Virus record (IMG/VR): IMGVR_UViG_3300043596_000010
Location: 1-54,313 of that record
Origin: a virus
Taxonomy: Duplodnaviria > Caudoviricetes
Strand: one strand, 5' to 3'
Length of the DNA: 54,313 nt
Part shown: positions 1 to 54,313 of the stretch, piece after piece
Position numbering within the stretch: the first letter of the stretch is position 1
Layout of the letters: each line of letters begins with the position of its first letter
Program-made: the position numbers and the translations under genes
The notes under the pieces: generated by a model
What the model was told of the DNA's origin: nothing
Seen by the model: the letters and a program-made list of their open reading frames with translations, nothing else
Database searches by the model: none

Positions 1-148
1 ATTGTTCTTGCAGTTTGCTTATTTATTTTTACTGGGGCTTACATCATTCAAACTATAAGTAGAAATGATACCCTAGGAGATTTAAAAACGCAGCTAAATG
101 ACGTTCAAAAGACAATAGATTCTTGCCATGTTAGTAGTAGCTAGTGGC
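1..148. repeat. Terminal direct repeat (copy 1), probably circular-assembly overlap
   Basis: Identical to 54166-54313 except C127 vs T54292; it cuts through a gene. Confidence 0.95.
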
Positions 149-650
149 TGAAGGCGATATCAGACCCATTCCAGATCCTACGGATCTAACTACTGAACAA
201 CTTAAAACGTCAATCAAGTCAGCCTTCGACAATTTAACGACTCGACTTGATGGTATGGACGCTTTAACATTAGAGCGGTTTGCTGGAATTAAACAAGAAC
301 TAGTTGTTATTGAGCGACAACGCTTGGAACAGAAAACCGATACTGCTATATCTGTGGTGGCTGCTCTTACATCTGCCAAAGAACTTGTGGCACAACAAAC
401 GCAGGCATCTGAAAGAGCCATTAATACGGCTAATACAGCTACGGCGGAACAACTTAAGCAATTAAGTGTCACTCGAAATAGTGAAAATACAGCTCTTAGA
501 ACAAGTCTAAGCGATCTGAAAGAGCGTGTAGATCGCATAGAGGCATCAGGCGCCGGCGCTGCGGCCGCAATGGGGCGGCTATATGCAGCGGCCGGATTTA
601 TACTGGTGTTATTATCTATTGCAGCTATAGCCTTTGGGCTCCAAAAATAA
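144..650 (+). CDS. Coiled-coil protein with C-terminal transmembrane helix (lysis/tail-end region)
   Basis: Ala/Gln/Glu-rich helical body, hydrophobic C-terminus; GTG start overlaps the stop region of the upstream gene across the contig join. Confidence 0.7.
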   Translation: MAEGDIRPIPDPTDLTTEQLKTSIKSAFDNLTTRLDGMDALTLERFAGIKQELVVIERQRLEQKTDTAISVVAALTSAKELVAQQTQASERAINTANTATAEQLKQLSVTRNSENTALRTSLSDLKERVDRIEASGAGAAAAMGRLYAAAGFILVLLSIAAIAFGLQK

Positions 651-672
651 CCGAACAGAAAGAGATATTTGA

Positions 673-837
673 ATGGCTAAGTACAGTAAGTTCATTGCAG
701 CCGCTAGCGGATTTATTGGCGTTCTAGTTGCTAATGGTTTCCTTAGTGCATCTGACGCTAACCTAGCTAACGCCGTTATCGCTGCTGTTGCAGCCGTTGC
801 TGTGTTTGTGGTTAAGAACACGCCTAAAACTGCCTAA
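673..837 (+). CDS. Putative holin, 54 aa, 2 TM helices (absent from ORF track)
   Basis: MAKYSKFIAAASGFIGVLVANGFLSASDANLANAVIAAVAAVAVFVVKNTPKTA; resembles actinophage holins; last gene before terminator. Confidence 0.7.
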   Translation: MAKYSKFIAAASGFIGVLVANGFLSASDANLANAVIAAVAAVAVFVVKNTPKTA

Positions 838-847
838 GCTAAAACGT

Positions 848-893
848 AAAAAAGCCCCACAGGTCGGATTAGCAACCTGTGGGGCTCTTTTAT
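848..893. terminator. Bidirectional intrinsic terminator between converging arms
   Basis: 12-bp stem AGCCCCACAGGT/ACCTGTGGGGCT flanked by A-tract and T-tract. Confidence 0.85.
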
Positions 894-896
894 TTC

Positions 897-1337
897 TTAG
901 CGTAGCACAGCTAACTTTTCTGTTAGCTTATCGCTCTTGATCTTGTCAAGATAAACTAGTAGATGCCTAGTAGCATCCATAGCGTGTCTAAGATTCTTAG
1001 TGTATAAGCCTAGGAGTTTGAGTTTATCGTTGTCCCAAGGCTTCATTACTGCGGGCTTTTGCATAATTAATGGGCAACCACTATATTGCGTGTAGAGTTC
1101 AATAACACCAATATAGTTCCTTGAAATTAATTGCACATTCTGTAGGTGTGGGCGATAGTCGAATTGCTCGCAGACAATAAGCTCAGGCTCGTTGTCATTT
1201 AACCAACGATATAGTAGCTTATGGTGATCGGGCGCTTCAAATTGGCCACAGGCATAGCTATTCTCAAGCGGCAAAGCCGTATCATAGCGACACCAGCCTG
1301 TGGTACCTCCCGGGTCAAAAGCTGCGATACGTGCCAT
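897..1337 (-). CDS. RuvC-like / RNase H-fold Holliday junction resolvase
   Basis: IAAFDPGGTTG, IVCEQF and HAMDA acidic motifs. Confidence 0.75.
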   Translation of the reverse strand: MARIAAFDPGGTTGWCRYDTALPLENSYACGQFEAPDHHKLLYRWLNDNEPELIVCEQFDYRPHLQNVQLISRNYIGVIELYTQYSGCPLIMQKPAVMKPWDNDKLKLLGLYTKNLRHAMDATRHLLVYLDKIKSDKLTEKLAVLR

Positions 1338-1338
1338 A

Positions 1339-1404
1339 CTAATTTGCTACCGCTGCATAAAATACCACAACTACAAAGGCTACAACGAACCAAAATAATA
1401 TCAT
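1339..1404 (-). CDS. 21-aa hydrophobic micro-protein
   Basis: MILFWFVVAFVVVVFYAAVAN; ATGA overlap with upstream micro-ORF. Confidence 0.45.
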   Translation of the reverse strand: MILFWFVVAFVVVVFYAAVAN

Positions 1405-1466
1405 AGGCCACGTCCAAGCAAGAAGCCGAATAGGAATGCGATTAAAACAATAAGCCAGAAACCCAC
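1401..1466 (-). CDS. 21-aa hydrophobic micro-protein
   Basis: MGFWLIVLIAFLFGFLLGRGL; starts 3 nt after endolysin stop. Confidence 0.45.
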   Translation of the reverse strand: MGFWLIVLIAFLFGFLLGRGL

Positions 1467-1469
1467 GAT

Positions 1470-2246
1470 CTACCAGCCTTCCGGCTTTGGACCCATAATT
1501 GGGATGTACTTAAGGAATGTCGTAGGCATTGGCGTGGCATCAGGCGAGCTTAAGAAGGGTGACAAAGCATTTAACCAAACTAAGCCCTTCTGGTGATCTG
1601 GCCCAACAACCCAGTTCATATAGCTGTAGTCACCTTGTACTAAGAAGGTTGGGCGAGGCGTAGGGCCATCCTGGGCAACATGAAAGTGACTAGGAATCTG
1701 CATGGGTTCATCCTTCTTAGGGGTTAGAATTAACTTGTTGATTAAGGGCATGAATTCGCGGTCAAACTGAATCTTACGATCTGGGCCTGGGCAAGACTTA
1801 GCAACAGGTGTCCACTGACTTGGTGCCCCCCACATAGTATGAAAGCCTAAGCCAGAACCATCCCACTTTTCGCAACGCTTAAGTGGCACGGCATGTAATT
1901 TATGCGCCCAAATAGCAATTGCAGCCATTGAGTTCAATTGCTGTGGAGTCCACAGGCCGGCGGCTAATCCTGCTGTCTCAACGGAGATCGCAAAAGGATT
2001 AGCATGATAATTAGCATCAGCCCGTAAGTGTGTGTCTACAACCTGCGTAATTGCGCCGTCGAAGTCAATAAAGAAGTGCCACTCTAACCCATCGTGTGGT
2101 TGTGGAATTCCTTTAGTGGCATCTACGTGGAAGATAACCACACGAGGCGTGATAGCGCCTCCGGGTGTCCCTGCCGGTTTATATTCAATGCTTGTGGGCA
2201 AACTAATGCCCAACCCATTGAGGTCTGAAACCTTCATAATTGCCAT
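1470..2246 (-). CDS. N-acetylmuramoyl-L-alanine amidase (Amidase_2-type endolysin)
   Basis: VIFH, WHFFI..DG.I.Q, AISVET, GFH and KSCPG zinc-amidase motifs. Confidence 0.85.
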   Translation of the reverse strand: MAIMKVSDLNGLGISLPTSIEYKPAGTPGGAITPRVVIFHVDATKGIPQPHDGLEWHFFIDFDGAITQVVDTHLRADANYHANPFAISVETAGLAAGLWTPQQLNSMAAIAIWAHKLHAVPLKRCEKWDGSGLGFHTMWGAPSQWTPVAKSCPGPDRKIQFDREFMPLINKLILTPKKDEPMQIPSHFHVAQDGPTPRPTFLVQGDYSYMNWVVGPDHQKGLVWLNALSPFLSSPDATPMPTTFLKYIPIMGPKPEGW

Positions 2247-2552
2247 TTAGTGACCCTTGTCTTTGGTGAGCTTCTTACCACAAGAACTACAGATTGCCTT
2301 ACCTGTGGACGCAATAATATAAAGGTTGCCGATCTTAGTGTTGGTTTTATCACCGTCAATAAAGCTAACCTCCTCATCTTGATTGAGCTCACGCCCAAGA
2401 TGCTTTTGCATAACTAGCCGATGCTTGGTCTCCCATCGATGGGGATTGTCGGAAACCTTAACAAGAATATAGCCCTTTCGACTTACCGTCTCCGTACCGA
2501 CGGGCTTTGACGGCCTGCCGGGTTTCTTGGACAGGTGAGTAATTAGATCCAT
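2247..2552 (-). CDS. HNH-like protein (degenerate active site)
   Basis: GYILVK...HRLVMQKHLGREL...VSFIDGDKTN. Confidence 0.7.
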   Translation of the reverse strand: MDLITHLSKKPGRPSKPVGTETVSRKGYILVKVSDNPHRWETKHRLVMQKHLGRELNQDEEVSFIDGDKTNTKIGNLYIIASTGKAICSSCGKKLTKDKGH

Positions 2553-2580
2553 TCTCTGACGACCTCTCGGCTCCTACGTA

Positions 2581-2850
2581 TCATAGAGCCTGTTCGGTGG
2601 ATTGCTTGTACTGGTCAGACAACCGGTCCTGGCGACGTCGCCGGGCCTGCCGTTCCTTGAAAGCGTGTCGGACAGCTTGTGCTTGCATTAACGATGCCTC
2701 AGCATGACCACGGTGGAGTTGATCCCAAAGTTCAATATAATGGTTTGCACTAGTTTGGCTTATAGTGGAAACTCGTAAGGTTTCACCACAAGAACATGCG
2801 ATTTTTACTTTTTCAGTATAGTTTGGAAATGCTGCCACACTAAACCTCAC
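2581..2850 (-). CDS. Hypothetical Zn-binding protein (CxCG...HxGH)
   Basis: Paralog of adjacent ORF. Confidence 0.65.
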   Translation of the reverse strand: MRFSVAAFPNYTEKVKIACSCGETLRVSTISQTSANHYIELWDQLHRGHAEASLMQAQAVRHAFKERQARRRRQDRLSDQYKQSTEQAL

Positions 2851-3077
2851 CTATCTGCAACTCGCACATAGTTTTTTCTCTCAATAATAGCCCTACGAGC
2901 ATTAGCTGCCTGTGGGAAAGTAGTTTCTTCATGCCCACTATGTAACGTATCCCAAGCATCTAGCATAACATCTATATTAGATGGGTGCAGACTAATAAAG
3001 GTTATTGAATCACCACAGTCGCACGCAAGTTTAACGCTGCTAGACCTAAATTTTCCAGCTTTCAATCTTACCTCCAA
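2847..3077 (-). CDS. Hypothetical Zn-binding protein (CxCG...HxGH)
   Basis: Paralog of adjacent ORF; 4-nt overlap. Confidence 0.65.
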   Translation of the reverse strand: MEVRLKAGKFRSSSVKLACDCGDSITFISLHPSNIDVMLDAWDTLHSGHEETTFPQAANARRAIIERKNYVRVADR

Positions 3078-3291
3078 ACTTTAGGCGATATTCCTTATCA
3101 TCGTAAGTATTAGTAAGTATATTAAATTTCAATACTAAGGTATCTCCTAATAGGCCCCATTTCCAAATATTAGAATCCGTAGTTTTAATGCCTAAAATAT
3201 GCTGTGGTTGGGCCTCAGGCATATAAAGTCCGTGGCATAAAATGACTTCGTTTGGAGCTTTATGGAATTTTGTTGGGTCAAAGTGTGTCAT
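3046..3291 (-). CDS. Hypothetical protein (start trimmed to ATG 3291)
   Basis: Packing after stop of 3293..3592. Confidence 0.5.
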   Translation of the reverse strand: MTHFDPTKFHKAPNEVILCHGLYMPEAQPQHILGIKTTDSNIWKWGLLGDTLVLKFNILTNTYDDKEYRLKFGGKIESWKI

Positions 3292-3292
3292 T

Positions 3293-3592
3293 TTAGCGGT
3301 TGATCTTTCGTGCCTGCCTAGCTCGCTTAGTGGCTGCACGATTAGCAACACGCTTAACAAGTAGCGACTGCTTGGTGCTAGTCCAAAACACAAATTCCTT
3401 TCTGTTAGGATCGTATTCCTTGAAGCCCTTTCTATGCTTCTTACGCATAGCAGCACGCTTACTGCCTGACGTGCTCTTACGCATTTCTACATGGCCAGTA
3501 ACGGGCTCCTCGTCCGGTACAGTTTCAGCCCATGCTTTAGCGTCTTCAATTGGATTGCTAGGCCCTGTGGGGAACCCGGTAAGCTCATCCAT
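3293..3592 (-). CDS. Hypothetical basic protein
   Basis: ORF with Lys/Arg-rich C-terminal half. Confidence 0.6.
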   Translation of the reverse strand: MDELTGFPTGPSNPIEDAKAWAETVPDEEPVTGHVEMRKSTSGSKRAAMRKKHRKGFKEYDPNRKEFVFWTSTKQSLLVKRVANRAATKRARQARKINR

Positions 3593-3682
3593 TAGCTAAA
3601 CCTTTCATAATTAACTGCGCCACAGTTAGGGCAGCGTGACTCTTTCTCACCTGTCCGATAGGTGAATCCGCAATTAGTGCAC

Positions 3683-3907
3683 TTAACCTTTGGCTTCTTC
3701 GGCTCTTGGGCCATTACTACCTCCGTATTTTAGGGTGTCCTTCATTTCAACTAGCGTACGCATATTGTATTCGCGTTTGTGCTTATTAGCAATTTGTTCT
3801 GCCTTAAGCATAAGCTCGAGTTTCTCCCGCTTATTAGCTGGATCAAACTCATCGACTAACTCACCTACAAAACTCCAAAAACGCTCGTCAAAGATTACAT
3901 AAGTCAT
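3683..3907 (-). CDS. Hypothetical protein
   Basis: ORF in operon, ATGA overlap. Confidence 0.6.
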   Translation of the reverse strand: MTYVIFDERFWSFVGELVDEFDPANKREKLELMLKAEQIANKHKREYNMRTLVEMKDTLKYGGSNGPRAEEAKG

Positions 3908-4137
3908 GGTGGTGAGCCCTCATCCCAACAGCCTGTATAGGCTTCATAATGTTCACCTAGCAACGCTCTAGCAATTTGATCTAATGCCCATTGCTTATGG
4001 TGGGCACCATCATACTGGCCTTGCCAAGCAAAATTTAATGCTTCAACAATTCGGTCTCTAAGTATTACCGGACTTATATTTTCCAAATGCGCCCTAAGCA
4101 TATCATCGCTCATCAACTCTGGCTCGTCGTCTGTCAT
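3904..4137 (-). CDS. Hypothetical protein (YDGAHHKQW motif)
   Basis: TAATG-coupled to polymerase stop; DGAHHK.W.LDQ motif familiar from phage hypotheticals. Confidence 0.65.
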   Translation of the reverse strand: MTDDEPELMSDDMLRAHLENISPVILRDRIVEALNFAWQGQYDGAHHKQWALDQIARALLGEHYEAYTGCWDEGSPP

Positions 4138-6494
4138 TATACCTCGGCCCATGATTTGTCACTCGACTTAATGTCGACGGCGAACGGAACATAATCAGAA
4201 AAGTGGCTACCCGATTCCATCATCATATCAATCATCAATCTTGAGACTTTTTCAACGTCGGCTTGCTTACACTCCACCATAATAGAATCGTGAACGAACA
4301 GCCGTATTGCAGCCCCAGCAGGTAAGGCCAGCCGTAATCCCATGCCGGCCGCAAGACAGATGTCACTACTAATAGACTGAGGCATAAAAGCCAAAGCTTC
4401 TTTTTCGATGTCGTGTTTGTTGTCATTGGTAATTAACTGGAATCTTCTATGTCGGCCAAAGGGTGTTACCAAATCCTGGTTAAGATCAATAACCTTGTGC
4501 TTAATACTCTTTTGCCACTTAACTAAGTTAGGCACCAACTTCATATACTTAAGCTGGAATGCCTTACCCTGCACAACCGTGAATGCATCTCCTACAACGC
4601 CCATCTTACGAGCGTCTTCGTTAACCTGATCAGTTAGCGTGCCAGGACCCATACCATAGTTGGAACCGTGAATGATTCGCTTCACAATCTGCCTGTGGGC
4701 CTTTGTCCAGTTTGGCCCAAAGATTTGTTCTGCGAATTCACCGAATACGTCCCTATGCTGATCGTTAAAGATTTCTGCCAAAAATCCTTCTTTAGCCAAG
4801 CATGCGACTGTTCGGTACTCAATCTGAGAAAAATCTGCCTGAACGAAGGCGTTTCCTTGCTCAGGGACAAACATACGCTTGATATTTGGTCCTCTGGGAA
4901 TGTTTTGGAGATTAGGATTGCGGCTTGATAACCTGCCACTAGTCGTACCGTGTAGGTTGTAAGTTGTATGGATTCGTCCCTGAAAGAGTCTTTTTTGAAT
5001 TCCTTTGATATACGTCCCATATTGCTTTTGCTCCTTGCGATACTCTAGCAGTAATCTACAAAAGACTCCAACCTCCTCCATATACTTATGCTTATTATCT
5101 ACTAATTTCTGCAACTGCTCCGCATCGGTAGTAGTAACATTTACATTAAAGTTACGTAATGCTGCGGTGACCTGCATGGGGCTACGTGGGTTGAAATCGC
5201 CACCAACATAGCGTTGTAATTCTAGCTCTAAGCTGTCTAGTAATTCAACGTACTCATTCCCAAGCTTGGTTAATGCGTCCGTATCAACCTTAATACCCTC
5301 ACGCTCAACGTGCATAAGCATGGTTGATGCGTCAAGTAAGAAATCTAATAGCTTCCGTAGATCCGGTTGAGCGTTGATCTCAGCTAATTGAATTTCTTCT
5401 ATGGCTCGGGTGTTAGAGCAATCGTAGGCATTGTAGTGAAAAAGCGTATCTGAATCAGTAGATCCAAAACTACCACTTCGACCACCACTATTGGATTTAA
5501 CCATATGCTTATACCGCTCGGCGCCCAAGAGTTCAGTAGACAGATACTCCAAACCATGAACGCCAGCACGTTCATCGAGTACATAGGATGCCAACATTGT
5601 ATCGTTATACAACTGTGCAGTGTCACTGATATGTGCCATTCCAGACAAGTCGAACTTGCCATTGTGACAAGTAATCTTCTTTGTCTCTAAGAGAGACTTA
5701 AGTTCTGCCTGAACCTGTGGATCACTACATGCAGGCTGCCCAATTACAGCCACCTTATGCTTATCATAGCTAATACCAATGCATAAGATTGGGTAGTGCA
5801 TTGCTTGAACAAAATCGGCATCTTTGTCATAGTCAGTTTCAATATCTATGACTAGATGATCGTACTTAGCTCCGATTTGCTTAAGTGCAGAAATAGCTAA
5901 GTTAGGTGTGGTGAATGCTCGCCATGCCGGCTCCTGCCAAATAGCAGTTTTGGTTACATTCACCAGCTTGGCGACGTCGTTAGCCAGGTGGGGGAAGCTG
6001 TCCGGTGCCCTAAGGCACGCCGCTGGGTGCAACGTAGGCACCACAGAGACGCCAGGGTATTGCTCAGCTTGCTTAGGCGGGCCAGCACGAAACTGAGTGA
6101 TTTTTACTTTTTCTTGAAAGACGGATGATGCCGCCGTGCCTCCGAGAGCAAGAATACGTTTGGGTTCCCTACTTGAGATTTCTTGGTGTAAACGCTTTGA
6201 ACATGCTTTGATAGCGAGTTTGCTAGGCACCCCGTTATCTTTAGGTCTACATAATACCACATTCGTAAGAAATGCTTCTTCACGGTTTAAGTTGTTTCCT
6301 TCTAGGACTGCATTGAGTAGTTGGCCGGACATACCAACAAATGGCTTACCACTCTTAATCTCATTAAATCCAGGTGCCTCACCAATAATAACTAAGTCAG
6401 CTTGTTCTGGGCCATAGCTAGGCACAAAGGCATGTTCTCTACCGTTATAAGGGCAATTCTCACAGTCTGCTAAAGGATGTTTATTTACCACCAA
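4137..6494 (-). CDS. polA: Family A DNA polymerase with 3'-5' exonuclease and N-terminal family-4 uracil-DNA glycosylase domain
   Basis: UDG: CENC, GEAPG, TNVVLCRP, HPAA; Exo: DIETD, HNGKFD, YNAYD; Pol: GRLSSRNPNLQNIP, DFSQIEYR, R...K...HG..YG, VHDS. Confidence 0.95.
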   Translation of the reverse strand: MVVNKHPLADCENCPYNGREHAFVPSYGPEQADLVIIGEAPGFNEIKSGKPFVGMSGQLLNAVLEGNNLNREEAFLTNVVLCRPKDNGVPSKLAIKACSKRLHQEISSREPKRILALGGTAASSVFQEKVKITQFRAGPPKQAEQYPGVSVVPTLHPAACLRAPDSFPHLANDVAKLVNVTKTAIWQEPAWRAFTTPNLAISALKQIGAKYDHLVIDIETDYDKDADFVQAMHYPILCIGISYDKHKVAVIGQPACSDPQVQAELKSLLETKKITCHNGKFDLSGMAHISDTAQLYNDTMLASYVLDERAGVHGLEYLSTELLGAERYKHMVKSNSGGRSGSFGSTDSDTLFHYNAYDCSNTRAIEEIQLAEINAQPDLRKLLDFLLDASTMLMHVEREGIKVDTDALTKLGNEYVELLDSLELELQRYVGGDFNPRSPMQVTAALRNFNVNVTTTDAEQLQKLVDNKHKYMEEVGVFCRLLLEYRKEQKQYGTYIKGIQKRLFQGRIHTTYNLHGTTSGRLSSRNPNLQNIPRGPNIKRMFVPEQGNAFVQADFSQIEYRTVACLAKEGFLAEIFNDQHRDVFGEFAEQIFGPNWTKAHRQIVKRIIHGSNYGMGPGTLTDQVNEDARKMGVVGDAFTVVQGKAFQLKYMKLVPNLVKWQKSIKHKVIDLNQDLVTPFGRHRRFQLITNDNKHDIEKEALAFMPQSISSDICLAAGMGLRLALPAGAAIRLFVHDSIMVECKQADVEKVSRLMIDMMMESGSHFSDYVPFAVDIKSSDKSWAEV

Positions 6495-6879
6495 TTAACT
6501 CCAATACGTCATGGTAGCTAATGGTACAAAGTTCTAATAGTAAACCAATATAATATTGATTTGTTGCGGTTGCTACGGCTACCTCAAACGGCGCAACTAT
6601 GGCTCTATAAGCATACCTAAGAGGAAACCGATCTAAATTATCAATATAAATTGTGCCATTAAAACCTAGTAATCCGTGCTCGAAGGCGCCTGCTGTATAA
6701 ACTCGCACACCGCGCTCTTGTGGAACTTTAGCTTTTAAAAATGCTGCGTCCAGTGTAGTAGCGCCTACCACAGCTATTGATTGCCGCAAAGAAGATAAAT
6801 GGCGTTCATTGTAAACTAGATTTACAATGGCTGTAGTCTTACCTTGCTGACGCCCCAAACATATATAGTTTTTAATCAT
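6481..6879 (-). CDS. Small P-loop-like protein
   Basis: GRQQGKTT Walker-A-like and IYIDN Walker-B-like motifs. Confidence 0.55.
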   Translation of the reverse strand: MIKNYICLGRQQGKTTAIVNLVYNERHLSSLRQSIAVVGATTLDAAFLKAKVPQERGVRVYTAGAFEHGLLGFNGTIYIDNLDRFPLRYAYRAIVAPFEVAVATATNQYYIGLLLELCTISYHDVLELIGGK

Positions 6880-9083
6880 TTTTCCGGGTCCTCATAGAAT
6901 GTAATTCGCTCCTGGCGGCCCTGTCCTACCCTTTCGATATAGAACCTCTGGTGTAAAGTATCAATAACGTCATCTGCCGCACGCTTGGTTAAACCAAACT
7001 GACGCATAATTTCGCCTCGCAGCATACCTGCCGGACCTGCCTTCTTAAGTGCTGATACAATCAATTCTAGCTGAGTTTCGTATGCATTCTTACCAATATT
7101 GGCCAGAACCTCTAACAAGTAATTACGCCAAATATCTACATAGAAGAAGGCATGCAGCATATCAAGTTCTGTGACCTCAATCTCATCGCTAACCATTCTA
7201 GATGCCGCAATTAATAGGGCAGCCTTTAATCCTGATTGGCAAAGCCGACTAACACATGGAAGCATAATTTCGCTATTGGCGTGATTCTGTGCAAACATTA
7301 ACATCTCAGCTTCATAGCGATTATATTCACGCCATGCGTTCGGCGTCATAGTGGCACTCCAAGATTTCTTGGTTGCTCCCACAGGCACGCCGTCTACAAC
7401 TATACTAACCATCGTATTCGAGTATCTTTTATGCATCTCTCTAAGCCGATTAAGTAGCGTATTCCTAACTGTTAGATCCTGCTCTGTAGGAGGTCCAATA
7501 GGCTTAACTTTAGTTACGTCTGCATCGGCAGTAATAAAGACAAACCGAGGAATAAAGCCGCTAGTGACTTGATCGTAGTTCAACAGCTTATAGACTTTAC
7601 TCTTAATACCGCCAGAGAAGATAATGAATACTGGGTTTCTTACAGTGACTGAGCGCTTAGACAAGACACGCTTCATTAACTTGCCGTCATACAGCTTAGT
7701 TAATGATTCGATCATACCTGATAGATAGTCTTTCTTAGCCACTGAATCTAAGAATCCTGTTAGCTCATCCTTAAGAAAGACTGAAGCCTTACCAGGTCTA
7801 ATCGACATTTCATCGAAAATGCCCTCAATGGTCCCATCGGTGCCTAAAATAGCTTCTGGCTCTAGCTCTTGCAGCATATCCATAGCCATGTCCATTGAGG
7901 TTGTTTTTCTTGTCAATGTTGTATCGGCAAGAATCATAAACCACAGGTTAGGCTGAACCGTTCCATGTGAGGCTGGAAGCTTAACGTCAGAAGCCATAAT
8001 GGCTGACAATATCGTAAAGGCACCCGCTTGGTGGTATTGTGGTGGTGCATCTACTACGCTAGCTGCCCACGTAATATAGTCTTCAATAATAGTATTATCA
8101 GATTCTACTGAAGCCCTCTCAAAATCAGTCAGTAGTGGCTTAACTTCGGAATTATTAATACTAATTCCTAAGCGCTGCTCTGCGTCAGATTCGTACTTAC
8201 GCTTAGCTCTAGCTATATCTTGCCAAAGAGCTTCAGGACCTCGATTATCCCTAGCGTACTTATTGCACTTTGCAGTTAAGCAAACACTAAAAACTTCTTC
8301 GGGAGTTAACCCATTTTCAAACAGGATGAGTTGCAGATTCCACAGGGCTGTGGACCAGTCGCCCTCTTTAGGCACATTGTTTAAGAGGATGTACGACATA
8401 GGCGTCAACGTGTGCCTGTGGCGCATTAGCACGTCATCGCTGGATTCTGGATGCAGCGGTATCTCACCAAGCGTTATTGCTACTTCCCGAGCTACATCCG
8501 GGTAAACATCAAAATCGCTCACAGAGAACGTATTGGCTGCAACACCAATTACTTCAACCATGGGTGCCGTTTGTTGGTTACCATATTTGAAGTTAGTGGT
8601 GTACGGAATACGCAGTAGCTGACTTAGATCCCAACCAGACTTATCTGCCCCAGATGGTAAATGAAAGTAAGCAATACGCTTAGCGATATGCTCAGCCTCT
8701 AGGGGCGGAATCGCATCTGCCAAACGCCATAGCGCCTGATAACGATCAGGCGAAGACTGAATGGTCAAAGATGGTGGAACCAATAAGTGATCTGGATTGC
8801 AGTAATCCAAGTCTGCCCAAATAGTTGGGCACGCAATCACATTCTCTTTAATTCGCTTAGGCGCACCTAAGATATGTGGGCAATACCACATATGATTACT
8901 ATGCTTATGCAGTGCAATATAAGCACATAATCTATCGGCCTGCCTAGGCCAATCAAAAAACTGTTGCTGCAAACTTATGCTAGGTGTATTGAATTTCCTA
9001 CGTGCTACGCAAACTATACCCTCTATATCACCATAAATTGCATCAAAGAATTGTCTGATTTGCGTAGCTTGAGTTGTTGTCAC
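6876..9083 (-). CDS. RepB-type primase fused to DUF3987-like ATPase/helicase domain
   Basis: WADLD, QSSPDRYQALW, LLRIPYTTNFKY; C-terminal TRKTT, FLKDE, SGFIPRF. Confidence 0.8.
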   Translation of the reverse strand: MTTTQATQIRQFFDAIYGDIEGIVCVARRKFNTPSISLQQQFFDWPRQADRLCAYIALHKHSNHMWYCPHILGAPKRIKENVIACPTIWADLDYCNPDHLLVPPSLTIQSSPDRYQALWRLADAIPPLEAEHIAKRIAYFHLPSGADKSGWDLSQLLRIPYTTNFKYGNQQTAPMVEVIGVAANTFSVSDFDVYPDVAREVAITLGEIPLHPESSDDVLMRHRHTLTPMSYILLNNVPKEGDWSTALWNLQLILFENGLTPEEVFSVCLTAKCNKYARDNRGPEALWQDIARAKRKYESDAEQRLGISINNSEVKPLLTDFERASVESDNTIIEDYITWAASVVDAPPQYHQAGAFTILSAIMASDVKLPASHGTVQPNLWFMILADTTLTRKTTSMDMAMDMLQELEPEAILGTDGTIEGIFDEMSIRPGKASVFLKDELTGFLDSVAKKDYLSGMIESLTKLYDGKLMKRVLSKRSVTVRNPVFIIFSGGIKSKVYKLLNYDQVTSGFIPRFVFITADADVTKVKPIGPPTEQDLTVRNTLLNRLREMHKRYSNTMVSIVVDGVPVGATKKSWSATMTPNAWREYNRYEAEMLMFAQNHANSEIMLPCVSRLCQSGLKAALLIAASRMVSDEIEVTELDMLHAFFYVDIWRNYLLEVLANIGKNAYETQLELIVSALKKAGPAGMLRGEIMRQFGLTKRAADDVIDTLHQRFYIERVGQGRQERITFYEDPEK

Positions 9084-9111
9084 CCTTCAAATTTATCCTG
9101 TCGAAATAATA

Positions 9112-9183
9112 GCTATAGCCCGAGGCGAGTAAACAAGCGGGAAAGGGGCAAAACCGCTCATACTTCTAGCCTCGGGCCATAGC
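9112..9183 (-). other. Long imperfect intergenic hairpin
   Basis: 15-bp basal stem GCTATGGCCCGAGGC/GCCTCGGGCTATAGC plus inner AGCGG/CCGCT. Confidence 0.65.
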
Positions 9184-9220
9184 GACCTGTGGGAACTATT
9201 TAGTTAGTGTGCCGATTTAA

Positions 9221-9655
9221 TTACTCAGCTTCGTACTCATCTGCCGGATAGCAAACCGAAACCTGATTGCTATCGGAGTAACCAGAATCCTTCTTGGCCT
9301 TCTGGTAAGTAACCTTAGCGACCAACGACTTGCCAACTAAACCTTCGGTTCCAGTCTCGTCATCGTCGTAAAGGTCGAAATCAATTTCGCCTTCAACGTC
9401 ATAGCCGAGAGCATGAAGAAGATTCTTCAGGAAAGGCAGTCGCTTGTCATTGGTCCAAGAATAGTAGCCAAAAATGCTGCGCCCGTCGTACTCGCCACCA
9501 TCAACGTTGAAAGTAATCTTCAACTGCTGCTGACCAGGCTCGCTCTTAACATCAACCATCTCAGCCTCAAAGATGGTCAGCTTATAATCGTCGGCAGGAA
9601 TAGGCTCAAAACCCTGTGCTTCCTTAATGCCTGCAAGATTAACTGAAATACCCAT
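9221..9655 (-). CDS. DUF669-like single-stranded DNA-binding protein
   Basis: FEPIP..Y, G.Y.GR.IF, LVGK, acidic C-terminus; synteny with AAA ATPase and exonuclease. Confidence 0.75.
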   Translation of the reverse strand: MGISVNLAGIKEAQGFEPIPADDYKLTIFEAEMVDVKSEPGQQQLKITFNVDGGEYDGRSIFGYYSWTNDKRLPFLKNLLHALGYDVEGEIDFDLYDDDETGTEGLVGKSLVAKVTYQKAKKDSGYSDSNQVSVCYPADEYEAE

Positions 9656-9683
9656 GTTTTGTTTTTAGTCCTTTGCGTTATTT

Positions 9684-10619
9684 TTAGGTGTTTGTTATTA
9701 GTGTGTACAACTCAGCCATAGTTGGATCCATAATCGTTTCGGGCAGTAGCCCGTCCCGATCTTTAGCCATAACTGTAGCTGTAGCCTTCGTTCGGATAAC
9801 TCTATTACTAGTTCGCACCTTAGTTGCAGGCTTATTGCCCGTGCCAGGCTTTTCGGTAACTGTTTCCTTCATTGAATAGTAGAAAACGAAATCGAACATG
9901 CTTGGCACTTGCTTTCGCACCTTACCAGGAAAGTCTGGCTCAGTACGAAATGCCCCGGTACGCTTATTCTGAATGTCATCTCCGTGAGCAGTGACAATCA
10001 CATTACACCCTAACCGCTTTAGTTCCTTAATGACTGTACGCATTCGTACGAGCATGATGCCGTACTCACGCATACTAGGAACTTCTGGGTCTTCCATCTT
10101 AGGGTTATGGTCTACAACCTCAGCCATTAGCTTACTCATGCCAAGATTGTAAATCTCACCTCCTGTGTCCATGACTACTGTCTTATAGGGATTATTATTG
10201 CTAAGGTCATCAACGACCCGTCGCATTTGGTCCCAACCGAAAGACTTAATAGCCTGAACTTTGGAGTCACCCTTATATGCAGTATTCCTAACGTCGTCTA
10301 AATAGACGCCCTTAACGTCGGGATACTTGCGTCTAAGGCTTAGCACACCACCCTGTGCCGTGTCAAGGAAAAGGACAGGCGACATCTCGGGCACGCCGGC
10401 CGATGAACCAGCTAGAAAGGTCTTTCCAATACCACTATCTCCGAAAATAAGCATTGAGACTCTCTCAATACTCTTATCTACGGATTCCACAGGCAGGCCA
10501 CCAAGTAGTTCCTTAACATTGGCCTTAGTAATTGTAGGCTTAGGTGTTGGTGTATTAACTATCTTGCTATCAACTACAGGCTTACTTAGTAAACCACTAA
10601 GGTCGGGCTGTTCAGCCAT
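9684..10619 (-). CDS. AAA_24 / Sak4-like ATPase recombinase
   Basis: GDSGIGKT, TVVMDT, VIVTAH, MFDFV, AKDR. Confidence 0.8.
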   Translation of the reverse strand: MAEQPDLSGLLSKPVVDSKIVNTPTPKPTITKANVKELLGGLPVESVDKSIERVSMLIFGDSGIGKTFLAGSSAGVPEMSPVLFLDTAQGGVLSLRRKYPDVKGVYLDDVRNTAYKGDSKVQAIKSFGWDQMRRVVDDLSNNNPYKTVVMDTGGEIYNLGMSKLMAEVVDHNPKMEDPEVPSMREYGIMLVRMRTVIKELKRLGCNVIVTAHGDDIQNKRTGAFRTEPDFPGKVRKQVPSMFDFVFYYSMKETVTEKPGTGNKPATKVRTSNRVIRTKATATVMAKDRDGLLPETIMDPTMAELYTLITNT

Positions 10620-10893
10620 CTGGGTGGCTATCGTTAAATTCGTCTTCCTCAGGATCTAACTCCGGACTAAATAACCTCTTACTTAACCTATTAGCTCTAG
10701 CCTTATGTATCACATCATCGAACATAGCCTGTTCCGCTGTTTCCGATAAACGCTTAGGCTGTTCATAATCTTGCATAGAAAGTAATGCTCTAATGTCTTG
10801 TAGCGCCACGCTAGGGGCATTGTAATGATGCATTTCCCAACGCTTAGTTATAGCGCCGATCGCAGCTAAGATTGCTTCGTCAGTCATCTTCAA
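10612..10893 (-). CDS. Hypothetical protein
   Basis: ORF in operon with AGGAG SD. Confidence 0.55.
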   Translation of the reverse strand: MKMTDEAILAAIGAITKRWEMHHYNAPSVALQDIRALLSMQDYEQPKRLSETAEQAMFDDVIHKARANRLSKRLFSPELDPEEDEFNDSHPDG

Positions 10894-11147
10894 TCTCCTT
10901 CAGTTAGGGCCATGCAGCAAGTACAACCAACCCCGCCACACCGACGCAGGCATGTCAATGAACGATCCCCAGATAGCTTTGGATAATGATGTCTGCTCAT
11001 CCGTCATTATCTTCAACCAATCCTTCTGGCTCGCCAATAATCCAGCCCAAATCTTCTAGAACAACTTTAAGGTCATCGTAGAATTGAAAAAGTGAAATAT
11101 GCCCTTCTTCATATCTTTCAGTTAATGTGCGAATTGCCACAAAATGA

Positions 11148-12320
11148 CTAATCACGTTTGTGAAAGTATCCTTCCAAATAGAAATTAGAATCTTCCCCAT
11201 TTAGCTTGTTCAAACATGCAGGTCTAAACTCACAGCTATAGCAGTTTGTGGCTTTATAGCCCGGATTGATATAGATACTTGGATTGTTGAGCATATCGAT
11301 TGCTTCCATAGCAATTTGCTTGGTTAGCAAATCTAATTGGCGCTGACTCCTAGGCACATTAGTACGTCGGATAAACGTACCCGGATTCAAACTAAGCCAC
11401 TGCAAGAATTCTTCATAGTCGGCAGGGTTTAGATTTCGTTCCTCAAGCGCCTTAAGGTACAACTCCTTACTCGTATTTTGGCTCTTGTTCTTCGACAGGC
11501 CAATCTTAACAGTACCATTCTTGAGCTCCCGGTGCAACTCCTGCGGGGGCTGTGGGAAGGACTTATGCATTTCCGTATAGTAGATACCCTTTACAGGGTA
11601 CCCTAATTGGTTAAGTGCCCAAGCGTAGCTACTAAGCTGCTCATCAAAATCAAGAAAGCCTAGATCGTCTTTGAACGTTGCAGCGGTCTTGCCATCGTCA
11701 ATATAGAAGTTACCTTGAGCATCCTTAAACACATTGTCGATGCGGCCACCAAACATAACAGGTTCATAGTCTGTGTATAAGCCCGGCATTCGATAATGCA
11801 GAATACCTGAACCACTAGTTTGTAAGCTACCTTTCAGATAAGTTACATGGTCGTAAACTTTATCTTCCGACAGCTTAACTTTAAACATATGCGGCAACAG
11901 GTAATTACGCCCGAACCAATCCGTGTTAATTACGATGGGAATATTAAATTCCATTTCGCATGCCACCGGGGTTAGGTGGGCATCGTTAATCTCGGACCAC
12001 TTAGCGAATTCCTTAAGCATCTCAATGCCTAAGACCTTCTGTGTAGTCCAAGAATCCATGATGCCTGTGCGTTCGTAGTAGTCCACAAACGTCAACCAGG
12101 ATTCCACAAAGGCTGCCTGAGCACGCTCTAGCTTCAGAGGTTCGTGCCAGCCTGTGGGGTCATACCACGCCTCCCGGCCAGCATGAATTGCTGTCCCGAA
12201 ATTATAGTATTCAGGAACTTCGTCAGCTTCCCAATTCTGTCGCATCTTGGATCCAAAGTCCCAAGCTTGACGACACTTCTTGAAAGCTAATCTATCATGA
12301 GTTCGGATTAAGATAGTCAT
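11148..12320 (-). CDS. Cas4/AddB-like PD-(D/E)XK exonuclease
   Basis: N-terminal Cys, FGTAIH, GRID, IDDGKT, QL..Y, C-terminal CxxCxxxxxC. Confidence 0.85.
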   Translation of the reverse strand: MTILIRTHDRLAFKKCRQAWDFGSKMRQNWEADEVPEYYNFGTAIHAGREAWYDPTGWHEPLKLERAQAAFVESWLTFVDYYERTGIMDSWTTQKVLGIEMLKEFAKWSEINDAHLTPVACEMEFNIPIVINTDWFGRNYLLPHMFKVKLSEDKVYDHVTYLKGSLQTSGSGILHYRMPGLYTDYEPVMFGGRIDNVFKDAQGNFYIDDGKTAATFKDDLGFLDFDEQLSSYAWALNQLGYPVKGIYYTEMHKSFPQPPQELHRELKNGTVKIGLSKNKSQNTSKELYLKALEERNLNPADYEEFLQWLSLNPGTFIRRTNVPRSQRQLDLLTKQIAMEAIDMLNNPSIYINPGYKATNCYSCEFRPACLNKLNGEDSNFYLEGYFHKRD

Positions 12321-12706
12321 TCCCTATCCAACATGACTTGATTTACAAACCAATGCAATCCATCGTGTATATGTTCTACGTGCTGTTCATGTGTTGCACT
12401 AAACTTAATTGGGTTGTTGTACCAATTGTAAACGATAGGATAAGCCCTAACAAATAGATAATCTCTTGTTTCTTCATCTGCAATGTTAGTGCGAATCTCT
12501 AGTAAATCGTATTGCAATACATCAAAATCTACGGTTGCAACAATCCACAGATAGCAGTAATCGTAATTACCATCAAGCAGACTACGCCAAAGGTTATAAC
12601 CTTCTGCGCCCTGGCTAGCGATGGTTAATTTTGCATCGTGGAAGTAGTGTGCAATATCTTGCCCATTTGGCAAGTCAGAAAATGGTGGATCAAGCATTGT
12701 GGTCAA
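12317..12706 (-). CDS. Hypothetical protein
   Basis: ORF overlapping next gene. Confidence 0.6.
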   Translation of the reverse strand: MTTMLDPPFSDLPNGQDIAHYFHDAKLTIASQGAEGYNLWRSLLDGNYDYCYLWIVATVDFDVLQYDLLEIRTNIADEETRDYLFVRAYPIVYNWYNNPIKFSATHEQHVEHIHDGLHWFVNQVMLDRE

Positions 12707-12862
12707 TTATCATATCCTCATAGTCGCATGCTGAACAAGTGTGAAGATGCACTTCGTGACCATCGCTATAATAACAAGTTAGGTCATCGTCACCACATGC
12801 CGGGCAAATCATAGTTTGCTCGGTTTCAATACAGTAACCATCTGCGACGTTTGCTTCAACCA

Positions 12863-13192
12863 TTAATCAACCGCCCTATGTTCTGTGGCATTAACAGATT
12901 CATTAAGACCTTTAAGATAACCATGCCCATAGCCTAAGTCATAAGCATCTTGCAGCGCCTGTGGGACCCATGCCCAATCACGTCGAAAGGATTGATCCTC
13001 AGGCTCGCCGCCATCCTCACCAAGAATTTCGACAGGCTTACCATCTTCGCAACGCACAAGTGCTCGAAGCCAATAATCTTCTTCGTAGTAGTTAGGACCC
13101 ATATCGTCTACATATTCTTGGCCATGAACAGCCAAGTCGGCTTCTTTAGGTGACAATAGCTTATAAGTAATATCCAATTTAAATCCTTTCAT
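12863..13192 (-). CDS. Hypothetical protein (DGGEPED..F.RD motif)
   Basis: Motif familiar from phage hypotheticals. Confidence 0.65.
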   Translation of the reverse strand: MKGFKLDITYKLLSPKEADLAVHGQEYVDDMGPNYYEEDYWLRALVRCEDGKPVEILGEDGGEPEDQSFRRDWAWVPQALQDAYDLGYGHGYLKGLNESVNATEHRAVD

Positions 13193-13200
13193 TAGAACGC

Positions 13201-13232
13201 AAAGAGCCCCTACTAGAAAGTAGGGGCTCTTT
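13201..13232. terminator. Intrinsic terminator
   Basis: AAAGAGCCCCTACT-AGAA-AGTAGGGGCTCTTT perfect inverted repeat. Confidence 0.8.
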
Positions 13233-13267
13233 GGCAGTATAAGCGTACGTTCTGGTAGCTAAGTCCT

Positions 13268-13717
13268 TTAGGCCAACTCAGCTTCAGTATCCTCAGGGTC
13301 AATGGCCCAATCGCCATCGGTCTCGACGTCAGCCTCGGCCGGCTCATCCGTGGCATCGGAGTCGCTATCAGCCTCCTTAGCGGCAGCCTTGGCAGCCTCG
13401 GCAGCCTTAGCAGCCGCAAGCTTGACCTTCAGACCCTGGTAATGCTTAACAGCACTAGGATCAAGCACGATGTAAACGCTGCCAGTCTCATCGGCCGCCC
13501 CACGCAGCTTAACGCTAACGCCAAGCTCTTTGTCGGAGCAGAACTTGCCGATGGTGGTACGAACGCTACCAGCCTTCTTGCCATCGAGATCAACCTTAGC
13601 CGCCTTAGCACCGGAGCTAATAAAGGCGTTAACCAGTTCCTCAGTCTCAGTATTTCCGCCTCGCCGACCACGAGTGCCAACGGGGATTTCATCAAGCTCA
13701 ACCGGGGTAAAATCCAT
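13268..13717 (-). CDS. Hypothetical, possibly DNA-binding protein with Ala/Lys linker and acidic tail (start ATG 13717)
   Basis: AAGGA SD upstream; RGRRG motif; biased codon use; own terminator. Confidence 0.65.
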   Translation of the reverse strand: MDFTPVELDEIPVGTRGRRGGNTETEELVNAFISSGAKAAKVDLDGKKAGSVRTTIGKFCSDKELGVSVKLRGAADETGSVYIVLDPSAVKHYQGLKVKLAAAKAAEAAKAAAKEADSDSDATDEPAEADVETDGDWAIDPEDTEAELA

Positions 13718-13799
13718 TGTTTTTGTCCTTTTAGGTTTAGGTGTTCGTTTGTGAACTGGCACTACGGTATCAAAGACCGGGGGCACTATGCAACCTCTT

Positions 13800-15188
13800 T
13801 CACGAAAAATGTTCTGGCGCAAGCACTCGCCTAAACCACGCCCATGAAATTTCCAGTTGATCCTTTCGGGTTCGGTCGATCGTATCTCGGGCCATGAAAT
13901 CTATAACCTGAACAGCATTCTTTTGCCCTATGCGGTGTAGACGATCCTCGGCCTGTTCATTAGCCGCAGGAGGGTGCTGACGGTCGAAGAAGGCCACCTT
14001 ATTGGCAGAGGTGAGCGTAATGCCCACACCGCCAGCTTTGATGGTGCTGGAAAAGATTCTAGTTTCACCTTCTTGGAACCGGCGTACGAGTCCACCTCTT
14101 AGCTTCTGTGGTGTCTCACCAGTTAACTTGCTGTGGCTAATACCCTTAGCAGCTAACGCATTATCAAATAAGTTAATCATTTGACTAAACTGACTAAAGA
14201 ACACAAATTGCTCATCTGGGTGATCCATAATCAATTCAATTGCAGCATCAATCTTGGCACTTGGATGCATCATAAAGGCTTTACCATTACGCATAGTCAT
14301 ACAGGCATCGGCAAATTGCTGCATGCGTTGATGCTGCACAACAACAATGCTACTCGTTAGTGGTTGATCCTCATGTTCACCAATCCAAGAAAGCATCTGC
14401 TTTTTCATACTCTCATATGCACGTCTCTGTGCCGGAGCCAATTCAACTTGGATTGTGCTGTAATATTTCTCAGGCAAATCTGGAGTTACTTCTTCCTTCA
14501 AATGCCTAACAGAGAATGGCGCAATTCGTTGCTGTAGCTTCTTTTCCTTATAGCGTTGCTCCGGCCCACGACCTAAAGCCTCAGCCTCATTAGGCTTAAG
14601 AATCTTAACGTAGCCATAGCGATCTTCGGCCCACAGGATAAACTCCTTGCGAAATCGGCCATAGGCTCTATATTCCCTCTTATCGAGCCAGTTAAGAATA
14701 CTCCACAACTTGTCTGGTGTAGTTGTATAGGGCGTTCCAGACATTGCTGTACGAAACTCAGCTTGAAGCTTTTTTAATGCGATTGTCTGTGCAGCCTTTT
14801 TATTCTGCGCCCTGTGGCACTCATCTGCAATTACATGCCCCCACTTAACCTTAGCCAATTCAGGCATAAGACGAAGGGCATCCCAATGCATGATGTAAAC
14901 TTCTGCATCTTGCTTAAGAAAGAGCTCACGTTTCTTAGGATCAATCCTACGCACGTTTGGCGTAATAAGCTTGAAATGGTCTTCCCAATGACTTAGCACA
15001 GACAACGGAGCAACTACCAGCGTTGGCTTAGAAGTCTTCAAGCTGACATCAATAGCGCTAGCCTCGAACGTCTTACCGGTGCCCATGTCATTCATAATCA
15101 AAGCATAAGGTAAGCCACTATTGGTTAGCTTTTTAACGTCAGCTTCTTGAAAGGGCAAGAGTTTAATAGTCAATGTCACCCTACCCAA
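13800..15188 (-). CDS. SNF2-family helicase
   Basis: DMGTGKT, IADECH, SGTP, GGVGITLT, QAEDRLHRIGQ. Confidence 0.92.
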   Translation of the reverse strand: MGRVTLTIKLLPFQEADVKKLTNSGLPYALIMNDMGTGKTFEASAIDVSLKTSKPTLVVAPLSVLSHWEDHFKLITPNVRRIDPKKRELFLKQDAEVYIMHWDALRLMPELAKVKWGHVIADECHRAQNKKAAQTIALKKLQAEFRTAMSGTPYTTTPDKLWSILNWLDKREYRAYGRFRKEFILWAEDRYGYVKILKPNEAEALGRGPEQRYKEKKLQQRIAPFSVRHLKEEVTPDLPEKYYSTIQVELAPAQRRAYESMKKQMLSWIGEHEDQPLTSSIVVVQHQRMQQFADACMTMRNGKAFMMHPSAKIDAAIELIMDHPDEQFVFFSQFSQMINLFDNALAAKGISHSKLTGETPQKLRGGLVRRFQEGETRIFSSTIKAGGVGITLTSANKVAFFDRQHPPAANEQAEDRLHRIGQKNAVQVIDFMARDTIDRTRKDQLEISWAWFRRVLAPEHFS

Positions 15189-17565
15189 CGCACATAATGT
15201 TCTGGATTACCTGGTGGGTTGCGAGGCACACGTCGAATAGACGTTGATCCATCGTATTCGTCTACGTAATATACATGCTCATTAGTCCAAATAATGACGT
15301 CATGGCAATCTTGGCTACCAAAACCAGCGTCATATTGATAGTTTAACGCATGTTTGGCAGTATCCCAACCTACAAGCGAATTAATTAACTTATTACCCGC
15401 TTGAAAACGTTCATCTCGATTGTAGCCGTAACCGCCTGGCGATGTTATTAAAACTGCCTGTATGTGCTCACTGCCAACAGCGTTTAGAATATCGCTTGCA
15501 AAATTTGGCATTTAGACTCCCCAATGCTTAGTAAACTTAGGGTGGTTCGGCCTAGTTGTAACTACCTTACCCCAAGTAAGTTTTACGCCACTGACACGGG
15601 CAATTAAATCTACATAGTCCTTAAAGCATTGCTCATCATATATAGCCTGCCAATTAATAATCACCGTACTTCATCTACAAAATTTGCCATCAATGATTCC
15701 TTTTTTCGACTATCTCCAAACCCTTATCGTCAAGATCTGCAAAAAACTTTCTTACTAGCCTATCGGCTTCGTAATCTGAATAGTTATCACGAATTAGTAG
15801 GCTAAACAAACTCAGAATGGCCCTACTTGTGGGAACAGTCATAGGCGGCTTAAAGTCATCCATCATGTGGCCTCCAATTAATAATCATACTCCATCAATA
15901 CGATTACTAACCCAACTAATTCAAATTTACCAAAGATTACACGTACAAACTTATCTGCCTCGTATTCTTCATAACCTTCCTTTACCAACTGTTCACGTAA
16001 GATAACATAGGCTTTGTCCATAGCAATACTCATAGCTAACTCCAATCATCCTTCATGCGAGCGCTTTAAATCTTCCTGATCCCATGTTTCAGGCATATAC
16101 ATGTCATCCCATTTAATCCAACAAAAACGTCCCCATTGGGCGACCACCGTACCAGGTATATGGCCTTCCCAATTCTTAGGGATAACTTGCTCTCCAAGTT
16201 CAGGCTTCAACATACAAATCTCCAAACGTAATCTCTGCCTTAGGCGTTAATAGGGTTAAACTATTAGGGCTACACTTAGCAATACCGCCACCAAACTTAA
16301 GTTGGTCCAGTTCAACTACCCAAATTGGCACTATATGGCATAACTTAGTTTTACGGAGTAAAACTCCTGTGTGCTCCTTAAATGGATAACCATTAATACG
16401 AACCTTATCACCGACTTTAAGCTCTTGCTTTGTCACTTTCTTGGATCCTCAGTTAACTTATACATGGAAAACTCTCTCCGTGGAATAGCTAAGCGAATGG
16501 CTTTAGATTCTGCCTCTCGCATTGTGCCAAATGGCCCATACCAGCCCTTATGTTTCTCACTGTGGACCTTTAACCACCAATGTCCGGGTGTGTGGCGACG
16601 CATATTTAATCCTCAACCTCTGACATCTTAAATAGTGTTTCTGCGTAGTCACGCAAGGCTGGGTCGGGCTGCTTTGAATCCCAACTCCTAAGCTTTCGAT
16701 TCGCTGTGGCTCCGAGAAACGGCCCAGCGTCAACAGGTAGACTCTGCTCATTTAGCTGCTTAATGCTTAAGCGTCCTGTAGGCTTAATCTCAATATGGCT
16801 AATATTTTGCAACGGAAACTCCAATCTACCTTCAGCATGATTACTACCAACGTAAATAAGCAGTCGATTAGGGTACGAAGCATACTTCCACCCACATTTA
16901 ATTGAGTAATATTCTGTATGCTCATCTAAGAACGTAATTGCAATTTCAGGTCTCATTATTTACCTCGTCCCAAGCATCATTAAGTAAGCGGGCCTTATAG
17001 AATTCTGGATATCGAGACTTCTCATTAGCAATGAATCTGTACGCCTCAGCCTTATTAAAGGTTGCCATATCAGGATCGCCAATTTGTACCCAATGCACAC
17101 TTAACTTATTGAGGCAAGGTGCATACCAGCACTCTTCAAACTCGTAATGGGGTAACTTAAAATATACAACCCACAGGCTACGCATGTCTTTGCGATTATA
17201 GCCTAGTTCAGTCTTACGAACCTTGCCGGTTTCTAGTAACTCACCAAAGCTAATCATACTATGCCCCTTTCAGCATTTAATTGCATTACCTGCTCTAAGT
17301 AAGCAATAATGATGCTGGACTCATCGCCGTCGCCATCAACGTCAGCAGGATCAATACCTAATTGATCGGCAATCCAATCTACAATATCTTCAATGGTCTT
17401 AGCCATTTCTGTGGATTCCTCTGGAATATTCATGCTGGTGCCCCACATTTCTTACAAATACGCACCGTCTTACCATTCTCCGTTACTTTAATATAAACAT
17501 GATGTCCACCAGCACAACCTTCACCGCCCTGTGGGTCCTGATATTGGCCACCGCCTTTACGTTTA

Positions 17566-17913
17566 TTAGTCATCCCCAGGCTCCACTGCCTTAGCATATA
17601 CGTAATAGTAAGTATTCTTGCCGTTTGCAACGGTTCTAAGTGCGCCCTTAAACAGCCCCTTAGGTCCCCAGATAGCGCTGCCATTTGACACTCGGTGGGT
17701 TAAACGCCTAGCTACGTCAATGTCATCATACGCTACAAGCAACCGCCAAATACCAACATTAGCAAGCAAGGCATCTCTAATTTCTAAGAACTCTAAGTCC
17801 CTAGCGGTTCCTTTACTAGCTCGAAACGTATCGGGGTCCTGCCAAATAGCTTCTGCAAGTGGGGCACCAATGATGATTTCGCTCGGATCAACTGGTGTAT
17901 GCCTAATTTTCAT
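17566..17913 (-). CDS. Hypothetical protein
   Basis: AGGAG SD; weak C-terminal similarity (VYAK/VYAR) to 18297..18542. Confidence 0.65.
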   Translation of the reverse strand: MKIRHTPVDPSEIIIGAPLAEAIWQDPDTFRASKGTARDLEFLEIRDALLANVGIWRLLVAYDDIDVARRLTHRVSNGSAIWGPKGLFKGALRTVANGKNTYYYVYAKAVEPGDD

Positions 17914-17930
17914 ATTAATATTGCTCCTTA

Positions 17931-18155
17931 TTATAGTGTATCATCCCAATCACCATTTCTTACGGCATCAACATGCCAACACTTCTTAGCATTCTGAAAA
18001 CCCTTGCACGAACACACAACCTCGTCAAACTCAGAATCGCTGCCAATGGCAGAAGGAATTAGCACAGTAAAATACCACGTAAATGGATCTGAGTTAGATC
18101 GAATCTTCCAAACGCTGCCGTCGCCAACATAAGTACCTTGAGGCTTCAGTTTCAT
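17931..18155 (-). CDS. SWIM zinc-finger protein
   Basis: CSCKGFQNAKKCWH (CxCxnCxH). Confidence 0.75.
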   Translation of the reverse strand: MKLKPQGTYVGDGSVWKIRSNSDPFTWYFTVLIPSAIGSDSEFDEVVCSCKGFQNAKKCWHVDAVRNGDWDDTL

Positions 18156-18296
18156 GCCATAACTCCAAACGGAAATAGTCCATCAACATACTCATCTGGT
18201 GTACCAAGATATAAAGTGACCATACTCCAATCCCACCACATTGGGGCCTGTTCAGGCTTAAAGTAAGCACCTCGCCATGATTGATCTAACCAGAAT

Positions 18297-18542
18297 TTAG
18301 TCTTGCATTCTTGCATAAACCCACACCCTATTAACGTTGCCGTCTTCTACCTTAGTCTTTATATCGTAAAGCTTAGGATTTACTCGCTTACACTTACCAG
18401 CACGAATATAACTAACTGTGCCCTTACTAACAGTAACCGGGTACCGCCAATATAAATAGTTAGGACGTGGAGGCGTGTTTTTAGGTAAGTTAATTAGCCA
18501 ATCACGGAACTCGTTAGGCTTACTTTGCTTAAACTCAATCAC
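18297..18542 (-). CDS. Hypothetical protein
   Basis: ORF in operon. Confidence 0.6.
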   Translation of the reverse strand: MIEFKQSKPNEFRDWLINLPKNTPPRPNYLYWRYPVTVSKGTVSYIRAGKCKRVNPKLYDIKTKVEDGNVNRVWVYARMQD

Positions 18543-18823
18543 GTATCACCAAACTCCTGCTTAAGCTGCTCGATATTTCGCTTACCCGCACTAAAATCCT
18601 GTGCCGGAAACTGCTTAGGACCTGCCTGGCGAGTAGGAATGCTTCCGTCAGCACTAACCTGCACAACCCAACCAGTCTGGTAATGCCGGCAACGGTTTGC
18701 GTTATCACACTGAAAATGGTGCAACCTGTCACCGTAATTATTGGCGTTTGTAACCTGCAAAGCCTTACCGGGCTCCCCACAGGTTGGGCAGCGGCTAGCT
18801 TCTTCAAACTTGGTATCAGGCAT
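18539..18823 (-). CDS. Zinc-ribbon protein (start ATG 18823)
   Basis: CPTC...CDNANRC; GGAG SD. Confidence 0.65.
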   Translation of the reverse strand: MPDTKFEEASRCPTCGEPGKALQVTNANNYGDRLHHFQCDNANRCRHYQTGWVVQVSADGSIPTRQAGPKQFPAQDFSAGKRNIEQLKQEFGDT

Positions 18824-19021
18824 TTGAGTCTCCATGAATATTGTTATAAATAATTTCGAGTGCGTTATCAATGTTAGTTAGCAGCAATCTACTAGCTTTT
18901 ACGGCTAACTCCAACTCATAGCCAGAGCTAACCACAATTTTAGCCTTATCATTAATGGGATCAGCCCAAACGGAAATAGCCCATTCTCCTGCCCCATTAT
19001 AAAAGTCAGCTATCTTAAGCA

Positions 19022-19546
19022 TCATGGATTGTACTCTCCTACATCTTGGATTAAAGACGGCGCAATCGTCAGCTTCGATAGAGTAAATGCCATCTCGTCA
19101 ACACGCTGAGTTAGCTTTTCAAGTTCGCCCTCTAAATGCCTAATAGAAGAAAAGATTACCAAGTCCTTATTTCCAGTAGCCATCTGCTCTCTAAAGCGTG
19201 TAGCAGTTAGGTTTGACTCGTTCTCGTCCGGCCGCTTAATAAGCACAAACACAGAGGGGTTAGGTCCTGCACCTTGCGCTAGCTTGCGAATGCATCCCAT
19301 CATCTGCATATGAGACACCACTCGGGAATACTGATTTTGTGCCCAACCTACCTCCTTAAAGAGCCTAGTAACGAAGCCCGTATAAATTTTCACGCCGTCA
19401 TCTGCATCGCTAACTTGGCCGTGCGACTCAGCTAACATTGCATCATAAAAGATTTCGCACTTCTGAAAGAGCGTAGTTGGTGACTTCTTAGGCTTTTCGC
19501 CATCTACTGGCTCAGTATCATCGAACGGATCATAACTATCAGACAT
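19022..19546 (-). CDS. Hypothetical protein, possible winged-helix plus coiled coil
   Basis: Helix-helix-wing pattern (QYSRVVSHMQMMGCIRKL), heptad C-terminus. Confidence 0.5.
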   Translation of the reverse strand: MSDSYDPFDDTEPVDGEKPKKSPTTLFQKCEIFYDAMLAESHGQVSDADDGVKIYTGFVTRLFKEVGWAQNQYSRVVSHMQMMGCIRKLAQGAGPNPSVFVLIKRPDENESNLTATRFREQMATGNKDLVIFSSIRHLEGELEKLTQRVDEMAFTLSKLTIAPSLIQDVGEYNP

Positions 19547-20102
19547 ATTTTTTAGTAGCTCCGTCGGTATGTAATTGTTAGGTCGTTTTCAAACTTGTAA
19601 ATAGCTTCTGTAAGCAAACCATTTTCAAATGCTGCACCCACAGGGTGTGTGGTATCAATCCAAACCGTCTTGGTTTCCACCTTAGTATATTGGCCCTGCT
19701 CGCCATTACGGCGAGTCTGAGTTGCCATATCCAGTTTAATCCTCATCAGACTCCCTATAGTAAAGGGTTTCCAAATCGGCATCTGTAGTAAGAGTACTAA
19801 TCTGGACTAAGGTAGGGAACTGTGCAAATAACCCAAGTATTGCATTATCAAACTTGTTAGTTCCTTCTACAACCCTACCTGCCGGCCCAATATCTACACG
19901 TAGAACAGTAAAGTCAGACATTAAAAGGCATACCTTTCCCTAGATCGTTGCTCGTATTGTACAAGTTCCATCATTGCATCAATTTCTTCGGGGTCAACGT
20001 CTGCGAAATCTTCGCCTGCCCTATACCTATTTAACCAAGTATCTAGCTCATGATCTGACCAAGATGTTATCCAGTCAATAAGCTGCAATTCTCTATCCCT
20101 AT

Positions 20103-20378
20103 TCATGGGCATACCCAACCATGCGAGCCCGTTGGCTGACCATTCTTGATGTAGCAGTAAGTACACAGGAAGTGTCCATTAGCTGGATTGTACGTGCCCT
20201 CTTCCTGTATGACATACTTCTTAGCCTTGAGCATCACCTGCCCCAGCTCAGACGCCATAACGAACTTCTGTGGCTCAGACTCATCAGGAGGTTCAGTAAC
20301 CATTTGAACGTACTCATCCAACTCGTATGGACGCTTAGCACAACCAACACAAATTGGATCATCTGGATTATCAGGCAT
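20103..20378 (-). CDS. Hypothetical Cys4 protein
   Basis: CVGC...EGTYNP..GHFLCTYCY. Confidence 0.65.
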   Translation of the reverse strand: MPDNPDDPICVGCAKRPYELDEYVQMVTEPPDESEPQKFVMASELGQVMLKAKKYVIQEEGTYNPANGHFLCTYCYIKNGQPTGSHGWVCP

Positions 20379-22143
20379 GTTTTCCTCCTAAGTTAGATTA
20401 GTTAATTTCGCCGCTACGGGCCTGACCGGCCTGTGGGCTGGTCTAGGTGCCGGGTGCCGTACGGGGCACAGGGAACGGCATTCCGAGGGCAATCAGCCGG
20501 CGTTGAAGCTGGCGAGCACCACACCCGGCTCGACCCAGGAGGCAGCCGAACCAATTACTTCAATTTTAACATCTTTTGGATTGCACCAAGTACCCATAGC
20601 CCACGCATGCCAATTTATAAAGGTGCGATATGCTAGCCTCGGGCATGTCCAATTATCACCATCCCAAACGTAATCACCATCTGGGTGCATATGCTTTGCA
20701 TCGTACCAACTACTAGCACAGACTATGGCACTATCATATGTGTCGTAACCATTGTTAACTGTTTGCGAAATCCTGTATAAGTTTTTGGTCATGCCAATAA
20801 GCCAAACGGTAAGAGATCTTCAACAGAGTCTTGTGTATAAGCTGCAATCCAACGTGACATAAAAGTCCCGATATGATCGTAATACTCATACGTGATTACC
20901 CAAACAGTATCATCCATTAGTTATTCCTACAGGTAGTGTGCTTTGCACAGGCTTTTTCAGCCTCCGCATAGGTATTGCACTTCTTTTCCCAAATACACTC
21001 CAGGCATTGGGCTAAGTACTTACCGTCTCTACGTAACGCAATGTGTGTCATAGGCATTTTACCACTTACCGTCCTTTCGCTTAGGCGTGCCCCTACAAAT
21101 ATGATTCCGCTTTACGGTATTTGCCTCTTTCTCTGTGTAGCATAGCACAGAAAACTCGTGGCAGGTAGAGCTACTGCAAGTCACTACCCAGCCCTTTCCT
21201 CTTTTATCTACTTCTGGACCGGCTCGTTTAAATCCCATTCATTACTCACCACCTTAGCAACCCAAGCAAGTGAATCAATCCAAACTGCTTCATAAGTATT
21301 TGGGTCTTGGTTAACACTAGCCCACAGGTAGCGGGAGTGAACTCTGCCATAAGCATTAAGCAAGTCTACCAAATTAGCCGTGGCAGCAACTGCAATACCC
21401 CGGTTCACACCATGTGCTTGTGTTATGATTTCTAGCAACGTTTGCATTTCTTCAATTGGATCCATAATTAGAACCCAAGCATTCTTTGAACTTCTCGTTC
21501 AAGTGTTTCTGTTGCATCTACAAGTTGTGCAACGAATGCGTCTACATCGCCATTCAACCGCTCAACAGACTCTGCCACAAGCAATGTTATAATTGCGTTA
21601 GTCTTAGAGTCAAGCAGACTTAATGCGGTACTAGCCAAAGTAAGGTTATCGTTTTCCAAAGCCCTTGTGGCTATATTCGTTATCACGTTGAGTTGACGCA
21701 TAGCCTCAACCTTATCCCATTCAATCATTTACAGTAGCTCCGATTCTTCTGTAGCTTCCCAATGTGCAAGTTCGCCCAACGTGGCATAACGCTCTATTGG
21801 CTGTTCGTAGTACATGAATGCCCACTTATCACCTAATACCCAATCGACAAATGCCCTAGCATTCTCATAGTCAACCGCAGACACACGAACATACCCATTG
21901 GAATCAATCCAGTCGAACACAGGGTGTAACTCTTGGTTCTTACCATGTCCGTATTGAACCCCGAATGTAACGTAGAAATCTTGCATTACTACTCCTTTTT
22001 TACGTAAACGGTTGTGTACCGCTTATTTCCGTGAGTTTCTAACATAGTAAAGCAATAGGCATAATATCTTACGCCTTAATTCTTTTTGTGTAATTATTTT
22101 ATACATATATTAATTCCGCCTTTTTCCGTGGGTATTGTTAAGA

Positions 22144-22204
22144 AGGTGGGAGCCATGCGGGTGCATACTTAGGGCCGGCCCTAGCTAGAAACCGACCAAC
22201 TCCC
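22144..22204 (-). ncRNA. Putative tRNA-like structured RNA
   Basis: Closing stem GGGAGTT/GGCTCCC followed by ACC; two internal hairpins; starts 1 nt after tRNA-Lys CCA. Confidence 0.4.
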
Positions 22205-22205
22205 A

Positions 22206-22279
22206 TGGTAGGGGTATAGGGAATCGAACCCTAGTTAGCTGATTAAAAGTCAGCCGCTCTACCATTGAGCTATACCCCC
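22206..22279 (-). tRNA. tRNA-Lys(UUU)
   Basis: Full cloverleaf, anticodon loop CTTTTAA, T-loop TTCGATT, encoded CCA. Confidence 0.93.
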
Positions 22280-22305
22280 AAAATGTTCCCATTTTATTGC
22301 GAAAC

Positions 22306-22416
22306 GGTAGGCGCATTTTGCTTGCAACTGGCTCATAGACAGCTTTCGCCACCTAATCTTTATGCTACAGGTATTGCAAGTACCTGGTCGGTGTACCATA
22401 CCCGACATCTCCTACC
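22306..22416 (-). ncRNA. Putative multi-stem pseudoknotted RNA
   Basis: Closing GGTAGG/CCTACC, three hairpins including a GAAA tetraloop, loop CTTGCAA complementary to downstream TTGCAAG. Confidence 0.6.
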
Positions 22417-22493
22417 TGGTGCCCACAGAGGGATTCGAACCCACACTTAACGGGGCTTAAAGCCGTTGCCTCTTCCGATTGGGCTATATGGGC
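22417..22493 (-). tRNA. tRNA-Leu(UAA), short variable arm
   Basis: GCCCATA/TGTGGGC acceptor, loop TTTAAGC, GGTTCGAATCC, CCA; C-C mismatch at base of anticodon loop. Confidence 0.85.
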
Positions 22494-22500
22494 AAAACCA

Positions 22501-22896
22501 TTAATGATGCATTTTACCTGCACAAGATTTACTACAGTATGGTCCAGCACAACCACGCTTTACTTGATTCTCTCTATACTTAACCATGTTTACACTAAAT
22601 TTTGTGTTGCAGGTAGGACAAACACAGGCAATAAACTTAGCTTGTCGCCCAGCTTGCTCAATAGCTTTTATATTGTTTTGTGCGCGAGTTAAAAGCTGGT
22701 AATTTTCCACTACATCATTACCACAATCACCATCAATATGATCTACTTGCTCCCAAGCATCTAATTTTCTTCCTAAATACTGCTCCATTAAATATCTTGG
22801 ATATGACTGTGTGCGCTTAGTTTTTGTTACTGTATCATAGTGAATTACAACACTTCTACCATCTTGTCTTTTATATGGCCCATAAACCTTTAACAA
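22501..22896 (-). CDS. HNH homing endonuclease (likely TTG start at 22896)
   Basis: YPRYLMEQYLGRKL..EQVDHIDGD..ND..EN; C-terminal CPTC...CSKSC; AGGAG 5 nt upstream. Confidence 0.85.
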   Translation of the reverse strand: MLKVYGPYKRQDGRSVVIHYDTVTKTKRTQSYPRYLMEQYLGRKLDAWEQVDHIDGDCGNDVVENYQLLTRAQNNIKAIEQAGRQAKFIACVCPTCNTKFSVNMVKYRENQVKRGCAGPYCSKSCAGKMHH

Positions 22897-22900
22897 AGTA

Positions 22901-22932
22901 ACTCCTGTGTATACCGATTCCACCATGCGGGC
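22901..22932 (-). pseudogene. 5' fragment of a tRNA-Leu-type gene
   Basis: GCCCGCA TG GTGGAATCGGTATACAC A = acceptor 5' strand plus Leu-type D arm; breaks off into HNH gene. Confidence 0.7.
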
Positions 22933-23176
22933 ATTGTGTGCTAGGCGATAGCTAGCCTACGAACGTAGTCCTACACTATTCTTACCTATCGGTTAACGAC
23001 CTAGCACAAAAAATTAATTGTTACGATCCATGTGTGCAGCCGCAACTGCCTTATCAGGATTCTTATTAGAACATCTAGGGCCTACCGTGCCACAAATATT
23101 GCAGATTGCTTGGCAGGCTCGGGTGCCATTGTGAATGTGTACAAGGTGCAGCGCATTAGGATCACGCTTTTTCATT

Positions 23177-23392
23177 TTACTTACACATTTCTTCTGTAAA
23201 GATTACAAAGGCCCTTTGAACGCTAATGTAGGTGCCCGGTGCGATTGTCATATAATAAGATCGTATATGGTCCCTATAAGTGTCAGCGAATCGCTCTGGG
23301 TCTACAACCCGATCTGTGTTTGCATCATTACGCCCAAGAGCGTAGAAATAAGCTGCGATTCTAGCTTCGTGTTCTACGAGTGCAGCACTCAT
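23177..23392 (-). CDS. Hypothetical protein, AYxYAxGxxD paralog family (start ATG 23392)
   Basis: Motif shared with 23741..23929 and 25887..26135. Confidence 0.65.
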   Translation of the reverse strand: MSAALVEHEARIAAYFYALGRNDANTDRVVDPERFADTYRDHIRSYYMTIAPGTYISVQRAFVIFTEEMCK

Positions 23393-23740
23393 CTTACATA
23401 TCCCAACATTCGGTAACAAGGGTGTTCCAATAGTCCCCAACCGCATCTTCGTGATCGGGGAACTCTTCCAGCAGCAAAGCCTTAAGCGTGAACTCATAAG
23501 CCTTAAGAAGGCCAAACTTCCTATCAGCCTCAATAATGTATTCTGGATCTGCCATTTTTATAATCCTTCCGAGTAGGTATCGGCATTGATCGACAAATCA
23601 CTTAGCGAATAAACTAAGGTGGCTGTGCCCGCAGCAACATCAATTACCACATTCATAAGGTCCTTAACGTCGAAATACTTGCCATCAACCTTTACTTCTG
23701 GCCGATTATTATTATAAACAACTTTAAGCTTCAAGATTTT

Positions 23741-23929
23741 TCATTCCTCCGAGTAGTTAGCCCACACGTCACGCATTTCTACGCTGGGGTTTTCCTTTTT
23801 GATCTTAACATAGTGCTTAGCAAAGTCAACGGCATCCAATTCGCCATGTTTGCCGGAAGCATCAATGGCACCTAATGCGTAGAAATACGCTAAGTTCAGC
23901 ATGCCCGGCTCAAACATAGTTACTGCCAC
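23741..23929 (-). CDS. Hypothetical protein, AYxYAxGxxD paralog family
   Basis: LAYFYALGAIDA...DFAKHY. Confidence 0.65.
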   Translation of the reverse strand: MAVTMFEPGMLNLAYFYALGAIDASGKHGELDAVDFAKHYVKIKKENPSVEMRDVWANYSEE

Positions 23930-24324
23930 GGCCTAAGAAAATACACCGATTACTTAAATCAACAGTAACTCTTACAGCTTGATTGTTATAGTCGTCTCGA
24001 ACCGTAAAGTCGTCAGGCAAACCCTCAATTTCCTCTCGAAGATGCCTAAGCGTAATAGGGTCATTCAAGGTAGGCTCCTAGTTGCCATAAGGAACAATAA
24101 TACAATAATTGCCGTTACACAGAGAGTGAATACGAACGGGGCCAGCATAGGCCATATGGAAGGTACCTTAGTTTCCTCACTCACTGTTCATCCAGTCGAA
24201 GAACTTAAAGGTGAAAAACAGAAATACAGCAAACACAGCGTAAGCCATTTCTAACCTTTCGGTTTCCTAGGCCAAGTTATTAGGCCAAAGATGATTATGA
24301 AAGCGAACAGTGCGTATAGCAGGG

Positions 24325-24633
24325 TTAGCACAGGTAACTCGGCCCGTAAAAGGCATTGACCTTAGCTCGCCACCGGTTAAGCAGTTCTTCATACTCGATT
24401 TCATCATCGCCGGCCAAATCAAAGCCGTAAAAGCTCCCCATAGGAATGCCCAACTCGCACAGACCATTAAAGTAGTTGCCGTACAACTTACTCAGCAAAC
24501 ACCTATACTCATTAGTCATGTCTGTATCAGGGTCCATGAGAATAGCCTGAATATCTGAAAGCCGCACACCATTGGCAGCTAACAGAGCAAGGCCCTTATT
24601 AATTCGCTCGTCAAGAGTCTCGGTCTCTAGCAT
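24325..24633 (-). CDS. Hypothetical protein
   Basis: AAGG SD; ERI.KG...L and CLL..LYG.Y..G pattern. Confidence 0.65.
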   Translation of the reverse strand: MLETETLDERINKGLALLAANGVRLSDIQAILMDPDTDMTNEYRCLLSKLYGNYFNGLCELGIPMGSFYGFDLAGDDEIEYEELLNRWRAKVNAFYGPSYLC

Positions 24634-24764
24634 ATCGCACCTTTTCTATAATAGAGTTAGTAATGTCTTTCGTATTTTCGTGCAGCGTAAACTTATACAT
24701 AGCCGTGTGTAGAAGATTAATCAGCGTAATTGCTTCGTTGTCGGTCAGATCAATATGTACTAAT

Positions 24765-24965
24765 TTAGCCATTTACCTTAAGCCCCTTTCGTAGCCGCAT
24801 AACGGCCTCAGTTAAGAACGCTTCTTTTTCGTATGGCCTAAACTTTCTCTGTGGCCGAGCAACTATTTCCATCAACCTAGCTGCTAATTCCTCATCCGAC
24901 ATATTCGCAGCTACGCTACGCATGAGCTTGAGGTTAGCTTCAAACTCTTGGTTACCAATAGGCAT
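24765..24965 (-). CDS. Hypothetical protein
   Basis: AAGGAG SD. Confidence 0.65.
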   Translation of the reverse strand: MPIGNQEFEANLKLMRSVAANMSDEELAARLMEIVARPQRKFRPYEKEAFLTEAVMRLRKGLKVNG

Positions 24966-24985
24966 AGGACTCCTTTTTAAATAGC

Positions 24986-25038
24986 TTGATTAAGCATGGT
25001 CTAGCATGACTACCGCCATACTAGCCAAACGCAATCAA
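24986..25038 (-). repeat. Conserved intergenic hairpin element, copy D
   Basis: TTGA-TTGC-GTTT-GG-stem-CC-ATGCTTA-A-TCAA. Confidence 0.75.
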
Positions 25039-25040
25039 AC

Positions 25041-25325
25041 TCAACCTGGCATGTACTTACGTGGCCAAGTCACCTCAAATTCTTTGTTTATAGTATTGGC
25101 ACAATCGAGCCCAGCAACGTGCCAACTATCGGCATTCTCGTCAGTGATAGCCTCGTAAGCGGATAGCCCGTACTTAACGGGCAGGCGGAACCTGTGGGCA
25201 TTCTTAGCTGCCTTCCAAGTCTGCACCTTGCCATTAGGGCGCCAGTTGTGGCCACAATCGGTACCAATGTGGTAGTGGTTGTTATTACTGGTAGCGTCAG
25301 CCAGCACTTGATCCTTAGTAATCAT
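25041..25325 (-). CDS. Hypothetical protein (WR.NG...TWK...FR.PVKYG)
   Basis: Motif familiar from phage hypotheticals. Confidence 0.7.
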   Translation of the reverse strand: MITKDQVLADATSNNNHYHIGTDCGHNWRPNGKVQTWKAAKNAHRFRLPVKYGLSAYEAITDENADSWHVAGLDCANTINKEFEVTWPRKYMPG

Positions 25326-25611
25326 TTCAGCCCCTTTTTAGGTATACTTGGTTTACATCACCATCAACCATGATGTCAATTAAAGGATCTAATCCTCCAT
25401 AAGATTCTTTTGTATCCTCCGCATAAATCATAATTACATAATGTGCAGGCACCTTATCGAGGAAGCGACGCAATTGCTGTACAGTCATGCTTAACATGAT
25501 CCCTTCTTCTTTGCGTAAACAATACGAAAGCAACCATCATGAAATAGGTAACCTAGGTAGGTAAAGTTTCCTATGGCTAAACCACCTAGCTCCACACGCC
25601 TACCACAATGC

Positions 25612-25818
25612 TTACAGTTTCCCATTTAGTTTTCCCTTACGATTGTCTGCCCAATTACACCATGCCAACAGCAAACCAAAAAGGGCTACACTGGTTACGG
25701 CGATAATAGGCACGGCCCACATAACGAAATTAGCGTCCCTATCGGTTGCATCGTAGTAAGCGCTTGCTTGTTGCGCCGTATAGCAGGTATTGTGAATAAT
25801 GAACTTACAGTTTTCCAT
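25612..25818 (-). CDS. Small membrane protein
   Basis: Single TM helix; GAGG SD. Confidence 0.6.
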   Translation of the reverse strand: MENCKFIIHNTCYTAQQASAYYDATDRDANFVMWAVPIIAVTSVALFGLLLAWCNWADNRKGKLNGKL

Positions 25819-25836
25819 TAGTGCTTAATCCTCTCT

Positions 25837-25893
25837 CGATTAGGCATGGCACCAACCTGTGGGCATAACCACAGGTTGGCCCAAACTCAATCG
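25837..25893 (-). repeat. Conserved intergenic hairpin element, copy C
   Basis: CGA-TTGA-GTTT-GG-stem-CC-ATGCCTA-A-TCG. Confidence 0.75.
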
Positions 25894-26135
25894 CTAAGTA
25901 GGTTAGCAGATGCTTGCTCAGTTACATAGCTCGACAAGAACTCCTGAATGCTAGACTTGTAGGTAGCATCGCTAGTACGCATATCAGCGTATGCCTCAGC
26001 GAAATCCAGGTGGTCAAAGTCTTTTAGACTAGTACCGTGCCATTTTGAATGGGCACAACATAGGTGATTGATACTATCAGTAACACCTACAGCATAGTAG
26101 TATGCCACAGTTTTATAATGTGCATGTGAACTCAT
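25887..26135 (-). CDS. Hypothetical protein, AYxYAxGxxD paralog family
   Basis: VAYYYAVGVTDS...DFAEAY. Confidence 0.65.
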   Translation of the reverse strand: MSSHAHYKTVAYYYAVGVTDSINHLCCAHSKWHGTSLKDFDHLDFAEAYADMRTSDATYKSSIQEFLSSYVTEQASANLLSD

Positions 26136-26143
26136 TTGGAATC

Positions 26144-26395
26144 CTATCCTCGGTTGTACTTGGCTACCATTTTAGCGTGCCCGGCAATAGCTTCTTCCCT
26201 AGTGGCGTATTCCTCGCTATCCAACTCATATGAACTGCTGCTTAGGACCTGCCTGGCGAGTAGGAATGCGGCACTAAAAACCATAGTCTCATAGCCTACT
26301 ACAACTACACCGTTGGGGGACCCACCAAATAAAGCCACAGTTGAAACTATGAGATTAACGGGCGTCTTAAGGTCGAGATCACCTTCAATTTCCAT
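26144..26395 (-). CDS. Hypothetical protein (VSTV...YETMVF...Y.T.EEA..GH)
   Basis: Motif familiar from phage hypotheticals; contains a 32-bp segment shared with 18611-18642. Confidence 0.7.
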   Translation of the reverse strand: MEIEGDLDLKTPVNLIVSTVALFGGSPNGVVVVGYETMVFSAAFLLARQVLSSSSYELDSEEYATREEAIAGHAKMVAKYNRG

Positions 26396-26472
26396 TTACA
26401 ATCCCCTTTTTAGTTTTGCTTGTACATAGGTCAGCACAACTTTACGTTGTACTGCCTAAACACAGTCAAAGC

Positions 26473-26928
26473 TCAGAACGGCTCGTCATCGGCAATATCC
26501 TCAGGCACTTCGTTATCGTCATTGTCACCCTCGAAGCACAAGACATCGCTAAAGAAGCTCTTAAACCCAGTAACAGCATCTTCCCACTTTGTCACAGTAA
26601 TAAGGCTGTCACCATTGTAATCGTAAGTGATTTCAGGCTCGGGCGCACGCCAACCAGCCTCGATAAGTGCCTTAGCAATGTTCTCAGCCGTGGTCAAGTC
26701 TAGCGCAAAACAAGTAGCCTGAATCTTAGCTGCCAGTTGCGTAACAACCTCCAAATCACTCTGAAACTTAGCGTACTCGGCCTGCGACACAGGATTAATG
26801 TTGTTGCCACCAATTCCATAGTTACTGCCAACGCCGTAAGCATGTGCATCGGCAAGCAACTTAGCGTCACGCAAGTGCAGCGTAGGATGCTTAACTCGCA
26901 AATGCTTAATGTACTGAATGTGACTCAT
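26473..26928 (-). CDS. Hypothetical protein with acidic tail
   Basis: GGAG SD; IK.LR....L.DAK pattern. Confidence 0.65.
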   Translation of the reverse strand: MSHIQYIKHLRVKHPTLHLRDAKLLADAHAYGVGSNYGIGGNNINPVSQAEYAKFQSDLEVVTQLAAKIQATCFALDLTTAENIAKALIEAGWRAPEPEITYDYNGDSLITVTKWEDAVTGFKSFFSDVLCFEGDNDDNEVPEDIADDEPF

Positions 26929-26929
26929 T

Positions 26930-27193
26930 TTACTTAGCTCCTTCGATGTCTAGTAGACCTGCGCACAACCCACAGGTGCGATAATGTAGAATGTCTTTGG
27001 GATCTAGTGACTCACTTACTGTTAGCTCACCCCATTCTTTAGGGGGCTGGTATTCAGCGTGCGTCTCTGGTGTGTTACATCGACGCTTAGCCTCAATTCT
27101 GGCTCTAACTGCATCATAGCTCAAATCAATACTCCTTTTAGGTGTTGATTGAACATGGTAGAATTTGTGGGCTGGCTCTGCACAAGGACGCAC
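26930..27193 (-). CDS. Hypothetical protein
   Basis: ORF in operon; Cys/His motifs. Confidence 0.55.
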   Translation of the reverse strand: MRPCAEPAHKFYHVQSTPKRSIDLSYDAVRARIEAKRRCNTPETHAEYQPPKEWGELTVSESLDPKDILHYRTCGLCAGLLDIEGAK

Positions 27194-27293
27194 ACATTTA
27201 ACTTATCTGACCCATTGTAATCTAGCCGCTCTAACGCACTTTGATTACGGATGATAAGCACCCACAAATTAACCAAACTCATTCAACTATGTA

Positions 27294-28397
27294 TTACGCA
27301 CACACCAATTGCATGGTACTCAGCACTTCGGCGTCAGCCTTAGCGTAAGCGCCACTAACCACACCTTCAAAGTTCCGCTCAGCGGAACTCTTAACAGATC
27401 CAACCCGATTGCGCTGGGGCCGCTCATGGTGCATGTAGGTATTGAAAGCCTGCCAAACTCCCAAACCAGTACCAACCCAGGGCGCACAACGATCGTCGTG
27501 CTTGTAAAGCCCTTCAATTGTGTGCCGGGTATTCATAGTCTGGGTAATCTTGTTCTTCGTAGGCTCGTCACCCAATGGGTAAAGGTGCTCAACAATCTTG
27601 TTGAACTGGTTGTTAGTAACGGAGATTTGCGTCAAAGCAGCAACCTCAGCACTGAAGTCGTCAGCCATCGAATGCACAATGTTCAGTGCGTCTCTAGCGT
27701 TCATGAGCTTCAAAGCTGAGTTCTTCGTGTGCTTGAACTTCAGCTTCTCACCAGCCTCACTAAGCCCCGCCGCCATGGTGTTATCGCAAACCCACGCAGT
27801 AGCGCCCTTCTTAAAGGTAGTTGCCACAGTCCCGTTAAAGCTTGTGGCAGCCCCAATGAAAGGCCGGAAGGCGAACCCTTCAGGGGTTGTAACGGTTTCA
27901 GGCATTTCAACCTGAACAAACGCTACTGCTCTGTTCTGTAGCAGGGCGGCAGAGCCAATAACCAACTCAGAATCAAGCAAGTTAGCAACGCCATCGAGCA
28001 GCCACTCCTTGTAATCGTGGCCGGCGTAACCGTCCTTAAAGCTACCAAGATCCTCAAGCGTATCGCTAGTCAGCATACCCTTGCGACCCTCAGTGCTCTT
28101 AACGAACTTGATTGGCAAACCCTTATCGTCAAGCGCTTGCATTTCGTCCATTTCGCAAGGCACGGCAAAGTAAGCCGGAGCCTCAATGAACTCAAAGCTG
28201 AACAGCCGTTCTACGACGTCTTCAACCGGAATCCCGAGTTCGTAGTGGTTGCTCGTGTAATGGCCCTTAGGGGTACCGTCGGCATTGAAGTACAAAGCGT
28301 GGTTGAACTCTTCCCGGTAGTGCCAGGCATTGCCTCGCTTACTGGTCATACCAACCAACACGTTGGTGTTCAACCACTCTGACGTTTCTTGACTCAT
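27294..28397 (-). CDS. DUF932-family phage/plasmid protein
   Basis: AWH, SFNGT..T, VCDNT, KHTKN, GT..G..QAFN.Y..H. Confidence 0.8.
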   Translation of the reverse strand: MSQETSEWLNTNVLVGMTSKRGNAWHYREEFNHALYFNADGTPKGHYTSNHYELGIPVEDVVERLFSFEFIEAPAYFAVPCEMDEMQALDDKGLPIKFVKSTEGRKGMLTSDTLEDLGSFKDGYAGHDYKEWLLDGVANLLDSELVIGSAALLQNRAVAFVQVEMPETVTTPEGFAFRPFIGAATSFNGTVATTFKKGATAWVCDNTMAAGLSEAGEKLKFKHTKNSALKLMNARDALNIVHSMADDFSAEVAALTQISVTNNQFNKIVEHLYPLGDEPTKNKITQTMNTRHTIEGLYKHDDRCAPWVGTGLGVWQAFNTYMHHERPQRNRVGSVKSSAERNFEGVVSGAYAKADAEVLSTMQLVCA

Positions 28398-28456
28398 TTC
28401 AAGTTACCACCTTTTTGTTTATCTGCTACTTAAGTGTAGCAAATGCCCATTTCCAA

Positions 28457-28540
28457 TTGAATAGGCATAGATTAGCACTACCTGTGGGTTAGTAGTAACC
28501 TGTGGGTTAGTAGTAGGTAGTGCTAACTAAACGCACTCAA
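28457..28540 (-). repeat. Conserved intergenic hairpin element, copy A (loop holds a tandem duplication of the CCTGTGGG unit)
   Basis: TTGA-GTGC-GTTT-AG-stem-CT-ATGCCTA-T-TCAA. Confidence 0.75.
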
Positions 28541-28697
28541 TCAGGGTACATAGCTCGGAGGTTTCGTAGGGTAACTGGGTAGCGGTTACCGTTAGGTTCT
28601 TTAACAATGGCAACCCGATCACCATTGACCACAGGGGCGTCGATTGCCGTTAACATTGTCTTTGCGGTAGTAGCACCGCTTATCAATGTAGCATTCA

Positions 28698-28928
28698 TTA
28701 GCTTGCATCCCAATTCTTTGCAACGAAAGCCCAAAACGCAGGCAGGTTGTCGTCATTGTGGTATGGGTCAACCAAAGGCTGATTACCAGGCTCTACAATA
28801 TTAGTTGCCAATTCAGGGTTAACGTCACTTAGCATATTGTAAGCGTGCTGACCGAACCTTACGCCACCTGGTTTCTTGCTGGTTAGCACCGACATCATGA
28901 ATTCGTGGTAAGTCTTACGTTTTGCCAT
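28698..28928 (-). CDS. Hypothetical protein (R.GQ...N.L...DPYH)
   Basis: GAGGTG SD; motif familiar from phage hypotheticals. Confidence 0.7.
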   Translation of the reverse strand: MAKRKTYHEFMMSVLTSKKPGGVRFGQHAYNMLSDVNPELATNIVEPGNQPLVDPYHNDDNLPAFWAFVAKNWDAS

Positions 28929-28978
28929 GTTATTTCACCTCTTAATTTTAAGGTTGCACCTTAAGTTAGCCTGAAGAA

Positions 28979-29088
28979 TTGAATAGGCATAACCTAGCAC
29001 TAGCCACAGGTGCAACTCTAGGCGCATAAATAACCACTTATGCCTCTATAGGTACCGCCATGACTAGTGCTAGTTTAAATCCATTCAA
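28979..29088 (-). repeat. Conserved intergenic hairpin element, copy B
   Basis: TTGA-ATGG-ATTT-AA-stem-TT-ATGCCTA-T-TCAA. Confidence 0.75.
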
Positions 29089-29288
29089 ATAGGCCTTAAC
29101 TGCCTTAACTGCCATGCGTGGGCATATGTGTACATCGGATACTCGCCGGGCTCACAAACACTACGAAGTCGAATCAAGTTGGTCTGTGGGTCAATACCCA
29201 TAAACCAAACAACTTCTCCAGTATCTAGTACCAATTGAGTTAGCTTTTTAAGCTCATTCAACTCTACCAACTCCATAATTATCCTCAC
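29085..29288 (-). CDS. Hypothetical protein
   Basis: First ORF downstream of the non-coding region. Confidence 0.55.
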   Translation of the reverse strand: MRIIMELVELNELKKLTQLVLDTGEVVWFMGIDPQTNLIRLRSVCEPGEYPMYTYAHAWQLRQLRPI

Positions 29289-29470
29289 TTTTGAGAGTTT
29301 GTGCGTTAGTAACCCCTAGTAGCCTTTAACAGCCCTTAGCAATCCTTAGCGACCCATTTAGTGCCTTGCCTTAATAGCGCAGCGGTGGCGGTCGGCCGGA
29401 GATTTGCCCACAGGGGGTGCGGAATTGGCACTTGAATGACCACTGAAAGTGGTTGTTAGGGGAGGTTTAT

Positions 29471-29504
29471 AGAACGTGTGTTTGTATCGTCGTACGTATG
29501 TTTG
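29471..29504. promoter_or_regulatory. Two degenerate LexA (SOS) boxes
   Basis: AGAAC-GTGT-GTTTG and CGTAC-GTAT-GTTTG. Confidence 0.45.
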
Positions 29505-29835
29505 ATGGACGATTCTTAGTATTTCATAGTATATAGACTATGAGGGAAGACTATGAAAGACCATGAAAAAGGTAATATGGTTACTATAGAATCTAGTACG
29601 AATGTATATTTGAAGTTTGACGTCTCTTTATGGTCTATATATAAGAGTATATATATATTAGATAACTACAAAGAACTTCTTAAGATCTGATATGAACCGT
29701 ATAACTATACTGTAACTATGAACTAGTTAGTTATATATCTGGCCAAAACACGTTGACTTGGGGATGTATAAATCTAACAGTCGTGTCACTTTCCAAAAAT
29801 GCCTTTGACGGCCATCGAAATGACATGACATGGTA

Positions 29836-29849
29836 CGAACGCTTGTTCG
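29836..29849. promoter_or_regulatory. LexA (SOS) box
   Basis: CGAAC-GCTT-GTTCG. Confidence 0.65.
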
Positions 29850-30219
29850 CTGTATGATTATTTAGGCTCATACAGTGTAACCTACGTCGGTGCGTACCAT
29901 ACTTGCACACCATTCTCAGTACCCCCGAAAATAGTACTAGGCGCCTAGTGATTAAAACGCTATCTACCCGTATCTATCTAAGATCAGCACCATCATGTAT
30001 AAGAAGTAAAGGCATGACTGTCTATCCATGAAGGGCAAGACATCTATACTATATGTATAGGAGGAGGTTACAGGACGGACACTCACATGACATGAGATAT
30101 ACCGGGCTGCCTCTTAGCATTAGTCTTAGTGCTTTGTGGCACTAAAGAGCACCTAAGCGCACCTAAGCCGATTAGCTTAGGTACTCTATGGTGTTACAAA
30201 GCGAATAGCGTTGGATTAA

Positions 30220-30489
30220 CTAGTAGTCGACATCAATGCACGTAGTGGGCAGCACACTGTTAGGTGTACCGCCCATGTCCAAACACCGTTGCTTCCAACC
30301 GAATTGGTCGGACTGACCAGTGTCATCCATAATGATATTCAACTGCGTTGGCTTATCGAGATTAGGCACCACGCCTGTCTCATCGACCGTTACTACCTGT
30401 GGGCTCGTATCCGGGGTGGCGCCGTCATGGCAACCACCAAACACCATAAGAACTGCTACGAACCTACTGAACAGCTTTAGCGCTTTCAT
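30220..30489 (-). CDS. Putative lipoprotein / secreted protein
   Basis: Basic N-terminus, hydrophobic stretch, FGGC lipobox-like, C-terminal CxxxGG...C. Confidence 0.6.
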   Translation of the reverse strand: MKALKLFSRFVAVLMVFGGCHDGATPDTSPQVVTVDETGVVPNLDKPTQLNIIMDDTGQSDQFGWKQRCLDMGGTPNSVLPTTCIDVDY

Positions 30490-30725
30490 GCCAACATCGC
30501 TGACATAATAGGCAGGTCGAAAGGAAAGAACATATCAATCAGTGCTTGGAAGTTAGCCTCAGTAGGCTCACCCCAGCACACCATAATCATTGCCCTACGC
30601 AGCAACCTGGCGGCATTGGTAGGATCGTCAAACTCGAATTCCAGTATGAAGCTCAACTCGCTAACGCATTTCTCAAATTCATACCGTTCCATTGTTGCCC
30701 TTTCTAAGTAAACACGAACTAGCAC
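30486..30725 (-). CDS. Hypothetical protein (start uncertain)
   Basis: ATGA overlap with downstream gene. Confidence 0.5.
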   Translation of the reverse strand: MLVRVYLERATMERYEFEKCVSELSFILEFEFDDPTNAARLLRRAMIMVCWGEPTEANFQALIDMFFPFDLPIMSAMLA

Positions 30726-31420
30726 TACTAACTCATTAAGAGCAGTAGTGCTAGTCGTGATTACTTGAAATGTCGTATTTCAATTTCTGACCTAGCAAGC
30801 TCAACGGTGGCAGACGAGATAGTGATTATGTTGGCGTTTCGTCCTAATATGTCAAGTCTGGCAGATTGCATATGCCCGAATTTCCGTGGCTGAGGCAACT
30901 GCTCGCACCGTGTCTAACGTTGCTAGGCAAGGTTCGGATTCCGTCTTAGCTGGTAGTTTGGATCTGGGGAGAACATGTCCGTTTGCATTGCCGTTGCCGG
31001 TTGCGTACGGGGCCGATCAATCCCTAGTCAGTGACTAGCTCAAGAATTCAACCTCTAAGACCTCGGGTTTAACGTGCCAGGTGCAACACGGTGATTCAAC
31101 CAGCTATTGCTGGCCTACAGGGGTAGGTGGCCAAATGCTTGTGGAATGCGATTCGATCTAGGGCCTTTCCGCTTGCCGTTTCCCTTACAGACACCAAGTT
31201 AGCAGGTCTGGGGCGATGGGGCGACAAATTTGGGTACTTTCTTGCGGAACCGCATTCCGCCCCCTCAGGGGGCCTAGGCGGCCCTGGAAGGCCCTGGAGC
31301 AGTGGTAGGTCCTGCCAGCGCTGGAAGGCCAGCGGAACGCCGTTCCGGGGCGTATGCGGGGATGCTGGCTGGGGCTAGCCCCTGGCACCCTACCCCTAGG
31401 CACCCTACCCCCACAGGGGT

Positions 31421-31460
31421 ACCCCTATATACCCCTATATACCCCTATATACCCCTATAT
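31421..31460. repeat. Tandem repeat (ACCCCTATAT)x4
   Basis: Four exact 10-mers. Confidence 0.95.
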
Positions 31461-31644
31461 AGCATATGGGTACACACATATACACCATACTACATGAGAG
31501 TGTATGGGTATGTACCACACTACATGCACATACATGGTAGTACATACATATACACCATAGTACATAAGAGTACACACATATACACTATAATACATACATA
31601 TGCATGAGATAGCACGAGAGGGCAGAAGGGGTACATATGTTCTA

Positions 31645-31658
31645 CGAACGTATGTTCG
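31645..31658. promoter_or_regulatory. LexA (SOS) box
   Basis: CGAAC-GTAT-GTTCG. Confidence 0.7.
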
Positions 31659-31706
31659 GTGGGGGCGGCGGCCGATCGAGCTCGAAGGCGAGTTAAGCAT
31701 CCTTAA

Positions 31707-31720
31707 CGAACGAACGTTCG
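31707..31720. promoter_or_regulatory. LexA (SOS) box
   Basis: CGAAC-GAAC-GTTCG. Confidence 0.65.
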
Positions 31721-31738
31721 ACTCAAAAGAAAGTGGGT

Positions 31739-31843
31739 GGTCCCAAATTTTTCTGAGCGGTTTTAGTTCTTAAGGTCCCAAATTTTTCTGAGCGATTTTA
31801 ACTCTTAGGGCCTAAATTTTTCAGACTAATTTTGGTTTCTTAG
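31739..31843. repeat. Three imperfect 35-bp direct repeats
   Basis: GGTCCCAAATTTTTCTGAGCG.TTTTA.TCTTA twice plus a degenerate third copy. Confidence 0.85.
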
Positions 31844-31922
31844 CAAGTAATCTTAATAAAGTCTTTAACTAATTACTTAATACCAAACCTTAGTCGGTAC
31901 CCAAAAAAGTTCTCTAAACTAC

Positions 31923-31951
31923 TTGCGTTTGGTCTGCCCGTCACCTATACT
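31923..31951 (+). promoter_or_regulatory. SigA-type promoter for terminase small subunit / late arm
   Basis: TTGCGT-17 nt-TATACT. Confidence 0.65.
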
Positions 31952-31992
31952 CAGTTTAGGTTAAACAGCCCAACACCTAAGGCTATGGTGCT

Positions 31993-32280
31993 ATGAATCC
32001 GCTAACGCAAGACCAAATGGATGCTTTGCTGTTAGAGACTACCAGCATGCACAATGGCAACGCCCGAGATCACGCTAACGACATCTTTAGGACTTGGGCT
32101 CCAGCGGCTGCGCACACGATTTGTGAGTTGGCAACGGTTTGCCCTGACCCTAAGCTCCGGTTTGAGGCTGCTAAGTACGTGACTGAGCGTAATCTTGGCA
32201 AGGTTTCAGCGTCTTCGGTCGATGAAGACATGCCGATTGAGCAACTTATGCGGGAACTCACTAAGAGCAATCCTAATTAA
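31993..32280 (+). CDS. Putative terminase small subunit
   Basis: First late-arm gene; A...I.ELA......RFEAAKYV.ER.LGK helical motif. Confidence 0.55.
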   Translation: MNPLTQDQMDALLLETTSMHNGNARDHANDIFRTWAPAAAHTICELATVCPDPKLRFEAAKYVTERNLGKVSASSVDEDMPIEQLMRELTKSNPN

Positions 32281-32313
32281 CCCCTAATTAACCCCTAATT
32301 AACCCCTAATTAA
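32272..32313. repeat. 11-bp tandem repeat (CCCCTAATTAA) x~3.8
   Basis: Direct read. Confidence 0.9.
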
Positions 32314-32336
32314 TAAGGTCTTAAGTAAAAATTAAG

Positions 32337-32427
32337 ATAAAATCTGGCTCTACCTTAAGGATGCGAAAGGTTTCACGGGGATTCTTCGGACCCTGTGGGA
32401 CTTCCTTAAGGTAGGGCCAGATTTTAT
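32337..32427 (+). other. Long RNA hairpin with CUUCGG apex
   Basis: 25-bp basal stem with one G-U, inner GTTTCACGGGG/CCCTGTGGGAC stem. Confidence 0.7.
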
Positions 32428-32460
32428 TTACGGTTTTAGGGCCTTTTAAGGAATAATTAC

Positions 32461-32664
32461 GTGAAATTACCTAGAAATGGCCCTGAAATGGGCCTTTTGA
32501 TTAAGCGAATTCACGGTGTTTTGACCCTACTGTGGATAGTGTTATTGGTTCCGAGCTTGACTATTTGGAAAAACAGCCTGCTGTGGGTTGTTTTTATGAG
32601 TGCTTGGGCCAATATTGCTAGTCATGCTGCTGGCTGGTTAGCTGGTGAAACTGCGAATGATTAG
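32461..32664 (+). CDS. Small membrane protein
   Basis: Two hydrophobic segments; S.WAN...H motif. Confidence 0.65.
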   Translation: MKLPRNGPEMGLLIKRIHGVLTLLWIVLLVPSLTIWKNSLLWVVFMSAWANIASHAAGWLAGETAND

Positions 32665-32725
32665 GCGTTTTTAAGTTGATATTGCGCTAAATGATGGCGC
32701 ACAAACCAACAAGGAATAGGTATAA

Positions 32726-33301
32726 ATGACTGCACTGATTACTAATGATGCTGAGGAACTGGCTCTGCTTGAGCTTGGCCTTGAGCTTCCTACTATGGAT
32801 GAGATTGTTGGCCTTAGGGGTTACGGTTACTACACCCTTACGGATGAGAATGGTGAGCTCAAGGACGCTGGGTTCTTTAAGAACCTGATTACGCAGATTG
32901 GCGATCAGTACTACGGTGAGCGGGCTGCCGGTATTGCTAGCCCTCCAGGTCAGGCTACTGGAATGCAGCTTGGCACTGGTACTACTACTCCGGCTAAGAC
33001 TTCTACCGGCGCTGCCATTGTTACTTTGGTTGCTGCCAGCCTTGTTGCTATTGACGCCAGCTTTCCGACTTCGGCGCTTAACGGTTCTAGCCGGCGCATT
33101 CAGTGGAAGACGACTTGGCCTGCCGGTACTGCTACCGCTTCGGGTATTGCTGAGGTTGCGCTGGTTAACCAGTCGACCGGTACTCAGACTGTGGCACCTG
33201 CTGCTGCAACGATTTCTCGTGCGCTGCTTAGCCCTACTGTTAACAAAGGCGCTTCGGATACTCTGGCGGTTACTTGGAACCACGACTTGCTGGGTGCGTA
33301 A
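32726..33301 (+). CDS. Putative virion structural protein
   Basis: NLIT..G, M.LGTG.T, I.E.AL.N, VNK...DTL.VTW pattern of phage fibre-base-like proteins. Confidence 0.7.
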   Translation: MTALITNDAEELALLELGLELPTMDEIVGLRGYGYYTLTDENGELKDAGFFKNLITQIGDQYYGERAAGIASPPGQATGMQLGTGTTTPAKTSTGAAIVTLVAASLVAIDASFPTSALNGSSRRIQWKTTWPAGTATASGIAEVALVNQSTGTQTVAPAAATISRALLSPTVNKGASDTLAVTWNHDLLGA

Positions 33302-33402
33302 TGGCTAAACAGGTTACTGGTTTTAGCGGCCAGCAACAGCCACCCAATAAACCAAAACCGCCAGCTAGTCAAGTAAACCCACCTAACCCTCCAAGGAAGT
33401 AA
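33301..33402 (+). CDS. 33-aa Pro-rich micro-protein
   Basis: TAATG coupling; MAKQVTGFSGQQQPPNKPKPP... Confidence 0.45.
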   Translation: MAKQVTGFSGQQQPPNKPKPPASQVNPPNPPRK

Positions 33403-33405
33403 TTT

Positions 33406-33504
33406 ATGGATTACCGTACTATGAGCCTTATTGAAGTGCTGACGTTTGTTGTGGTGGTTTTGATTTGGTTGCAGGTTATTGGTGTTATAACAATCGGCAC
33501 TTGA
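33406..33504 (+). CDS. 32-aa single-TM micro-protein
   Basis: AAGGA SD; hydrophobic core. Confidence 0.5.
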   Translation: MDYRTMSLIEVLTFVVVVLIWLQVIGVITIGT

Positions 33505-33520
33505 GGAAAGGTAGCTGAGT

Positions 33521-33865
33521 ATGACCGAACCATACTTAGGCAGTTTTAATGCATATCAAGAAGATACGCCATTATACTTAAGCGATAACGAATATCTAAT
33601 TGATTATGGCGAAGAATACGATCAAGAGCATGAATATTATAAAAAGTGGCAAGAGGCTAAAGACTACGACGAAAGTGGGCAACCTATGGCAACTGATCAC
33701 GGTCGAATTAGCGATGGTATTATGGTTGAGCTTAATGGCGAGCCAACCGTTAAGGGACCACAGGAGAATCTTGAAGAAGCCGAGCGAAACAAGCTGGCCA
33801 ACAAGGAAATGAAGGCGTTCCTAAAGGCACAAGAGCTTGAGGTTAAGGGACCTGCTGATAACTAA
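33521..33865 (+). CDS. Hypothetical acidic protein
   Basis: SD and TAATG coupling. Confidence 0.65.
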   Translation: MTEPYLGSFNAYQEDTPLYLSDNEYLIDYGEEYDQEHEYYKKWQEAKDYDESGQPMATDHGRISDGIMVELNGEPTVKGPQENLEEAERNKLANKEMKAFLKAQELEVKGPADN

Positions 33866-34947
33866 TGGCTAGACGAACCAGTGTTGTAATTGGCCGTACG
33901 AGTCAGACCTTAGCTAACGCACTGACTGACACTTTAGGTGTTTCAGATAGTGTTAGTCGTACTGTTAGTAGGTTGATGGGTGACGGAATGGGCTTAAGTG
34001 ACGCTATTAGCGTTGCTTTAAGTGGTGCGCCCATTGACGGCAGAATTATTTCGGCTGCTAACACTGGTTATACTGGTTTAGGTGCTACGTCAGGCAACTT
34101 GACTAACCACGCAGGCGGTAACGTTAGTGCTAGCCTTAGCCGTAGGAAGTTCACTGCCCCTGTGGTCATTACAGGGAATAACGTTACCCTTAGCGAGTGC
34201 TGGTTTAGCTTTGCTGGGGGCTCGACTACGAACCCACTAATTATAAACGGCAACAATGCTGTGGTTACGTACTGCACCATTGCGCCAAGCGATGCTAACT
34301 CGTTCTACAACTGCATTCTGCCAGACGATAACTCGTTGAACTGCTTAATTCAACGGTGCGATGTGTCTAAGGGTAACAACATTATTAGTATTAATGGTGG
34401 GTACGGCATTATTGAAGAATGTTACTTACACGACACGCTAGATACATTCAATGCTGATCCTCACAAGGATAACATTGAAATGTATGGTAACGATGACATT
34501 GGTTGGGTTATTCGTAACAACCGATTGAAGTTTGGCGATGGTGGTGTAGTTAGTAATATTAACTGTGCGCCATGGTTTAACCCGGCTGGTGGGGGGCCTG
34601 GAGCTACGGCTAAGAACAACACTATTGGACCAGGTAACTGGCTTAGTGGTTCTGCCAGAACCTTTACTGTGGGTAATGGCGGTAGCAACCAGGGCGTTAA
34701 CTCGATTACGAACTTTAAAATCTTTGGTAACTTTATTACTGGCGACAACTCAACGTTTGGCGCCCACAGCATTATAACTAACTCTGATGGTAGGACCATT
34801 GCTCAGACTATTACTGAGCTTAATGCTCATCCTACTTGGATTTATGCTCCGGCTGCGCAGGATGGTGCTAACGCACCTAATGTTTGGTATGGAGATACTG
34901 CGGCAGGTGTTTCGCCTAGCTTGGATGGGCAGGTTGTAACCTTCTAA
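33865..34947 (+). CDS. Right-handed beta-helix (pectin-lyase-like) protein, possible depolymerase/fibre
   Basis: Asn-ladder repeats, IEECYLHD, H.D.I; N-terminal D..GLSD repeats. Confidence 0.7.
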   Translation: MARRTSVVIGRTSQTLANALTDTLGVSDSVSRTVSRLMGDGMGLSDAISVALSGAPIDGRIISAANTGYTGLGATSGNLTNHAGGNVSASLSRRKFTAPVVITGNNVTLSECWFSFAGGSTTNPLIINGNNAVVTYCTIAPSDANSFYNCILPDDNSLNCLIQRCDVSKGNNIISINGGYGIIEECYLHDTLDTFNADPHKDNIEMYGNDDIGWVIRNNRLKFGDGGVVSNINCAPWFNPAGGGPGATAKNNTIGPGNWLSGSARTFTVGNGGSNQGVNSITNFKIFGNFITGDNSTFGAHSIITNSDGRTIAQTITELNAHPTWIYAPAAQDGANAPNVWYGDTAAGVSPSLDGQVVTF

Positions 34948-37475
34948 TGAGTATTGCAGCAGGCACTAACCTAGTCGAAGACATTAACTCAGACACTATT
35001 GTATTCTCATCTACTGCTTTTGCATCTAACACGCTTTTAGTTGTTAGAGTTAACGGCGACTCGAGCGGCATTAACACCCGTAGTGTTTCTAGTATTACGG
35101 GTAACAGCCTTACTTGGACGTTAAAGAAGCGCCAGGCTGTTACCTCTGGCGGCTATTCTGAGATTTGGACGGCGTTCTTAACCACAGGTGCTACGTTTTC
35201 TGTTACTGTTAACCTGACTGGCGATAGCAACTTCCAGGGCCAAGCTGTTCTTACGCCATTTACTGGTGCCAGTTCTACTTTAGGTGCTGTGGCTGGTGCT
35301 AGTTCTACTAGTGGGCTGCCTTCAGTGGCGCTCACTACTACAGGTAACAACTCCGTAATCCTAGCTAGTGCGGCTGACTGGAATCAAAAGGGCTTAGGCA
35401 CTGCCGGTACCGCTCAGACTATTGAATCTGAGCGTAATATTGCCGGCTTTGTTACTTGCCACTTCTGGAAGACCACTACTGTGGTTGCAACCAGTGGTAC
35501 TAGCCAGACTATGAATCTGACAGCACCCGCTGCTCAGAGTTATAACATCGCTATTATTGAAGTTCTTGAAGCTGCTGGCGGAACCAACTACACGCAGACA
35601 CTAACTGACGGTGCTGGCTTAACTGACTCGGCTTCTGGTGTTCAGGGTTGGAAACCAACAGTTAGTGAAACGCTTGGGGCCGTTGATAGTTCTAGCTTTG
35701 TTGCTGCGTATGCCAGAGCTATTAACGATACGCTGGGGCTTTCAGACACTGTTTCTGTGCCGGGAGTTGGTGGCGGTAATACCACACAGACTATTGGCGA
35801 TGTAATCGGTTTAGTTGACAGTATTGTACAAACTAGCACAAACGTACAGACTATTACCGATGCTATTGGCTTAGTTGACAGTATCGCACAACAGAGCTTT
35901 ACGTTTGCGGCACAGATTACTGATACGCTTGGTATAGTTGATACGCCAACCGATATTGCGTTCGTTTATGACGATGATTATACAGACTCACTTGGTATTA
36001 CAGATACTAGTACACAAGTTTCTGTAGCTACTCAGAGTACAACTGATTTAGCTGGCCTTAGTGATTCTATTTCGGTGTCGGTTACTGTTGGAGCTATTAC
36101 TGACCCGTTGGGGCTTGTTGATAGCCTTACTATGGCTTTCTCAGATGAGAAAACCGATAGTCTGGGGCTCCTCGATACTACCAAGGTAGATTTCGCTAAG
36201 GTTATTAGCGATAGCGAGACTATTGCTGACGCTATAACCTCTGTCAGCACCTATACACAAACCGTTTCTGACACTATCGGCTTAGTTGATAGTTCAGTTT
36301 CTAACGTTGTTGCAACACCTAGCATAACCGACCCTGTGGGCCTGGTTGATAGTATTTCTGCCTTAGTTAACTATAACCAAGCACTAACTGATAATGTCGG
36401 AGGCATAGATCAAGCTAATTGTGCTAGCACCTATGTGCAAAGCGCTAACGATTTGGTTGGTCTTATAGACGCCGTTGTAACTGTTGCTAACACCAACGTT
36501 ACAGTTAACGATGTTATCGGTGCCGTAGACGCCATTACCACAAGTACCAATAAGGATCTTGCGGATTCTGCCGGGCTACTCGATAGTGCTAGCCCACAGG
36601 TTAACTATGCCAGACCTACCACCGATTTGGCACAGCTTTCTGATAGCTTGAATGTTGAGACTAGTACAGCCTTTAACTTCAACGTTGCTATTAATGATCT
36701 TATTGGGCTAACGGATTCTGCGCTCAATCAAACTAGCTACAACGTTAGCATCAACGAAACTGTGGGAATGAGTGATGCCCCGTTTCGATCCAGTGATGCT
36801 ACGAGAGGCATTGACGATAGTATTGGATTGGTTGACAGCCAACTTTCCCTAGGTCAATACTTCCCAGTTTTCACCGATATTATTGGCGCTTCTGATAACC
36901 TTGGCTATCAGGTCAATATTAATGTTAACCTATTTGATCAGCTAAGTCTTACAGATCAAGTTGCAGCTATTCAGACTAGCTTGCAAAGTATCTCTGATAG
37001 CTCTGGGCTAACCGATACTTCGGCTATCGTACAGGTTATTAATCGTGCATTGACTGATGCTTTAGGGCTTACTGATAGTAGTGCTAATAATACTGACTTT
37101 GTAACCTTTGTTACTGACACGGGCCAACTAAGTGACTCGCAGCTTCAACAGTTATTAGCTAGCCCCGCATTTACAGACCTTTTGGGCTTTACTGATACTG
37201 TTAGTAGTCGACTTGATAAGGTTATTTCTGATAGTGCTGCAATTCTAGATTCTGTAACTAATATCTCTGTCTACCAACAGACTATTTTTGATGGCCTAGG
37301 CATTCTCGATAGTATTACTGCTAACGCTACGCTCAATCGGCAAATCATTGACACTATAGCGCTAATTGACACCTTGCAAAAGGCAGGAATAGTACAAATC
37401 TCCATTACTGTTGGAGACCTACACCTTAAGTGGGTATTCGGAGCGTTGTCTATTACTAACGGAGAGCTAGCATGA
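34947..37475 (+). CDS. Long repeat-containing virion fibre-like protein
   Basis: About 210-aa beta-rich N-domain then more than 25 repeats of ~22 aa with xTDxxGLxD. Confidence 0.7.
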   Translation: MSIAAGTNLVEDINSDTIVFSSTAFASNTLLVVRVNGDSSGINTRSVSSITGNSLTWTLKKRQAVTSGGYSEIWTAFLTTGATFSVTVNLTGDSNFQGQAVLTPFTGASSTLGAVAGASSTSGLPSVALTTTGNNSVILASAADWNQKGLGTAGTAQTIESERNIAGFVTCHFWKTTTVVATSGTSQTMNLTAPAAQSYNIAIIEVLEAAGGTNYTQTLTDGAGLTDSASGVQGWKPTVSETLGAVDSSSFVAAYARAINDTLGLSDTVSVPGVGGGNTTQTIGDVIGLVDSIVQTSTNVQTITDAIGLVDSIAQQSFTFAAQITDTLGIVDTPTDIAFVYDDDYTDSLGITDTSTQVSVATQSTTDLAGLSDSISVSVTVGAITDPLGLVDSLTMAFSDEKTDSLGLLDTTKVDFAKVISDSETIADAITSVSTYTQTVSDTIGLVDSSVSNVVATPSITDPVGLVDSISALVNYNQALTDNVGGIDQANCASTYVQSANDLVGLIDAVVTVANTNVTVNDVIGAVDAITTSTNKDLADSAGLLDSASPQVNYARPTTDLAQLSDSLNVETSTAFNFNVAINDLIGLTDSALNQTSYNVSINETVGMSDAPFRSSDATRGIDDSIGLVDSQLSLGQYFPVFTDIIGASDNLGYQVNINVNLFDQLSLTDQVAAIQTSLQSISDSSGLTDTSAIVQVINRALTDALGLTDSSANNTDFVTFVTDTGQLSDSQLQQLLASPAFTDLLGFTDTVSSRLDKVISDSAAILDSVTNISVYQQTIFDGLGILDSITANATLNRQIIDTIALIDTLQKAGIVQISITVGDLHLKWVFGALSITNGELA

Positions 37476-37786
37476 GAGTATTAACCTTGCCTCAGGAAAC
37501 GCAAGAATATGTATGGGTACCTATCACGCTTAAAATGGATGGCGTACCTTATGTTCCTGATGATCCTGATATTAGCTTTGCCTTTTGCGATGTTGGAACT
37601 AAGCCAGAGAATTCTCAGTTTTCCATAACTGGTAACTTATCATTCCGAGAGATTGATGGTAAGGCATCAGTTAACTTCTTCTTTGACGCAACCGTTTTTG
37701 CTATTGGCCGTTACGATGTTTGGATTCAAATAGTTATCTTAGGTGAACATGTTAAGCGTAAGCTTGGTCATATTAGGTTAGTCTAA
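37472..37786 (+). CDS. Hypothetical beta-sandwich virion protein
   Basis: G.YDVW.QI motif; coupled to neighbours. Confidence 0.55.
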   Translation: MRVLTLPQETQEYVWVPITLKMDGVPYVPDDPDISFAFCDVGTKPENSQFSITGNLSFREIDGKASVNFFFDATVFAIGRYDVWIQIVILGEHVKRKLGHIRLV

Positions 37787-39225
37787 TGGACACCATAACT
37801 AAGAATTTATTCAACACCCTAAATTATGTTCCGCATACTGCACAGCAACTTTACCATGATTCACAGGCACGATTTAGAATTCCCGTCTGTGGGCGTAGAA
37901 CCGGTAAGTCGCTTATGGTTGGGCGGGATGTTGAAGGTGCTTTAATTCAACCGCCTAAGCATCAACGCTATATGTGCTGGATTGTAGCACCTACGTACGA
38001 TCTTGGTGAGCGTGAGTTTGCGGTTATCTGGAACGATTTAATCGTTAACAAGGCTTTGGGCCGCCAGCCGGGTGTTAAGAAAGCTTACAATAAGCCCACA
38101 GGCAATATGTATATCGAGTTTCCTTGGAAAACCCGCATTGAGGTTCGTAGTGCGGCGCATCCTGAGACTCTTGTTGGCGAAGCGTTAGACCACGCTATTA
38201 TGTCTGAGGCGGCTAAGCTTCGACCTGAGACTTGGGGGCGTTATATCCAGCCGTCGCTATCTGATAAGCGTGGAACGGCTGATTTCCCTACGACACCTGA
38301 AGGGCATAACTGGCTATATGAGCTTTGGCGCTTAGGCCAGAATCCTGAGTTCGCTGATTATGCTTCTTGGAACTTTCCAACTTGGATTAATACTGCCATG
38401 TTTCCTGGCGGTAGGAACGATCCTGAAATCCTGCTCATGGAACGTACCATGGCTCGGGAAGAATTCCTTCAGGAAGTTGCTGCTGACTTTGCTAGCTTTA
38501 CTGGCAAAGTGTACGACGAATTCGATGAGCAAACCCACGTTAAACGAATCAAGTTCAATCCATTGTGGAAGAACTATATTGCTTTCGACTTTGGCTTTTC
38601 TGCGCCTTTAGCTGCTATTGAATTCCAAGTAGATCCTTGGGATAGGATTTACATCTGGCGTGAGCACTACCTGGCCAACCGCACGCTGGAGGAGCACATT
38701 AATATCTTGAAGGGGCGAGACAATCCCCCGGGCTACCACCTGGACCTATGCTTCGGCGACGCCGAGGACCCCGAGGCGATTATCGTTCTAAATCAGAAGT
38801 TTGCGCCCTGTATTGGCTTGCCAGAAGCTAAGGTGAACTGGGGCGAAGGCATCAACATGGTGAAAAACAAAATCCGTTCTTACCCTGTGGGTGAGAAAGA
38901 CGAATACGGAACTCCTAGCTATGAGCCTTGGCTCTATGTCGACTTTGATTGCCCGAACACAATCAAGGAATTCAATACGTATCGTTACCGAGAGTCAACC
39001 ACTACCGACCCTGTGGACAATAACAAATCGGGTTCCGCAATTCGTAAGAACAACCATGCTATGGATGCCATCCGATATGGCATAGTCCATATCTTTAAGT
39101 ATGGCGCCGGTACCAACCTCACGGATTTGATTTTGCAGGTTCCCACAGAGGCTGAAATGAATTACTTTGGGAACCCCCAGTCTGAAGACATTCAAACATT
39201 CTTCCCAGTTGGAGTCCAATTCTAA
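37786..39225 (+). CDS. terL: Terminase large subunit
   Basis: HTAQ, GRRTGKS, VAPTY, TTPEG.NW.Y, AFDFGF, NHAMDAIRY. Confidence 0.93.
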   Translation: MDTITKNLFNTLNYVPHTAQQLYHDSQARFRIPVCGRRTGKSLMVGRDVEGALIQPPKHQRYMCWIVAPTYDLGEREFAVIWNDLIVNKALGRQPGVKKAYNKPTGNMYIEFPWKTRIEVRSAAHPETLVGEALDHAIMSEAAKLRPETWGRYIQPSLSDKRGTADFPTTPEGHNWLYELWRLGQNPEFADYASWNFPTWINTAMFPGGRNDPEILLMERTMAREEFLQEVAADFASFTGKVYDEFDEQTHVKRIKFNPLWKNYIAFDFGFSAPLAAIEFQVDPWDRIYIWREHYLANRTLEEHINILKGRDNPPGYHLDLCFGDAEDPEAIIVLNQKFAPCIGLPEAKVNWGEGINMVKNKIRSYPVGEKDEYGTPSYEPWLYVDFDCPNTIKEFNTYRYRESTTTDPVDNNKSGSAIRKNNHAMDAIRYGIVHIFKYGAGTNLTDLILQVPTEAEMNYFGNPQSEDIQTFFPVGVQF

Positions 39226-40646
39226 TGACTATAGCTGAAATGTCAATGGAGGAATTGATTTCTTCTGGGCGTATTGTTGGCCAATCGGAGAATGCAATTC
39301 TAGTTGAACGTACAGTGGAGCTTGCTAGCGCTAATCCTAGCTATACTGAGTTAGGCCATTCAGGCATGACTGCTTATGGCAGTATGGCTAGATACGAATA
39401 CAACAACGATCTTCGGGGTCAGTTGGGCTTACGTATCTACGACAAAATGCGCCGTAACGATTCCCAGGTCAAAACCAGTCTTAACTTAGTCAAAACGCCA
39501 GTCTACTCGGCGACCTGGTACATGGACCCAGCTAGTCCTAACAAGCGTGATGTCAAGATTGCGGCTGAACTATGGAAGAACCTTACAAAGCAGTTATCTG
39601 TATCTTTTACAACTCTGCTATTGGAAGCGCTTAGCTGTATTGATTTTGGTTGGTATGCATTTGAGCCTGTGTATCAGCGTTACGAAGGCAAAGTTCTTTT
39701 TAAGAAGTTTGCGCCTAGGCATCCATTAGATTGTGTTGAATGGCATTACGCTGGAAGCGATGGCGGCCCTGTGGGCTGTAGCTTCCAAGCCGGCGATGAT
39801 CCTGCACCTAAGTTTATTCCGATGAAAAGCCTTAATGGCCAAACCCGCCTTATTGTCTTTACTATGGACAAAGAAGGCGGAGACATGCAGGGTATCTCTA
39901 GGCTTAGGCCAGCATATAAAAACTGGTATTATAAGGAGAATCTTCTTAGGGTCGATGCCATTCAGAAGGAACGGCACGGTATCGGTATTCCTGTTGTTAC
40001 CCTGCCTGCTGGCGCTCCGCCCGCTGACAAAGCGGCCGCCAATGAATTAGGCCGTAACATTCGTACTAATGAAAAAGCCCACATTACTCTACCGCCCCTG
40101 TGGGAAATCCATATGCTTAAGATGGAAGGGCAAATGGTAGATGTCCTTAAATCGGTAGAATACCACGATAGAATGATTGCTCGAAATGTTATTGCGCCGT
40201 TTGCTTTTAGCGAACAAGGTACGACAAGCGCCGAAACCCAAGAGTTATTTCTTAAGGGAGCTAGGTTCATTGCAGACATTATTCGAGACGTTTTCAACAA
40301 GTGGGCTATTCCAGATTGGGTTCGTTTTAACTATGGTCCTAATGTTGAATTGCCAGAATTAAAAGTCCGTCGTATTGGTGATACCGTAGATTGGCGTACT
40401 ATTTCGTTTGCGCTTAGGAATCTCATCGGGGCTAACATTATTCAGCCTGACGATGGCTTAGAAGTGTACATGCGTAACGAAATGGATTTGCCGGCGCTGG
40501 ATCCGGCAACGATAAGGGAAGTTCAAAAGCCTCAGGTACCTGGGCAAGCTTCCAAAGGAACTCCTAAGCAAAAGCCTGCCGGCGAAATGAACAAGGGAAC
40601 TGGAAGTGCTGGTGCAGGAAAGGATGGCGGCTCACCAGGAAAGTAG
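39225..40646 (+). CDS. Portal protein (DUF935 / Mu gp29-like)
   Basis: YDKM.R.D..V, G...FE.VY, G.S.LRPAY..W, ERHGIGIP; follows terL. Confidence 0.88.
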   Translation: MTIAEMSMEELISSGRIVGQSENAILVERTVELASANPSYTELGHSGMTAYGSMARYEYNNDLRGQLGLRIYDKMRRNDSQVKTSLNLVKTPVYSATWYMDPASPNKRDVKIAAELWKNLTKQLSVSFTTLLLEALSCIDFGWYAFEPVYQRYEGKVLFKKFAPRHPLDCVEWHYAGSDGGPVGCSFQAGDDPAPKFIPMKSLNGQTRLIVFTMDKEGGDMQGISRLRPAYKNWYYKENLLRVDAIQKERHGIGIPVVTLPAGAPPADKAAANELGRNIRTNEKAHITLPPLWEIHMLKMEGQMVDVLKSVEYHDRMIARNVIAPFAFSEQGTTSAETQELFLKGARFIADIIRDVFNKWAIPDWVRFNYGPNVELPELKVRRIGDTVDWRTISFALRNLIGANIIQPDDGLEVYMRNEMDLPALDPATIREVQKPQVPGQASKGTPKQKPAGEMNKGTGSAGAGKDGGSPGK

Positions 40647-40663
40647 CCTAAATAAATTAGCCC

Positions 40664-40692
40664 TTGACAAACACACGTTCGTCGACCATACT
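40664..40692 (+). promoter_or_regulatory. SigA-type promoter with LexA-like box in its spacer
   Basis: TTGACA-17 nt-CATACT; CAAAC-ACAC-GTTCG at 40668-40681. Confidence 0.75.
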
Positions 40693-40702
40693 GAGGTAGC
40701 TT

Positions 40703-41779
40703 ATGAATTTCAAACTTGTTGTAGACCTTGCAGGAATTCAATTTGATGATGCAAAGCCTGATTCCAGTTGGATTCAGGCTATGACGCTTGGTAAGTATGA
40801 TCATGCTCTTTATGGCGAGATCGAGTTTACTGAGGATCGTATTAATGCGTTTGCTGGCAGCGTAAACGCTAAGGTCCTTAACAAGGACATTGAAATTGAT
40901 TACGATCATAAGATGTATAATGGCGAGGCTGCCGGTTGGGTTTCTGCTGCTGAGGCTCGCCACGGCGAAGGTCTATGGCTTTTAGTTGATTGGACTAAGG
41001 CGGCTGCCGATAAGATCCGATCTAAGGCATATCGTTATTTTAGCCCTGAGTTTGCTGACGAATGGCAGCATCCCAAGACCGGTACGAAGTTTAAGGATGT
41101 TCTATTCGGCGGTGGTATTACTAACCGCCCGTTCTTAAAAGACATCCTGCCCCTTAATTTGAGTGATTTAGTAGGAGGAACTATGGACCCGAAACTGCTT
41201 CGGCAACTCCTCAAGCTTTCTGAAGATGCTACCGATGATGCGGTTGCGAACAAGCTTCGGGAACTTATGGAGCCTGCTAAGCCTGAGGTTGATAAGCCTA
41301 AGCTTGATGATAAGGCTGAACTTACCAAGCTGGCTGAGGAAAACCCGATGATTAAGGCGCTTGTTGAGCAGAACGAAGCTACTCAGCGCCGACTTGCTGA
41401 GGTTGAGGCTACCCAGCGCCTGAGTGATCTTACTATTCAGCTTAATAGCCTTCAGAGTAGCCTTAAGAACATTGCTCTCTCCGATGAGAATCTTGGTAAG
41501 GTTCGCCAGTTTGCTCTGGAGCTTCCTACTAAGGATCAGAGCCGTTTCGTTACGGTGCTTGGCGAAGTGCTTAGCACTGTTGCCTTCCTTGGCGAAATTG
41601 GCAAGACCAGCCCGGCCGGCGATATCGATGATGGCTCTGGCTACATGAAGGCCATCAATAAGCTTGTTGAGGACAACAAGGGTATGTCCTTCGCTGAGGC
41701 TGCGGTTGAGATTAGCCGCACCAATCCTGAATTACTGACCGCTTACCACAACAGCATGGGGGCAACCGCTAATGGCTAA
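40703..41779 (+). CDS. Mu gpI-like prohead protease with C-terminal scaffold
   Basis: IDYDH, AAGW, VDWT..A, YRYFSPEF, TNRPF; coiled-coil C-terminal half. Confidence 0.88.
   Translation: MNFKLVVDLAGIQFDDAKPDSSWIQAMTLGKYDHALYGEIEFTEDRINAFAGSVNAKVLNKDIEIDYDHKMYNGEAAGWVSAAEARHGEGLWLLVDWTKAAADKIRSKAYRYFSPEFADEWQHPKTGTKFKDVLFGGGITNRPFLKDILPLNLSDLVGGTMDPKLLRQLLKLSEDATDDAVANKLRELMEPAKPEVDKPKLDDKAELTKLAEENPMIKALVEQNEATQRRLAEVEATQRLSDLTIQLNSLQSSLKNIALSDENLGKVRQFALELPTKDQSRFVTVLGEVLSTVAFLGEIGKTSPAGDIDDGSGYMKAINKLVEDNKGMSFAEAAVEISRTNPELLTAYHNSMGATANG
41183..41779 (+). CDS. Nested in-frame scaffold protein (internal start)
   Basis: AGGAGG SD just before in-frame ATG at domain boundary, as in Mu I/Z. Confidence 0.65.
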   Translation: MDPKLLRQLLKLSEDATDDAVANKLRELMEPAKPEVDKPKLDDKAELTKLAEENPMIKALVEQNEATQRRLAEVEATQRLSDLTIQLNSLQSSLKNIALSDENLGKVRQFALELPTKDQSRFVTVLGEVLSTVAFLGEIGKTSPAGDIDDGSGYMKAINKLVEDNKGMSFAEAAVEISRTNPELLTAYHNSMGATANG

Positions 41780-42155
41780 TATTACGCTTACTCGTGCGTG
41801 GATGGCCTCGGGTGTTATCCGCAAGTTCCGAGGCGTTAAGCAGACCAACGATACTACCATTATTGAGAATGGTACTCTGGGCGGTATTATCACTGGTGTT
41901 GCGCTTGAGGACATTGATAGCACTTCGGCGACTAACTTTGCTGGCAAGCGTACCTGCACTGTTCAGGTAGAGGGTATTGCTCGAGGTATTGCTTCTGCCG
42001 CTATTGTTGTTGGCGCTAAGGTTGCCTGTGCGGCGGATGGTAGATTCCTTACTGCTGTTAGCACTAACCACGTCATTGGCGTTTGCACCGTTGCTGCGGG
42101 CGCTGCTGGTGACCAGTTCGAGTTTGAAATCCTGAGAGGTTCGGTGCTGGCGTAA
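41772..42155 (+). CDS. Capsid decoration/cement protein (DUF2190-like)
   Basis: Small Gly/Ala-rich protein between protease and MCP; AI..GA.V...ADG. Confidence 0.75.
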   Translation: MANITLTRAWMASGVIRKFRGVKQTNDTTIIENGTLGGIITGVALEDIDSTSATNFAGKRTCTVQVEGIARGIASAAIVVGAKVACAADGRFLTAVSTNHVIGVCTVAAGAAGDQFEFEILRGSVLA

Positions 42156-43186
42156 TGGTTCCTGAGATTGGTAATAACAAGCAGTTAAGCATTTACGATC
42201 CTGCCGGCAATAACAATGTCCACGTCGACCAGGTGCTAAGTAATATCAGCGTTGGTTGGCCTAACGGTGAGCTCATTGGCGATCAGCTTTTACCGTCGGT
42301 TCCTGTTAGCTTTCCTACCGGCAAGTACAGCATCTTTGGCCGTGAGTCTTGGGCTCTTGAGCCCGGTACGGATCTTCGTGGTCCTGGTGCTGAGGCTGTT
42401 GAGATTCCTGGTAGGGCTCGTTCGTTCGACTTCTACTACGCTGCCGAACATGCGCTTAAGATTGGCGTGACTGACGAGGAATATCAGGTTGCTGATGCGC
42501 CTTTGTCTCCTGAGGCAGATGCGGTTGAGCTTGTTACTGACAAGATTCTTCTTGCTCGTGAGCTTGCTATTAAGACCTTGGTTACTACTGCTGCCAACTA
42601 CCCAGGCACTCTAACTACTACACTTACTACTACTGCTTCTGGCACGTCTTGGGATTCTGGTAACTACGCTACTAGCGATCCTATTAAGAACGTTAAGGAT
42701 GGCTTTAGGGCCATGCACGCTCAGACGTTCATTCGACCTAACCTCGGTGTTTTCCCCTTCCAGGTTATGTCTCAGCTTGAGGACCATCCCGACTTCATTG
42801 CTCGTATTCAGTACACCACTGGTGGTGCTGTTACGCAGGACATCATGAAGACCCTGTTTGGCTTCAATGGTAAGATTCTGGTTCCTGGGCTTGGTTACAA
42901 CTCCGCTAACATGGGTCAGGCTGCTTCGGTTGGCTACCTGTGGGGCAAGGATGTTTGGTTCGGCTATGTTCCGCCTAAGGCTGGGCTAAACATTCCGGCT
43001 TTCGGCTATGAGTTCGTGCATAAGTATCCGACTACTGGGCTTACACAGGAAACCACTCGTTGGCGTGAAATGAGCCGCAAGCGTAATATGTTCCAGGTTG
43101 GCCGTCGTTATGATCTTAAGCTTGTTGCTCTTGATTCTAACGGCAAGTCTGTGGCTGGCTACCTCATCAAGAGTGCGGTTGTCTAA
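42155..43186 (+). CDS. Major capsid protein
   Basis: D..LSNIS.G, P.VPV, AGYLIK.AV terminus; position and size. Confidence 0.85.
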   Translation: MVPEIGNNKQLSIYDPAGNNNVHVDQVLSNISVGWPNGELIGDQLLPSVPVSFPTGKYSIFGRESWALEPGTDLRGPGAEAVEIPGRARSFDFYYAAEHALKIGVTDEEYQVADAPLSPEADAVELVTDKILLARELAIKTLVTTAANYPGTLTTTLTTTASGTSWDSGNYATSDPIKNVKDGFRAMHAQTFIRPNLGVFPFQVMSQLEDHPDFIARIQYTTGGAVTQDIMKTLFGFNGKILVPGLGYNSANMGQAASVGYLWGKDVWFGYVPPKAGLNIPAFGYEFVHKYPTTGLTQETTRWREMSRKRNMFQVGRRYDLKLVALDSNGKSVAGYLIKSAVV

Positions 43187-43221
43187 TGGGTGCTATTACT
43201 ATCGAGGAGGAGGATTAAATT

Positions 43222-43620
43222 ATGGCTGACGTTGTGGCTGTTGTGCCTATCCAGCACATTTCGCCTAGTGCAGTTAAGACCGCACAAGAGGCTAGTGTAG
43301 TTAGCAATATTCGAGTTAAGCCGGTGCAGACTGTTATTCCTATTGGCACTAAGCTGACTGGCAAGTTTGACGATGACCAGCTTCAGCGTTTTGTTGATGA
43401 CGGTTGTGCCGTTGAAATCGGTAAGGACCGTAAGTTCAGTGAGGCGCCTGAGGTCTCTCAGACTGCGTTAGATAATGACGCTACCAAGCTGCGTGACAAG
43501 CTTATTGCTGATTCCCTTAGGGATTCTACCCCTGAGGAAGATCGGCCTAAGACTGCCGAGACCGTTGCTAAGGAAGACGAGAAGCCTAAGGTCAATCCAC
43601 CTAAGGCTCCTGTGAGCTAA
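43222..43620 (+). CDS. Hypothetical head-associated protein
   Basis: Strong GAGGAGG SD; follows MCP. Confidence 0.65.
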   Translation: MADVVAVVPIQHISPSAVKTAQEASVVSNIRVKPVQTVIPIGTKLTGKFDDDQLQRFVDDGCAVEIGKDRKFSEAPEVSQTALDNDATKLRDKLIADSLRDSTPEEDRPKTAETVAKEDEKPKVNPPKAPVS

Positions 43621-43622
43621 CG

Positions 43623-44057
43623 GTGGAATTACTTGAGCGAGTTCAAGCATGGCTAGTAACCCGAAAGCTGGAGCTACTTGAGGTAGATCCTGCGCTAGAA
43701 CTGCACGCCAAAGATATGGTTTTTGGCAAGCTTGCTCAAAGCTACGATGTGACGGGGTGGTTGAGTTCGGCAACTACCCCGTCACTCGTACAAAATATTA
43801 TGGCTATGCTTATTGCTGCATGGACCTATGAAATTGCTTATTCTAATGACTCTGGGGACGTTCAAGCTTACACCCTGTGGTTAGAGCGTAAGGCTAACGA
43901 TCTTATGGCCGGTATCATTTCCGGCGCTATTGACATTATCGAAGTTATTGGAAGACCTGAAACCGAGTTTAGTAATATAGATTTTTGGCCTAACGACAGC
44001 ACAGAAATTCTTTGCCCTGACGCTGCGGCTAAGTTTACTGTTAGCAAGGTCTTCTAA
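43623..44057 (+). CDS. Head-tail adaptor (Mu gp36-like)
   Basis: P..V..I...L.AAW.Y; synteny. Confidence 0.65.
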   Translation: MELLERVQAWLVTRKLELLEVDPALELHAKDMVFGKLAQSYDVTGWLSSATTPSLVQNIMAMLIAAWTYEIAYSNDSGDVQAYTLWLERKANDLMAGIISGAIDIIEVIGRPETEFSNIDFWPNDSTEILCPDAAAKFTVSKVF

Positions 44058-44545
44058 TGCCGTTTGAAGTTGATATGACGTATGAGTGGTTTCCGTCGCC
44101 ACTTATTATTCAAACTGCATTCGCTGAATTATCTAGCAATATCAGATCCTTCAAAGAGCCTATAGATAGAGCAATCGCCGAGGTAGTTATTCCCTCAATT
44201 AGGGAAAACTTTGCTGTTGGGGGCCGCCCCCGTTGGGCGCCCCTGTCTACCGAGACCATTGCTAAGAAGGGTCACGAAACCGTTCTTATTGATTCTGGCA
44301 AGCTGGCGCGTGTTGCAGCCCAGAAGAATATTTGGCAAGTTAACGGCGGTTACTTAGTAGGTGATGCAGAGGCATATATCAAGGGCCTGCCCGGAGCAGA
44401 ATATGGTTTGTTCCATATGACAGGAACTAGAAATATGCCTGTACGTGACTTTCTAAGTCTTCAAGAAGAAGACGTTGATCGCATTGAAGAAATCTTTGGC
44501 GATTACGTCGATGAACGAATTCAGGGTACGGTGGGCGGTGGTTGA
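44057..44545 (+). CDS. Virion morphogenesis protein (Mu gpG-like)
   Basis: NF..GGRP.WAPLS..T, L.DSG.L, H..GT..MP.R.FL. Confidence 0.8.
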   Translation: MPFEVDMTYEWFPSPLIIQTAFAELSSNIRSFKEPIDRAIAEVVIPSIRENFAVGGRPRWAPLSTETIAKKGHETVLIDSGKLARVAAQKNIWQVNGGYLVGDAEAYIKGLPGAEYGLFHMTGTRNMPVRDFLSLQEEDVDRIEEIFGDYVDERIQGTVGGG

Positions 44546-44996
44546 ATTAACTGATAGGTTAACTGTAGTTGCACAAGGCATCATTGACATCTTAGAGCGT
44601 GATAAGGCTGAGCTAGGTATAGAAGATGTCTTCTATGGTGACCAATCGTTAATTAACGGCGCTGCTGTGGTCTGCGTAGAGCCTGGCGTTCTTCAACGTG
44701 AGTTAGCTGGTGGTGGAGCATCCAACCGAACTGAAAACATTCTGACAGTCTTTATCCTAGTATACATCATCGGTTTTGCTAAGGGCTCTAACGAGAGTAT
44801 TCGCAAAGAGAATGATGAACTAGGCGAAAGAATTGCGACTCGACTTCATGAAGATCCACAGCTTGGCGGTTTAGTAAATAGCAGTTTTATTCACTCTATC
44901 GAGTCAGGTTATAGACTTCGTGGAGATCAAACACATAGGACTGCTAGGCTTACCTGGCAGGGTACAAGTAAGACTTATCTCTCTAGGGGAGCCTAA
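44538..44996 (+). CDS. Tail terminator / completion protein (start GTG 44538)
   Basis: Synteny; DPQLGGLV motif. Confidence 0.65.
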   Translation: MVELTDRLTVVAQGIIDILERDKAELGIEDVFYGDQSLINGAAVVCVEPGVLQRELAGGGASNRTENILTVFILVYIIGFAKGSNESIRKENDELGERIATRLHEDPQLGGLVNSSFIHSIESGYRLRGDQTHRTARLTWQGTSKTYLSRGA

Positions 44997-45212
44997 ATGA
45001 AGTCGTCTAAGGAAAAGTTTGTTAGTGTGAGCTTGCCTAGCATTCCTAAAGATACTGAAATCGAAGTTCTGTATCTAGGTATCTTTAAGAATGGTGTGCC
45101 TGGCCAAGTCTCCGATGATCTTGTTGCTCATTGGGAAGATTCTATGGTTCAGACATGGCCTGATGATGGTGTGTTACACGTTGGCGTTCAGCCAGAAATC
45201 GAGGATAAGTAA
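44997..45212 (+). CDS. Hypothetical protein
   Basis: GGAG SD; between terminator and tube genes. Confidence 0.6.
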   Translation: MKSSKEKFVSVSLPSIPKDTEIEVLYLGIFKNGVPGQVSDDLVAHWEDSMVQTWPDDGVLHVGVQPEIEDK

Positions 45213-46150
45213 TGCCGCAAGAAATTCAGGCTGTAGGCTATATCGGTCTTGCTTTTGAGGCAACCGCCGGCACTTACACCGCTCCGACTAAGGGCTTTCC
45301 TATTGCGTCTGAGAGTCTTAAGTATTCAAATAACGATAAGACTCGGCGTTTGATTCGTGGTATCGCCGATGCATTAGGTCAGATTGCTGGGCCGTTTCAC
45401 ATTGAAGGCGACATCTCAATGGAGTTTCTGCCCGACGTGATTCCGTACTTTATGTACGCTAGTCGTAACACGGTCGTTAAGACCGGTACTAACCCGTACA
45501 CGTACGTTGGCACACCCGGGCATGCTGCTCTGCCTAACTCTGGTAGAACCCTTTCGATTACTGTTGTTCGTAATGGCGTTGCCTTTGGTTATACTGGCTG
45601 TGTTGTTAGTGGGCTTAGTGCTAACACCGATGATGGTGTGCTTATGGCCACTGCCAGCATTGTGGGCCGTAATGAAACCGATCAGTCCGTATTTGCTCAG
45701 ACCTATGTTAACCAGTTGCCATTTTCGCATGGCATGTACACCATTGGTGTGCCCACAGGTAGCACCGTTACCGATGTTGACACGTTTAGCTTTAGCTTAG
45801 CTGACGCTGCTGAGGCGCAGAACCGACTTACTAACACTCGGGCTGCTACCTTTGTTAAGTTTGGTGAGCGTGAGGTTACGCTTGCTATGACTAAGGATTT
45901 CACTGGGCGTACTGAGTACGACCAGTTTAAGGCACTTACGTCTAAGTCTGTGCGAGTTAAGGCTGACAACGGCGCTAGTGCTTCTGTACAGATTACGCTG
46001 CCTAACACCACCATGACTGCTTATGACATTTCTGGACTCTCCGGCCAAGGCGATCTTGTTATGGCTGACGTTACTTATCAGGGTTTTTACGATCCTACAA
46101 CTAGTAAGTCTTACGAAATCTCTGTTACAACGACTGAGAATATTACCTAA
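45212..46150 (+). CDS. Major tail tube protein
   Basis: IG.A.E...GT...PT, YTGC.V..L; precedes chaperone and tape measure. Confidence 0.82.
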   Translation: MPQEIQAVGYIGLAFEATAGTYTAPTKGFPIASESLKYSNNDKTRRLIRGIADALGQIAGPFHIEGDISMEFLPDVIPYFMYASRNTVVKTGTNPYTYVGTPGHAALPNSGRTLSITVVRNGVAFGYTGCVVSGLSANTDDGVLMATASIVGRNETDQSVFAQTYVNQLPFSHGMYTIGVPTGSTVTDVDTFSFSLADAAEAQNRLTNTRAATFVKFGEREVTLAMTKDFTGRTEYDQFKALTSKSVRVKADNGASASVQITLPNTTMTAYDISGLSGQGDLVMADVTYQGFYDPTTSKSYEISVTTTENIT

Positions 46151-46166
46151 TAGAAAGAAGAATACA

Positions 46167-46535
46167 GTGCCCCGAGCCACTGTGGATATTAATGATACTC
46201 ACCGATACGAGCTTGAGTCTTGTATCGGTGCTTTTGTGGTTGTGACCCGGCTATCGTATGGCGACTGGCTGCATAGGCAGGAAATTTCTGCCGACATGAC
46301 TTTTAATAGTAGCAAGGATAAGAAGGAAGATACTGCTACCACCATTGCCATGATGCAGTCTCGAGTGGCTGAATGGGAATTTGCTCAGTGCATTGTGGAG
46401 CACAATCTGGAAGACGAGAATGATAAGCTCCTAGATTTCAAGAATCCTAGGACCTTAAAGACCTTGCAGCCCAAGATTGGCCAAGAGATTTCTAAGCGTA
46501 TTAGTGACCTACACGATTTTGAAGTGGGAAACTAA
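46167..46535 (+). CDS. Tail assembly chaperone (start GTG 46167)
   Basis: Position; ends in slippery GGGAAAC. Confidence 0.75.
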   Translation: MPRATVDINDTHRYELESCIGAFVVVTRLSYGDWLHRQEISADMTFNSSKDKKEDTATTIAMMQSRVAEWEFAQCIVEHNLEDENDKLLDFKNPRTLKTLQPKIGQEISKRISDLHDFEVGN

Positions 46536-46789
46536 CCTACTGGGCTACCAGGGCCATTGTATTTGACAATCAAACTGGTACACCCAGGGATATTTCAACC
46601 TTGTTGGCTGTGGCAAGTAGTTGTGTTGCCTTGCAGGCACTTCCACGATCTGGTGGCGTATTAGATCAAGACTATATTCTCATGAATGCTATTCACGCCA
46701 TCTTGGCAGCCCAATCTGAAAAGCAGAAAAAAGATGCCGCTAAACACAAGGGAAGTGCTTCTAGTCATTCGAGCAAGAGACGAAGCTAG
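46167..46789 (+). CDS. Tail assembly chaperone, -1 frameshift extended form
   Basis: G GGA AAC at 46526-46532; -1 frame open to 46789 with LP..GG.LDQD. Confidence 0.75.
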
Positions 46790-49700
46790 TCAAATTGTTG
46801 GTCAGGTTGAGGGCTCATTTGGCGGCCTGTCGTCGCAAGTTGCGACGTTACAGGCCGCCAATAAGGCTTTGGGGCTGGAAAAAGAAGCCCTAAACTTTTC
46901 CACGCTTGGTACTACATTAAACGCTACCAAGCAAGAATATCGCAGTATGGGCGATCAGCTAAACCTTTTGCAAGCCCAAAGGGCTAATGGCGTAACAGGT
47001 TTGGATGCTGAGATTGACGCCTTACGGCTTTCTTCGGCTGAGCATAGAGTTCTAATTGGTGACATGGAGAATGAGCTTGAGACTAAAACTCGAGCTATTC
47101 AATCAACCCAACTAGCAAACTCTCAAGCTCAGCAAGAGATCGAATTACGCCAACAAGCTTCTAAGCAAACTATGGCACAGGGTGCAGCCCTTGCCGGCTT
47201 AGGTGTTGTTAGCACCGTTGTTGGTGCCAGCATCTTGAAGATGTATGTTAATGCTATTGGTGCAGCCATTGATTATGAAGAACAGTCTAGGAAAACGCTA
47301 ACCCAGGTCAGCGGATTTAAGGCATCTCTTAAAGACATTGAAGATGTTGGCCTACAAGTCGCCAAGGAAATTCCTGTTCCAATGGAGCAGATCCAAGCTG
47401 GCTTGTTCGACATCTTCTCCTCTATTCCAGTTCATAATATGACTGAGGCTAAAGACATTCTTACAGAAATGTCTAAGGCTGCCGTTGCAGGTTCTACAGA
47501 CATTCAAACTGTGGGGCGTTCTAGCTTTGAGATCATGAACGCCTTTGGTTTGTCTGCCAAAGACGTTAACCATATTCTTGATGTTCAGTTCAAGTTGGTA
47601 CAGCTAGGTATTGGTGACTACCAAGAAATCAATACTAACATTGGGCGTCTTGCACCAACAGCGGAAATAGCTGGACAAAGCATTGATACTATGGCTGGGT
47701 CCCTAGCTTTCATGACTCGTATTACTGGTGATGGTAGTACCGCCGTTACTTCCATTCAACGTGCCATGGAGTCTATGACCAATCCTAAGGTACAACAGGG
47801 CCTTAAGGAGATTGGCGTTAATGTTGCTGATGCCAACGGTCAATTCCGGCCATTCAAAGATATTGTTGATGACGTGTCTAAGGCTCTTAGTGGCCTAGAC
47901 CCCCAGCAACGGGCTGCGGCTATTTTCGACTTGTTCAAGAGTACCGGCAGTGGCTCACTAAATACCCGTAAGTTCTTCATGGCTGCTATTGAGAATACCC
48001 AAGAGTTTGATGATATTCTCAGCCAAACTGCTGATAACGCCGGCGAAATGCAAAAAGCGTTTGAAATTATGGCCGACAGCCCTGCAGCTAAGATTCAACG
48101 TCTTAAGAATGATTTCAGTGCCGCAAGTATTACCTTGGGCAATGAACTTATGCCCGCTGCGATTGAAGTCATTGATAAATTTACTCAGCTTGTTGAGTGG
48201 TTTGGTAAGCTAGACCCCAGAGTTAAAGAAGCTATTATTGGTTTTGGCTTACTAGCTGGTGGCTTCTTAGTAATAATGGGCGTTGTCTTATTGCTGGCAG
48301 GCGCCTTCTTAATCCTCGACGGTGCTGTGGGCTTACTTGAGCTTGAGCTTGCTCCAGTAATAGCTGCGTTTGCTTTAGCCTTTATTGGTATTATAGCTCT
48401 TGTAGCTATTGGCTATTTACTGTATCGCAACTGGGGCTCGATTACCGATGCCGCTGGTGTGTTATGGGATAAAACAGTTCAAGCTTGGAACGCCATTTAC
48501 AAAGCTGTATCAGAGGCTGTGGCTTGGTCGTGGGATGAGCTCAAGAAGTTTTGGGCTTGGCTAAGTGGCGAGTTCGTTGACATCTGGTCTCGGATTAAAC
48601 AATCTGCCGTAGATGCTTGGAATGGTATTAAGGACGCTATCGGCAATGCTTGGGATTGGATCATAGGTAAGGTAACTGGTGGTAACCTTGAGAAGTTGTT
48701 TGAGTCTCTTGTTACCAATGTTTCTATGGTTTTCAAAGAGCTTGGCCAGACTATTGTATCTATTGTTGGGTATTTAGAATCGTTCGGAAGTTACGTTGGC
48801 GGAATTCTTTCGCCCATCTTAGGTCTTTTTGTTAATACTGTCCAAGCTATAATTGGCATTATAACTGACTTTGCTGGTATTCTACTTGATATATTGATAC
48901 CGGCGATTACTGGTTTTGGTACTATATTTATGGATGTAATGAATATATTGCAAGCGACCGTTGTAGCCGTTTGGGGTATTATTCAGGGTGTTTTCCAAAT
49001 TGCACTATCAATTATAACCTTCTTGATTCAAGGTGCTGTAGCAGTTATTATTGCTGTGTGGGATGCGTTCTCTGGCGAGCTACTTGCAATTATTAAACTT
49101 GCTTGGGATTTGATTACCGCCTTGCTTACTACTGCGTTAACGTTCATGTCCAACTTTATTTCGTTCTTTATGAATTTAATTCAGGGCGATTGGTCGGGCG
49201 CTTGGGGTAATATACAAGCAATGTTCCATGCTGCATGGGACGCTATGTGGGCAATTCTACAATTCTTCTGGGGGCTAATTAAGAGTTTCTTTACAACATT
49301 GGGGCCTAATATTCTATCGGCTGTTGGCAATCTTGCTGGTACGTTAGTTAGTAAGGGCAGTGATCTTATCAACGGGCTGTGGAATGGCGCCAAAGCCATT
49401 TTCTGGTCTGTCATTGGTTGGTTCGATAGTGTGCCTGGTATGATCGTTGGCATCCTAGGTGATCTGAGTAGCTACCTATACGGTCTTGGCGCTGATCTTA
49501 TTAATGGTCTTTGGGATGGCATTAAGGCTATTTGGGATAGACTTACTAGCTGGATCGGTGATGCTGCTAGTGGAATTGCAGACACTGTTTCTTCTGTGCT
49601 GCATGTGTTGTCGCCCTCTAGGGTTATGATGGATATTGGTGTTAATGTAGGGAAAGGCTTTGAAATTGGTCTTAAGAAGTCTTTTAGGGCAGCTACCGAT

Positions 49701-49907
49701 AGTGTTCAGGATCTAGTCAATCCCCTAAGCACCATGACGGTTGATCCTCCCTCTGTGGGAGCGTTCGGTGTTAGTGGTAATAATGTAGCCTTAAATATTG
49801 CATCTGGCGCTATTGTTATTAATGTTGCTTCTGGTAATCCACAGGATATTGCCGACGCCGTAGAAGATAAGTTAGAGGACATTATGCGAGAGTTGAGTAT
49901 TCGATGA
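46734..49907 (+). CDS. Tape measure protein (likely ATG 46734)
   Basis: LVIRARDEAS start, TP901-type core, Trp-periodic repeats, SPSRVM. Confidence 0.92.
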   Translation: MPLNTREVLLVIRARDEASQIVGQVEGSFGGLSSQVATLQAANKALGLEKEALNFSTLGTTLNATKQEYRSMGDQLNLLQAQRANGVTGLDAEIDALRLSSAEHRVLIGDMENELETKTRAIQSTQLANSQAQQEIELRQQASKQTMAQGAALAGLGVVSTVVGASILKMYVNAIGAAIDYEEQSRKTLTQVSGFKASLKDIEDVGLQVAKEIPVPMEQIQAGLFDIFSSIPVHNMTEAKDILTEMSKAAVAGSTDIQTVGRSSFEIMNAFGLSAKDVNHILDVQFKLVQLGIGDYQEINTNIGRLAPTAEIAGQSIDTMAGSLAFMTRITGDGSTAVTSIQRAMESMTNPKVQQGLKEIGVNVADANGQFRPFKDIVDDVSKALSGLDPQQRAAAIFDLFKSTGSGSLNTRKFFMAAIENTQEFDDILSQTADNAGEMQKAFEIMADSPAAKIQRLKNDFSAASITLGNELMPAAIEVIDKFTQLVEWFGKLDPRVKEAIIGFGLLAGGFLVIMGVVLLLAGAFLILDGAVGLLELELAPVIAAFALAFIGIIALVAIGYLLYRNWGSITDAAGVLWDKTVQAWNAIYKAVSEAVAWSWDELKKFWAWLSGEFVDIWSRIKQSAVDAWNGIKDAIGNAWDWIIGKVTGGNLEKLFESLVTNVSMVFKELGQTIVSIVGYLESFGSYVGGILSPILGLFVNTVQAIIGIITDFAGILLDILIPAITGFGTIFMDVMNILQATVVAVWGIIQGVFQIALSIITFLIQGAVAVIIAVWDAFSGELLAIIKLAWDLITALLTTALTFMSNFISFFMNLIQGDWSGAWGNIQAMFHAAWDAMWAILQFFWGLIKSFFTTLGPNILSAVGNLAGTLVSKGSDLINGLWNGAKAIFWSVIGWFDSVPGMIVGILGDLSSYLYGLGADLINGLWDGIKAIWDRLTSWIGDAASGIADTVSSVLHVLSPSRVMMDIGVNVGKGFEIGLKKSFRAATDSVQDLVNPLSTMTVDPPSVGAFGVSGNNVALNIASGAIVINVASGNPQDIADAVEDKLEDIMRELSIR

Positions 49908-52003
49908 GCGTCGTTACATTAGTTAGGCCGAACACCTATGTTAACTCGTTCTTAAGTAACTGGAGCGATTGGCTTGTAGATACTGGCTCTGGAACACTTA
50001 TTGCTCGACTTACAGACAACTCCGACACTAGCCGTGCTAAGCAAGTAGTTAATGGTTTAGGGCTTCATGATAGAACCTTTGGTGGCTTTCAGATTTCAGG
50101 TTTTACTGTTCCACCTGGATCGTATATTGATAAGGTCCGCTATTCGGTACGCTATGATATTCAATATATCTCTAATGGCTTAACAGCTACACTAAACGGC
50201 CACATAACAAAGCTTGGCTATGCTGGCCCATTCGCTGGGCTAAGTAATATTGCAGCTAGTTGTACTGTTGCAAATGTTGGTACTACATCGCCAATTACCA
50301 CATTTACTAGTGGTTGGATTCCTCGCAACGGCGACAACAAGCTGTGGGTTCCGTCTGACTTAACTACAGATTATGCCTATTGGCTTAGTGCGTCCCCAAC
50401 TAGCGGCGCCGGGGATCTACAATTTAGAATTTATGATGTCTGGTTAGAGATCAGCACTAACACTTTCCCTAGTGTTAGTATCTCGCCTTTAGGAACGCTA
50501 ACCAACACTACAGCACCACTATTTACGTTTACTAATACTGACGCAGATGGCGATGCTATCGATCGGCTTGATTTTAAAATTTTCTCTTTGGCACAATATA
50601 CTGCACCGACATTCAGTCCAACAACTTCTGGTAGTTGGTATAGTGAATCTCGGGCTTTAAGTGTAGCTGCGGGCGGTCAGTTTACAGTAAGAACTGACAA
50701 TGCAAATCTATTTAATAGTACTAGCTATCGAATATATTATCGAATACGCCAACAGAAAGATCAGATACAACTCGATTGGCAATGGGCTGCATTCTCTATT
50801 CAACTAGATGCCCCTGTGGCGCCCACACTAACTGTGACGCCATCTAACTCCGATGCTAGCATGCAGTTTACTGTGACCAGTAAAGATAATATCCTATTAG
50901 CTGAAACGTCATCTGCTGAAGGTAGCTCAACGTTGGGTTGGGCTGCTGGGGCTAATACAACATTTAGCTCTGCTGCATCCGGCTTGTCTATGAACGGTAC
51001 TAGACTCTTCCAGCTAATCCGAGGTACTGGAACTGGTACTGCTAGTATTGTTAGTGCTCTAGCTAATGCCCCGGTCGTTGCACCTAGCACTCAGTATACG
51101 GCTATGGCGTGGTTTAGGGCTAATACAGTTACGAGATCATGTAGAATTATTATGACTTGGTATGATGCATCTGGTGCGGTTATCTCGACCGTTACAGGAA
51201 GCTCTGTTACTAACACCACAGGTGGGTGGACACAAGCTACTGCTCAAGGCACTTCGCCAAGCAATGCCGCTAAGGTTGGTTTAGAGCTTGATATTCTAGC
51301 TTGTGCTTCAGGAGAATTTCAGTTTATAGATCAGATTGGGGTTTTTCCTGGTAACACGTCATCTTGGTCTTTAGGTGGATATGCTGACGGATCTACCGTT
51401 TTTGTTCAATACTCACTCGATGGCGGTATTAATTGGCAGCCTATAAGAAATGGTAGCTTTGTTGGTTGGCCTACGCCGGCTAGAAGTGCAACTCTTAAGT
51501 GGTATGAGGCGCCACCTGGGCAACTAGTTAGTTATAGAGCCTTCGTAGAAGGTACATATGTTGGTGCTACAGTAATTGGTGCTATTACCGACACCATTAA
51601 TGCAACCTCTAATCCTACTGCTGGTAATGGTTGGTGGCTTATTGATCCACTAAATCCAACTAGTAATATGCTAATCAATATTATGAATGAGTCTTGGAAA
51701 CAAAATAGAAATAGAGAGCAAGCAGTCTATAAGGTTATGGGCCGTTCCGACCCTGTGGTTGTCTCCGATGTTGTACGCTTGCGTAAGGGATCATTCGATA
51801 TTGAATTCTTGGGCAATGCTGCATATAACTCATTTGAAGATATGTGGGAAACTAATAATATTCTTTTACTCAAGCGTATTTATTCTGATGTAGCTGAGCA
51901 AATGTATATAATGTTTGGCCAAGATTTGAACAAAGAGGAACAAAACTATAGCCCTACATATATTATTGCTAGTGTAGACTTTAACGAAGTTCTAGCGCCA
52001 TGA
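49904..52003 (+). CDS. Minor tail / distal tail protein with carbohydrate-binding-like insert
   Basis: Follows TMP; V.P..QYT..AW...W....A.SP.NA CBM-like block; YEAP.G; GR.DPVVVSDV. Confidence 0.7.
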   Translation: MSVVTLVRPNTYVNSFLSNWSDWLVDTGSGTLIARLTDNSDTSRAKQVVNGLGLHDRTFGGFQISGFTVPPGSYIDKVRYSVRYDIQYISNGLTATLNGHITKLGYAGPFAGLSNIAASCTVANVGTTSPITTFTSGWIPRNGDNKLWVPSDLTTDYAYWLSASPTSGAGDLQFRIYDVWLEISTNTFPSVSISPLGTLTNTTAPLFTFTNTDADGDAIDRLDFKIFSLAQYTAPTFSPTTSGSWYSESRALSVAAGGQFTVRTDNANLFNSTSYRIYYRIRQQKDQIQLDWQWAAFSIQLDAPVAPTLTVTPSNSDASMQFTVTSKDNILLAETSSAEGSSTLGWAAGANTTFSSAASGLSMNGTRLFQLIRGTGTGTASIVSALANAPVVAPSTQYTAMAWFRANTVTRSCRIIMTWYDASGAVISTVTGSSVTNTTGGWTQATAQGTSPSNAAKVGLELDILACASGEFQFIDQIGVFPGNTSSWSLGGYADGSTVFVQYSLDGGINWQPIRNGSFVGWPTPARSATLKWYEAPPGQLVSYRAFVEGTYVGATVIGAITDTINATSNPTAGNGWWLIDPLNPTSNMLINIMNESWKQNRNREQAVYKVMGRSDPVVVSDVVRLRKGSFDIEFLGNAAYNSFEDMWETNNILLLKRIYSDVAEQMYIMFGQDLNKEEQNYSPTYIIASVDFNEVLAP

Positions 52004-53103
52004 TTCCCGTTTCAGACGCTTTTTTAGCTGCGCTTAAGGTCAGTCATACTATAGCTACTGACGCCTTTATTTATAAAGATGGCATCTACTATGCACTGCC
52101 AATCCCATTGGTTGAAGCAAACGTCAATATCTCAGACCAATTAATACGCCGAGCGGTAACGCTAAGCTTTGTTGATCCCACAGGGGAGTTCACGCCGTCT
52201 GACGCTAGGGACTTATTTATGCCCTTAGGCACAGAGATAGTATTAGCTAGAGGCGTTAAGTTTGCGGATGGCACGCAGGAGCTATGCTCACTTGGGGTGT
52301 TTGGCTTTGCAGACGTTAAAATCTCTGATAGCGGCAGTTCTATAACCATTGATATTGATGGCTATGATCGTGGCCGGCGTATTCAACGTGCTAGAATGAA
52401 CAGAGATTATGGTATTGCGCTTGGCACTAACTACGTTGATGCTATTCAGGCATTGTTACACGACAGGTGGCCTGACATAGAAACTAACTTTCCTACTACC
52501 TCATATACTACTCCAAGCTTGTTACTTGAGCAAAGTAAAGATCCTTGGGAATTTGCTTATAATATGGCTCGAGATATTGGCTACGATTTGTTCTTTGATC
52601 GTAACGGTGTTTGTGTTATGAGCTCAACTATTAATACGGGTGCGCCGGTACTTGAGTTTACTGACGGCGTTGATGGCACACTGTTGAATCTAAGCAAGCG
52701 TTTCCAGAATGATGATGTCTATAGTCATGTTGTTGTTACAGGTGAAAACACAAACAACGTAGCCCCTGTTAGGGGCGAAGCGTTTGACGATAATCCCAAC
52801 TCGCCAACCTATTACCAAGGCCCGTTTGGCGACGTTACCTATTTCTATTCTAGTGGTCTAATCACAACCACTAACCAAGCGCTTGCTACTGCACGTAATA
52901 TGGTTCCTAAGGTGACAGGTATCCTTGAAGCGCTTGACTTTAATAGTTTAGTAAATCCGGCGTTGGCTTTGGGGGACAGAATTTCGGTAGTGCGTGATAA
53001 GATTGGCGTTAGTTCCATCTATAGCATTGAAAAGATTACTGTGCCATATACGCATGATAGAGGTATGTTTATTGTGTGTAAAAAGCGAACCTTGGATATG
53101 TAA
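52000..53103 (+). CDS. Baseplate hub / minor tail protein (DUF5047-like)
   Basis: VSDAFLAAL..SH, P.G.E....RG, LGVF, N.SPTY..GPFG.V..FYSS, NPAL..GD. Confidence 0.75.
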   Translation: MIPVSDAFLAALKVSHTIATDAFIYKDGIYYALPIPLVEANVNISDQLIRRAVTLSFVDPTGEFTPSDARDLFMPLGTEIVLARGVKFADGTQELCSLGVFGFADVKISDSGSSITIDIDGYDRGRRIQRARMNRDYGIALGTNYVDAIQALLHDRWPDIETNFPTTSYTTPSLLLEQSKDPWEFAYNMARDIGYDLFFDRNGVCVMSSTINTGAPVLEFTDGVDGTLLNLSKRFQNDDVYSHVVVTGENTNNVAPVRGEAFDDNPNSPTYYQGPFGDVTYFYSSGLITTTNQALATARNMVPKVTGILEALDFNSLVNPALALGDRISVVRDKIGVSSIYSIEKITVPYTHDRGMFIVCKKRTLDM

Positions 53104-53798
53104 TGGCTAACAACCTTCGTACAAGTACAACAGCTCGGTTTGTAGATTCTCTGACCGGGGCAAACAATCCTTCCAGGACTCCGCCCTACCTCCGGCAAGG
53201 GCTGGTTCTGACGGTGAATGTAAACAATACAATTAGGATCTCACTCGGTGGTGGCGACCCCATTGATTTAGATGTTCACTATTTAAACTCTTACTCGCCC
53301 TTAGTTGGCGATGCTATTTGGGTGTTAGTAAATGGTGCAGACATCTTAGCACTTGGCAATAACTTGCCTAGTAGTTGGGCAGGGTTTACGCCAACCTATG
53401 CTACAGTAGAAGGTACTGGTAGCCCCGCTTTAGGAAATGGCACCTTTGAGGGGGCTTACCAACGTAACGGTAATAATCTGACTGTTAGGTACACATTAAC
53501 GGTAGGTTCTACTACCAATCTTGGTGTTGGTCGAGTATTATTCTTCTTACCTGCAACACTGCAATTTGCTGGGAGTATAAATGCGTATCAATCTGTAAGC
53601 GCTTTTGTAGTTGATGCCAACACAGGTGCTGTTTATGATGGTATAGGTAGGGGTAGAGGTGGGCAGACTGGTGTCGGCCATAGCCGAGGTTTTTTAATTG
53701 CTACTGGAGGCCAAGAAGTTTCGGGCTCTAGTCCTTGGCCCATGGTATTTGCTTCAGGAGACGTTATAAGCTTGTCCGGCTCGGTGGAGATTGTGTAA
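53103..53798 (+). CDS. Minor tail / tail-tip protein
   Basis: N-terminal OB-like (L.SYSP.VGD.IWV), C-terminal beta-sandwich head. Confidence 0.7.
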   Translation: MANNLRTSTTARFVDSLTGANNPSRTPPYLRQGLVLTVNVNNTIRISLGGGDPIDLDVHYLNSYSPLVGDAIWVLVNGADILALGNNLPSSWAGFTPTYATVEGTGSPALGNGTFEGAYQRNGNNLTVRYTLTVGSTTNLGVGRVLFFLPATLQFAGSINAYQSVSAFVVDANTGAVYDGIGRGRGGQTGVGHSRGFLIATGGQEVSGSSPWPMVFASGDVISLSGSVEIV

Positions 53799-53801
53799 TT
53801 C

Positions 53802-54098
53802 ATGTCAAATATTCTTTGGGCACAAGCGGCGGGCTTGGCTGCTGTAATTGTGTCTGTTTGTTCGTTTCTTTATACGGTTTGGAAAGGGTCAAAAGCCGAA
53901 AAAAGTTTAGGCATTTCAGCAAATATTCAAACAACTTTCGACGCTCAACTACGGTTAATAAATGAGTTACAACAAGAGGTTAGTTCTCTCAGAAAGCAAA
54001 ACACAGCTCAAAATGCTGCACTTGCAGAAGCTGAGAAACGTATTCAACACTTAGAACGCTCTCTGTGGGAGTACACAAGAAAAGATGTCAAGTCCTGA
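53802..54098 (+). CDS. Membrane-anchored coiled-coil protein
   Basis: N-terminal TM followed by heptads. Confidence 0.65.
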   Translation: MSNILWAQAAGLAAVIVSVCSFLYTVWKGSKAEKSLGISANIQTTFDAQLRLINELQQEVSSLRKQNTAQNAALAEAEKRIQHLERSLWEYTRKDVKS

Positions 54099-54309
54099 AG
54101 ACAACTCAAAAACTGCTGAAGAAGTCTCTTACTTCAAATTAATGCGCCTGTGGCGTCGACTTACTATTGTTCTTGCAGTTTGCTTATTTATTTTTACTGG
54201 GGCTTACATCATTCAAACTATAAGTAGAAATGATACCCTAGGAGATTTAAAAACGCAGCTAAATGACGTTCAAAAGACAATAGATTCTTGCTATGTTAGT
54301 AGTAGCTAG
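54085..54309 (+). CDS. Small membrane protein
   Basis: Single TM; spans the terminal overlap. Confidence 0.6.
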   Translation: MSSPEDNSKTAEEVSYFKLMRLWRRLTIVLAVCLFIFTGAYIIQTISRNDTLGDLKTQLNDVQKTIDSCYVSSS

Positions 54310-54313
54310 TGGC
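54166..54313. repeat. Terminal direct repeat (copy 2)
   Basis: Matches 1-148 with one mismatch. Confidence 0.95.

Follow-up and report, generated by a model that had tools for sequence, protein, structure and literature searches.

According to the available portion of one report (PMC2034472), ORF904 of pRN1 primes only at GTG and starts at the base 5' of this triplet, with a critical 3' base and a minimal substrate ending in CTGTGC. GTG is read by the helix-bundle domain of pRN1 in the accessible part of a second report (PMC13469122), and RepB' begins with dATP at T32 within a GTG of ssiA in that of a third (PMC8567376). Here, we analyzed a window of 54,313 nucleotides, the whole stretch of phage DNA presented above, in which the original prediction had recognized a dispersed octamer. 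Both strands of this soil phage and of its relatives retain dozens of TGTG-based words at even spacing, and no published description of such a word array was found in the literature. Both solved relatives of the window primase (RepB' and pRN1) prime at GTG.

A sharp, over-represented word in the window

The octamer CCTGTGGG occurred in 34 exact copies in the window (20 on the + strand and 14 on the - strand), where 100 dinucleotide shuffles gave an expectation of 1.17 and a largest count of 5; the reversed-word control had 2 copies. All 32 coordinates listed in the original prediction were exact matches, and its count of at least 32 was true, although two copies, at 14630(-) and 17170(-), had been overlooked. 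Within called ORFs, 23 copies were seen vs 2.44 ± 1.52 (maximum 10) in 300 synonymous-codon shuffles, and the heptamer CCTGTGG was seen 44 times vs 7.45 ± 2.5. The enrichment thus survived both the codon and the dinucleotide shuffles, and the suggestion that coding alone is insufficient was borne out. Single-base variants at positions 2-7 occurred 0-3 times each, which is background, whereas position 1 was C in 34 cases vs 3, 5, and 6 for the remaining bases and position 8 was G in 34 cases vs 7, 6, and 10. The nested words CTGTGG, CCTGTGG, and CTGTGGG numbered 103, 57, and 48, respectively. These results confirm that the over-representation of CCTGTGGG is real and the motif sharp, and that the word is a dispersed cis-signal beyond what coding explains.

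The 57 sites in the window are as follows (octamer, CCTGTGGG; heptamer, CCTGTGG).

856..863 (-), octamer; left arm of hairpin 856-883, intergenic
876..883 (+), octamer; right arm of hairpin 856-883, intergenic
1246..1252 (-), heptamer; in ORF 897-1337
1297..1303 (+), heptamer; in ORF 897-1337
1950..1956 (-), heptamer; in endolysin ORF
2302..2308 (+), heptamer; in HNH ORF
2909..2916 (+), octamer
3564..3571 (+), octamer; intergenic/ORF edge
4692..4699 (+), octamer; in PolA
5714..5720 (+), heptamer; in PolA
7378..7385 (-), octamer; in primase
7941..7947 (-), heptamer; in primase
8340..8346 (-), heptamer; in primase
8415..8421 (+), heptamer; in primase
9186..9193 (+), octamer; intergenic
10487..10493 (-), heptamer; in Sak4
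12151..12158 (+), octamer; in exonuclease
12958..12965 (+), octamer
14630..14637 (-), octamer; in SNF2 helicase, overlooked originally
14811..14817 (+), heptamer; in SNF2 helicase
17170..17177 (-), octamer; overlooked originally
17528..17535 (+), octamer; intergenic/ORF edge
18776..18783 (-), octamer
19637..19644 (-), octamer
20430..20437 (+), octamer; intergenic
21321..21328 (-), octamer
25191..25198 (+), octamer
25856..25863 (+), octamer; left arm of hairpin 25856-25875
25869..25875 (-), heptamer; right arm of hairpin 25856-25875
26969..26976 (-), octamer
28481..28488 (+), octamer; unit 1 of 18-bp tandem duplication
28499..28506 (+), octamer; unit 2 of 18-bp tandem duplication
28629..28635 (-), heptamer
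29004..29010 (-), heptamer; intergenic
29407..29414 (-), octamer; intergenic
30396..30403 (+), octamer
31410..31417 (-), octamer; in divergent control region
32392..32399 (+), octamer; without hairpin
33758..33764 (-), heptamer
34159..34165 (+), heptamer
35182..35188 (-), heptamer
36333..36340 (+), octamer
36593..36600 (-), octamer
38095..38102 (-), octamer; in TerL
38884..38891 (+), octamer; in TerL
39010..39016 (+), heptamer; in TerL
39768..39775 (+), octamer; in portal
40097..40104 (+), octamer; in portal
42937..42944 (+), octamer; capsid-gene position matches sites in relatives L134 and L177
43874..43880 (+), heptamer
45752..45759 (-), octamer; in tail tube
49839..49845 (-), heptamer; in tape measure
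50813..50819 (+), heptamer
51216..51222 (-), heptamer
51752..51758 (+), heptamer
52177..52184 (-), octamer
54147..54153 (+), heptamer

As originally described, the copies lie in different frames and both senses, occupying all six frame/sense classes within ORFs, and, at 12 sense and 11 antisense copies in ORFs, have no evident polarity with respect to transcription. Eleven of the 34 octamers lay outside ORFs or across ORF edges, while the non-coding share of the window is 9%, and the intergenic word density was approximately five times the coding density. Two of the three proposed hairpins were supported (856-883, z -6.8; 25856-25875, z -4.4), whereas the one at 32392 was not (z +0.66). The proposed tandem duplication at 28481-28514 is real, with an 18-bp unit, and lies within a larger inverted repeat.

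Conservation and spacing across the phage lineage

In 87 pooled loci of TerL relatives (1.10 Mb, 34-63% GC, window left out), CCTGTGG was the most over-represented 7-mer (417 vs 127.9), and CCCTGTGG occurred 208 times vs 20.0. In whole records (32-60% GC), CCTGTGG ranked 1-6 in 13 of the 25 relatives; one of these has a GC content of 32% and carries 32 copies vs 2.8. Some relatives replace it by the variants CCTGTGA, CGTGTGGAGT, CCGTGTGGG, or CGTGTGG(AGT), and T precedes GTG in every variant word found. Four of the 26 family genomes had a TGTG word neither as #1 hexamer nor as a top-3 heptamer. Additionally, phages that infect Gordonia, Curtobacterium, Mycobacterium, Pseudomonas, Serratia, or Stenotrophomonas share the core. 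Among cultured phages, the word is CTGTGGG in Jasmine (47 vs 6.7), GTGTGC in Amigo, GTGTGG in Nodigi, Shrew, Almagne, Serbin, and NoShow, and CCTGTGC in Jojan60. The signal first described as a property of one genome is a trait of the whole phage lineage and of other primase-sharing phages.

A check of site conservation, made on non-overlapping genome pairs at ~70% identity, showed that 36 of 56 aligned sites were kept vs 431 of 3539 flanking 7-mers (12.2%; binomial p 8e-20), and the sites are under purifying selection. The per-strand spacing was more even than chance (Stouffer z -6.4 over 52 strand sets; z down to -4.0 in cultured phages), orientation alternation was slightly in excess (Stouffer +2.4), and these p-values are optimistic because the strand sets and genome pairs are partly non-independent. 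Successive sites in the window were on average 1776 bp (+ strand) and 2053 bp (- strand) apart, and no orientation switch of the word was seen along the genome.

The primase-helicase and candidate readers of the word

The proposed reader and its parts are as follows.

6876..9083 (-), primase-helicase gene, 735-aa ORF; phrog_10514 E 6e-102, Pfam DUF3987
8499..9083 (-), AEP catalytic domain, aa 1-195; VIA Z 19.3 to 6zp9 and 17.4 to 3h25, Foldseek 3h20 E 2.7e-10
8169..8498 (-), helix-bundle domain, aa 196-305, candidate GTG reader; VIA Z 8.4 to pRN1 HBD 6gt7 (model 196-303), a score that, by the tool's own caution, helical bundles often reach
7143..7850 (-), DUF3987 P-loop helicase part, aa 412-647; Pfam E 4.1e-16, best Foldseek matches MCM AAA+
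6897..7085 (-), C-terminal helices and beta-hairpin, winged-helix-like by secondary structure only; model m66530717e51c, residues ~603-665

The predicted structure of the protein is that of a RepB'/pRN1-type AEP adjoined by a helix-bundle domain. Its N-terminal 364 aa had a pLDDT of 91.6, and the model aligned with RepB' (3h20) over the catalytic and helix-bundle domains (VIA-align Z 17.6; Foldseek E 2.7e-10), whereas matches of the catalytic domain to 1ro2 (Z 6.8) and of the model to NrS-1 primase 6a9w (Z only 5.6) were weaker. The score against Pfam RepB_primase was 22.4 bits, under the curated cut-off of 24.3, and relatives carry PF16793 and PF13148.

Of the 14 outside phages in which tblastn detected a primase homolog, 10 had a TGTG word as their #1 hexamer, as did none of the 7 that lacked such a homolog (hypergeometric p 0.003, calculated manually). 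StAshley and Youna2, which have PolA, Sak4, and exonuclease, lack both the primase homolog and the TGTG word. In four of the 14 primase-positive phages, no TGTG word ranked top: these are Satis and Pan2, which carry full-length primase homologs, Shocker, which uses CTGTAAAGG, and Clo-PEP-1, which has only a weak TGTGGA. When top-3 heptamers were also counted, two of the seven primase-negative phages scored, namely Krampus (14 clustered copies) and RDJL Phi 2 (9 copies). Co-occurrence with PolA was nearly as good (word in 10 of 15 with PolA and 0 of 6 without), and the replication module travels as a whole, with PolA co-occurring almost like the primase. Neither trees of 11 proteins nor column-by-column tests on 12 proteins singled out the primase.

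The reading we favor, with about as much doubt as conviction, is that the words mark where the phage's own RepB'/pRN1-type primase-helicase recognizes its template and starts synthesis; we infer both the primase as the word reader and priming, rather than helicase loading, as its act. The original prediction of a dispersed cis-signal stands, and among its options that of a primase recognition site is favored by the structural model and by the distribution of TGTG words with the primase. The helix-bundle domain would read GTG and the 3' flank on a single-stranded template, primer synthesis would begin at or beside the T of TGTG, and copying would then proceed into the 5'-side CC of the template. 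If 7-8 bases have to be specified, a primase would meet a chance site once per tens of kilobases; therefore, selection would have filled both strands, roughly each 1.8-2 kb, a spacing on the scale of Okazaki fragments. The word would drift together with the primase between lineages.

Alternatively, the primase-helicase may bind the words in double-stranded DNA as loading sites or "mini-origins", e.g., via its C-terminal winged-helix-like end, providing many helicase entry points over the genome instead of primer starts. Comparable binding is known for phage P4 alpha and its octamer iterons. The joint occurrence of word and primase gene fits loading equally well, and the full-length model has a predicted C-terminal helix-helix-helix-strand-strand unit after the MCM-like ATPase. 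However, we consider loading unlikely, as the per-strand evenness and alternation excess point to strand-specific reading, and Jasmine, Nodigi, Shrew, Almagne, Serbin, and NoShow keep the word while sharing only the N-terminal 17-47% of the protein.

It is quite unlikely that the words serve another phage DNA-binding protein (nucleoid-like, packaging, transcription factor, or stoperator-like) or are nick or modification targets. The many small ORFs (57 of the 69 given to Pfam had no family), the denser intergenic words, and two HNH endonucleases in the window are compatible with such a role, but the only conserved unknowns, w897-1337 and w18539-18871, are absent from most outside word-carrying phages, the words show no bias relative to transcription, and no methyltransferase was found in the window. 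Stoperator-like sites, an option of the original prediction, were not supported, as orientation bias was absent and none of the 79 ORFs submitted to Pfam matched a repressor or an integrase.

A Chi-like signal for phage-encoded recombination or nuclease machinery, marking self DNA or triggering recombination-dependent replication, would have the following candidate readers.

9684-10619, Sak4
11148-12320, PD-(D/E)XK exonuclease
13800-15188, SNF2 helicase

The word is short, sharp, dispersed, strand-wise even, and conserved, and all three genes occur in 25 of 25 relatives where the contig allows. Nevertheless, such a signal is decidedly unlikely: StAshley and Youna2 have exonuclease and Sak4 without the TGTG word, Jasmine, Nodigi, and Shrew have the word without a detectable exonuclease or Sak4 homolog, and the orientation does not switch along the genome.

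A host-derived signature copied into the phage (host Chi, DNA uptake sequence, DnaA boxes, or repair bias) is largely refuted and hardly credible, for although the sharpness and density resemble DUS/USS and Chi and the inverted word pairs make terminator-like hairpins, as DUS pairs likewise do, the phages of one host strain differ in their words (SGTGTGCM occurs 52 times in Amigo, 3 in Jasmine, and 4 in Laroye), one core spans phages of Actinobacteria and Proteobacteria, relatives range widely in GC, and the proposed check of host enrichment found background density in five MAG genomes holding relatives (e.g., 98 copies in 7 Mb). Host Chi was accordingly not supported because of the differing words and the crossing of phyla, and DnaA titration because position 8 favors G, the CC prefix is needed, and the word changes between relatives.

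Comparison with known systems

Chi, the Neisseria DUS, and the Pasteurellaceae USS are sharp 8-10-mers with hundreds of copies above chance, in genic and intergenic DNA, with inverted pairs as hairpins. The window word is similarly sharp and over-represented in and between genes, with inverted pairs as hairpins, but those words characterize bacterial genomes and are read by host machinery, whereas the window word belongs to a phage lineage, differs within one host, and has no replication-linked polarity. As in T7 gp4 and DnaG, for which template words set lagging-strand primer starts according to the available part of PMC2034472, the word may set starts; however, those are Toprim/zinc-finger primases with trinucleotide cores that are frequent by chance.

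ORF904 of pRN1 resembles the window enzyme in having prim-pol, helix-bundle, and helicase domains in one chain, and the helix-bundle folds match (Z 8.4, in the range common for helical bundles). In the accessible text, its helix-bundle domain reads a strict GTG and the experimental templates contain CTGTGC. In contrast, it is an archaeal plasmid enzyme with a weaker catalytic-domain match (1ro2, Z 6.8), and genome-wide GTG enrichment is not reported in the portions available; its trinucleotide is common by chance, and therefore no such enrichment is needed. The flanking sequence needed by RepB' and pRN1 is far less than, or far different from, an 8-mer.

RepB' of RSF1010 acts at ssiA and ssiB, two 40-nt hairpins within a single origin, and its replication is exclusively of the leading-strand type, whereas the window has a 7-8-nt word with no obligatory hairpin, 57 times over both strands, and its enzyme is fused to a DUF3987 helicase. 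Nevertheless, in its AEP catalytic and helix-bundle architecture RepB' matches the window enzyme best (3h20, E 2.7e-10, Z 17.6), and, in the available part of PMC8567376, it primes sequence-specifically, starting from the T within a GTG triplet.

The octamer in the phage genome

The window is a siphovirus genome with two divergent arms, and its record was classed as linear and 86% complete. The DNA was present in two sequencing runs only, both as Logan contigs and each flagged as a possible source. Among cultured phages, those of Arthrobacter and Microbacterium come closest (protein identity 28-36%), and single-protein searches of IMG/VR with the capsid protein and PolA detected no close relative.

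Features of the window
Left arm, minus strand: endolysin amidase; two HNH endonucleases; PolA fused to a UDG-superfamily domain; 735-aa primase-helicase; DUF669; Sak4; PD-(D/E)XK exonuclease; SNF2 helicase; DUF932; two tRNAs
4137-6494, minus strand: PolA, whose N-terminal domain (aa 25-167) belongs to the uracil-DNA-glycosylase superfamily (E 2.1e-28)
6876-9083, minus strand: primase-helicase ORF
Right arm, plus strand: TerL; Mu-like portal, protease and capsid; tail genes
43880-50813: tape-measure region

The octamer CCTGTGGG and its reverse complement CCCACAGG were found 34 times in the window (20 on the plus and 14 on the minus strand), against a mean of 1.17 and a maximum of 5 in dinucleotide shuffles. 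All 32 positions listed in the original prediction were correct, and its tally had overlooked two minus-strand copies, at 14630 and 17170. The word is sharply bounded. Single-base variants at positions 2-7 occurred 0-3 times each, C at position 1 was present in 34 copies compared with 3, 5 and 6 for the remaining bases, and G at position 8 in 34 copies compared with 7, 6 and 10 (A = 7). The nested counts were 103 for CTGTGG, 57 for the heptamer CCTGTGG, and 48 for CTGTGGG.

Protein coding alone does not explain the octamer, as the original prediction had proposed. When synonymous codons were shuffled inside each called ORF, with codon usage and protein sequence preserved (300 shuffles), 2.44 ± 1.52 copies were retained (maximum 10) against 23 observed in ORFs, and the heptamer gave 7.45 ± 2.5 against 44. 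The octamer occupied all six frame and sense classes (PVG, TCG, xLWx, PTG, AHR, and xPQx). Additionally, 11 of the 34 copies lay outside ORFs or spanned their edges, while the non-coding share of the window is only 9%.

The heptamer was present on both strands (31 plus, 26 minus), with mean gaps of 1776 bp and 2053 bp, respectively. Over 52 strand sets, sites on a single strand were more regularly spaced than expected by chance (Stouffer z -6.4), and the corresponding value for orientation runs was +2.4. These tests and those for selection are not fully independent, because related genomes have sites in common. In the window, the orientations were interleaved (36 runs against 29.3 expected) and no switch point was present. 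The absence of clear polarity relative to transcription was confirmed, with 12 sense and 11 antisense octamers in ORFs, and no polarity was found along the genome either. Okazaki fragments are about 1-2 kb long; taking this general figure, the word is present on both strands at the spacing of lagging-strand fragments.

Sites are sparse in the tape-measure region, which contains the largest plus-strand gap (6.9 kb) and, inside it, a 4.1-kb minus-strand gap. The predicted hairpins of inverted copies were found at 856-883 and 25856-25875, whereas one at 32392 was not borne out. The predicted tandem duplication (28481-28514) was confirmed; this 18-bp duplication with two octamers sits within the inverted repeat GCACTACC...GGTAGTGC (28474-28525), a stretch with a DNA fold of -13.8 kcal/mol (z -5.5). 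In addition, TAGGGGTA-type repeats were identified on either side of the octamer at 31410 (31390-31440), between the divergent gene arms.

Conservation and variation of the word among phages

A TerL-homologue alignment search identified 80 IMG/VR loci and 7 MAG loci with 48-60% identity. In the pool of these 87 loci (1.10 Mb, window left out, third-order Markov expectation per locus), CCTGTGG was the top over-represented 7-mer (417 vs 127.9) and CCCTGTGG the top 8-mer (208 vs 20.0), and CCTGTGGG occurred 122 times vs 17.3 expected. This is not a conserved-peptide effect, because only 30 TerL sites were present over 88 loci and few of them were position-matched. In 13 of 25 whole relative records, with GC contents from 32% to 58%, the heptamer was one of the six top-ranked 7-mers, and flank preference varied by sub-lineage (CCTGTGGG, CCCTGTGGA, or CCCTGTGGT). 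Relatives apparently without the word had variants in its place, and 22 of 26 family genomes had a TGTG-containing word as the #1 hexamer or in the top three heptamers. The word is a trait of the phage lineage, not of the window genome alone or of its host.

The sites themselves were also found to be conserved in relatives, as the original prediction implied. In non-overlapping relative pairs of about 70% nucleotide identity, the word was kept at 36 of 56 aligned sites, compared with 431 of 3539 (12.2%) control heptamers taken from those alignments at a distance of 10-45 nt (binomial p 8e-20, over genomes that are not fully independent). Wider sets with overlapping pairs gave 40 of 74 vs 12.9% and 12 of 26 vs 15.1%.

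Outside the family, the Arthrobacter phage Amigo has the same gene order (PolA, primase, RecA-like Sak4, Cas4, and helicase), and its top hexamer was GTGTGC (113 vs 34.9). SGTGTGCM sites numbered 52 in Amigo (28 plus, 24 minus), 3 in Jasmine and 4 in Laroye, all three phages growing on one host strain. PMC5513430 describes Jasmine as a podovirus with a GC content of 45.9%, against 63.4% in its host. Jasmine had CTGTGGG 47 times vs 6.7 expected, and its congener Adat 44 times vs 6.4. The Laroye word CCCTGAA was rejected as a codon effect, because it was distributed 36 plus to 4 minus and read as GCC CTG AAG. A TGTG core headed the word list in the seven further phages shown below, regular per-strand spacing was again observed in outside phages (z down to -4.0), and the same core was found in phages of both Actinobacteria and Proteobacteria.

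Words in family records (G handles) and in outside phages, with observed vs expected counts where given
G017: CCTGTGA(G), 28 vs 6.9
G035, G018, G029, G033, and G034: C(C)GTGTGGAGT
G039: CCGTGTGGG
G030: GCGTGTGG
G031: GTGTGG, 111 vs 50
Gordonia phage Nodigi: CGGTGTGG, 25 vs 2.1
Curtobacterium phage Shrew: GGTGTGGA, 48 vs 2.4
Pseudomonas syringae phage Almagne: GTGTGG, 74 vs 22.5
Serratia phage Serbin: GTGTGG, 62 vs 22.6
Mycobacterium phage NoShow: GGTGTGG, 38 vs 11.8
Stenotrophomonas phage Jojan60: CCTGTGC, 52 vs 12.0
Uncultured MW202455: GTGTGG, 66 vs 25.0

Two other repeats came up in the searches. AAATCGGACAT was found in three relatives (loci L144, L183, and L197), of which L144 and L183 had 23-24 copies each in about 21 kb, mostly intergenic and immediately 5' of AGGAG and ATG (L183:5400-7400, L144:5000-7900). 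It resembles a promoter or operator, and was rejected as a version of the TGTG word, being an RBS-adjacent repeat and a separate phenomenon. A scan of viral contigs for pairs in the same orientation was set aside, as it matched only collagen-like Gly-X-Y repeats on one strand with spacing in multiples of 9; the octamer is common in such genes of unrelated viral contigs (L058-L060, L011-L012, and L018-L021), which makes them a trap for pattern scans.

The primase-helicase as candidate reader

Among 21 outside phages examined, a TGTG word was the #1 hexamer in 10 of 14 with a primase homologue (tblastn match to the window primase, E < 1e-4) and in 0 of 7 without one (hypergeometric p 0.003, by hand calculation). 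The looser criterion used for the family genomes (#1 hexamer or top three heptamers) gave 10 of 14 vs 2 of 7, the latter being Krampus and RDJL Phi 2 (9 copies). The primase-positive exceptions were Satis and Pan2, both with full-length homologues, Shocker, and Clo-PEP-1, which had a weak TGTGGA only. Microbacterium phage Shocker (MW507126.1, loci L333-L335) had 45 dispersed copies of CTGTAAAGG vs 1.8 expected (16 plus, 29 minus), which may be a derived form of the word.

Other repeats were noted in these phages. Krampus (Microbacterium, NC_047986.1) had ATTGTGG 14 times vs 0.8, in an iteron-like layout of two tight clusters in both orientations (32269-32372 and 56226-56460). Shocker also had 15 copies of TACCCTAA vs 0.0, and the Streptomyces phage Satis (MH576962.1), a jumbo phage of 67% GC, had 22 copies of CCTAGGCC vs 0.8. 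CCTGCGG, one base from CCTGTGG, was dispersed in the Weizmannia phage Youna2 (OM293949.1; 21 vs 4.1, 4 plus and 17 minus).

The window protein fell short of the Pfam cut-off for RepB_primase (PF16793; 22.4 vs 24.3 bits, E 1.2e-4). Both this family and DUF3987 are present in relatives of 43-54% identity, and a precomputed PF16793 match was present in most of the listed relatives at 43-50% identity. A PDB sequence search with the primase gave no match below E 0.2. The full-length model (pLDDT 87.5) comprised four parts, namely an alpha/beta domain with the AEP (prim-pol) catalytic fold, a helical bundle following it, an MCM-like P-loop ATPase, and a C-terminal winged-helix-like unit. A model of the N-terminal 364 residues (pLDDT 91.6) aligned with the cyanophage S-2L PrimPol 6zp9 (VIA-align Z 19.3, rmsd 2.7, 173 aligned), the RepB' catalytic domain on ssiA DNA 3h25 (Z 17.4), and RSF1010 RepB' 3h20 (Foldseek E 2.7e-10; VIA Z 17.6 over 248 residues spanning both domains). 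The pRN1 helix-bundle domain 6gt7 aligned with model residues 196-303 at Z 8.4, in a range (Z below ~13) that can be common for helical bundles. Residues D91, D93, H141, and D147 were invariant in 45 sequences and may correspond to AEP motifs I-III. The public gene call (P0121, 671 aa) begins 64 codons inside the ORF; the additional N-terminus (8892-9083, minus strand) is aligned by relatives and belongs to the well-modelled AEP domain.

The analysis shows the enrichment, conservation and spacing of the word, its independence from the host, its co-occurrence with the primase, and the fold of that protein; from these we infer that the primase is the reader of the word and that priming is the act. 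In the best-supported explanation, which we hold with an evenly balanced degree of belief, the phage's own RepB'/pRN1-type primase-helicase recognises the words and starts synthesis at them. Sites would be maintained on both strands at fragment-scale spacing, because an enzyme needing 7-8 bases cannot depend on chance sites.

The same primase-helicase could instead use the word for helicase loading, which we consider unlikely. The word might also serve another DNA-binding, nicking, or modifying protein. PolA co-occurred with the word nearly as well as the primase did in outside phages, and all conserved genes co-vary within the family. Trees of 11 conserved proteins singled out no reader, because each needs 3-4 changes of the main word type, and neither did alignment columns (0-3 perfectly separating columns per protein). 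Pan2, lacking the TGTG word, has the primase and no PolA, while StAshley and Youna2 have PolA, Sak4, and the exonuclease and lack both the primase homologue and the TGTG word. Cluster A mycobacteriophage stoperators, suggested originally as a model, are asymmetric, transcription-oriented sites bound by the immunity repressor; the near-equal sense and antisense octamers do not fit this arrangement, and Pfam and PHROG scans of the window detected no repressor or integrase family.

A phage Chi-like signal is a further rival, and the window does encode Sak4 and an exonuclease. A host Chi site (RecBCD/AddAB), an option of the kind originally envisaged, is not supported, since Amigo, Jasmine, and Laroye differ in the word or lack it on one strain, and orientation polarity along the replicon was not found. 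The DnaA box, of TTATCCACA-type consensus, was likewise discarded: only TGTGG is in common, G outnumbers A at position 8 (34 vs 7), the CC prefix is strict, and CCTGTGA and GTGTGC variants exist. The word was at background density in 5 MAGs with relatives, where phage-contig binning is unreliable, and the MAGs bearing TerL relatives (Chitinophagaceae, Pedobacter, Saccharibacteria, SAR202, and UASB270) indicated no consistent host. A host signature (a Chi site, a DNA uptake sequence, DnaA boxes, or a bias of host repair) is a very unlikely explanation, because different words occur on one host strain and one core occurs across phyla.

Implications and comparison with known primases

More tentatively, and with somewhat more doubt than belief, a large, host-spanning phage group with a RepB'-like primase-helicase may encode a lagging-strand priming map, each lineage with its own word of 30-110 evenly spaced copies of a 6-9-nt [C/G][C/G]TGTG[G/C/A] or derivatives, co-evolving with the enzyme. 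Under such co-evolution, the specificity switches (CCTGTGG to CGTGTGG to GTGTGC to CTGTAAAGG) would resemble a private replication code. Because the primers of these enzymes contain DNA, error-tolerant priming could itself spread the word in the genome, by molecular drive in addition to selection.

If the priming reading is true, primase specificity moulds the sequence of entire phage genomes, down to synonymous sites and the DNA between genes, and the word recognised by an uncharacterised primase could be read from the genome that encodes it. It would also provide a natural series of enzyme-site pairs for learning how helix bundles read DNA, a marker to classify the replication modules of metagenomic phages, and a constraint for recoding or engineering such phages. 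Clear versions of the word occur in cultured phages on laboratory hosts (Arthrobacter Jasmine, Adat, and Amigo; Gordonia Nodigi; Curtobacterium Shrew; Pseudomonas Almagne; Serratia Serbin; and Stenotrophomonas Jojan60). Even with another reader, a conserved, lineage-specific word spaced by strand in many phages would be an undescribed cis-signal. Literature searches found no relevant paper on the words themselves and none on primase recognition and over-representation in phages, and "motif" occurs 0 times in the main text of PMC5513430, where Amigo, Jasmine, and Laroye are described.

The word can be compared with the templates of related enzymes. By the account in PMC2034472, ORF904 of pRN1 primes at GTG only, starts at the base 5' of GTG, requires the base 3' of it, and has a minimal substrate terminating in CTGTGC. 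Its helix-bundle domain is described as recognising GTG in a C-T-G-T-G-C-T template (PMC13469122), and RepB' initiation is placed at T32, with dATP, within the GTG of ssiA (PMC8567376). T precedes GTG in every word variant found, CCTGTGG, CGTGTGG, CCTGTGA, GTGTGC, and CCTGTGC among them. As far as these accounts go, the word contains what pRN1 ORF904 and RepB' require at their core, a GTG with the start base before it.

Follow-up and report, generated by a model that had tools for sequence, protein, structure and literature searches.

The tRNA region and its gene setting

The window (the whole stretch of 54,313 bp that was analyzed) is a virus record from IMG/VR with an estimated completeness of 86%. 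It represents a siphovirus-type phage with genes for a polymerase, a primase, a helicase, and the terminase, portal, capsid, and tape-measure proteins. The phage is remote from isolates, its capsid protein showing at most about 30% sequence identity to any phage record. The sequencing runs listed with this stretch are two DNA runs from one soil sample, with no RNA run among those listed. The contigs of both DNA runs were examined for variants of the stretch, and none were found.

The region of interest carries, in minus-strand order, an HNH endonuclease gene, a tRNA-Leu(UAA), a 111-nt stem-closed multibranch element (E1), a short tail, a tRNA-Lys(UUU), and a second stem-closed module (E2). The coordinates of these features and of the predicted helices are collected in Table 1. 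The tRNA-Leu has a short variable arm, an encoded CCA, and a C-C mismatch in its anticodon stem. Its CCA occupies positions 22419-22417 and the first G of E1 is found at 22416. An earlier note on this DNA had placed the element directly at the CCA of tRNA-Leu, and this position is confirmed by ARAGORN, by Rfam, and by the sequence.

Table 1. Features of the tRNA region and predicted helices of E1.
Feature	Position	Strand	Basis
HNH endonuclease gene, directly upstream of the tRNAs	22501..22926	-	phrog_14913, E 1.2e-20; Pfam HNH_3, E 2.1e-6
tRNA-Leu(UAA)	22417..22493	-	ARAGORN (taa) and Rfam, 51.7 bits; lineage tRNA model R3, 60.3 bits
E1, 111-nt stem-closed multibranch element	22306..22416	-	MFE -32.1 kcal/mol, z -0.97
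Closing stem of E1, 5' strand GGUAGG, from CCA+1	22411..22416	-	pairs with 22306-22311, probability 0.98-1.0
Hairpin A of E1, GUCGG/CCGAC, 10-nt loop including AUGGUA	22387..22406	-	pair probability 0.86-0.87
Hairpin B of E1, CAGGUA/UACCUG, 7-nt loop CUUGCAA (22374-22380)	22368..22386	-	pair probability 0.62-0.72
GNRA (GAAA) hairpin of E1, 8 pairs, three of them G-U	22336..22355	-	pair probability 0.40-0.70
UUGCAAG of E1, complement of the hairpin B loop, possible 7-bp pseudoknot	22321..22327	-	sequence reading
Closing stem of E1, 3' strand CCUACC	22306..22311	-	pair probabilities
26-nt tail with a small hairpin, from E1 to tRNA-Lys	22280..22305	-	fold of the 137-nt spacer
tRNA-Lys(UUU), encoded CCA	22206..22279	-	ARAGORN (ttt) and Rfam, 76 bits; lineage tRNA model R3, 73.9 bits
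E2, second stem-closed module, from CCA+1 of tRNA-Lys	22147..22205	-	MFE -24.1 kcal/mol, z -1.04
A+T-rich spacer of about 160 nt downstream of E2, then the next gene	from 21986	-	sequence

All genes in this region are encoded on the minus strand. E1 sits within a series of small genes on that strand, and many of the small genes around it are tiny and Cys-rich. A search for sigma-70-like promoters in 21900-23300 returned none, compared to 3.8 expected. The shared strand and the lack of a promoter-like site in this range fit co-transcription of the genes. We propose that the HNH gene, tRNA-Leu, E1, tRNA-Lys, and E2 make up a small tRNA operon of the phage, with E1 being transcribed as its spacer.

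The spacer might instead code for a small protein, as it holds an open frame of 49 codons (22259-22408, minus strand), with AGGAG located 9 nt before an internal (the second) ATG, which is a Shine-Dalgarno-like spacing; the tiny Cys-rich genes nearby would be fitting company. However, the frame extends about 21 bases into tRNA-Lys, and chance alone would leave about one frame in ten open over 49 codons. A search among 1.84 billion representative proteins returned only four matches (E 5e-6 to 6e-5); the matched proteins have a length of 249-1048 aa, and each is hit in 4-7 stretches. The match that was aligned (P0121) rests on a 19-aa, 23-bit stretch that is repeated four times, and its score is inflated because of this repetition. 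There was no match to Pfam. We therefore rejected the coding interpretation, which we consider hardly credible.

Predicted structure of E1

The earlier note had described E1 as a multibranch RNA with five helices and a 7-bp pseudoknot. All five helices can be read from the sequence, and four of them (the closing stem, hairpins A and B, and the GNRA hairpin) are plausible, with pair probabilities of 0.40-1.0. The fifth, GCAU/AUGC, is not supported: its pair probability is 0.08-0.09, and it is missing from the MFE fold, which has other weak pairings at this place. The structure as originally described has a folding energy of -27.2 kcal/mol, compared to -32.1 kcal/mol for the MFE fold. As modeled, E1 has the shape of a stem-closed, cloverleaf-like spacer between two tRNA genes.

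The loop of hairpin A, with its AUGGUA, resembles a D loop. The best local alignment of E1 to tRNA-Lys is found there and does not exceed that of shuffled sequences. Hairpin B corresponds, at the DNA level, to an 18-bp palindrome that is interrupted by one C. The proposed pseudoknot would pair the loop of this hairpin, CUUGCAA, with the downstream segment UUGCAAG, and this 7-nt complement is indeed present in the sequence. The loop is mostly available for such pairing (mean unpaired probability 0.78); the mean unpaired probability of the UUGCAAG segment is only 0.40, with weak pairings competing. A reading of UAUGG/CCUAAG as a GNRA receptor, made by eye, was dropped because the strand arrangement is not that of the receptor.

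Folding energy compared to shuffled sequences

The stability of E1 is not better than that of shuffled controls, which is one of the comparisons that the earlier note had named: E1 has a folding energy z-score of -0.97, and 36 of 200 shuffled sequences fold equally well or better. For the whole 137-nt spacer, the z-score is -1.32. For the antisense strand of E1, folding is equally good or better (-31.6 kcal/mol, z-score -1.73). As a consequence, three of the E1 helices can equally be regarded as inverted repeats of the DNA. The GNRA hairpin is the only strand-specific helix of E1 and is not re-formed on the antisense strand.

These results bear on the main rival to the interpretation given below, namely that E1 is an ordinary inter-tRNA spacer which only separates genes and has the helices that are usual for 111 nt at 50% G+C. 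In favor of such a chance fold are the z-score, the 36 shuffled sequences of equal stability, and the antisense strand that folds as well, together with the poorly supported GCAU/AUGC stem (0.09). Two observations argue against it: the position of closed folds relative to the tRNAs, and the loop complement. When E1 was shuffled 2000 times with its dinucleotides preserved, only 10 of the shuffled sequences had an MFE hairpin loop with a perfect complement of at least 7 nt elsewhere.

For the position, every start on both strands of the window was scanned for closed folds, defined by six perfect closing pairs at a distance of 50-130 nt that persist in the MFE fold, with two or more branches inside. 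Such starts (at least six perfect pairs, at least two branches, 50-130 nt) were found at 778 of 108526 window positions (0.72%). For both tRNAs of the window (2/2), a closed fold begins exactly at CCA+1, and there is none at the other offsets from -3 to +3. Multiplying the background rates gives a joint chance of about 5e-5 for such a start at offset 0 behind both tRNAs. A stricter criterion that corresponds to E1 (90-130 nt, at least three branches) leaves 263 of 108486 positions as candidates, and many closed folds elsewhere in the window exceed E1 in energy per base; both of these counts are again in line with a chance fold. The positional and loop-complement criteria are generic; however, they were set post hoc, after the data had been seen, and both statistics are therefore taken as suggestive. 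We conclude that the link of E1 to the tRNA 3' end is suggestive as a statistically unusual feature, and that the statistics of E1 itself, a single orphan sequence, are borderline. On balance, we regard a chance fold as rather unlikely.

The inverted repeats also raise the possibility that the signal resides in the DNA, with the interrupted 18-bp palindrome of hairpin B, a third copy of TTGCAA, and the palindrome CTAGCTAG in E2 serving as protein-binding or regulatory sites. The closing stem and both helices A and B consist of Watson-Crick pairs only, the antisense strand folds as well, and the hairpin loops are palindromic, as would be expected for such sites. This interpretation is at odds with the lack of sigma-70-like promoters in the range mentioned above. 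It is also at odds with two hairpins that need G-U pairs and form on the tRNA strand only, namely the GNRA hairpin in E1 and the long one in E2. Moreover, the element models find no repeats of the motifs elsewhere in the window. We consider a DNA-level signal highly improbable.

E2, a second module behind tRNA-Lys

E2 starts at offset 0 from the CCA of tRNA-Lys and is closed by a stem of 7 bp. One of its hairpins has nine pairs, is rich in G-U, and carries the 7-nt loop CUAGCUA; this long hairpin depends on its G-U pairs and is restricted to the tRNA strand. A second hairpin has 5 bp, and its 3' strand is directly continued by that of the closing stem, so that the MFE fold contains a continuous 12-bp stack which is followed by CC. 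According to this predicted fold, the geometry of E2 is that of the acceptor/T minihelix of a tRNA.

E1 and E2 each have a 7-nt loop that consists of a C and a palindromic hexamer with a central GC. This common pattern is largely due to inverted repeats that run through the tip of the hairpin. Covariance models were built for E1 (R1) and for E2 (R2). Neither of them finds the other element or a further copy in the window, and the E2 model returned nothing convincing in related phages.

Searches for relatives and for known families

The earlier note had called the element unassigned, and this holds true. At the gathering score, Rfam detects only the two tRNAs and nothing in 22306-22416 on either strand. 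With the threshold relaxed to E<=10, there are nine matches in 22000-22700, none of which lies inside E1.

Similarity searches at the nucleotide level were equally negative for E1. A 3 kb query gave no megablast match in INPHARED. A BLASTn search of INPHARED with 421 nt returned 552 records; the best 20 of these 552 match parts of the tRNAs, and no record reaches a query coverage of at least 80%. With the 137-nt spacer as query, BLASTn returned one INPHARED record with an E-value of 1. A 19-mer has no match in IMG/VR. Two gapped motifs occur at 2 and at 43 loci of IMG/VR, and none of these is confirmed by the E1 model. For metagenome contigs, a gapped motif search returned at least 119 stretches, and 80 loci were tested with the E1 model, none being confirmed. 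Among genome contigs, the gapped motif is found at four loci, again with none confirmed.

Related phages were approached through their proteins. Scans of IMG/VR with an 85-aa neighbor protein, the capsid protein, and the HNH protein revealed no close relative, and neither did a comparison of the HNH protein to metagenome contigs. A total of 481 capsid homologs were collected (E<=1e-20); the best of these apart from the query itself, P0002 and P0003, both have 61% sequence identity and were found in Logan only, on contigs of 54465 and 26137 bp. IMG/VR contains relatives by capsid at 301 loci, with 50-56% identity, of which 80 were kept. When the tRNA region was compared by BLAST to 23 whole records, the matches were to parts of the tRNAs, together with three short chance matches in the range of E1, one of which was inspected and proved to be unrelated. 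The E1 model was applied to 49 of the 80 related records (those above 10 kb) and gave one partial match with an E-value of 0.14. With filters switched off, its best matches in about 115 kb of tRNA regions of the relatives reach 11.8-14.5 bits and do not represent a relative; the top match of this unfiltered search is antisense within an ORF of 532 aa.

Homologs of E1 were thus not found in any collection searched, and as a consequence its helices have no covariation support. This is also what would be expected for a chance fold. As judged from its sequence, E1 is a new orphan among the small structured RNAs and spacers known from tRNA clusters of phages; it lies outside the known Rfam families and is devoid of detectable relatives. 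The earlier note had stated that a fold no better than shuffled controls and a lack of homolog covariation would refute a new RNA; as far as these comparisons could be run, both were found. We consider it possible that E1 is a new tRNA-associated RNA.

Comparison of E1 and E2 with tRNAs

Related phages have large tRNA arrays, with 21-37 tRNAs each and several aberrant tRNA-like genes. It was thus considered whether E1 (and E2) could be the relics of a larger array of this kind, as this would account for both the cloverleaf order of the helices and the abutting position. Several features agree with such a decay. In E1, an acceptor-like stem precedes a hairpin whose loop includes AUGGUA, which is also seen in D loops of the lineage, and the second and sixth residues of the 7-nt loop that comes next are a U and a purine, respectively. 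In E2, the closing stem is followed by CC.

Sequence comparison argues against decay. Rfam does not match E1 to tRNA at E<=10. ARAGORN in bacterial mode does not call E1 even when the -ps threshold is lowered to 60-70% of the default. The mitochondrial mode of ARAGORN calls E1, but this mode is noisy, with 16 calls in 700 nt. We built a lineage-specific tRNA model (R3) from 68 tRNAs of related phages. This model gives E1 a local match of 1.9 bits that covers only the anticodon-like arm (E 3.2), and it finds nothing on the tRNA strand of E2, compared to scores of 73.9 and 60.3 bits for the true tRNAs. The resemblance of the CUUGCAA loop to an anticodon loop, which had been pointed out before, thus carries no weight. 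There is no T-arm in E1, the best T-like pairing having a probability of 0.04-0.10. The local alignment of E1 to tRNA-Lys has a score of 14, compared to a shuffle mean of 15.2. When E1 and E2 were aligned to the tRNAs of the window and to 155 tRNAs of the relatives, the best score was reached by 43 of 100 shuffled queries for E1 and by 78 of 100 for E2. By every test run on its sequence, E1 does not appear to be a tRNA. We rejected its derivation from a tRNA as being unsupported by ARAGORN, by the lineage model, and by local alignment, and consider decay of a tRNA quite improbable.

The aberrant tRNA-like genes of the relatives represent a different case. In three related records of about 53-55 kb, such genes have a length of 84-140 nt and canonical acceptor, D, and T arms, with the anticodon arm being replaced by 30-84 nt. 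Rfam assigns them to tRNA with 35-53 bits, and ARAGORN misses them. Two of the inserts are homologous across records. These genes are from the same lineage as E1 (major capsid protein 50-56% identical), are found in the tRNA-region setting, are similar to E1 in size, and are, like E1, stem-closed and tRNA-shaped. However, they retain the D and T arms and their Rfam tRNA score, while E1 retains neither arm and scores nothing. The E1 model does not detect them.

The surroundings of the tRNAs in the relatives were analyzed with the closed-fold definition. In 14 tRNA regions of relatives, 17 of the 155 tRNAs called by ARAGORN have a closed fold that starts within -3 to +6 of the tRNA end, while the background rate per position is 0.84%. 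Part of these 17 folds represent the next tRNA; others are modules of 75-129 nt that are closed by 9-17 perfect pairs. Stem-closed modules behind tRNAs thus recur in this lineage, and they do not have any sequence in common with E1. The tRNA regions of this lineage also contain amber-suppressor tRNAs in pairs, as well as tRNAs for Leu and Tyr in which the variable arm is short.

Comparison with known systems

Theta ribozymes have been reported from gut Caudoviricetes. They are located within +/-5 nt of phage tRNA ends, often those of tRNA-Leu, and their authors postulate a function in the processing of the 3' trailer, by which the tRNA 3' end is freed (PMC10879173). This agrees with the earlier note, which had stated that HDV-like theta ribozymes occur at the 3' ends of phage tRNAs. 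E1 is likewise positioned at the 3' end of a phage tRNA-Leu, although in a phage from soil rather than from gut.

The same note had stated that the helix order of E1 does not fit the HDV topology, and this was corroborated. HDV and theta ribozymes have the order P1-P2-P3-P1'-P1.1-P4-P2', a nested double pseudoknot, which E1 lacks. In these ribozymes, the partner of P1 follows shortly downstream of the cleavage site, and self-cleavage depends on a catalytic cytosine in J4/2. Bases 1-6 of E1 have their sole complement in bases 106-111, at the 3' end, with three hairpins in between, and there is no partner for P2 before tRNA-Lys. This helix order excludes the HDV/theta fold. In addition, no HDV-type model of Rfam matches E1, the class being judged by those models and by the helix order.

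A new self-cleaving ribozyme that cuts CCA|G, or a decoy for anticodon nucleases that acts through the anticodon-like loop, had also been suggested. The location of E1 exactly at a tRNA 3' end, as found for theta ribozymes (PMC10879173), and its candidate pseudoknot would suit a ribozyme. The presence of a tRNA-Lys(UUU) in this phage would suit a decoy. This tRNA is a known target of anticodon nucleases. Against these suggestions, no ribozyme family of Rfam matches E1, its helix order is incompatible with the HDV fold, and it has no conserved relatives, whereas every known self-cleaving class is, to our knowledge, widespread. Furthermore, the tRNA likeness is not measurable, and E2, at the equivalent place, folds differently. 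The analysis yielded nothing that points to catalysis or to a function as a decoy, and we consider both very unlikely. While theta ribozymes are catalytic, E1, if it has the same purpose, would be a structure that is recognized by a protein or by RNase P.

The tRNA region of phage T4 encodes small RNAs of unassigned role, namely RNAC and RNAD, also described as species 1 and 2 RNAs (PMC3014915; PMC9697503). As described there, they are small non-tRNA RNAs that are located amid phage tRNA genes and are transcribed with them; E1, which is known from its sequence, is likened to them by description only. E1 is without relatives, unlike RNAC and RNAD, which are conserved among T4-like phages.

With tRNAs (RF00005) and tRNA-like RNase P substrates, such as a following tRNA in a packed array or a minihelix, E1 shares a closing stem exactly at the CCA junction, hairpins that are ordered as in a cloverleaf, and a loop of 7 nt. 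It differs from them in that it lacks a T-arm, an NCCA, and any measurable similarity to tRNA. E2 resembles a tRNA minihelix by its continuous stack of 7+5 bp that is followed by CC.

Proposed role as a processing boundary

Our preferred interpretation, which we put forward tentatively, is that E1 is transcribed along with the tRNAs as a spacer module, sets the 3' boundary of the tRNA, possibly serves as a handle for RNase P, and is released in a way similar to T4 RNAC and RNAD. In a single precursor of this kind, the helix that directly follows the CCA would block the trimming back to the tRNA by 3'-to-5' exonucleases, as stable helices are known to stall 3' exonucleases. With exonucleases being blocked, the 3' end of the tRNA would need a cut at the foot of the helix. 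The likeliest enzyme would be the host RNase P, which may treat the acceptor-like closing stem in the same way as the next tRNA of a packed array. In packed tRNA transcripts, the units are set apart by RNase P, which cuts each downstream tRNA at its 5' end. The corresponding cut at the 5' end of tRNA-Lys would free E1 as a by-product of about 111-137 nt, which its closing stem may protect. The complement between the CUUGCAA loop and the UUGCAAG strand would compact the module.

An RNase P substrate has a coaxial helix of about 12 bp that starts at the cleavage site and is followed by a single-stranded 3' tail, ideally NCCA. E1 has a closing stem of 6 bp, a weak stacking stem (0.04-0.10), and the tail G-UUU; E2 has 7+5 bp and then CC. 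By the usual rules, the modeled E1 would therefore be a poor substrate of RNase P, as it has no T-arm and its 3' flank is G-UUU rather than NCCA. The idea of an RNase P handle is probably stronger for E2, given the predicted stack and its CC tail, than for E1.

As evidence in favor of the processing boundary we count the closed folds at offset 0, the minihelix geometry of E2, the probabilities of the E1 helices, the loop complement, the 17 of 155 tRNAs with closed folds in the relatives, the fit to co-transcription, the small RNAs described from the T4 tRNA region, and the 3'-trailer function postulated for theta ribozymes. As evidence against it we count folding energies similar to those of shuffled sequences, the antisense fold, the lack of homologs, the missing T-arm and NCCA of E1, and the fact that E1 and E2 are not detectably related. 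The post hoc nature of the positional criterion, the next tRNAs that make up part of the 17 cases, and the listed sequencing runs, which comprise only the two DNA runs, are also held against it.

A more far-reaching version, which we consider improbable, is that E1 and E2 are new devices for the tRNA 3' end. They would then be handles that are not tRNAs but are tRNA-shaped and flush with the CCA, so that RNase P or another endonuclease which measures helices would release the CCA end in one cut. The anticodon-like loop of E1 would be locked by the 7-bp pseudoknot, and the modules of 75-129 nt in the relatives would be further examples that are unrelated in sequence.

Significance for phage tRNA regions

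The formation of tRNA 3' ends in phages is poorly understood, and theta ribozymes are the solution that some phages have of their own. If modules flush with the CCA do serve as endonuclease handles, they would constitute a second solution, one that is free of ribozymes and is the structure-based counterpart of theta ribozymes, and this would provide a simple design rule for tRNA arrays. For now, the main value of E1 is as a pointer to a lineage of soil phages that has several odd RNAs in its tRNA regions, among them the tRNA scaffolds in which the anticodon arm is replaced, the pairs of amber-suppressor tRNAs, and the Leu and Tyr tRNAs whose variable arms are short.

tRNA-like RNAs with a replaced anticodon arm

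Related phages, found through homologs of the major capsid protein in IMG/VR, encode tRNA-like RNAs in which the acceptor, D, and T arms are normal and 30-84 nt stand in place of the anticodon arm (L086, L088, L089, and L111; the L numbers denote loci of related phages). The capsid proteins of these phages are 50-56% identical to that of the window phage. The RNAs score 35-53 bits with the Rfam tRNA model, and ARAGORN made no call for any of them. In all of them, the 3' end consists of the discriminator followed by CG, not CCA. Conserved blocks are common to the inserts of L086 1718-1856 and L089 1386-1525. A literature search found no paper on such RNAs.

Coordinates of RNA features in the window and in loci of related phages
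Feature	Locus	Position	Strand	Remark
tRNA-like RNA, anticodon arm replaced	L086	1501-1620
tRNA-like RNA, anticodon arm replaced	L086	1718-1856
tRNA-like RNA, anticodon arm replaced	L088	1502-1585
tRNA-like RNA, anticodon arm replaced	L088	2207-2309
tRNA-like RNA, anticodon arm replaced	L089	1386-1525	(-)
tRNA-like RNA, anticodon arm replaced	L111	2825-2928
Stem-closed module behind tRNA	L160	509-634
Stem-closed module behind tRNA	L161	8186-8260
Stem-closed module behind tRNA	L163	just downstream of tRNA at 14766-14851	(-)
Stem-closed module behind tRNA	L170	just downstream of tRNA at 2461-2550	(-)
Stem-closed module E2	window	22147-22205	(-)	first base is CCA+1 of tRNA-Lys
GGCGCC-palindrome motif (GGCGCCUA) in tRNA-array spacers	L164	about 14480-14600, 15448-15562, 19559-19677
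tRNA, anticodon CTA (amber suppressor)	L087	1335-1408
tRNA, anticodon CTA (amber suppressor)	L087	1494-1566
tRNA-like gene, D and anticodon arms merged	L087	about 1699-1772
tRNA, four-base anticodon (acca)	L089	2360-2436	(-)	ARAGORN
tRNA, two-base anticodon call (tc)	L170	2461-2550	(-)	ARAGORN
Strong hairpin	window	799-911		about 20 pairs, A and T runs on flanks
G+C-rich island	window	31252-31401		where gene orientation switches

Stem-closed modules and repeats behind tRNA genes

The modules at L160, L161, L163, and L170 are 75-129 nt long and start 0-4 nt past the tRNA genes. Their closing stems of 9-17 perfect base pairs are far longer than chance would give. Candidate readings are processing stems of the RNase III type and small inverted-repeat elements. 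In the 103-kb relative L164, a motif built around the palindrome GGCGCC (GGCGCCUA) occurs several times in the tRNA-array spacers. These copies give rise to apparent closing stems and may represent a repeated regulatory or processing signal.

The closing stem of E2, the module behind tRNA-Lys(UUU) in the window, has 7 bp and is continuous with a 5-bp hairpin, giving a 12-bp stack followed by CC; a further hairpin, rich in G-U pairs, carries the loop CUAGCUA. Its folding energy corresponds to a z of -1.04 relative to shuffled sequences, and a search for relatives of E2 gave none.

Unusual tRNAs

Long variable arms are the norm for Leu and Tyr tRNAs of bacteria. The tRNAs called as Leu (anticodons caa, gag, taa, and tag) and Tyr (gta) in this lineage (tRNA arrays L158-L171; window 22417-22493) are 71-77 nt long and therefore have short variable arms. 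The tRNA-Leu(UAA) of the window is of this short type, and a C-C mismatch adjoins its anticodon loop. The acca and tc tRNAs may be of a frameshift type or simply aberrant.

Other structures in the window

The hairpin at 799-911 (MFE -54 kcal/mol, z -7.6), which none of 200 shuffled sequences equaled in stability, looks like a bidirectional intrinsic terminator. The G+C-rich island folds at -75.7 kcal/mol, yet this is not better than shuffled sequences (z +0.56); no long ORF convincingly spans it.

Amber-suppressor tRNAs in a 52-kb relative

In L087, an HNH-like gene lies immediately upstream of both CTA tRNAs. The tRNAs are followed by a module of 123 nt with a 10-pair closing stem and then by a tRNA-like gene in which the D and anticodon arms form a single hairpin with the tip CUAGCUAG. 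This 8-mer is also found at the tip of E2. This arrangement, with its pair of amber-suppressor tRNAs, hints at stop-codon recoding in the L087 phage.

Follow-up and report, generated by a model that had tools for sequence, protein, structure and literature searches.

The window, i.e. the whole stretch of 54,313 nucleotides of viral DNA analysed here, carries six hairpin-forming elements (E1 to E6, Table 1), all on the minus, mRNA-sense strand, where they separate small genes at the start of one operon of this soil phage. Family matches among the genes flanking the elements were restricted to the DUF932 gene and one weak, sub-threshold match to DUF7254; judging from their position only, these small genes are probably early. 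Public sequencing runs containing the window sequence came from the DNA source sample only. An earlier note on this DNA had described a family of four elements. All four exist (E1 to E4), to within one base of where they had been placed, but E5 had been missed, and what had been taken for a lone 5' half at 27273-27286 is actually the start of the complete element E6, whose 3' half follows 114 nt further on, which brings the family to six.

Table 1. Position, folding and model scores of the six elements and of the related hairpin
Feature	Positions	Strand	Energy (kcal/mol)	z	Model R1 (bits)	Placement
E4	28979..29088	-	-50.5	-5.3	59.1	after the first gene that follows a 930-bp non-coding region
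E3	28457..28540	-	-34.2	-5.5	64	upstream of DUF932 gene
E6	27145..27286	-	-49.8	-5.2	38.3	downstream of DUF932 gene
E5	26416..26469	-	-26.1	-4.8	54.6	
E2	25836..25894	-	-34.7	-6.3	43.2	
E1	24986..25038	-	-32	-6.9	69.9	last of the series
Related long hairpin	30701..30771	-	-38.4	-7.9	23.5 (E 0.001)	upstream of gene 30486-30692

The basal halves of E4 are TTGAATGGATTTAA and TTATGCCTATTCAA, with an apical part of 82 nt, and E2 has CGA/TCG as its outer stem. Two CCCACAGG words lie in the apical part of E3, and the apical insert of E6 (114 nt) is branched. E6 was recovered by the structural descriptor; E5, with its degenerate 3' half (CTATGTACAAGCAA) and 5/7 outer pairs formed, was not. A related hairpin suspected near 30707-30767 also proved real. 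Its CTAGCACTA stem words recur in E3 and E4, but the U.U/U.G basal core is absent, and its model score compares with 38-70 bits for the six; it is possibly a relative of the elements and was left out of the member count. The 5'-half pattern GA.TG.[AG]TTT occurs eight times on the minus strand and never on the plus strand. Six of these matches are the elements, while the other two (21000 and 18540) lie within coding sequence and have no 3' half.

As the earlier note had it, the elements start at or a few nucleotides from the upstream stop codon. This stop lies within the 5' half in E2 (TGA at positions 6-8), E3 (positions 2-4) and E4 (TGA at positions 2-4), and 4-9 nt upstream of E1, E5 and E6, the distance for E6 being 9 nt. 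The next start codon follows 18-60 nt downstream of the element, after a leader and a Shine-Dalgarno sequence.

A covarying, strand-specific RNA hairpin

Every element is built on a basal helix of 14 positions, in which an invariant U.U mismatch adjoins a U.G wobble; above this helix come a perfect upper stem of at least 10 bp and a free apex. From base to top, the layout is 7 bp, a 1x1 mismatch, 2 pairs, U.U and U.G, 3 pairs and an upper stem of 10-16 bp, i.e. about 24-27 helical positions in total, and the two 1x1 mismatches are N.C and the invariant U.U. The window elements also have a one-base 3' bulge above the basal helix and apical parts of 25-114 nt. None of 200 shuffles was as stable as the native sequence for the six elements and the 30701-30771 hairpin (z between -4.8 and -7.9), and in all seven the minus-strand RNA was stabler than the plus-strand RNA; for instance, the antisense of E1 folds with only -13.9 kcal/mol.

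The stems differ in sequence and yet keep pairing, just as had been noticed from the four. In the six window copies, 93.1% of the 72 basal-helix cells are paired and double changes occur in 4 of 12 pairs. The observed percentage and covariation score were matched by 0/500 shuffles, and slid controls paired at 28-41%. The number of pairs with double changes was reached by 26/500 shuffles, and the count of further pair types, reached by 398/500, is uninformative. When five Amigovirus phages were added (16 elements), 93.0% of 186 cells were paired and double changes extended to 10 of 12 pairs; again, percent paired and covariation score were reached by 0/500 shuffles, with slid controls at 32-37%. 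As for the strand, a hand count over the basal helices of 25 elements gave 44 G.U pairs vs 7 A.C or C.A cells, or 21 vs 7 once the position fixed by the descriptor was omitted, in keeping with the minus-strand RNA sense proposed earlier. The U.U mismatch is present in 25/25 elements, having been imposed by the search for nine of them, and the core sequence varies among genera (ATGCC, TTGTC, ATGG).

A scan of the whole window against Rfam 15 gave no family at the gathering threshold apart from two tRNAs, and a search in E-value mode of 24900-30900 and the Amigo right arm gave only sub-threshold matches resembling microRNA precursors and leaders. The motif is a genuine, strand-specific, covarying structured RNA element, and it is previously undescribed.

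Distant homologs, which the earlier note had proposed to look for, are present in four groups of cultured phages. Arthrobacter Amigovirus phages carry copies, and the structural descriptor revealed further clusters in Clavibacter phage CMP1, Curtobacterium phage Yappy and Stenotrophomonas virus Jojan60, in each case among small genes close to the right genome end; in CMP1 and Jojan60 these are the first small genes just inside the annotated right terminal repeat. The hosts thus range over Actinobacteria and one gammaproteobacterium, a spread suggesting that the factor involved is either universal, as RNase III is, or encoded by the phage. The elements co-occur with a polymerase-primase-helicase module, and their core persists across phages in which primase identity is only 28% and no similarity between the flanking genes is detectable. 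Among the window proteins, only polymerase, primase, Sak4 and helicase had tblastn matches (E <=1e-4) in at least three of six compared genomes; the ORF at 9221-9655 matched two of the six, and two further ORFs matched one each. Nineteen elements have a gene upstream, whose stop codon is inside the 5' basal strand in 13/19 and 3-9 nt upstream in 6/19. Elements A1 and M1 are located in the 5' untranslated region ahead of the first gene; they have no annotated gene upstream, and an unannotated ORF of 21-23 codons ends at the element.

Comparison with the T7 early processing sites

The earlier note had offered three options for such hairpins: RNase III-type processing, protein binding or antitermination, and attC-like recombination. 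Its interpretation is borne out in part, and T7-like RNase III processing fits best among the three. We assign a probability of about 0.5 to the reading in which the elements are T7-like intercistronic hairpins for mRNA processing and stabilisation, probably RNase III substrates. Like T7-type sites, they are irregular helices of at least about 20 bp with an internal distortion, lying between cistrons or before the first one.

The T7 sites R0.3 to R1.3 were reportedly described by Dunn and Studier in 1983, and five T7 early hairpins, which we take to be RNase III sites R0.3, R0.5, R1, R1.1 and R1.3, were refolded here. They constitute a paralogous family in one early operon, with one copy before the first gene, as in our case; they occupy gaps of 62-80 nt, have a conserved lower stem and an internal loop, and are not followed by a U-tract. 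In both systems, irregular hairpins of 50-60 nt start at or over the upstream stop codon (that of T7 gene 0.4 is inside the lower stem, comparable to the stops in the basal helix here) and are followed by a leader of about 20-30 nt, a Shine-Dalgarno sequence and a start codon. An anti-restriction gene comes first in T7, as it does in Yappy, and the T7 site after gene 0.3 has its parallel in the Yappy element that comes after an ArdA-like anti-restriction gene.

The two systems also differ. T7 hairpins have one asymmetric internal loop between two stems, whereas the elements combine two 1x1 mismatches and an adjoining U.G wobble with an apical part that is free and can reach 114 nt; moreover, hosts of the latter include Actinobacteria, and RNase III cleavage is only proposed for them. 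Model R1 found no similarity to the T7 sites in T7 positions 400-7000 (best hit 7.1 bits, E 3.8). Therefore, the resemblance to T7 is one of layout, not homology. The conservation of the core is also stricter than RNase III is usually considered to require, an observation that speaks against this reading.

We infer RNA cutting, the enzyme and the cut site, and the process might run as follows. The elements would act in cis as RNA hairpins in a polycistronic message of small, probably early genes, each hairpin folding as soon as it is transcribed. A host double-strand-specific endonuclease, most likely RNase III, would then cleave the 3' strand within the distorted core or next to it. After the cut, the upstream cistron would end in a complete hairpin blocking 3' exonucleases, and the downstream cistron would begin with a short unstructured C/A-rich or A-rich leader, followed by its Shine-Dalgarno sequence and start codon, so that every small gene would end up on a separate message that is stable and well translated. 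Conservation of the basal sequences may let them double as passive short homologous linkers for gene exchange between related phages.

Alternative roles and related repeat systems

A role at the DNA level would have the elements act either as attC-like sites, where single-strand recombination moves cassettes of one gene each, or as hairpins on the lagging-strand template for the phage primase-helicase near an origin. Similarity among the Amigo relatives breaks exactly at element boundaries, a point that the earlier note had proposed to check: Amigo, Amavida and Anansi differ by replacement of gene 84 and of element 1's apical part, and similarity resumes exactly at the next element. Like attC sites, the elements are strand-specific imperfect hairpins placed after single genes, of a similar length range (53-142 nt in total), with conserved paired ends, an unpaired (extrahelical) base and a variable terminal part. 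In addition, their strand would be the lagging-strand template of replication forks that set out from the neighbouring non-coding repeat region, and the primase module occurs together with them. We nevertheless hold a DNA-level role to be very unlikely. On inspection of both strands, the attC boxes RYYYAAC...GTTRRRY were absent in that order; the GTTT-RR word of the 5' half pairs with YY-ATGC, and on the other strand the order relative to R''/R' is reversed too. No integrase or other recombinase was detected among 23 ORFs of at least 150 aa in the PHROGs scan (smaller ORFs were scanned only in 24.7-31.7 kb), in agreement with the previous remark that no tyrosine recombinase was visible. Integron attC sites were rejected on these two grounds. 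Besides, pairing here relies on G.U, the hosts are mostly Actinobacteria, and both the abundance of G.U pairs and the close fit of the elements to stop and start signals favour RNA over DNA; contigs of the source sample contained no mini-circle joints. The impression of cassettes thus stands as far as the boundaries are concerned, but the replacements look like ordinary homologous exchange at conserved linkers, and the phage has a Sak4 and exonuclease pair of its own to account for them. At the RNA level, stable hairpins at gene ends could be factor-independent terminators or attenuators without a U-tract that give an expression gradient along the operon, and Ingham et al. reportedly claimed in 1995 such U-less terminators for actinophage early regions (phiC31). 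Yet this is highly improbable. A run of T is missing behind all six window elements, as the earlier note had also seen for its four, and none of nine terminator-like sites in the scan coincides with an element; one element precedes the first gene, six stops in 4 kb would silence the downstream replication genes, one host is a gammaproteobacterium, and canonical U-tract terminators are used elsewhere in these genomes. As described in the cited part of PMC3993855, purified mycobacterial RNA polymerase did not terminate at hairpins lacking U-tracts, even with NusA and NusG, and contaminating nucleases are named there as a possible explanation of earlier U-less terminator reports. The promoter reading fails together with that of terminators: none of 26 promoter-like sites in the scan, fewer than the shuffle mean of 29, falls within an element.

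Helices with a fixed distortion are a typical feature of protein recognition sites, and the elements might bind a sequence-specific RNA-binding protein of phage or host (e.g. a ribosomal protein) that regulates or co-ordinates the early genes as translational repressor, through antiterminator loading or as an RNA chaperone. The U.U and U.G core and the 3'-strand word ATGCCTA are indeed kept between the phages with such divergent primases. However, the proteins shared by at least three of the six genomes offer no common candidate, no known RNA family was matched, and ATGCC, TTGTC and ATGG differ by genus as if structure rather than sequence were read, which leaves this reading unlikely. Two features, the NUG triplet of the 3' strand and the stop codon of the 5' strand, are left unexplained by simple processing and may indicate a connection with translation. 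Since the upstream stop codon lies in the 5' strand, a terminating ribosome might unzip the basal helix, expose the NUG and be passed across the hairpin, by termination-reinitiation resembling a shunt, to a mini-ORF or the next cistron. Positions 3-5 of the 3' strand read ATG (16), GTG (4) or TTG (5) and never CTG in 25 elements, TG being imposed for nine of these and the first base being free; in CMP1 and Yappy, the triplet engages in G.U rather than G-C pairing. On inspection, 24/25 elements have a stop codon among the 8 bases that open the 5' strand, against a rough expectation of about 25%, and the stop of the upstream gene is at most 9 nt away where it is not inside that strand. In eight elements, the NUG opens exactly three codons, with the stop as the last triplet of the element. 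ATGCCTA begins the window genes at 24965, i.e. the gene following E1, and at 21057. In an Amigovirus sister-type element, the same ATGCCTATCGA does start a real ORF, which is conserved, runs to about 62 codons and has its Shine-Dalgarno sequence within the hairpin; Amigo and Anansi differ in it mostly by synonymous changes. Against this, no Shine-Dalgarno sequence precedes the NUG in the window elements, the mini-ORFs range in length from 3 to 33 codons, some of them running into the next gene in another frame, the next genes carry their own Shine-Dalgarno sequence outside the hairpin, and A1 and M1 have only the unannotated ORF upstream. The T7 RNase III site R0.5 likewise contains the upstream stop codon, and the stop within the helix hence does not discriminate. 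We consider such coupling distinctly unlikely. A broader version would be a module tying translation to RNA structure, in which the 5'-strand stop and an obligatory 3'-strand NUG hand the ribosome across the intact upper hairpin to reinitiate, and the 14-nt halves serve as standard linkers for swapping early anti-defence genes as ready-to-express cassettes in a lineage of terminal-repeat phages from Actinobacteria to Stenotrophomonas. Unlikely as we find this version, the stop/NUG handover would, if true, be a bacterial counterpart of ribosome shunting.

Two families of phage repeats are comparable in placement. As portrayed in the cited parts of PMC3203893 and PMC7302621, the SAS/ESAS of Cluster K mycobacteriophages and Cluster EF Microbacterium phages are intergenic imperfect inverted repeats with a variable spacer, and they resemble our elements in occupying the non-structural genome half in one orientation, just upstream of a conserved ribosome-binding region, and in being conserved beside unrelated genes. 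The window shows no enrichment of the SAS 13-mer (8 matches vs 9.5 expected when up to 3 mismatches are allowed), and none of its matches adjoins an element. The ESAS spacer measures 4-13 bp, and the authors found, in the part cited, little support for an RNA hairpin; here, the corresponding distance is 25-114 nt and covariation is strong. The PeSL of T4-type phages, as presented in the cited parts of PMC2839356 and PMC4122927, is a promoter-early stem-loop that flanks small ORFan genes in plastic early regions and combines a strong sigma-70 promoter with a terminating stem-loop, whereas the elements contain neither a promoter-like site nor a U-tract. What both have in common is that conserved short elements are points of homologous exchange between related phages.

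Hairpin elements between small minus-strand genes

Between positions 24,986 and 29,088 of the minus strand, each of the six intergenic gaps measured from ORF coordinates (69-180 nt) contained one element of the same hairpin family (E1-E6; see the table). The earlier note had listed four of these hairpins. All four exist, and the series is larger: E5 had been missed, and what had been described as a lone 5' half following the DUF932 gene is the start of a complete element (E6), with halves 114 nt apart. A pattern representing the 5' half was found eight times on the minus strand of the window and never on the plus strand; six matches were elements, and the other two were located in coding sequence and had no 3' half. 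With a covariance model derived from these six elements, their own scores came to 38-70 bits. Elsewhere in the window, the model's only hits were their antisense images, noise of at most 13 bits and a hairpin of 23.5 bits at 30701-30771, the related one previously noticed at about 30707-30767. Compared with shuffled sequences, every element was far more stable (z from -4.8 to -7.9), and minus-strand RNA was in every case more stable than plus-strand RNA.

The elements share a basal helix formed by two 14-nt strands. From the base upward, it consists of seven pairs, a 1x1 mismatch (N opposite C), a G-C pair, a U.G pair, an invariant U.U mismatch and three pairs, followed in the window copies by one unpaired base on the 3' side. 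The upper stem, 10-16 bp long, is perfectly paired and carries an apical part of 4 to ~90 nt. Among the six window copies, 93.1% of cells were paired and double changes occurred at 4 of 12 pairs. In a wider alignment of 16 elements, which also covered the Arthrobacter phages Amigo, Anansi, Amavida, Rings and Molivia (Amigovirus), pairing amounted to 93.0% and double changes extended to 10 of 12 pairs, bearing out the earlier proposal of a covarying motif; the U.U mismatch was invariant throughout. For both alignments, the percentage of pairing and the covariation score were reached by none of 500 shuffles, and slid controls of the 16 elements paired at 32-37%. The number of further pair types was uninformative, as 398 of 500 (six elements) and 450 of 500 shuffles (16 elements) were as good.

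Nothing comparable was found in Rfam, and the motif can still be regarded as undescribed. No description of these elements was found in the main texts of the searched literature, and none of the papers listed by a literature search had the term Jojan60, one of the phages discussed below. In the main text of an Arthrobacter phage paper (PMC5513430), stem-loop, hairpin, intergenic, inverted repeat, palindrom-, promoter and terminator are not mentioned. SAS/ESAS, which come closest among the actinophage repeats described so far, have another sequence and spacer length and lack covariation (PMC3203893, PMC7302621).

Table. Coordinates of the hairpin elements and of other features
Feature	Position	Strand	Remarks
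E1	24986-25038	minus	hairpin element
E2	25836-25894	minus	hairpin element
E3	28457-28540	minus	hairpin element
E4	28979-29088	minus	hairpin element
E5	26416-26469	minus	hairpin element
E6	27145-27286	minus	hairpin element
Long hairpin outside the family	22930-23008	minus	stem words GTGCTAG/CTAGCAC as in E3, E4 and the 30701-30771 hairpin
Short hairpin outside the family	22057-22076	minus	3' arm ...ATGCCTATTG; adjoins two tRNA genes
CCACAGG, examples	857, 25862, 28487, 28505, 29004	both orientations	from word count
Non-coding stretch, 930 bp	29290-30220		partly AT-rich; upstream of element-bearing genes
Four tandem 10-nt units	~31400-31460		TATATAGGGG in minus-strand view
Three repeats of ~20 nt each	~31700-31900		divergent control region
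Unannotated ~62-codon ORF, Amigo	L004:26204-26392 (record ~56203-56391)		300-bp gap after gene 86
Unannotated ~62-codon ORF, Molivia	L005:11321-11500		300-bp gap after gene 91

Related elements in other phages and exchange of genes

The window phage, an IMG/VR record of 54,313 bases, is a siphovirus with structural genes on the plus strand and replication genes (polymerase, primase, Sak4-like annealing protein, exonuclease and helicase) on the minus strand. Its 23 ORFs of at least 150 aa included neither an integrase nor an RNA polymerase. Because positions 1-148 recur, apart from one mismatch, at 54166-54313, the assembly is either circular or has a collapsed terminal repeat, even though the record carries the labels linear and 86% complete. 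Single-protein scans of IMG/VR with DUF932 or primase detected no close relatives, and blastn of the window against cultured phages gave no match. A strict motif pattern matched once in IMG/VR, by chance, and 20 times in JGI metagenomes, where all matches (17.8-26.2 bits) were devoid of stem support and were taken as chance. The window primase is 28% identical to that of Amigovirus phages, in which the replication gene order is the same. Among the window proteins, only polymerase, primase, Sak4 and helicase had tblastn matches in at least three of six compared genomes; the ORF at 9221-9655 had matches in two of the six. The genes flanking the elements had no similarity between the window and the Amigo group, and those of the window matched no family except DUF932 and, weakly and below threshold, DUF7254. 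With flanking genes dissimilar and replication proteins as the main common matches, the non-coding module is better conserved than the genes between its copies.

Homologues outside the window were indeed present. The window-trained model matched Amigo (E 2.5e-7 and 0.0025) and Molivia (E 0.0036 and 0.018), in all four cases between small rightward genes beside a non-coding repeat region of ~1 kb. It had no match (default filters, E<=1) in 80 viral DUF932 neighbourhood loci (1.25 Mb), which were then used as the negative control. We also used a structure-only descriptor, which required two 14-nt halves with U.U at position 11, Y.G at position 10 and three pairs above, at least six of seven outer pairs, and 9 bp or more in the upper stem. 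Its matches were five of the six window elements plus one stray plus-strand hit inside a tail gene, three in Amigo and two in Molivia, against a background of 10 matches in the 1.25 Mb of unrelated loci (~0.5 per 60-kb genome). Among phages sharing the primase, same-strand clusters were detected in Clavibacter phage CMP1 (three, within 1.1 kb), Curtobacterium phage Yappy (two) and Stenotrophomonas virus Jojan60 (four), and no match in Clavibacter phage CN1A. For these nine elements pairing is partly given by construction, but clustering, strand and position at gene ends are not. Independently of the descriptor, the window-trained model matched one Jojan60 element (E 4.9e-4) and one CMP1 element (E 1.3e-3), the remaining ones being weak (E 0.1-0.7). 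Folding of other ~80-nt gaps in Yappy and Jojan60 revealed further members missed by the strict descriptor. An IMG/VR scan for the subtype CTAATT...TGCCTAATTAG gave 18 loci, of which none satisfied the descriptor except the records of Amigo and CMP1 themselves.

In CMP1 and Jojan60, the elements occur immediately inward of an annotated right terminal repeat, among the first of the small leftward genes. The Yappy elements are close to the right end of the genome, also among small leftward genes, and one of them comes after an ArdA-like anti-restriction gene; the part of the Yappy feature table examined contained no repeat. One element each of Amigo (A1) and Molivia (M1) precedes the first annotated gene. 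Nineteen elements come after a gene, and the stop codon of that gene was situated inside the 5' basal strand (13 cases) or 3-9 nt upstream (6 cases). Positions 3-5 of the 3' strand read ATG (16), GTG (4) or TTG (5) and never CTG, CMP1 and Yappy having a G.U pair instead of G-C at this NUG triplet. The mini-ORFs opened by the NUG comprise 3-33 codons, and that of Jojan60 element c shares the reading frame of the following gene. A sister hairpin type of Amigovirus (TCGTTAGG...ATGCCTATCGA) contains the Shine-Dalgarno sequence and true start of an unannotated ORF of ~62 codons, which is kept in Amigo, Anansi, Amavida, Rings and Molivia with a hydrophobic C-terminus and mostly synonymous differences. 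In Yappy, the 5' half and upper stem of another element (L152 ~1950-2000; record ~64409-64459) extend into the GTG annotated as the start of gene 134, a start that is probably placed too far upstream. The word ATGCCTA of the 3' half also opens two ordinary minus-strand genes of the window, at 24965 and 21057.

The earlier note had suggested looking for breakpoints in related genomes, and similarity does break at element boundaries. As far as the 5' basal half of element 1, there is hardly any difference between Amigo, Rings, Amavida and Anansi. The apical stem of this element is wholly different, in three versions; the four phages agree again across its 3' half and the ribosome-binding region, diverge through gene 84, and regain similarity exactly at the stop codon and the start of element 2. 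Upper stems of orthologous elements carry compensating changes. Homologous exchange, with the conserved sequences as linkers, can account for this pattern, and the same pattern is described for the PeSLs of T4-type phages (PMC2839356, PMC4122927). The elements also mark where early genes are exchanged in this phage lineage. No RNA run was listed among those containing the window sequence. Among contigs of the source sample, no joints were found; one 151-nt variant contig of low depth, which diverges from the window within the E6 apical part, is too weak to use. A 32-nt stretch (26238-26269, in the gene at 26144-26395) is common to two other contigs of the sample (40.5 kb and 4.6 kb), which are unlike the window beyond it. 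It represents a short repeat shared with another genome of the sample, and in a second run one contig spans the site.

Possible functions of the elements

The earlier note offered RNase III-type processing sites, protein-binding or antitermination sites and attC-like recombination sites as options. Judging from their layout, the elements may be processing and stabilising hairpins like those of T7, a reading to which we assign a probability of about 0.5. Five T7 early hairpins, known as RNase III sites, were refolded and form a paralogous family, one of them ahead of gene 0.3. The T7 early gaps measure 62-80 nt; lower stem and internal loop are conserved among the hairpins, no U-tract is present, and the stop codon of gene 0.4 lies within the lower stem of the second site. 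This layout is that of the window elements. No sequence homology exists between the two. T7-like processing does not account for how tight the core is, for the NUG being obligatory or for the stop codon built into the elements. These features keep alive a translation-linked reading, even though we consider a translation-coupling device improbable; a protein-binding site, also improbable, would rank just ahead of it.

Terminators are quite unlikely. No U-tract follows the window elements, in line with the earlier note, and one element stands ahead of the first gene; purified mycobacterial polymerase required a U-tract for termination (PMC3993855). We give equally little credence to roles at the DNA level. 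Membership among attC sites fails on the boxes and on the integrase, of which the 23 window ORFs of at least 150 aa gave no example. Promoters are unlikely: TTGA resembles a -35 box, but no -10 box is conserved at a fixed distance and other subtypes begin with CTAATT. Because DUF932 and ArdA are genes of plasmid leading regions, Frpo, the single-strand promoters of these regions, were considered as well and rejected, since nothing like paired -35/-10 boxes is conserved. A MITE or transposon was rejected, the interior being unlike in every copy.

If the elements are processing sites, they would represent T7-like cutting of early message into stable single-gene messages in siphoviruses of Actinobacteria, in which phage RNA biology is, to our knowledge, almost unstudied. 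T7-like processing would then have a defined, testable core, the U.U mismatch beside the U.G wobble. Harmless members are in culture, such as phage Amigo with its host Arthrobacter sp. ATCC 21022, which makes the mechanism directly testable, the more unusual translation-linked reading included. The motif is suited to modelling and might be added to Rfam. It flags a probable early or host-takeover operon where phage early genes have no recognisable function, and locates gene boundaries, including mis-annotated starts and the unannotated conserved small ORF of Amigovirus.

Other repeats in the window

The 7-mer CCACAGG/CCTGTGG occurred 57 times in the window (~4.8 expected) and CCCACAGG 34 times (1.1 expected). 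Both are found in both orientations, in coding as well as non-coding DNA, without strand or position skew. E2, E3 and E4 have CCACAGG in their upper stems; in the right half of Amigo it is not enriched (3 in 29 kb). It is possibly a site for a host or phage protein, or a modification target. Taken together, the 930-bp non-coding stretch and the two sets of repeats listed in the table resemble an origin or operator region, similar to the 1-kb repeat region of Amigo.
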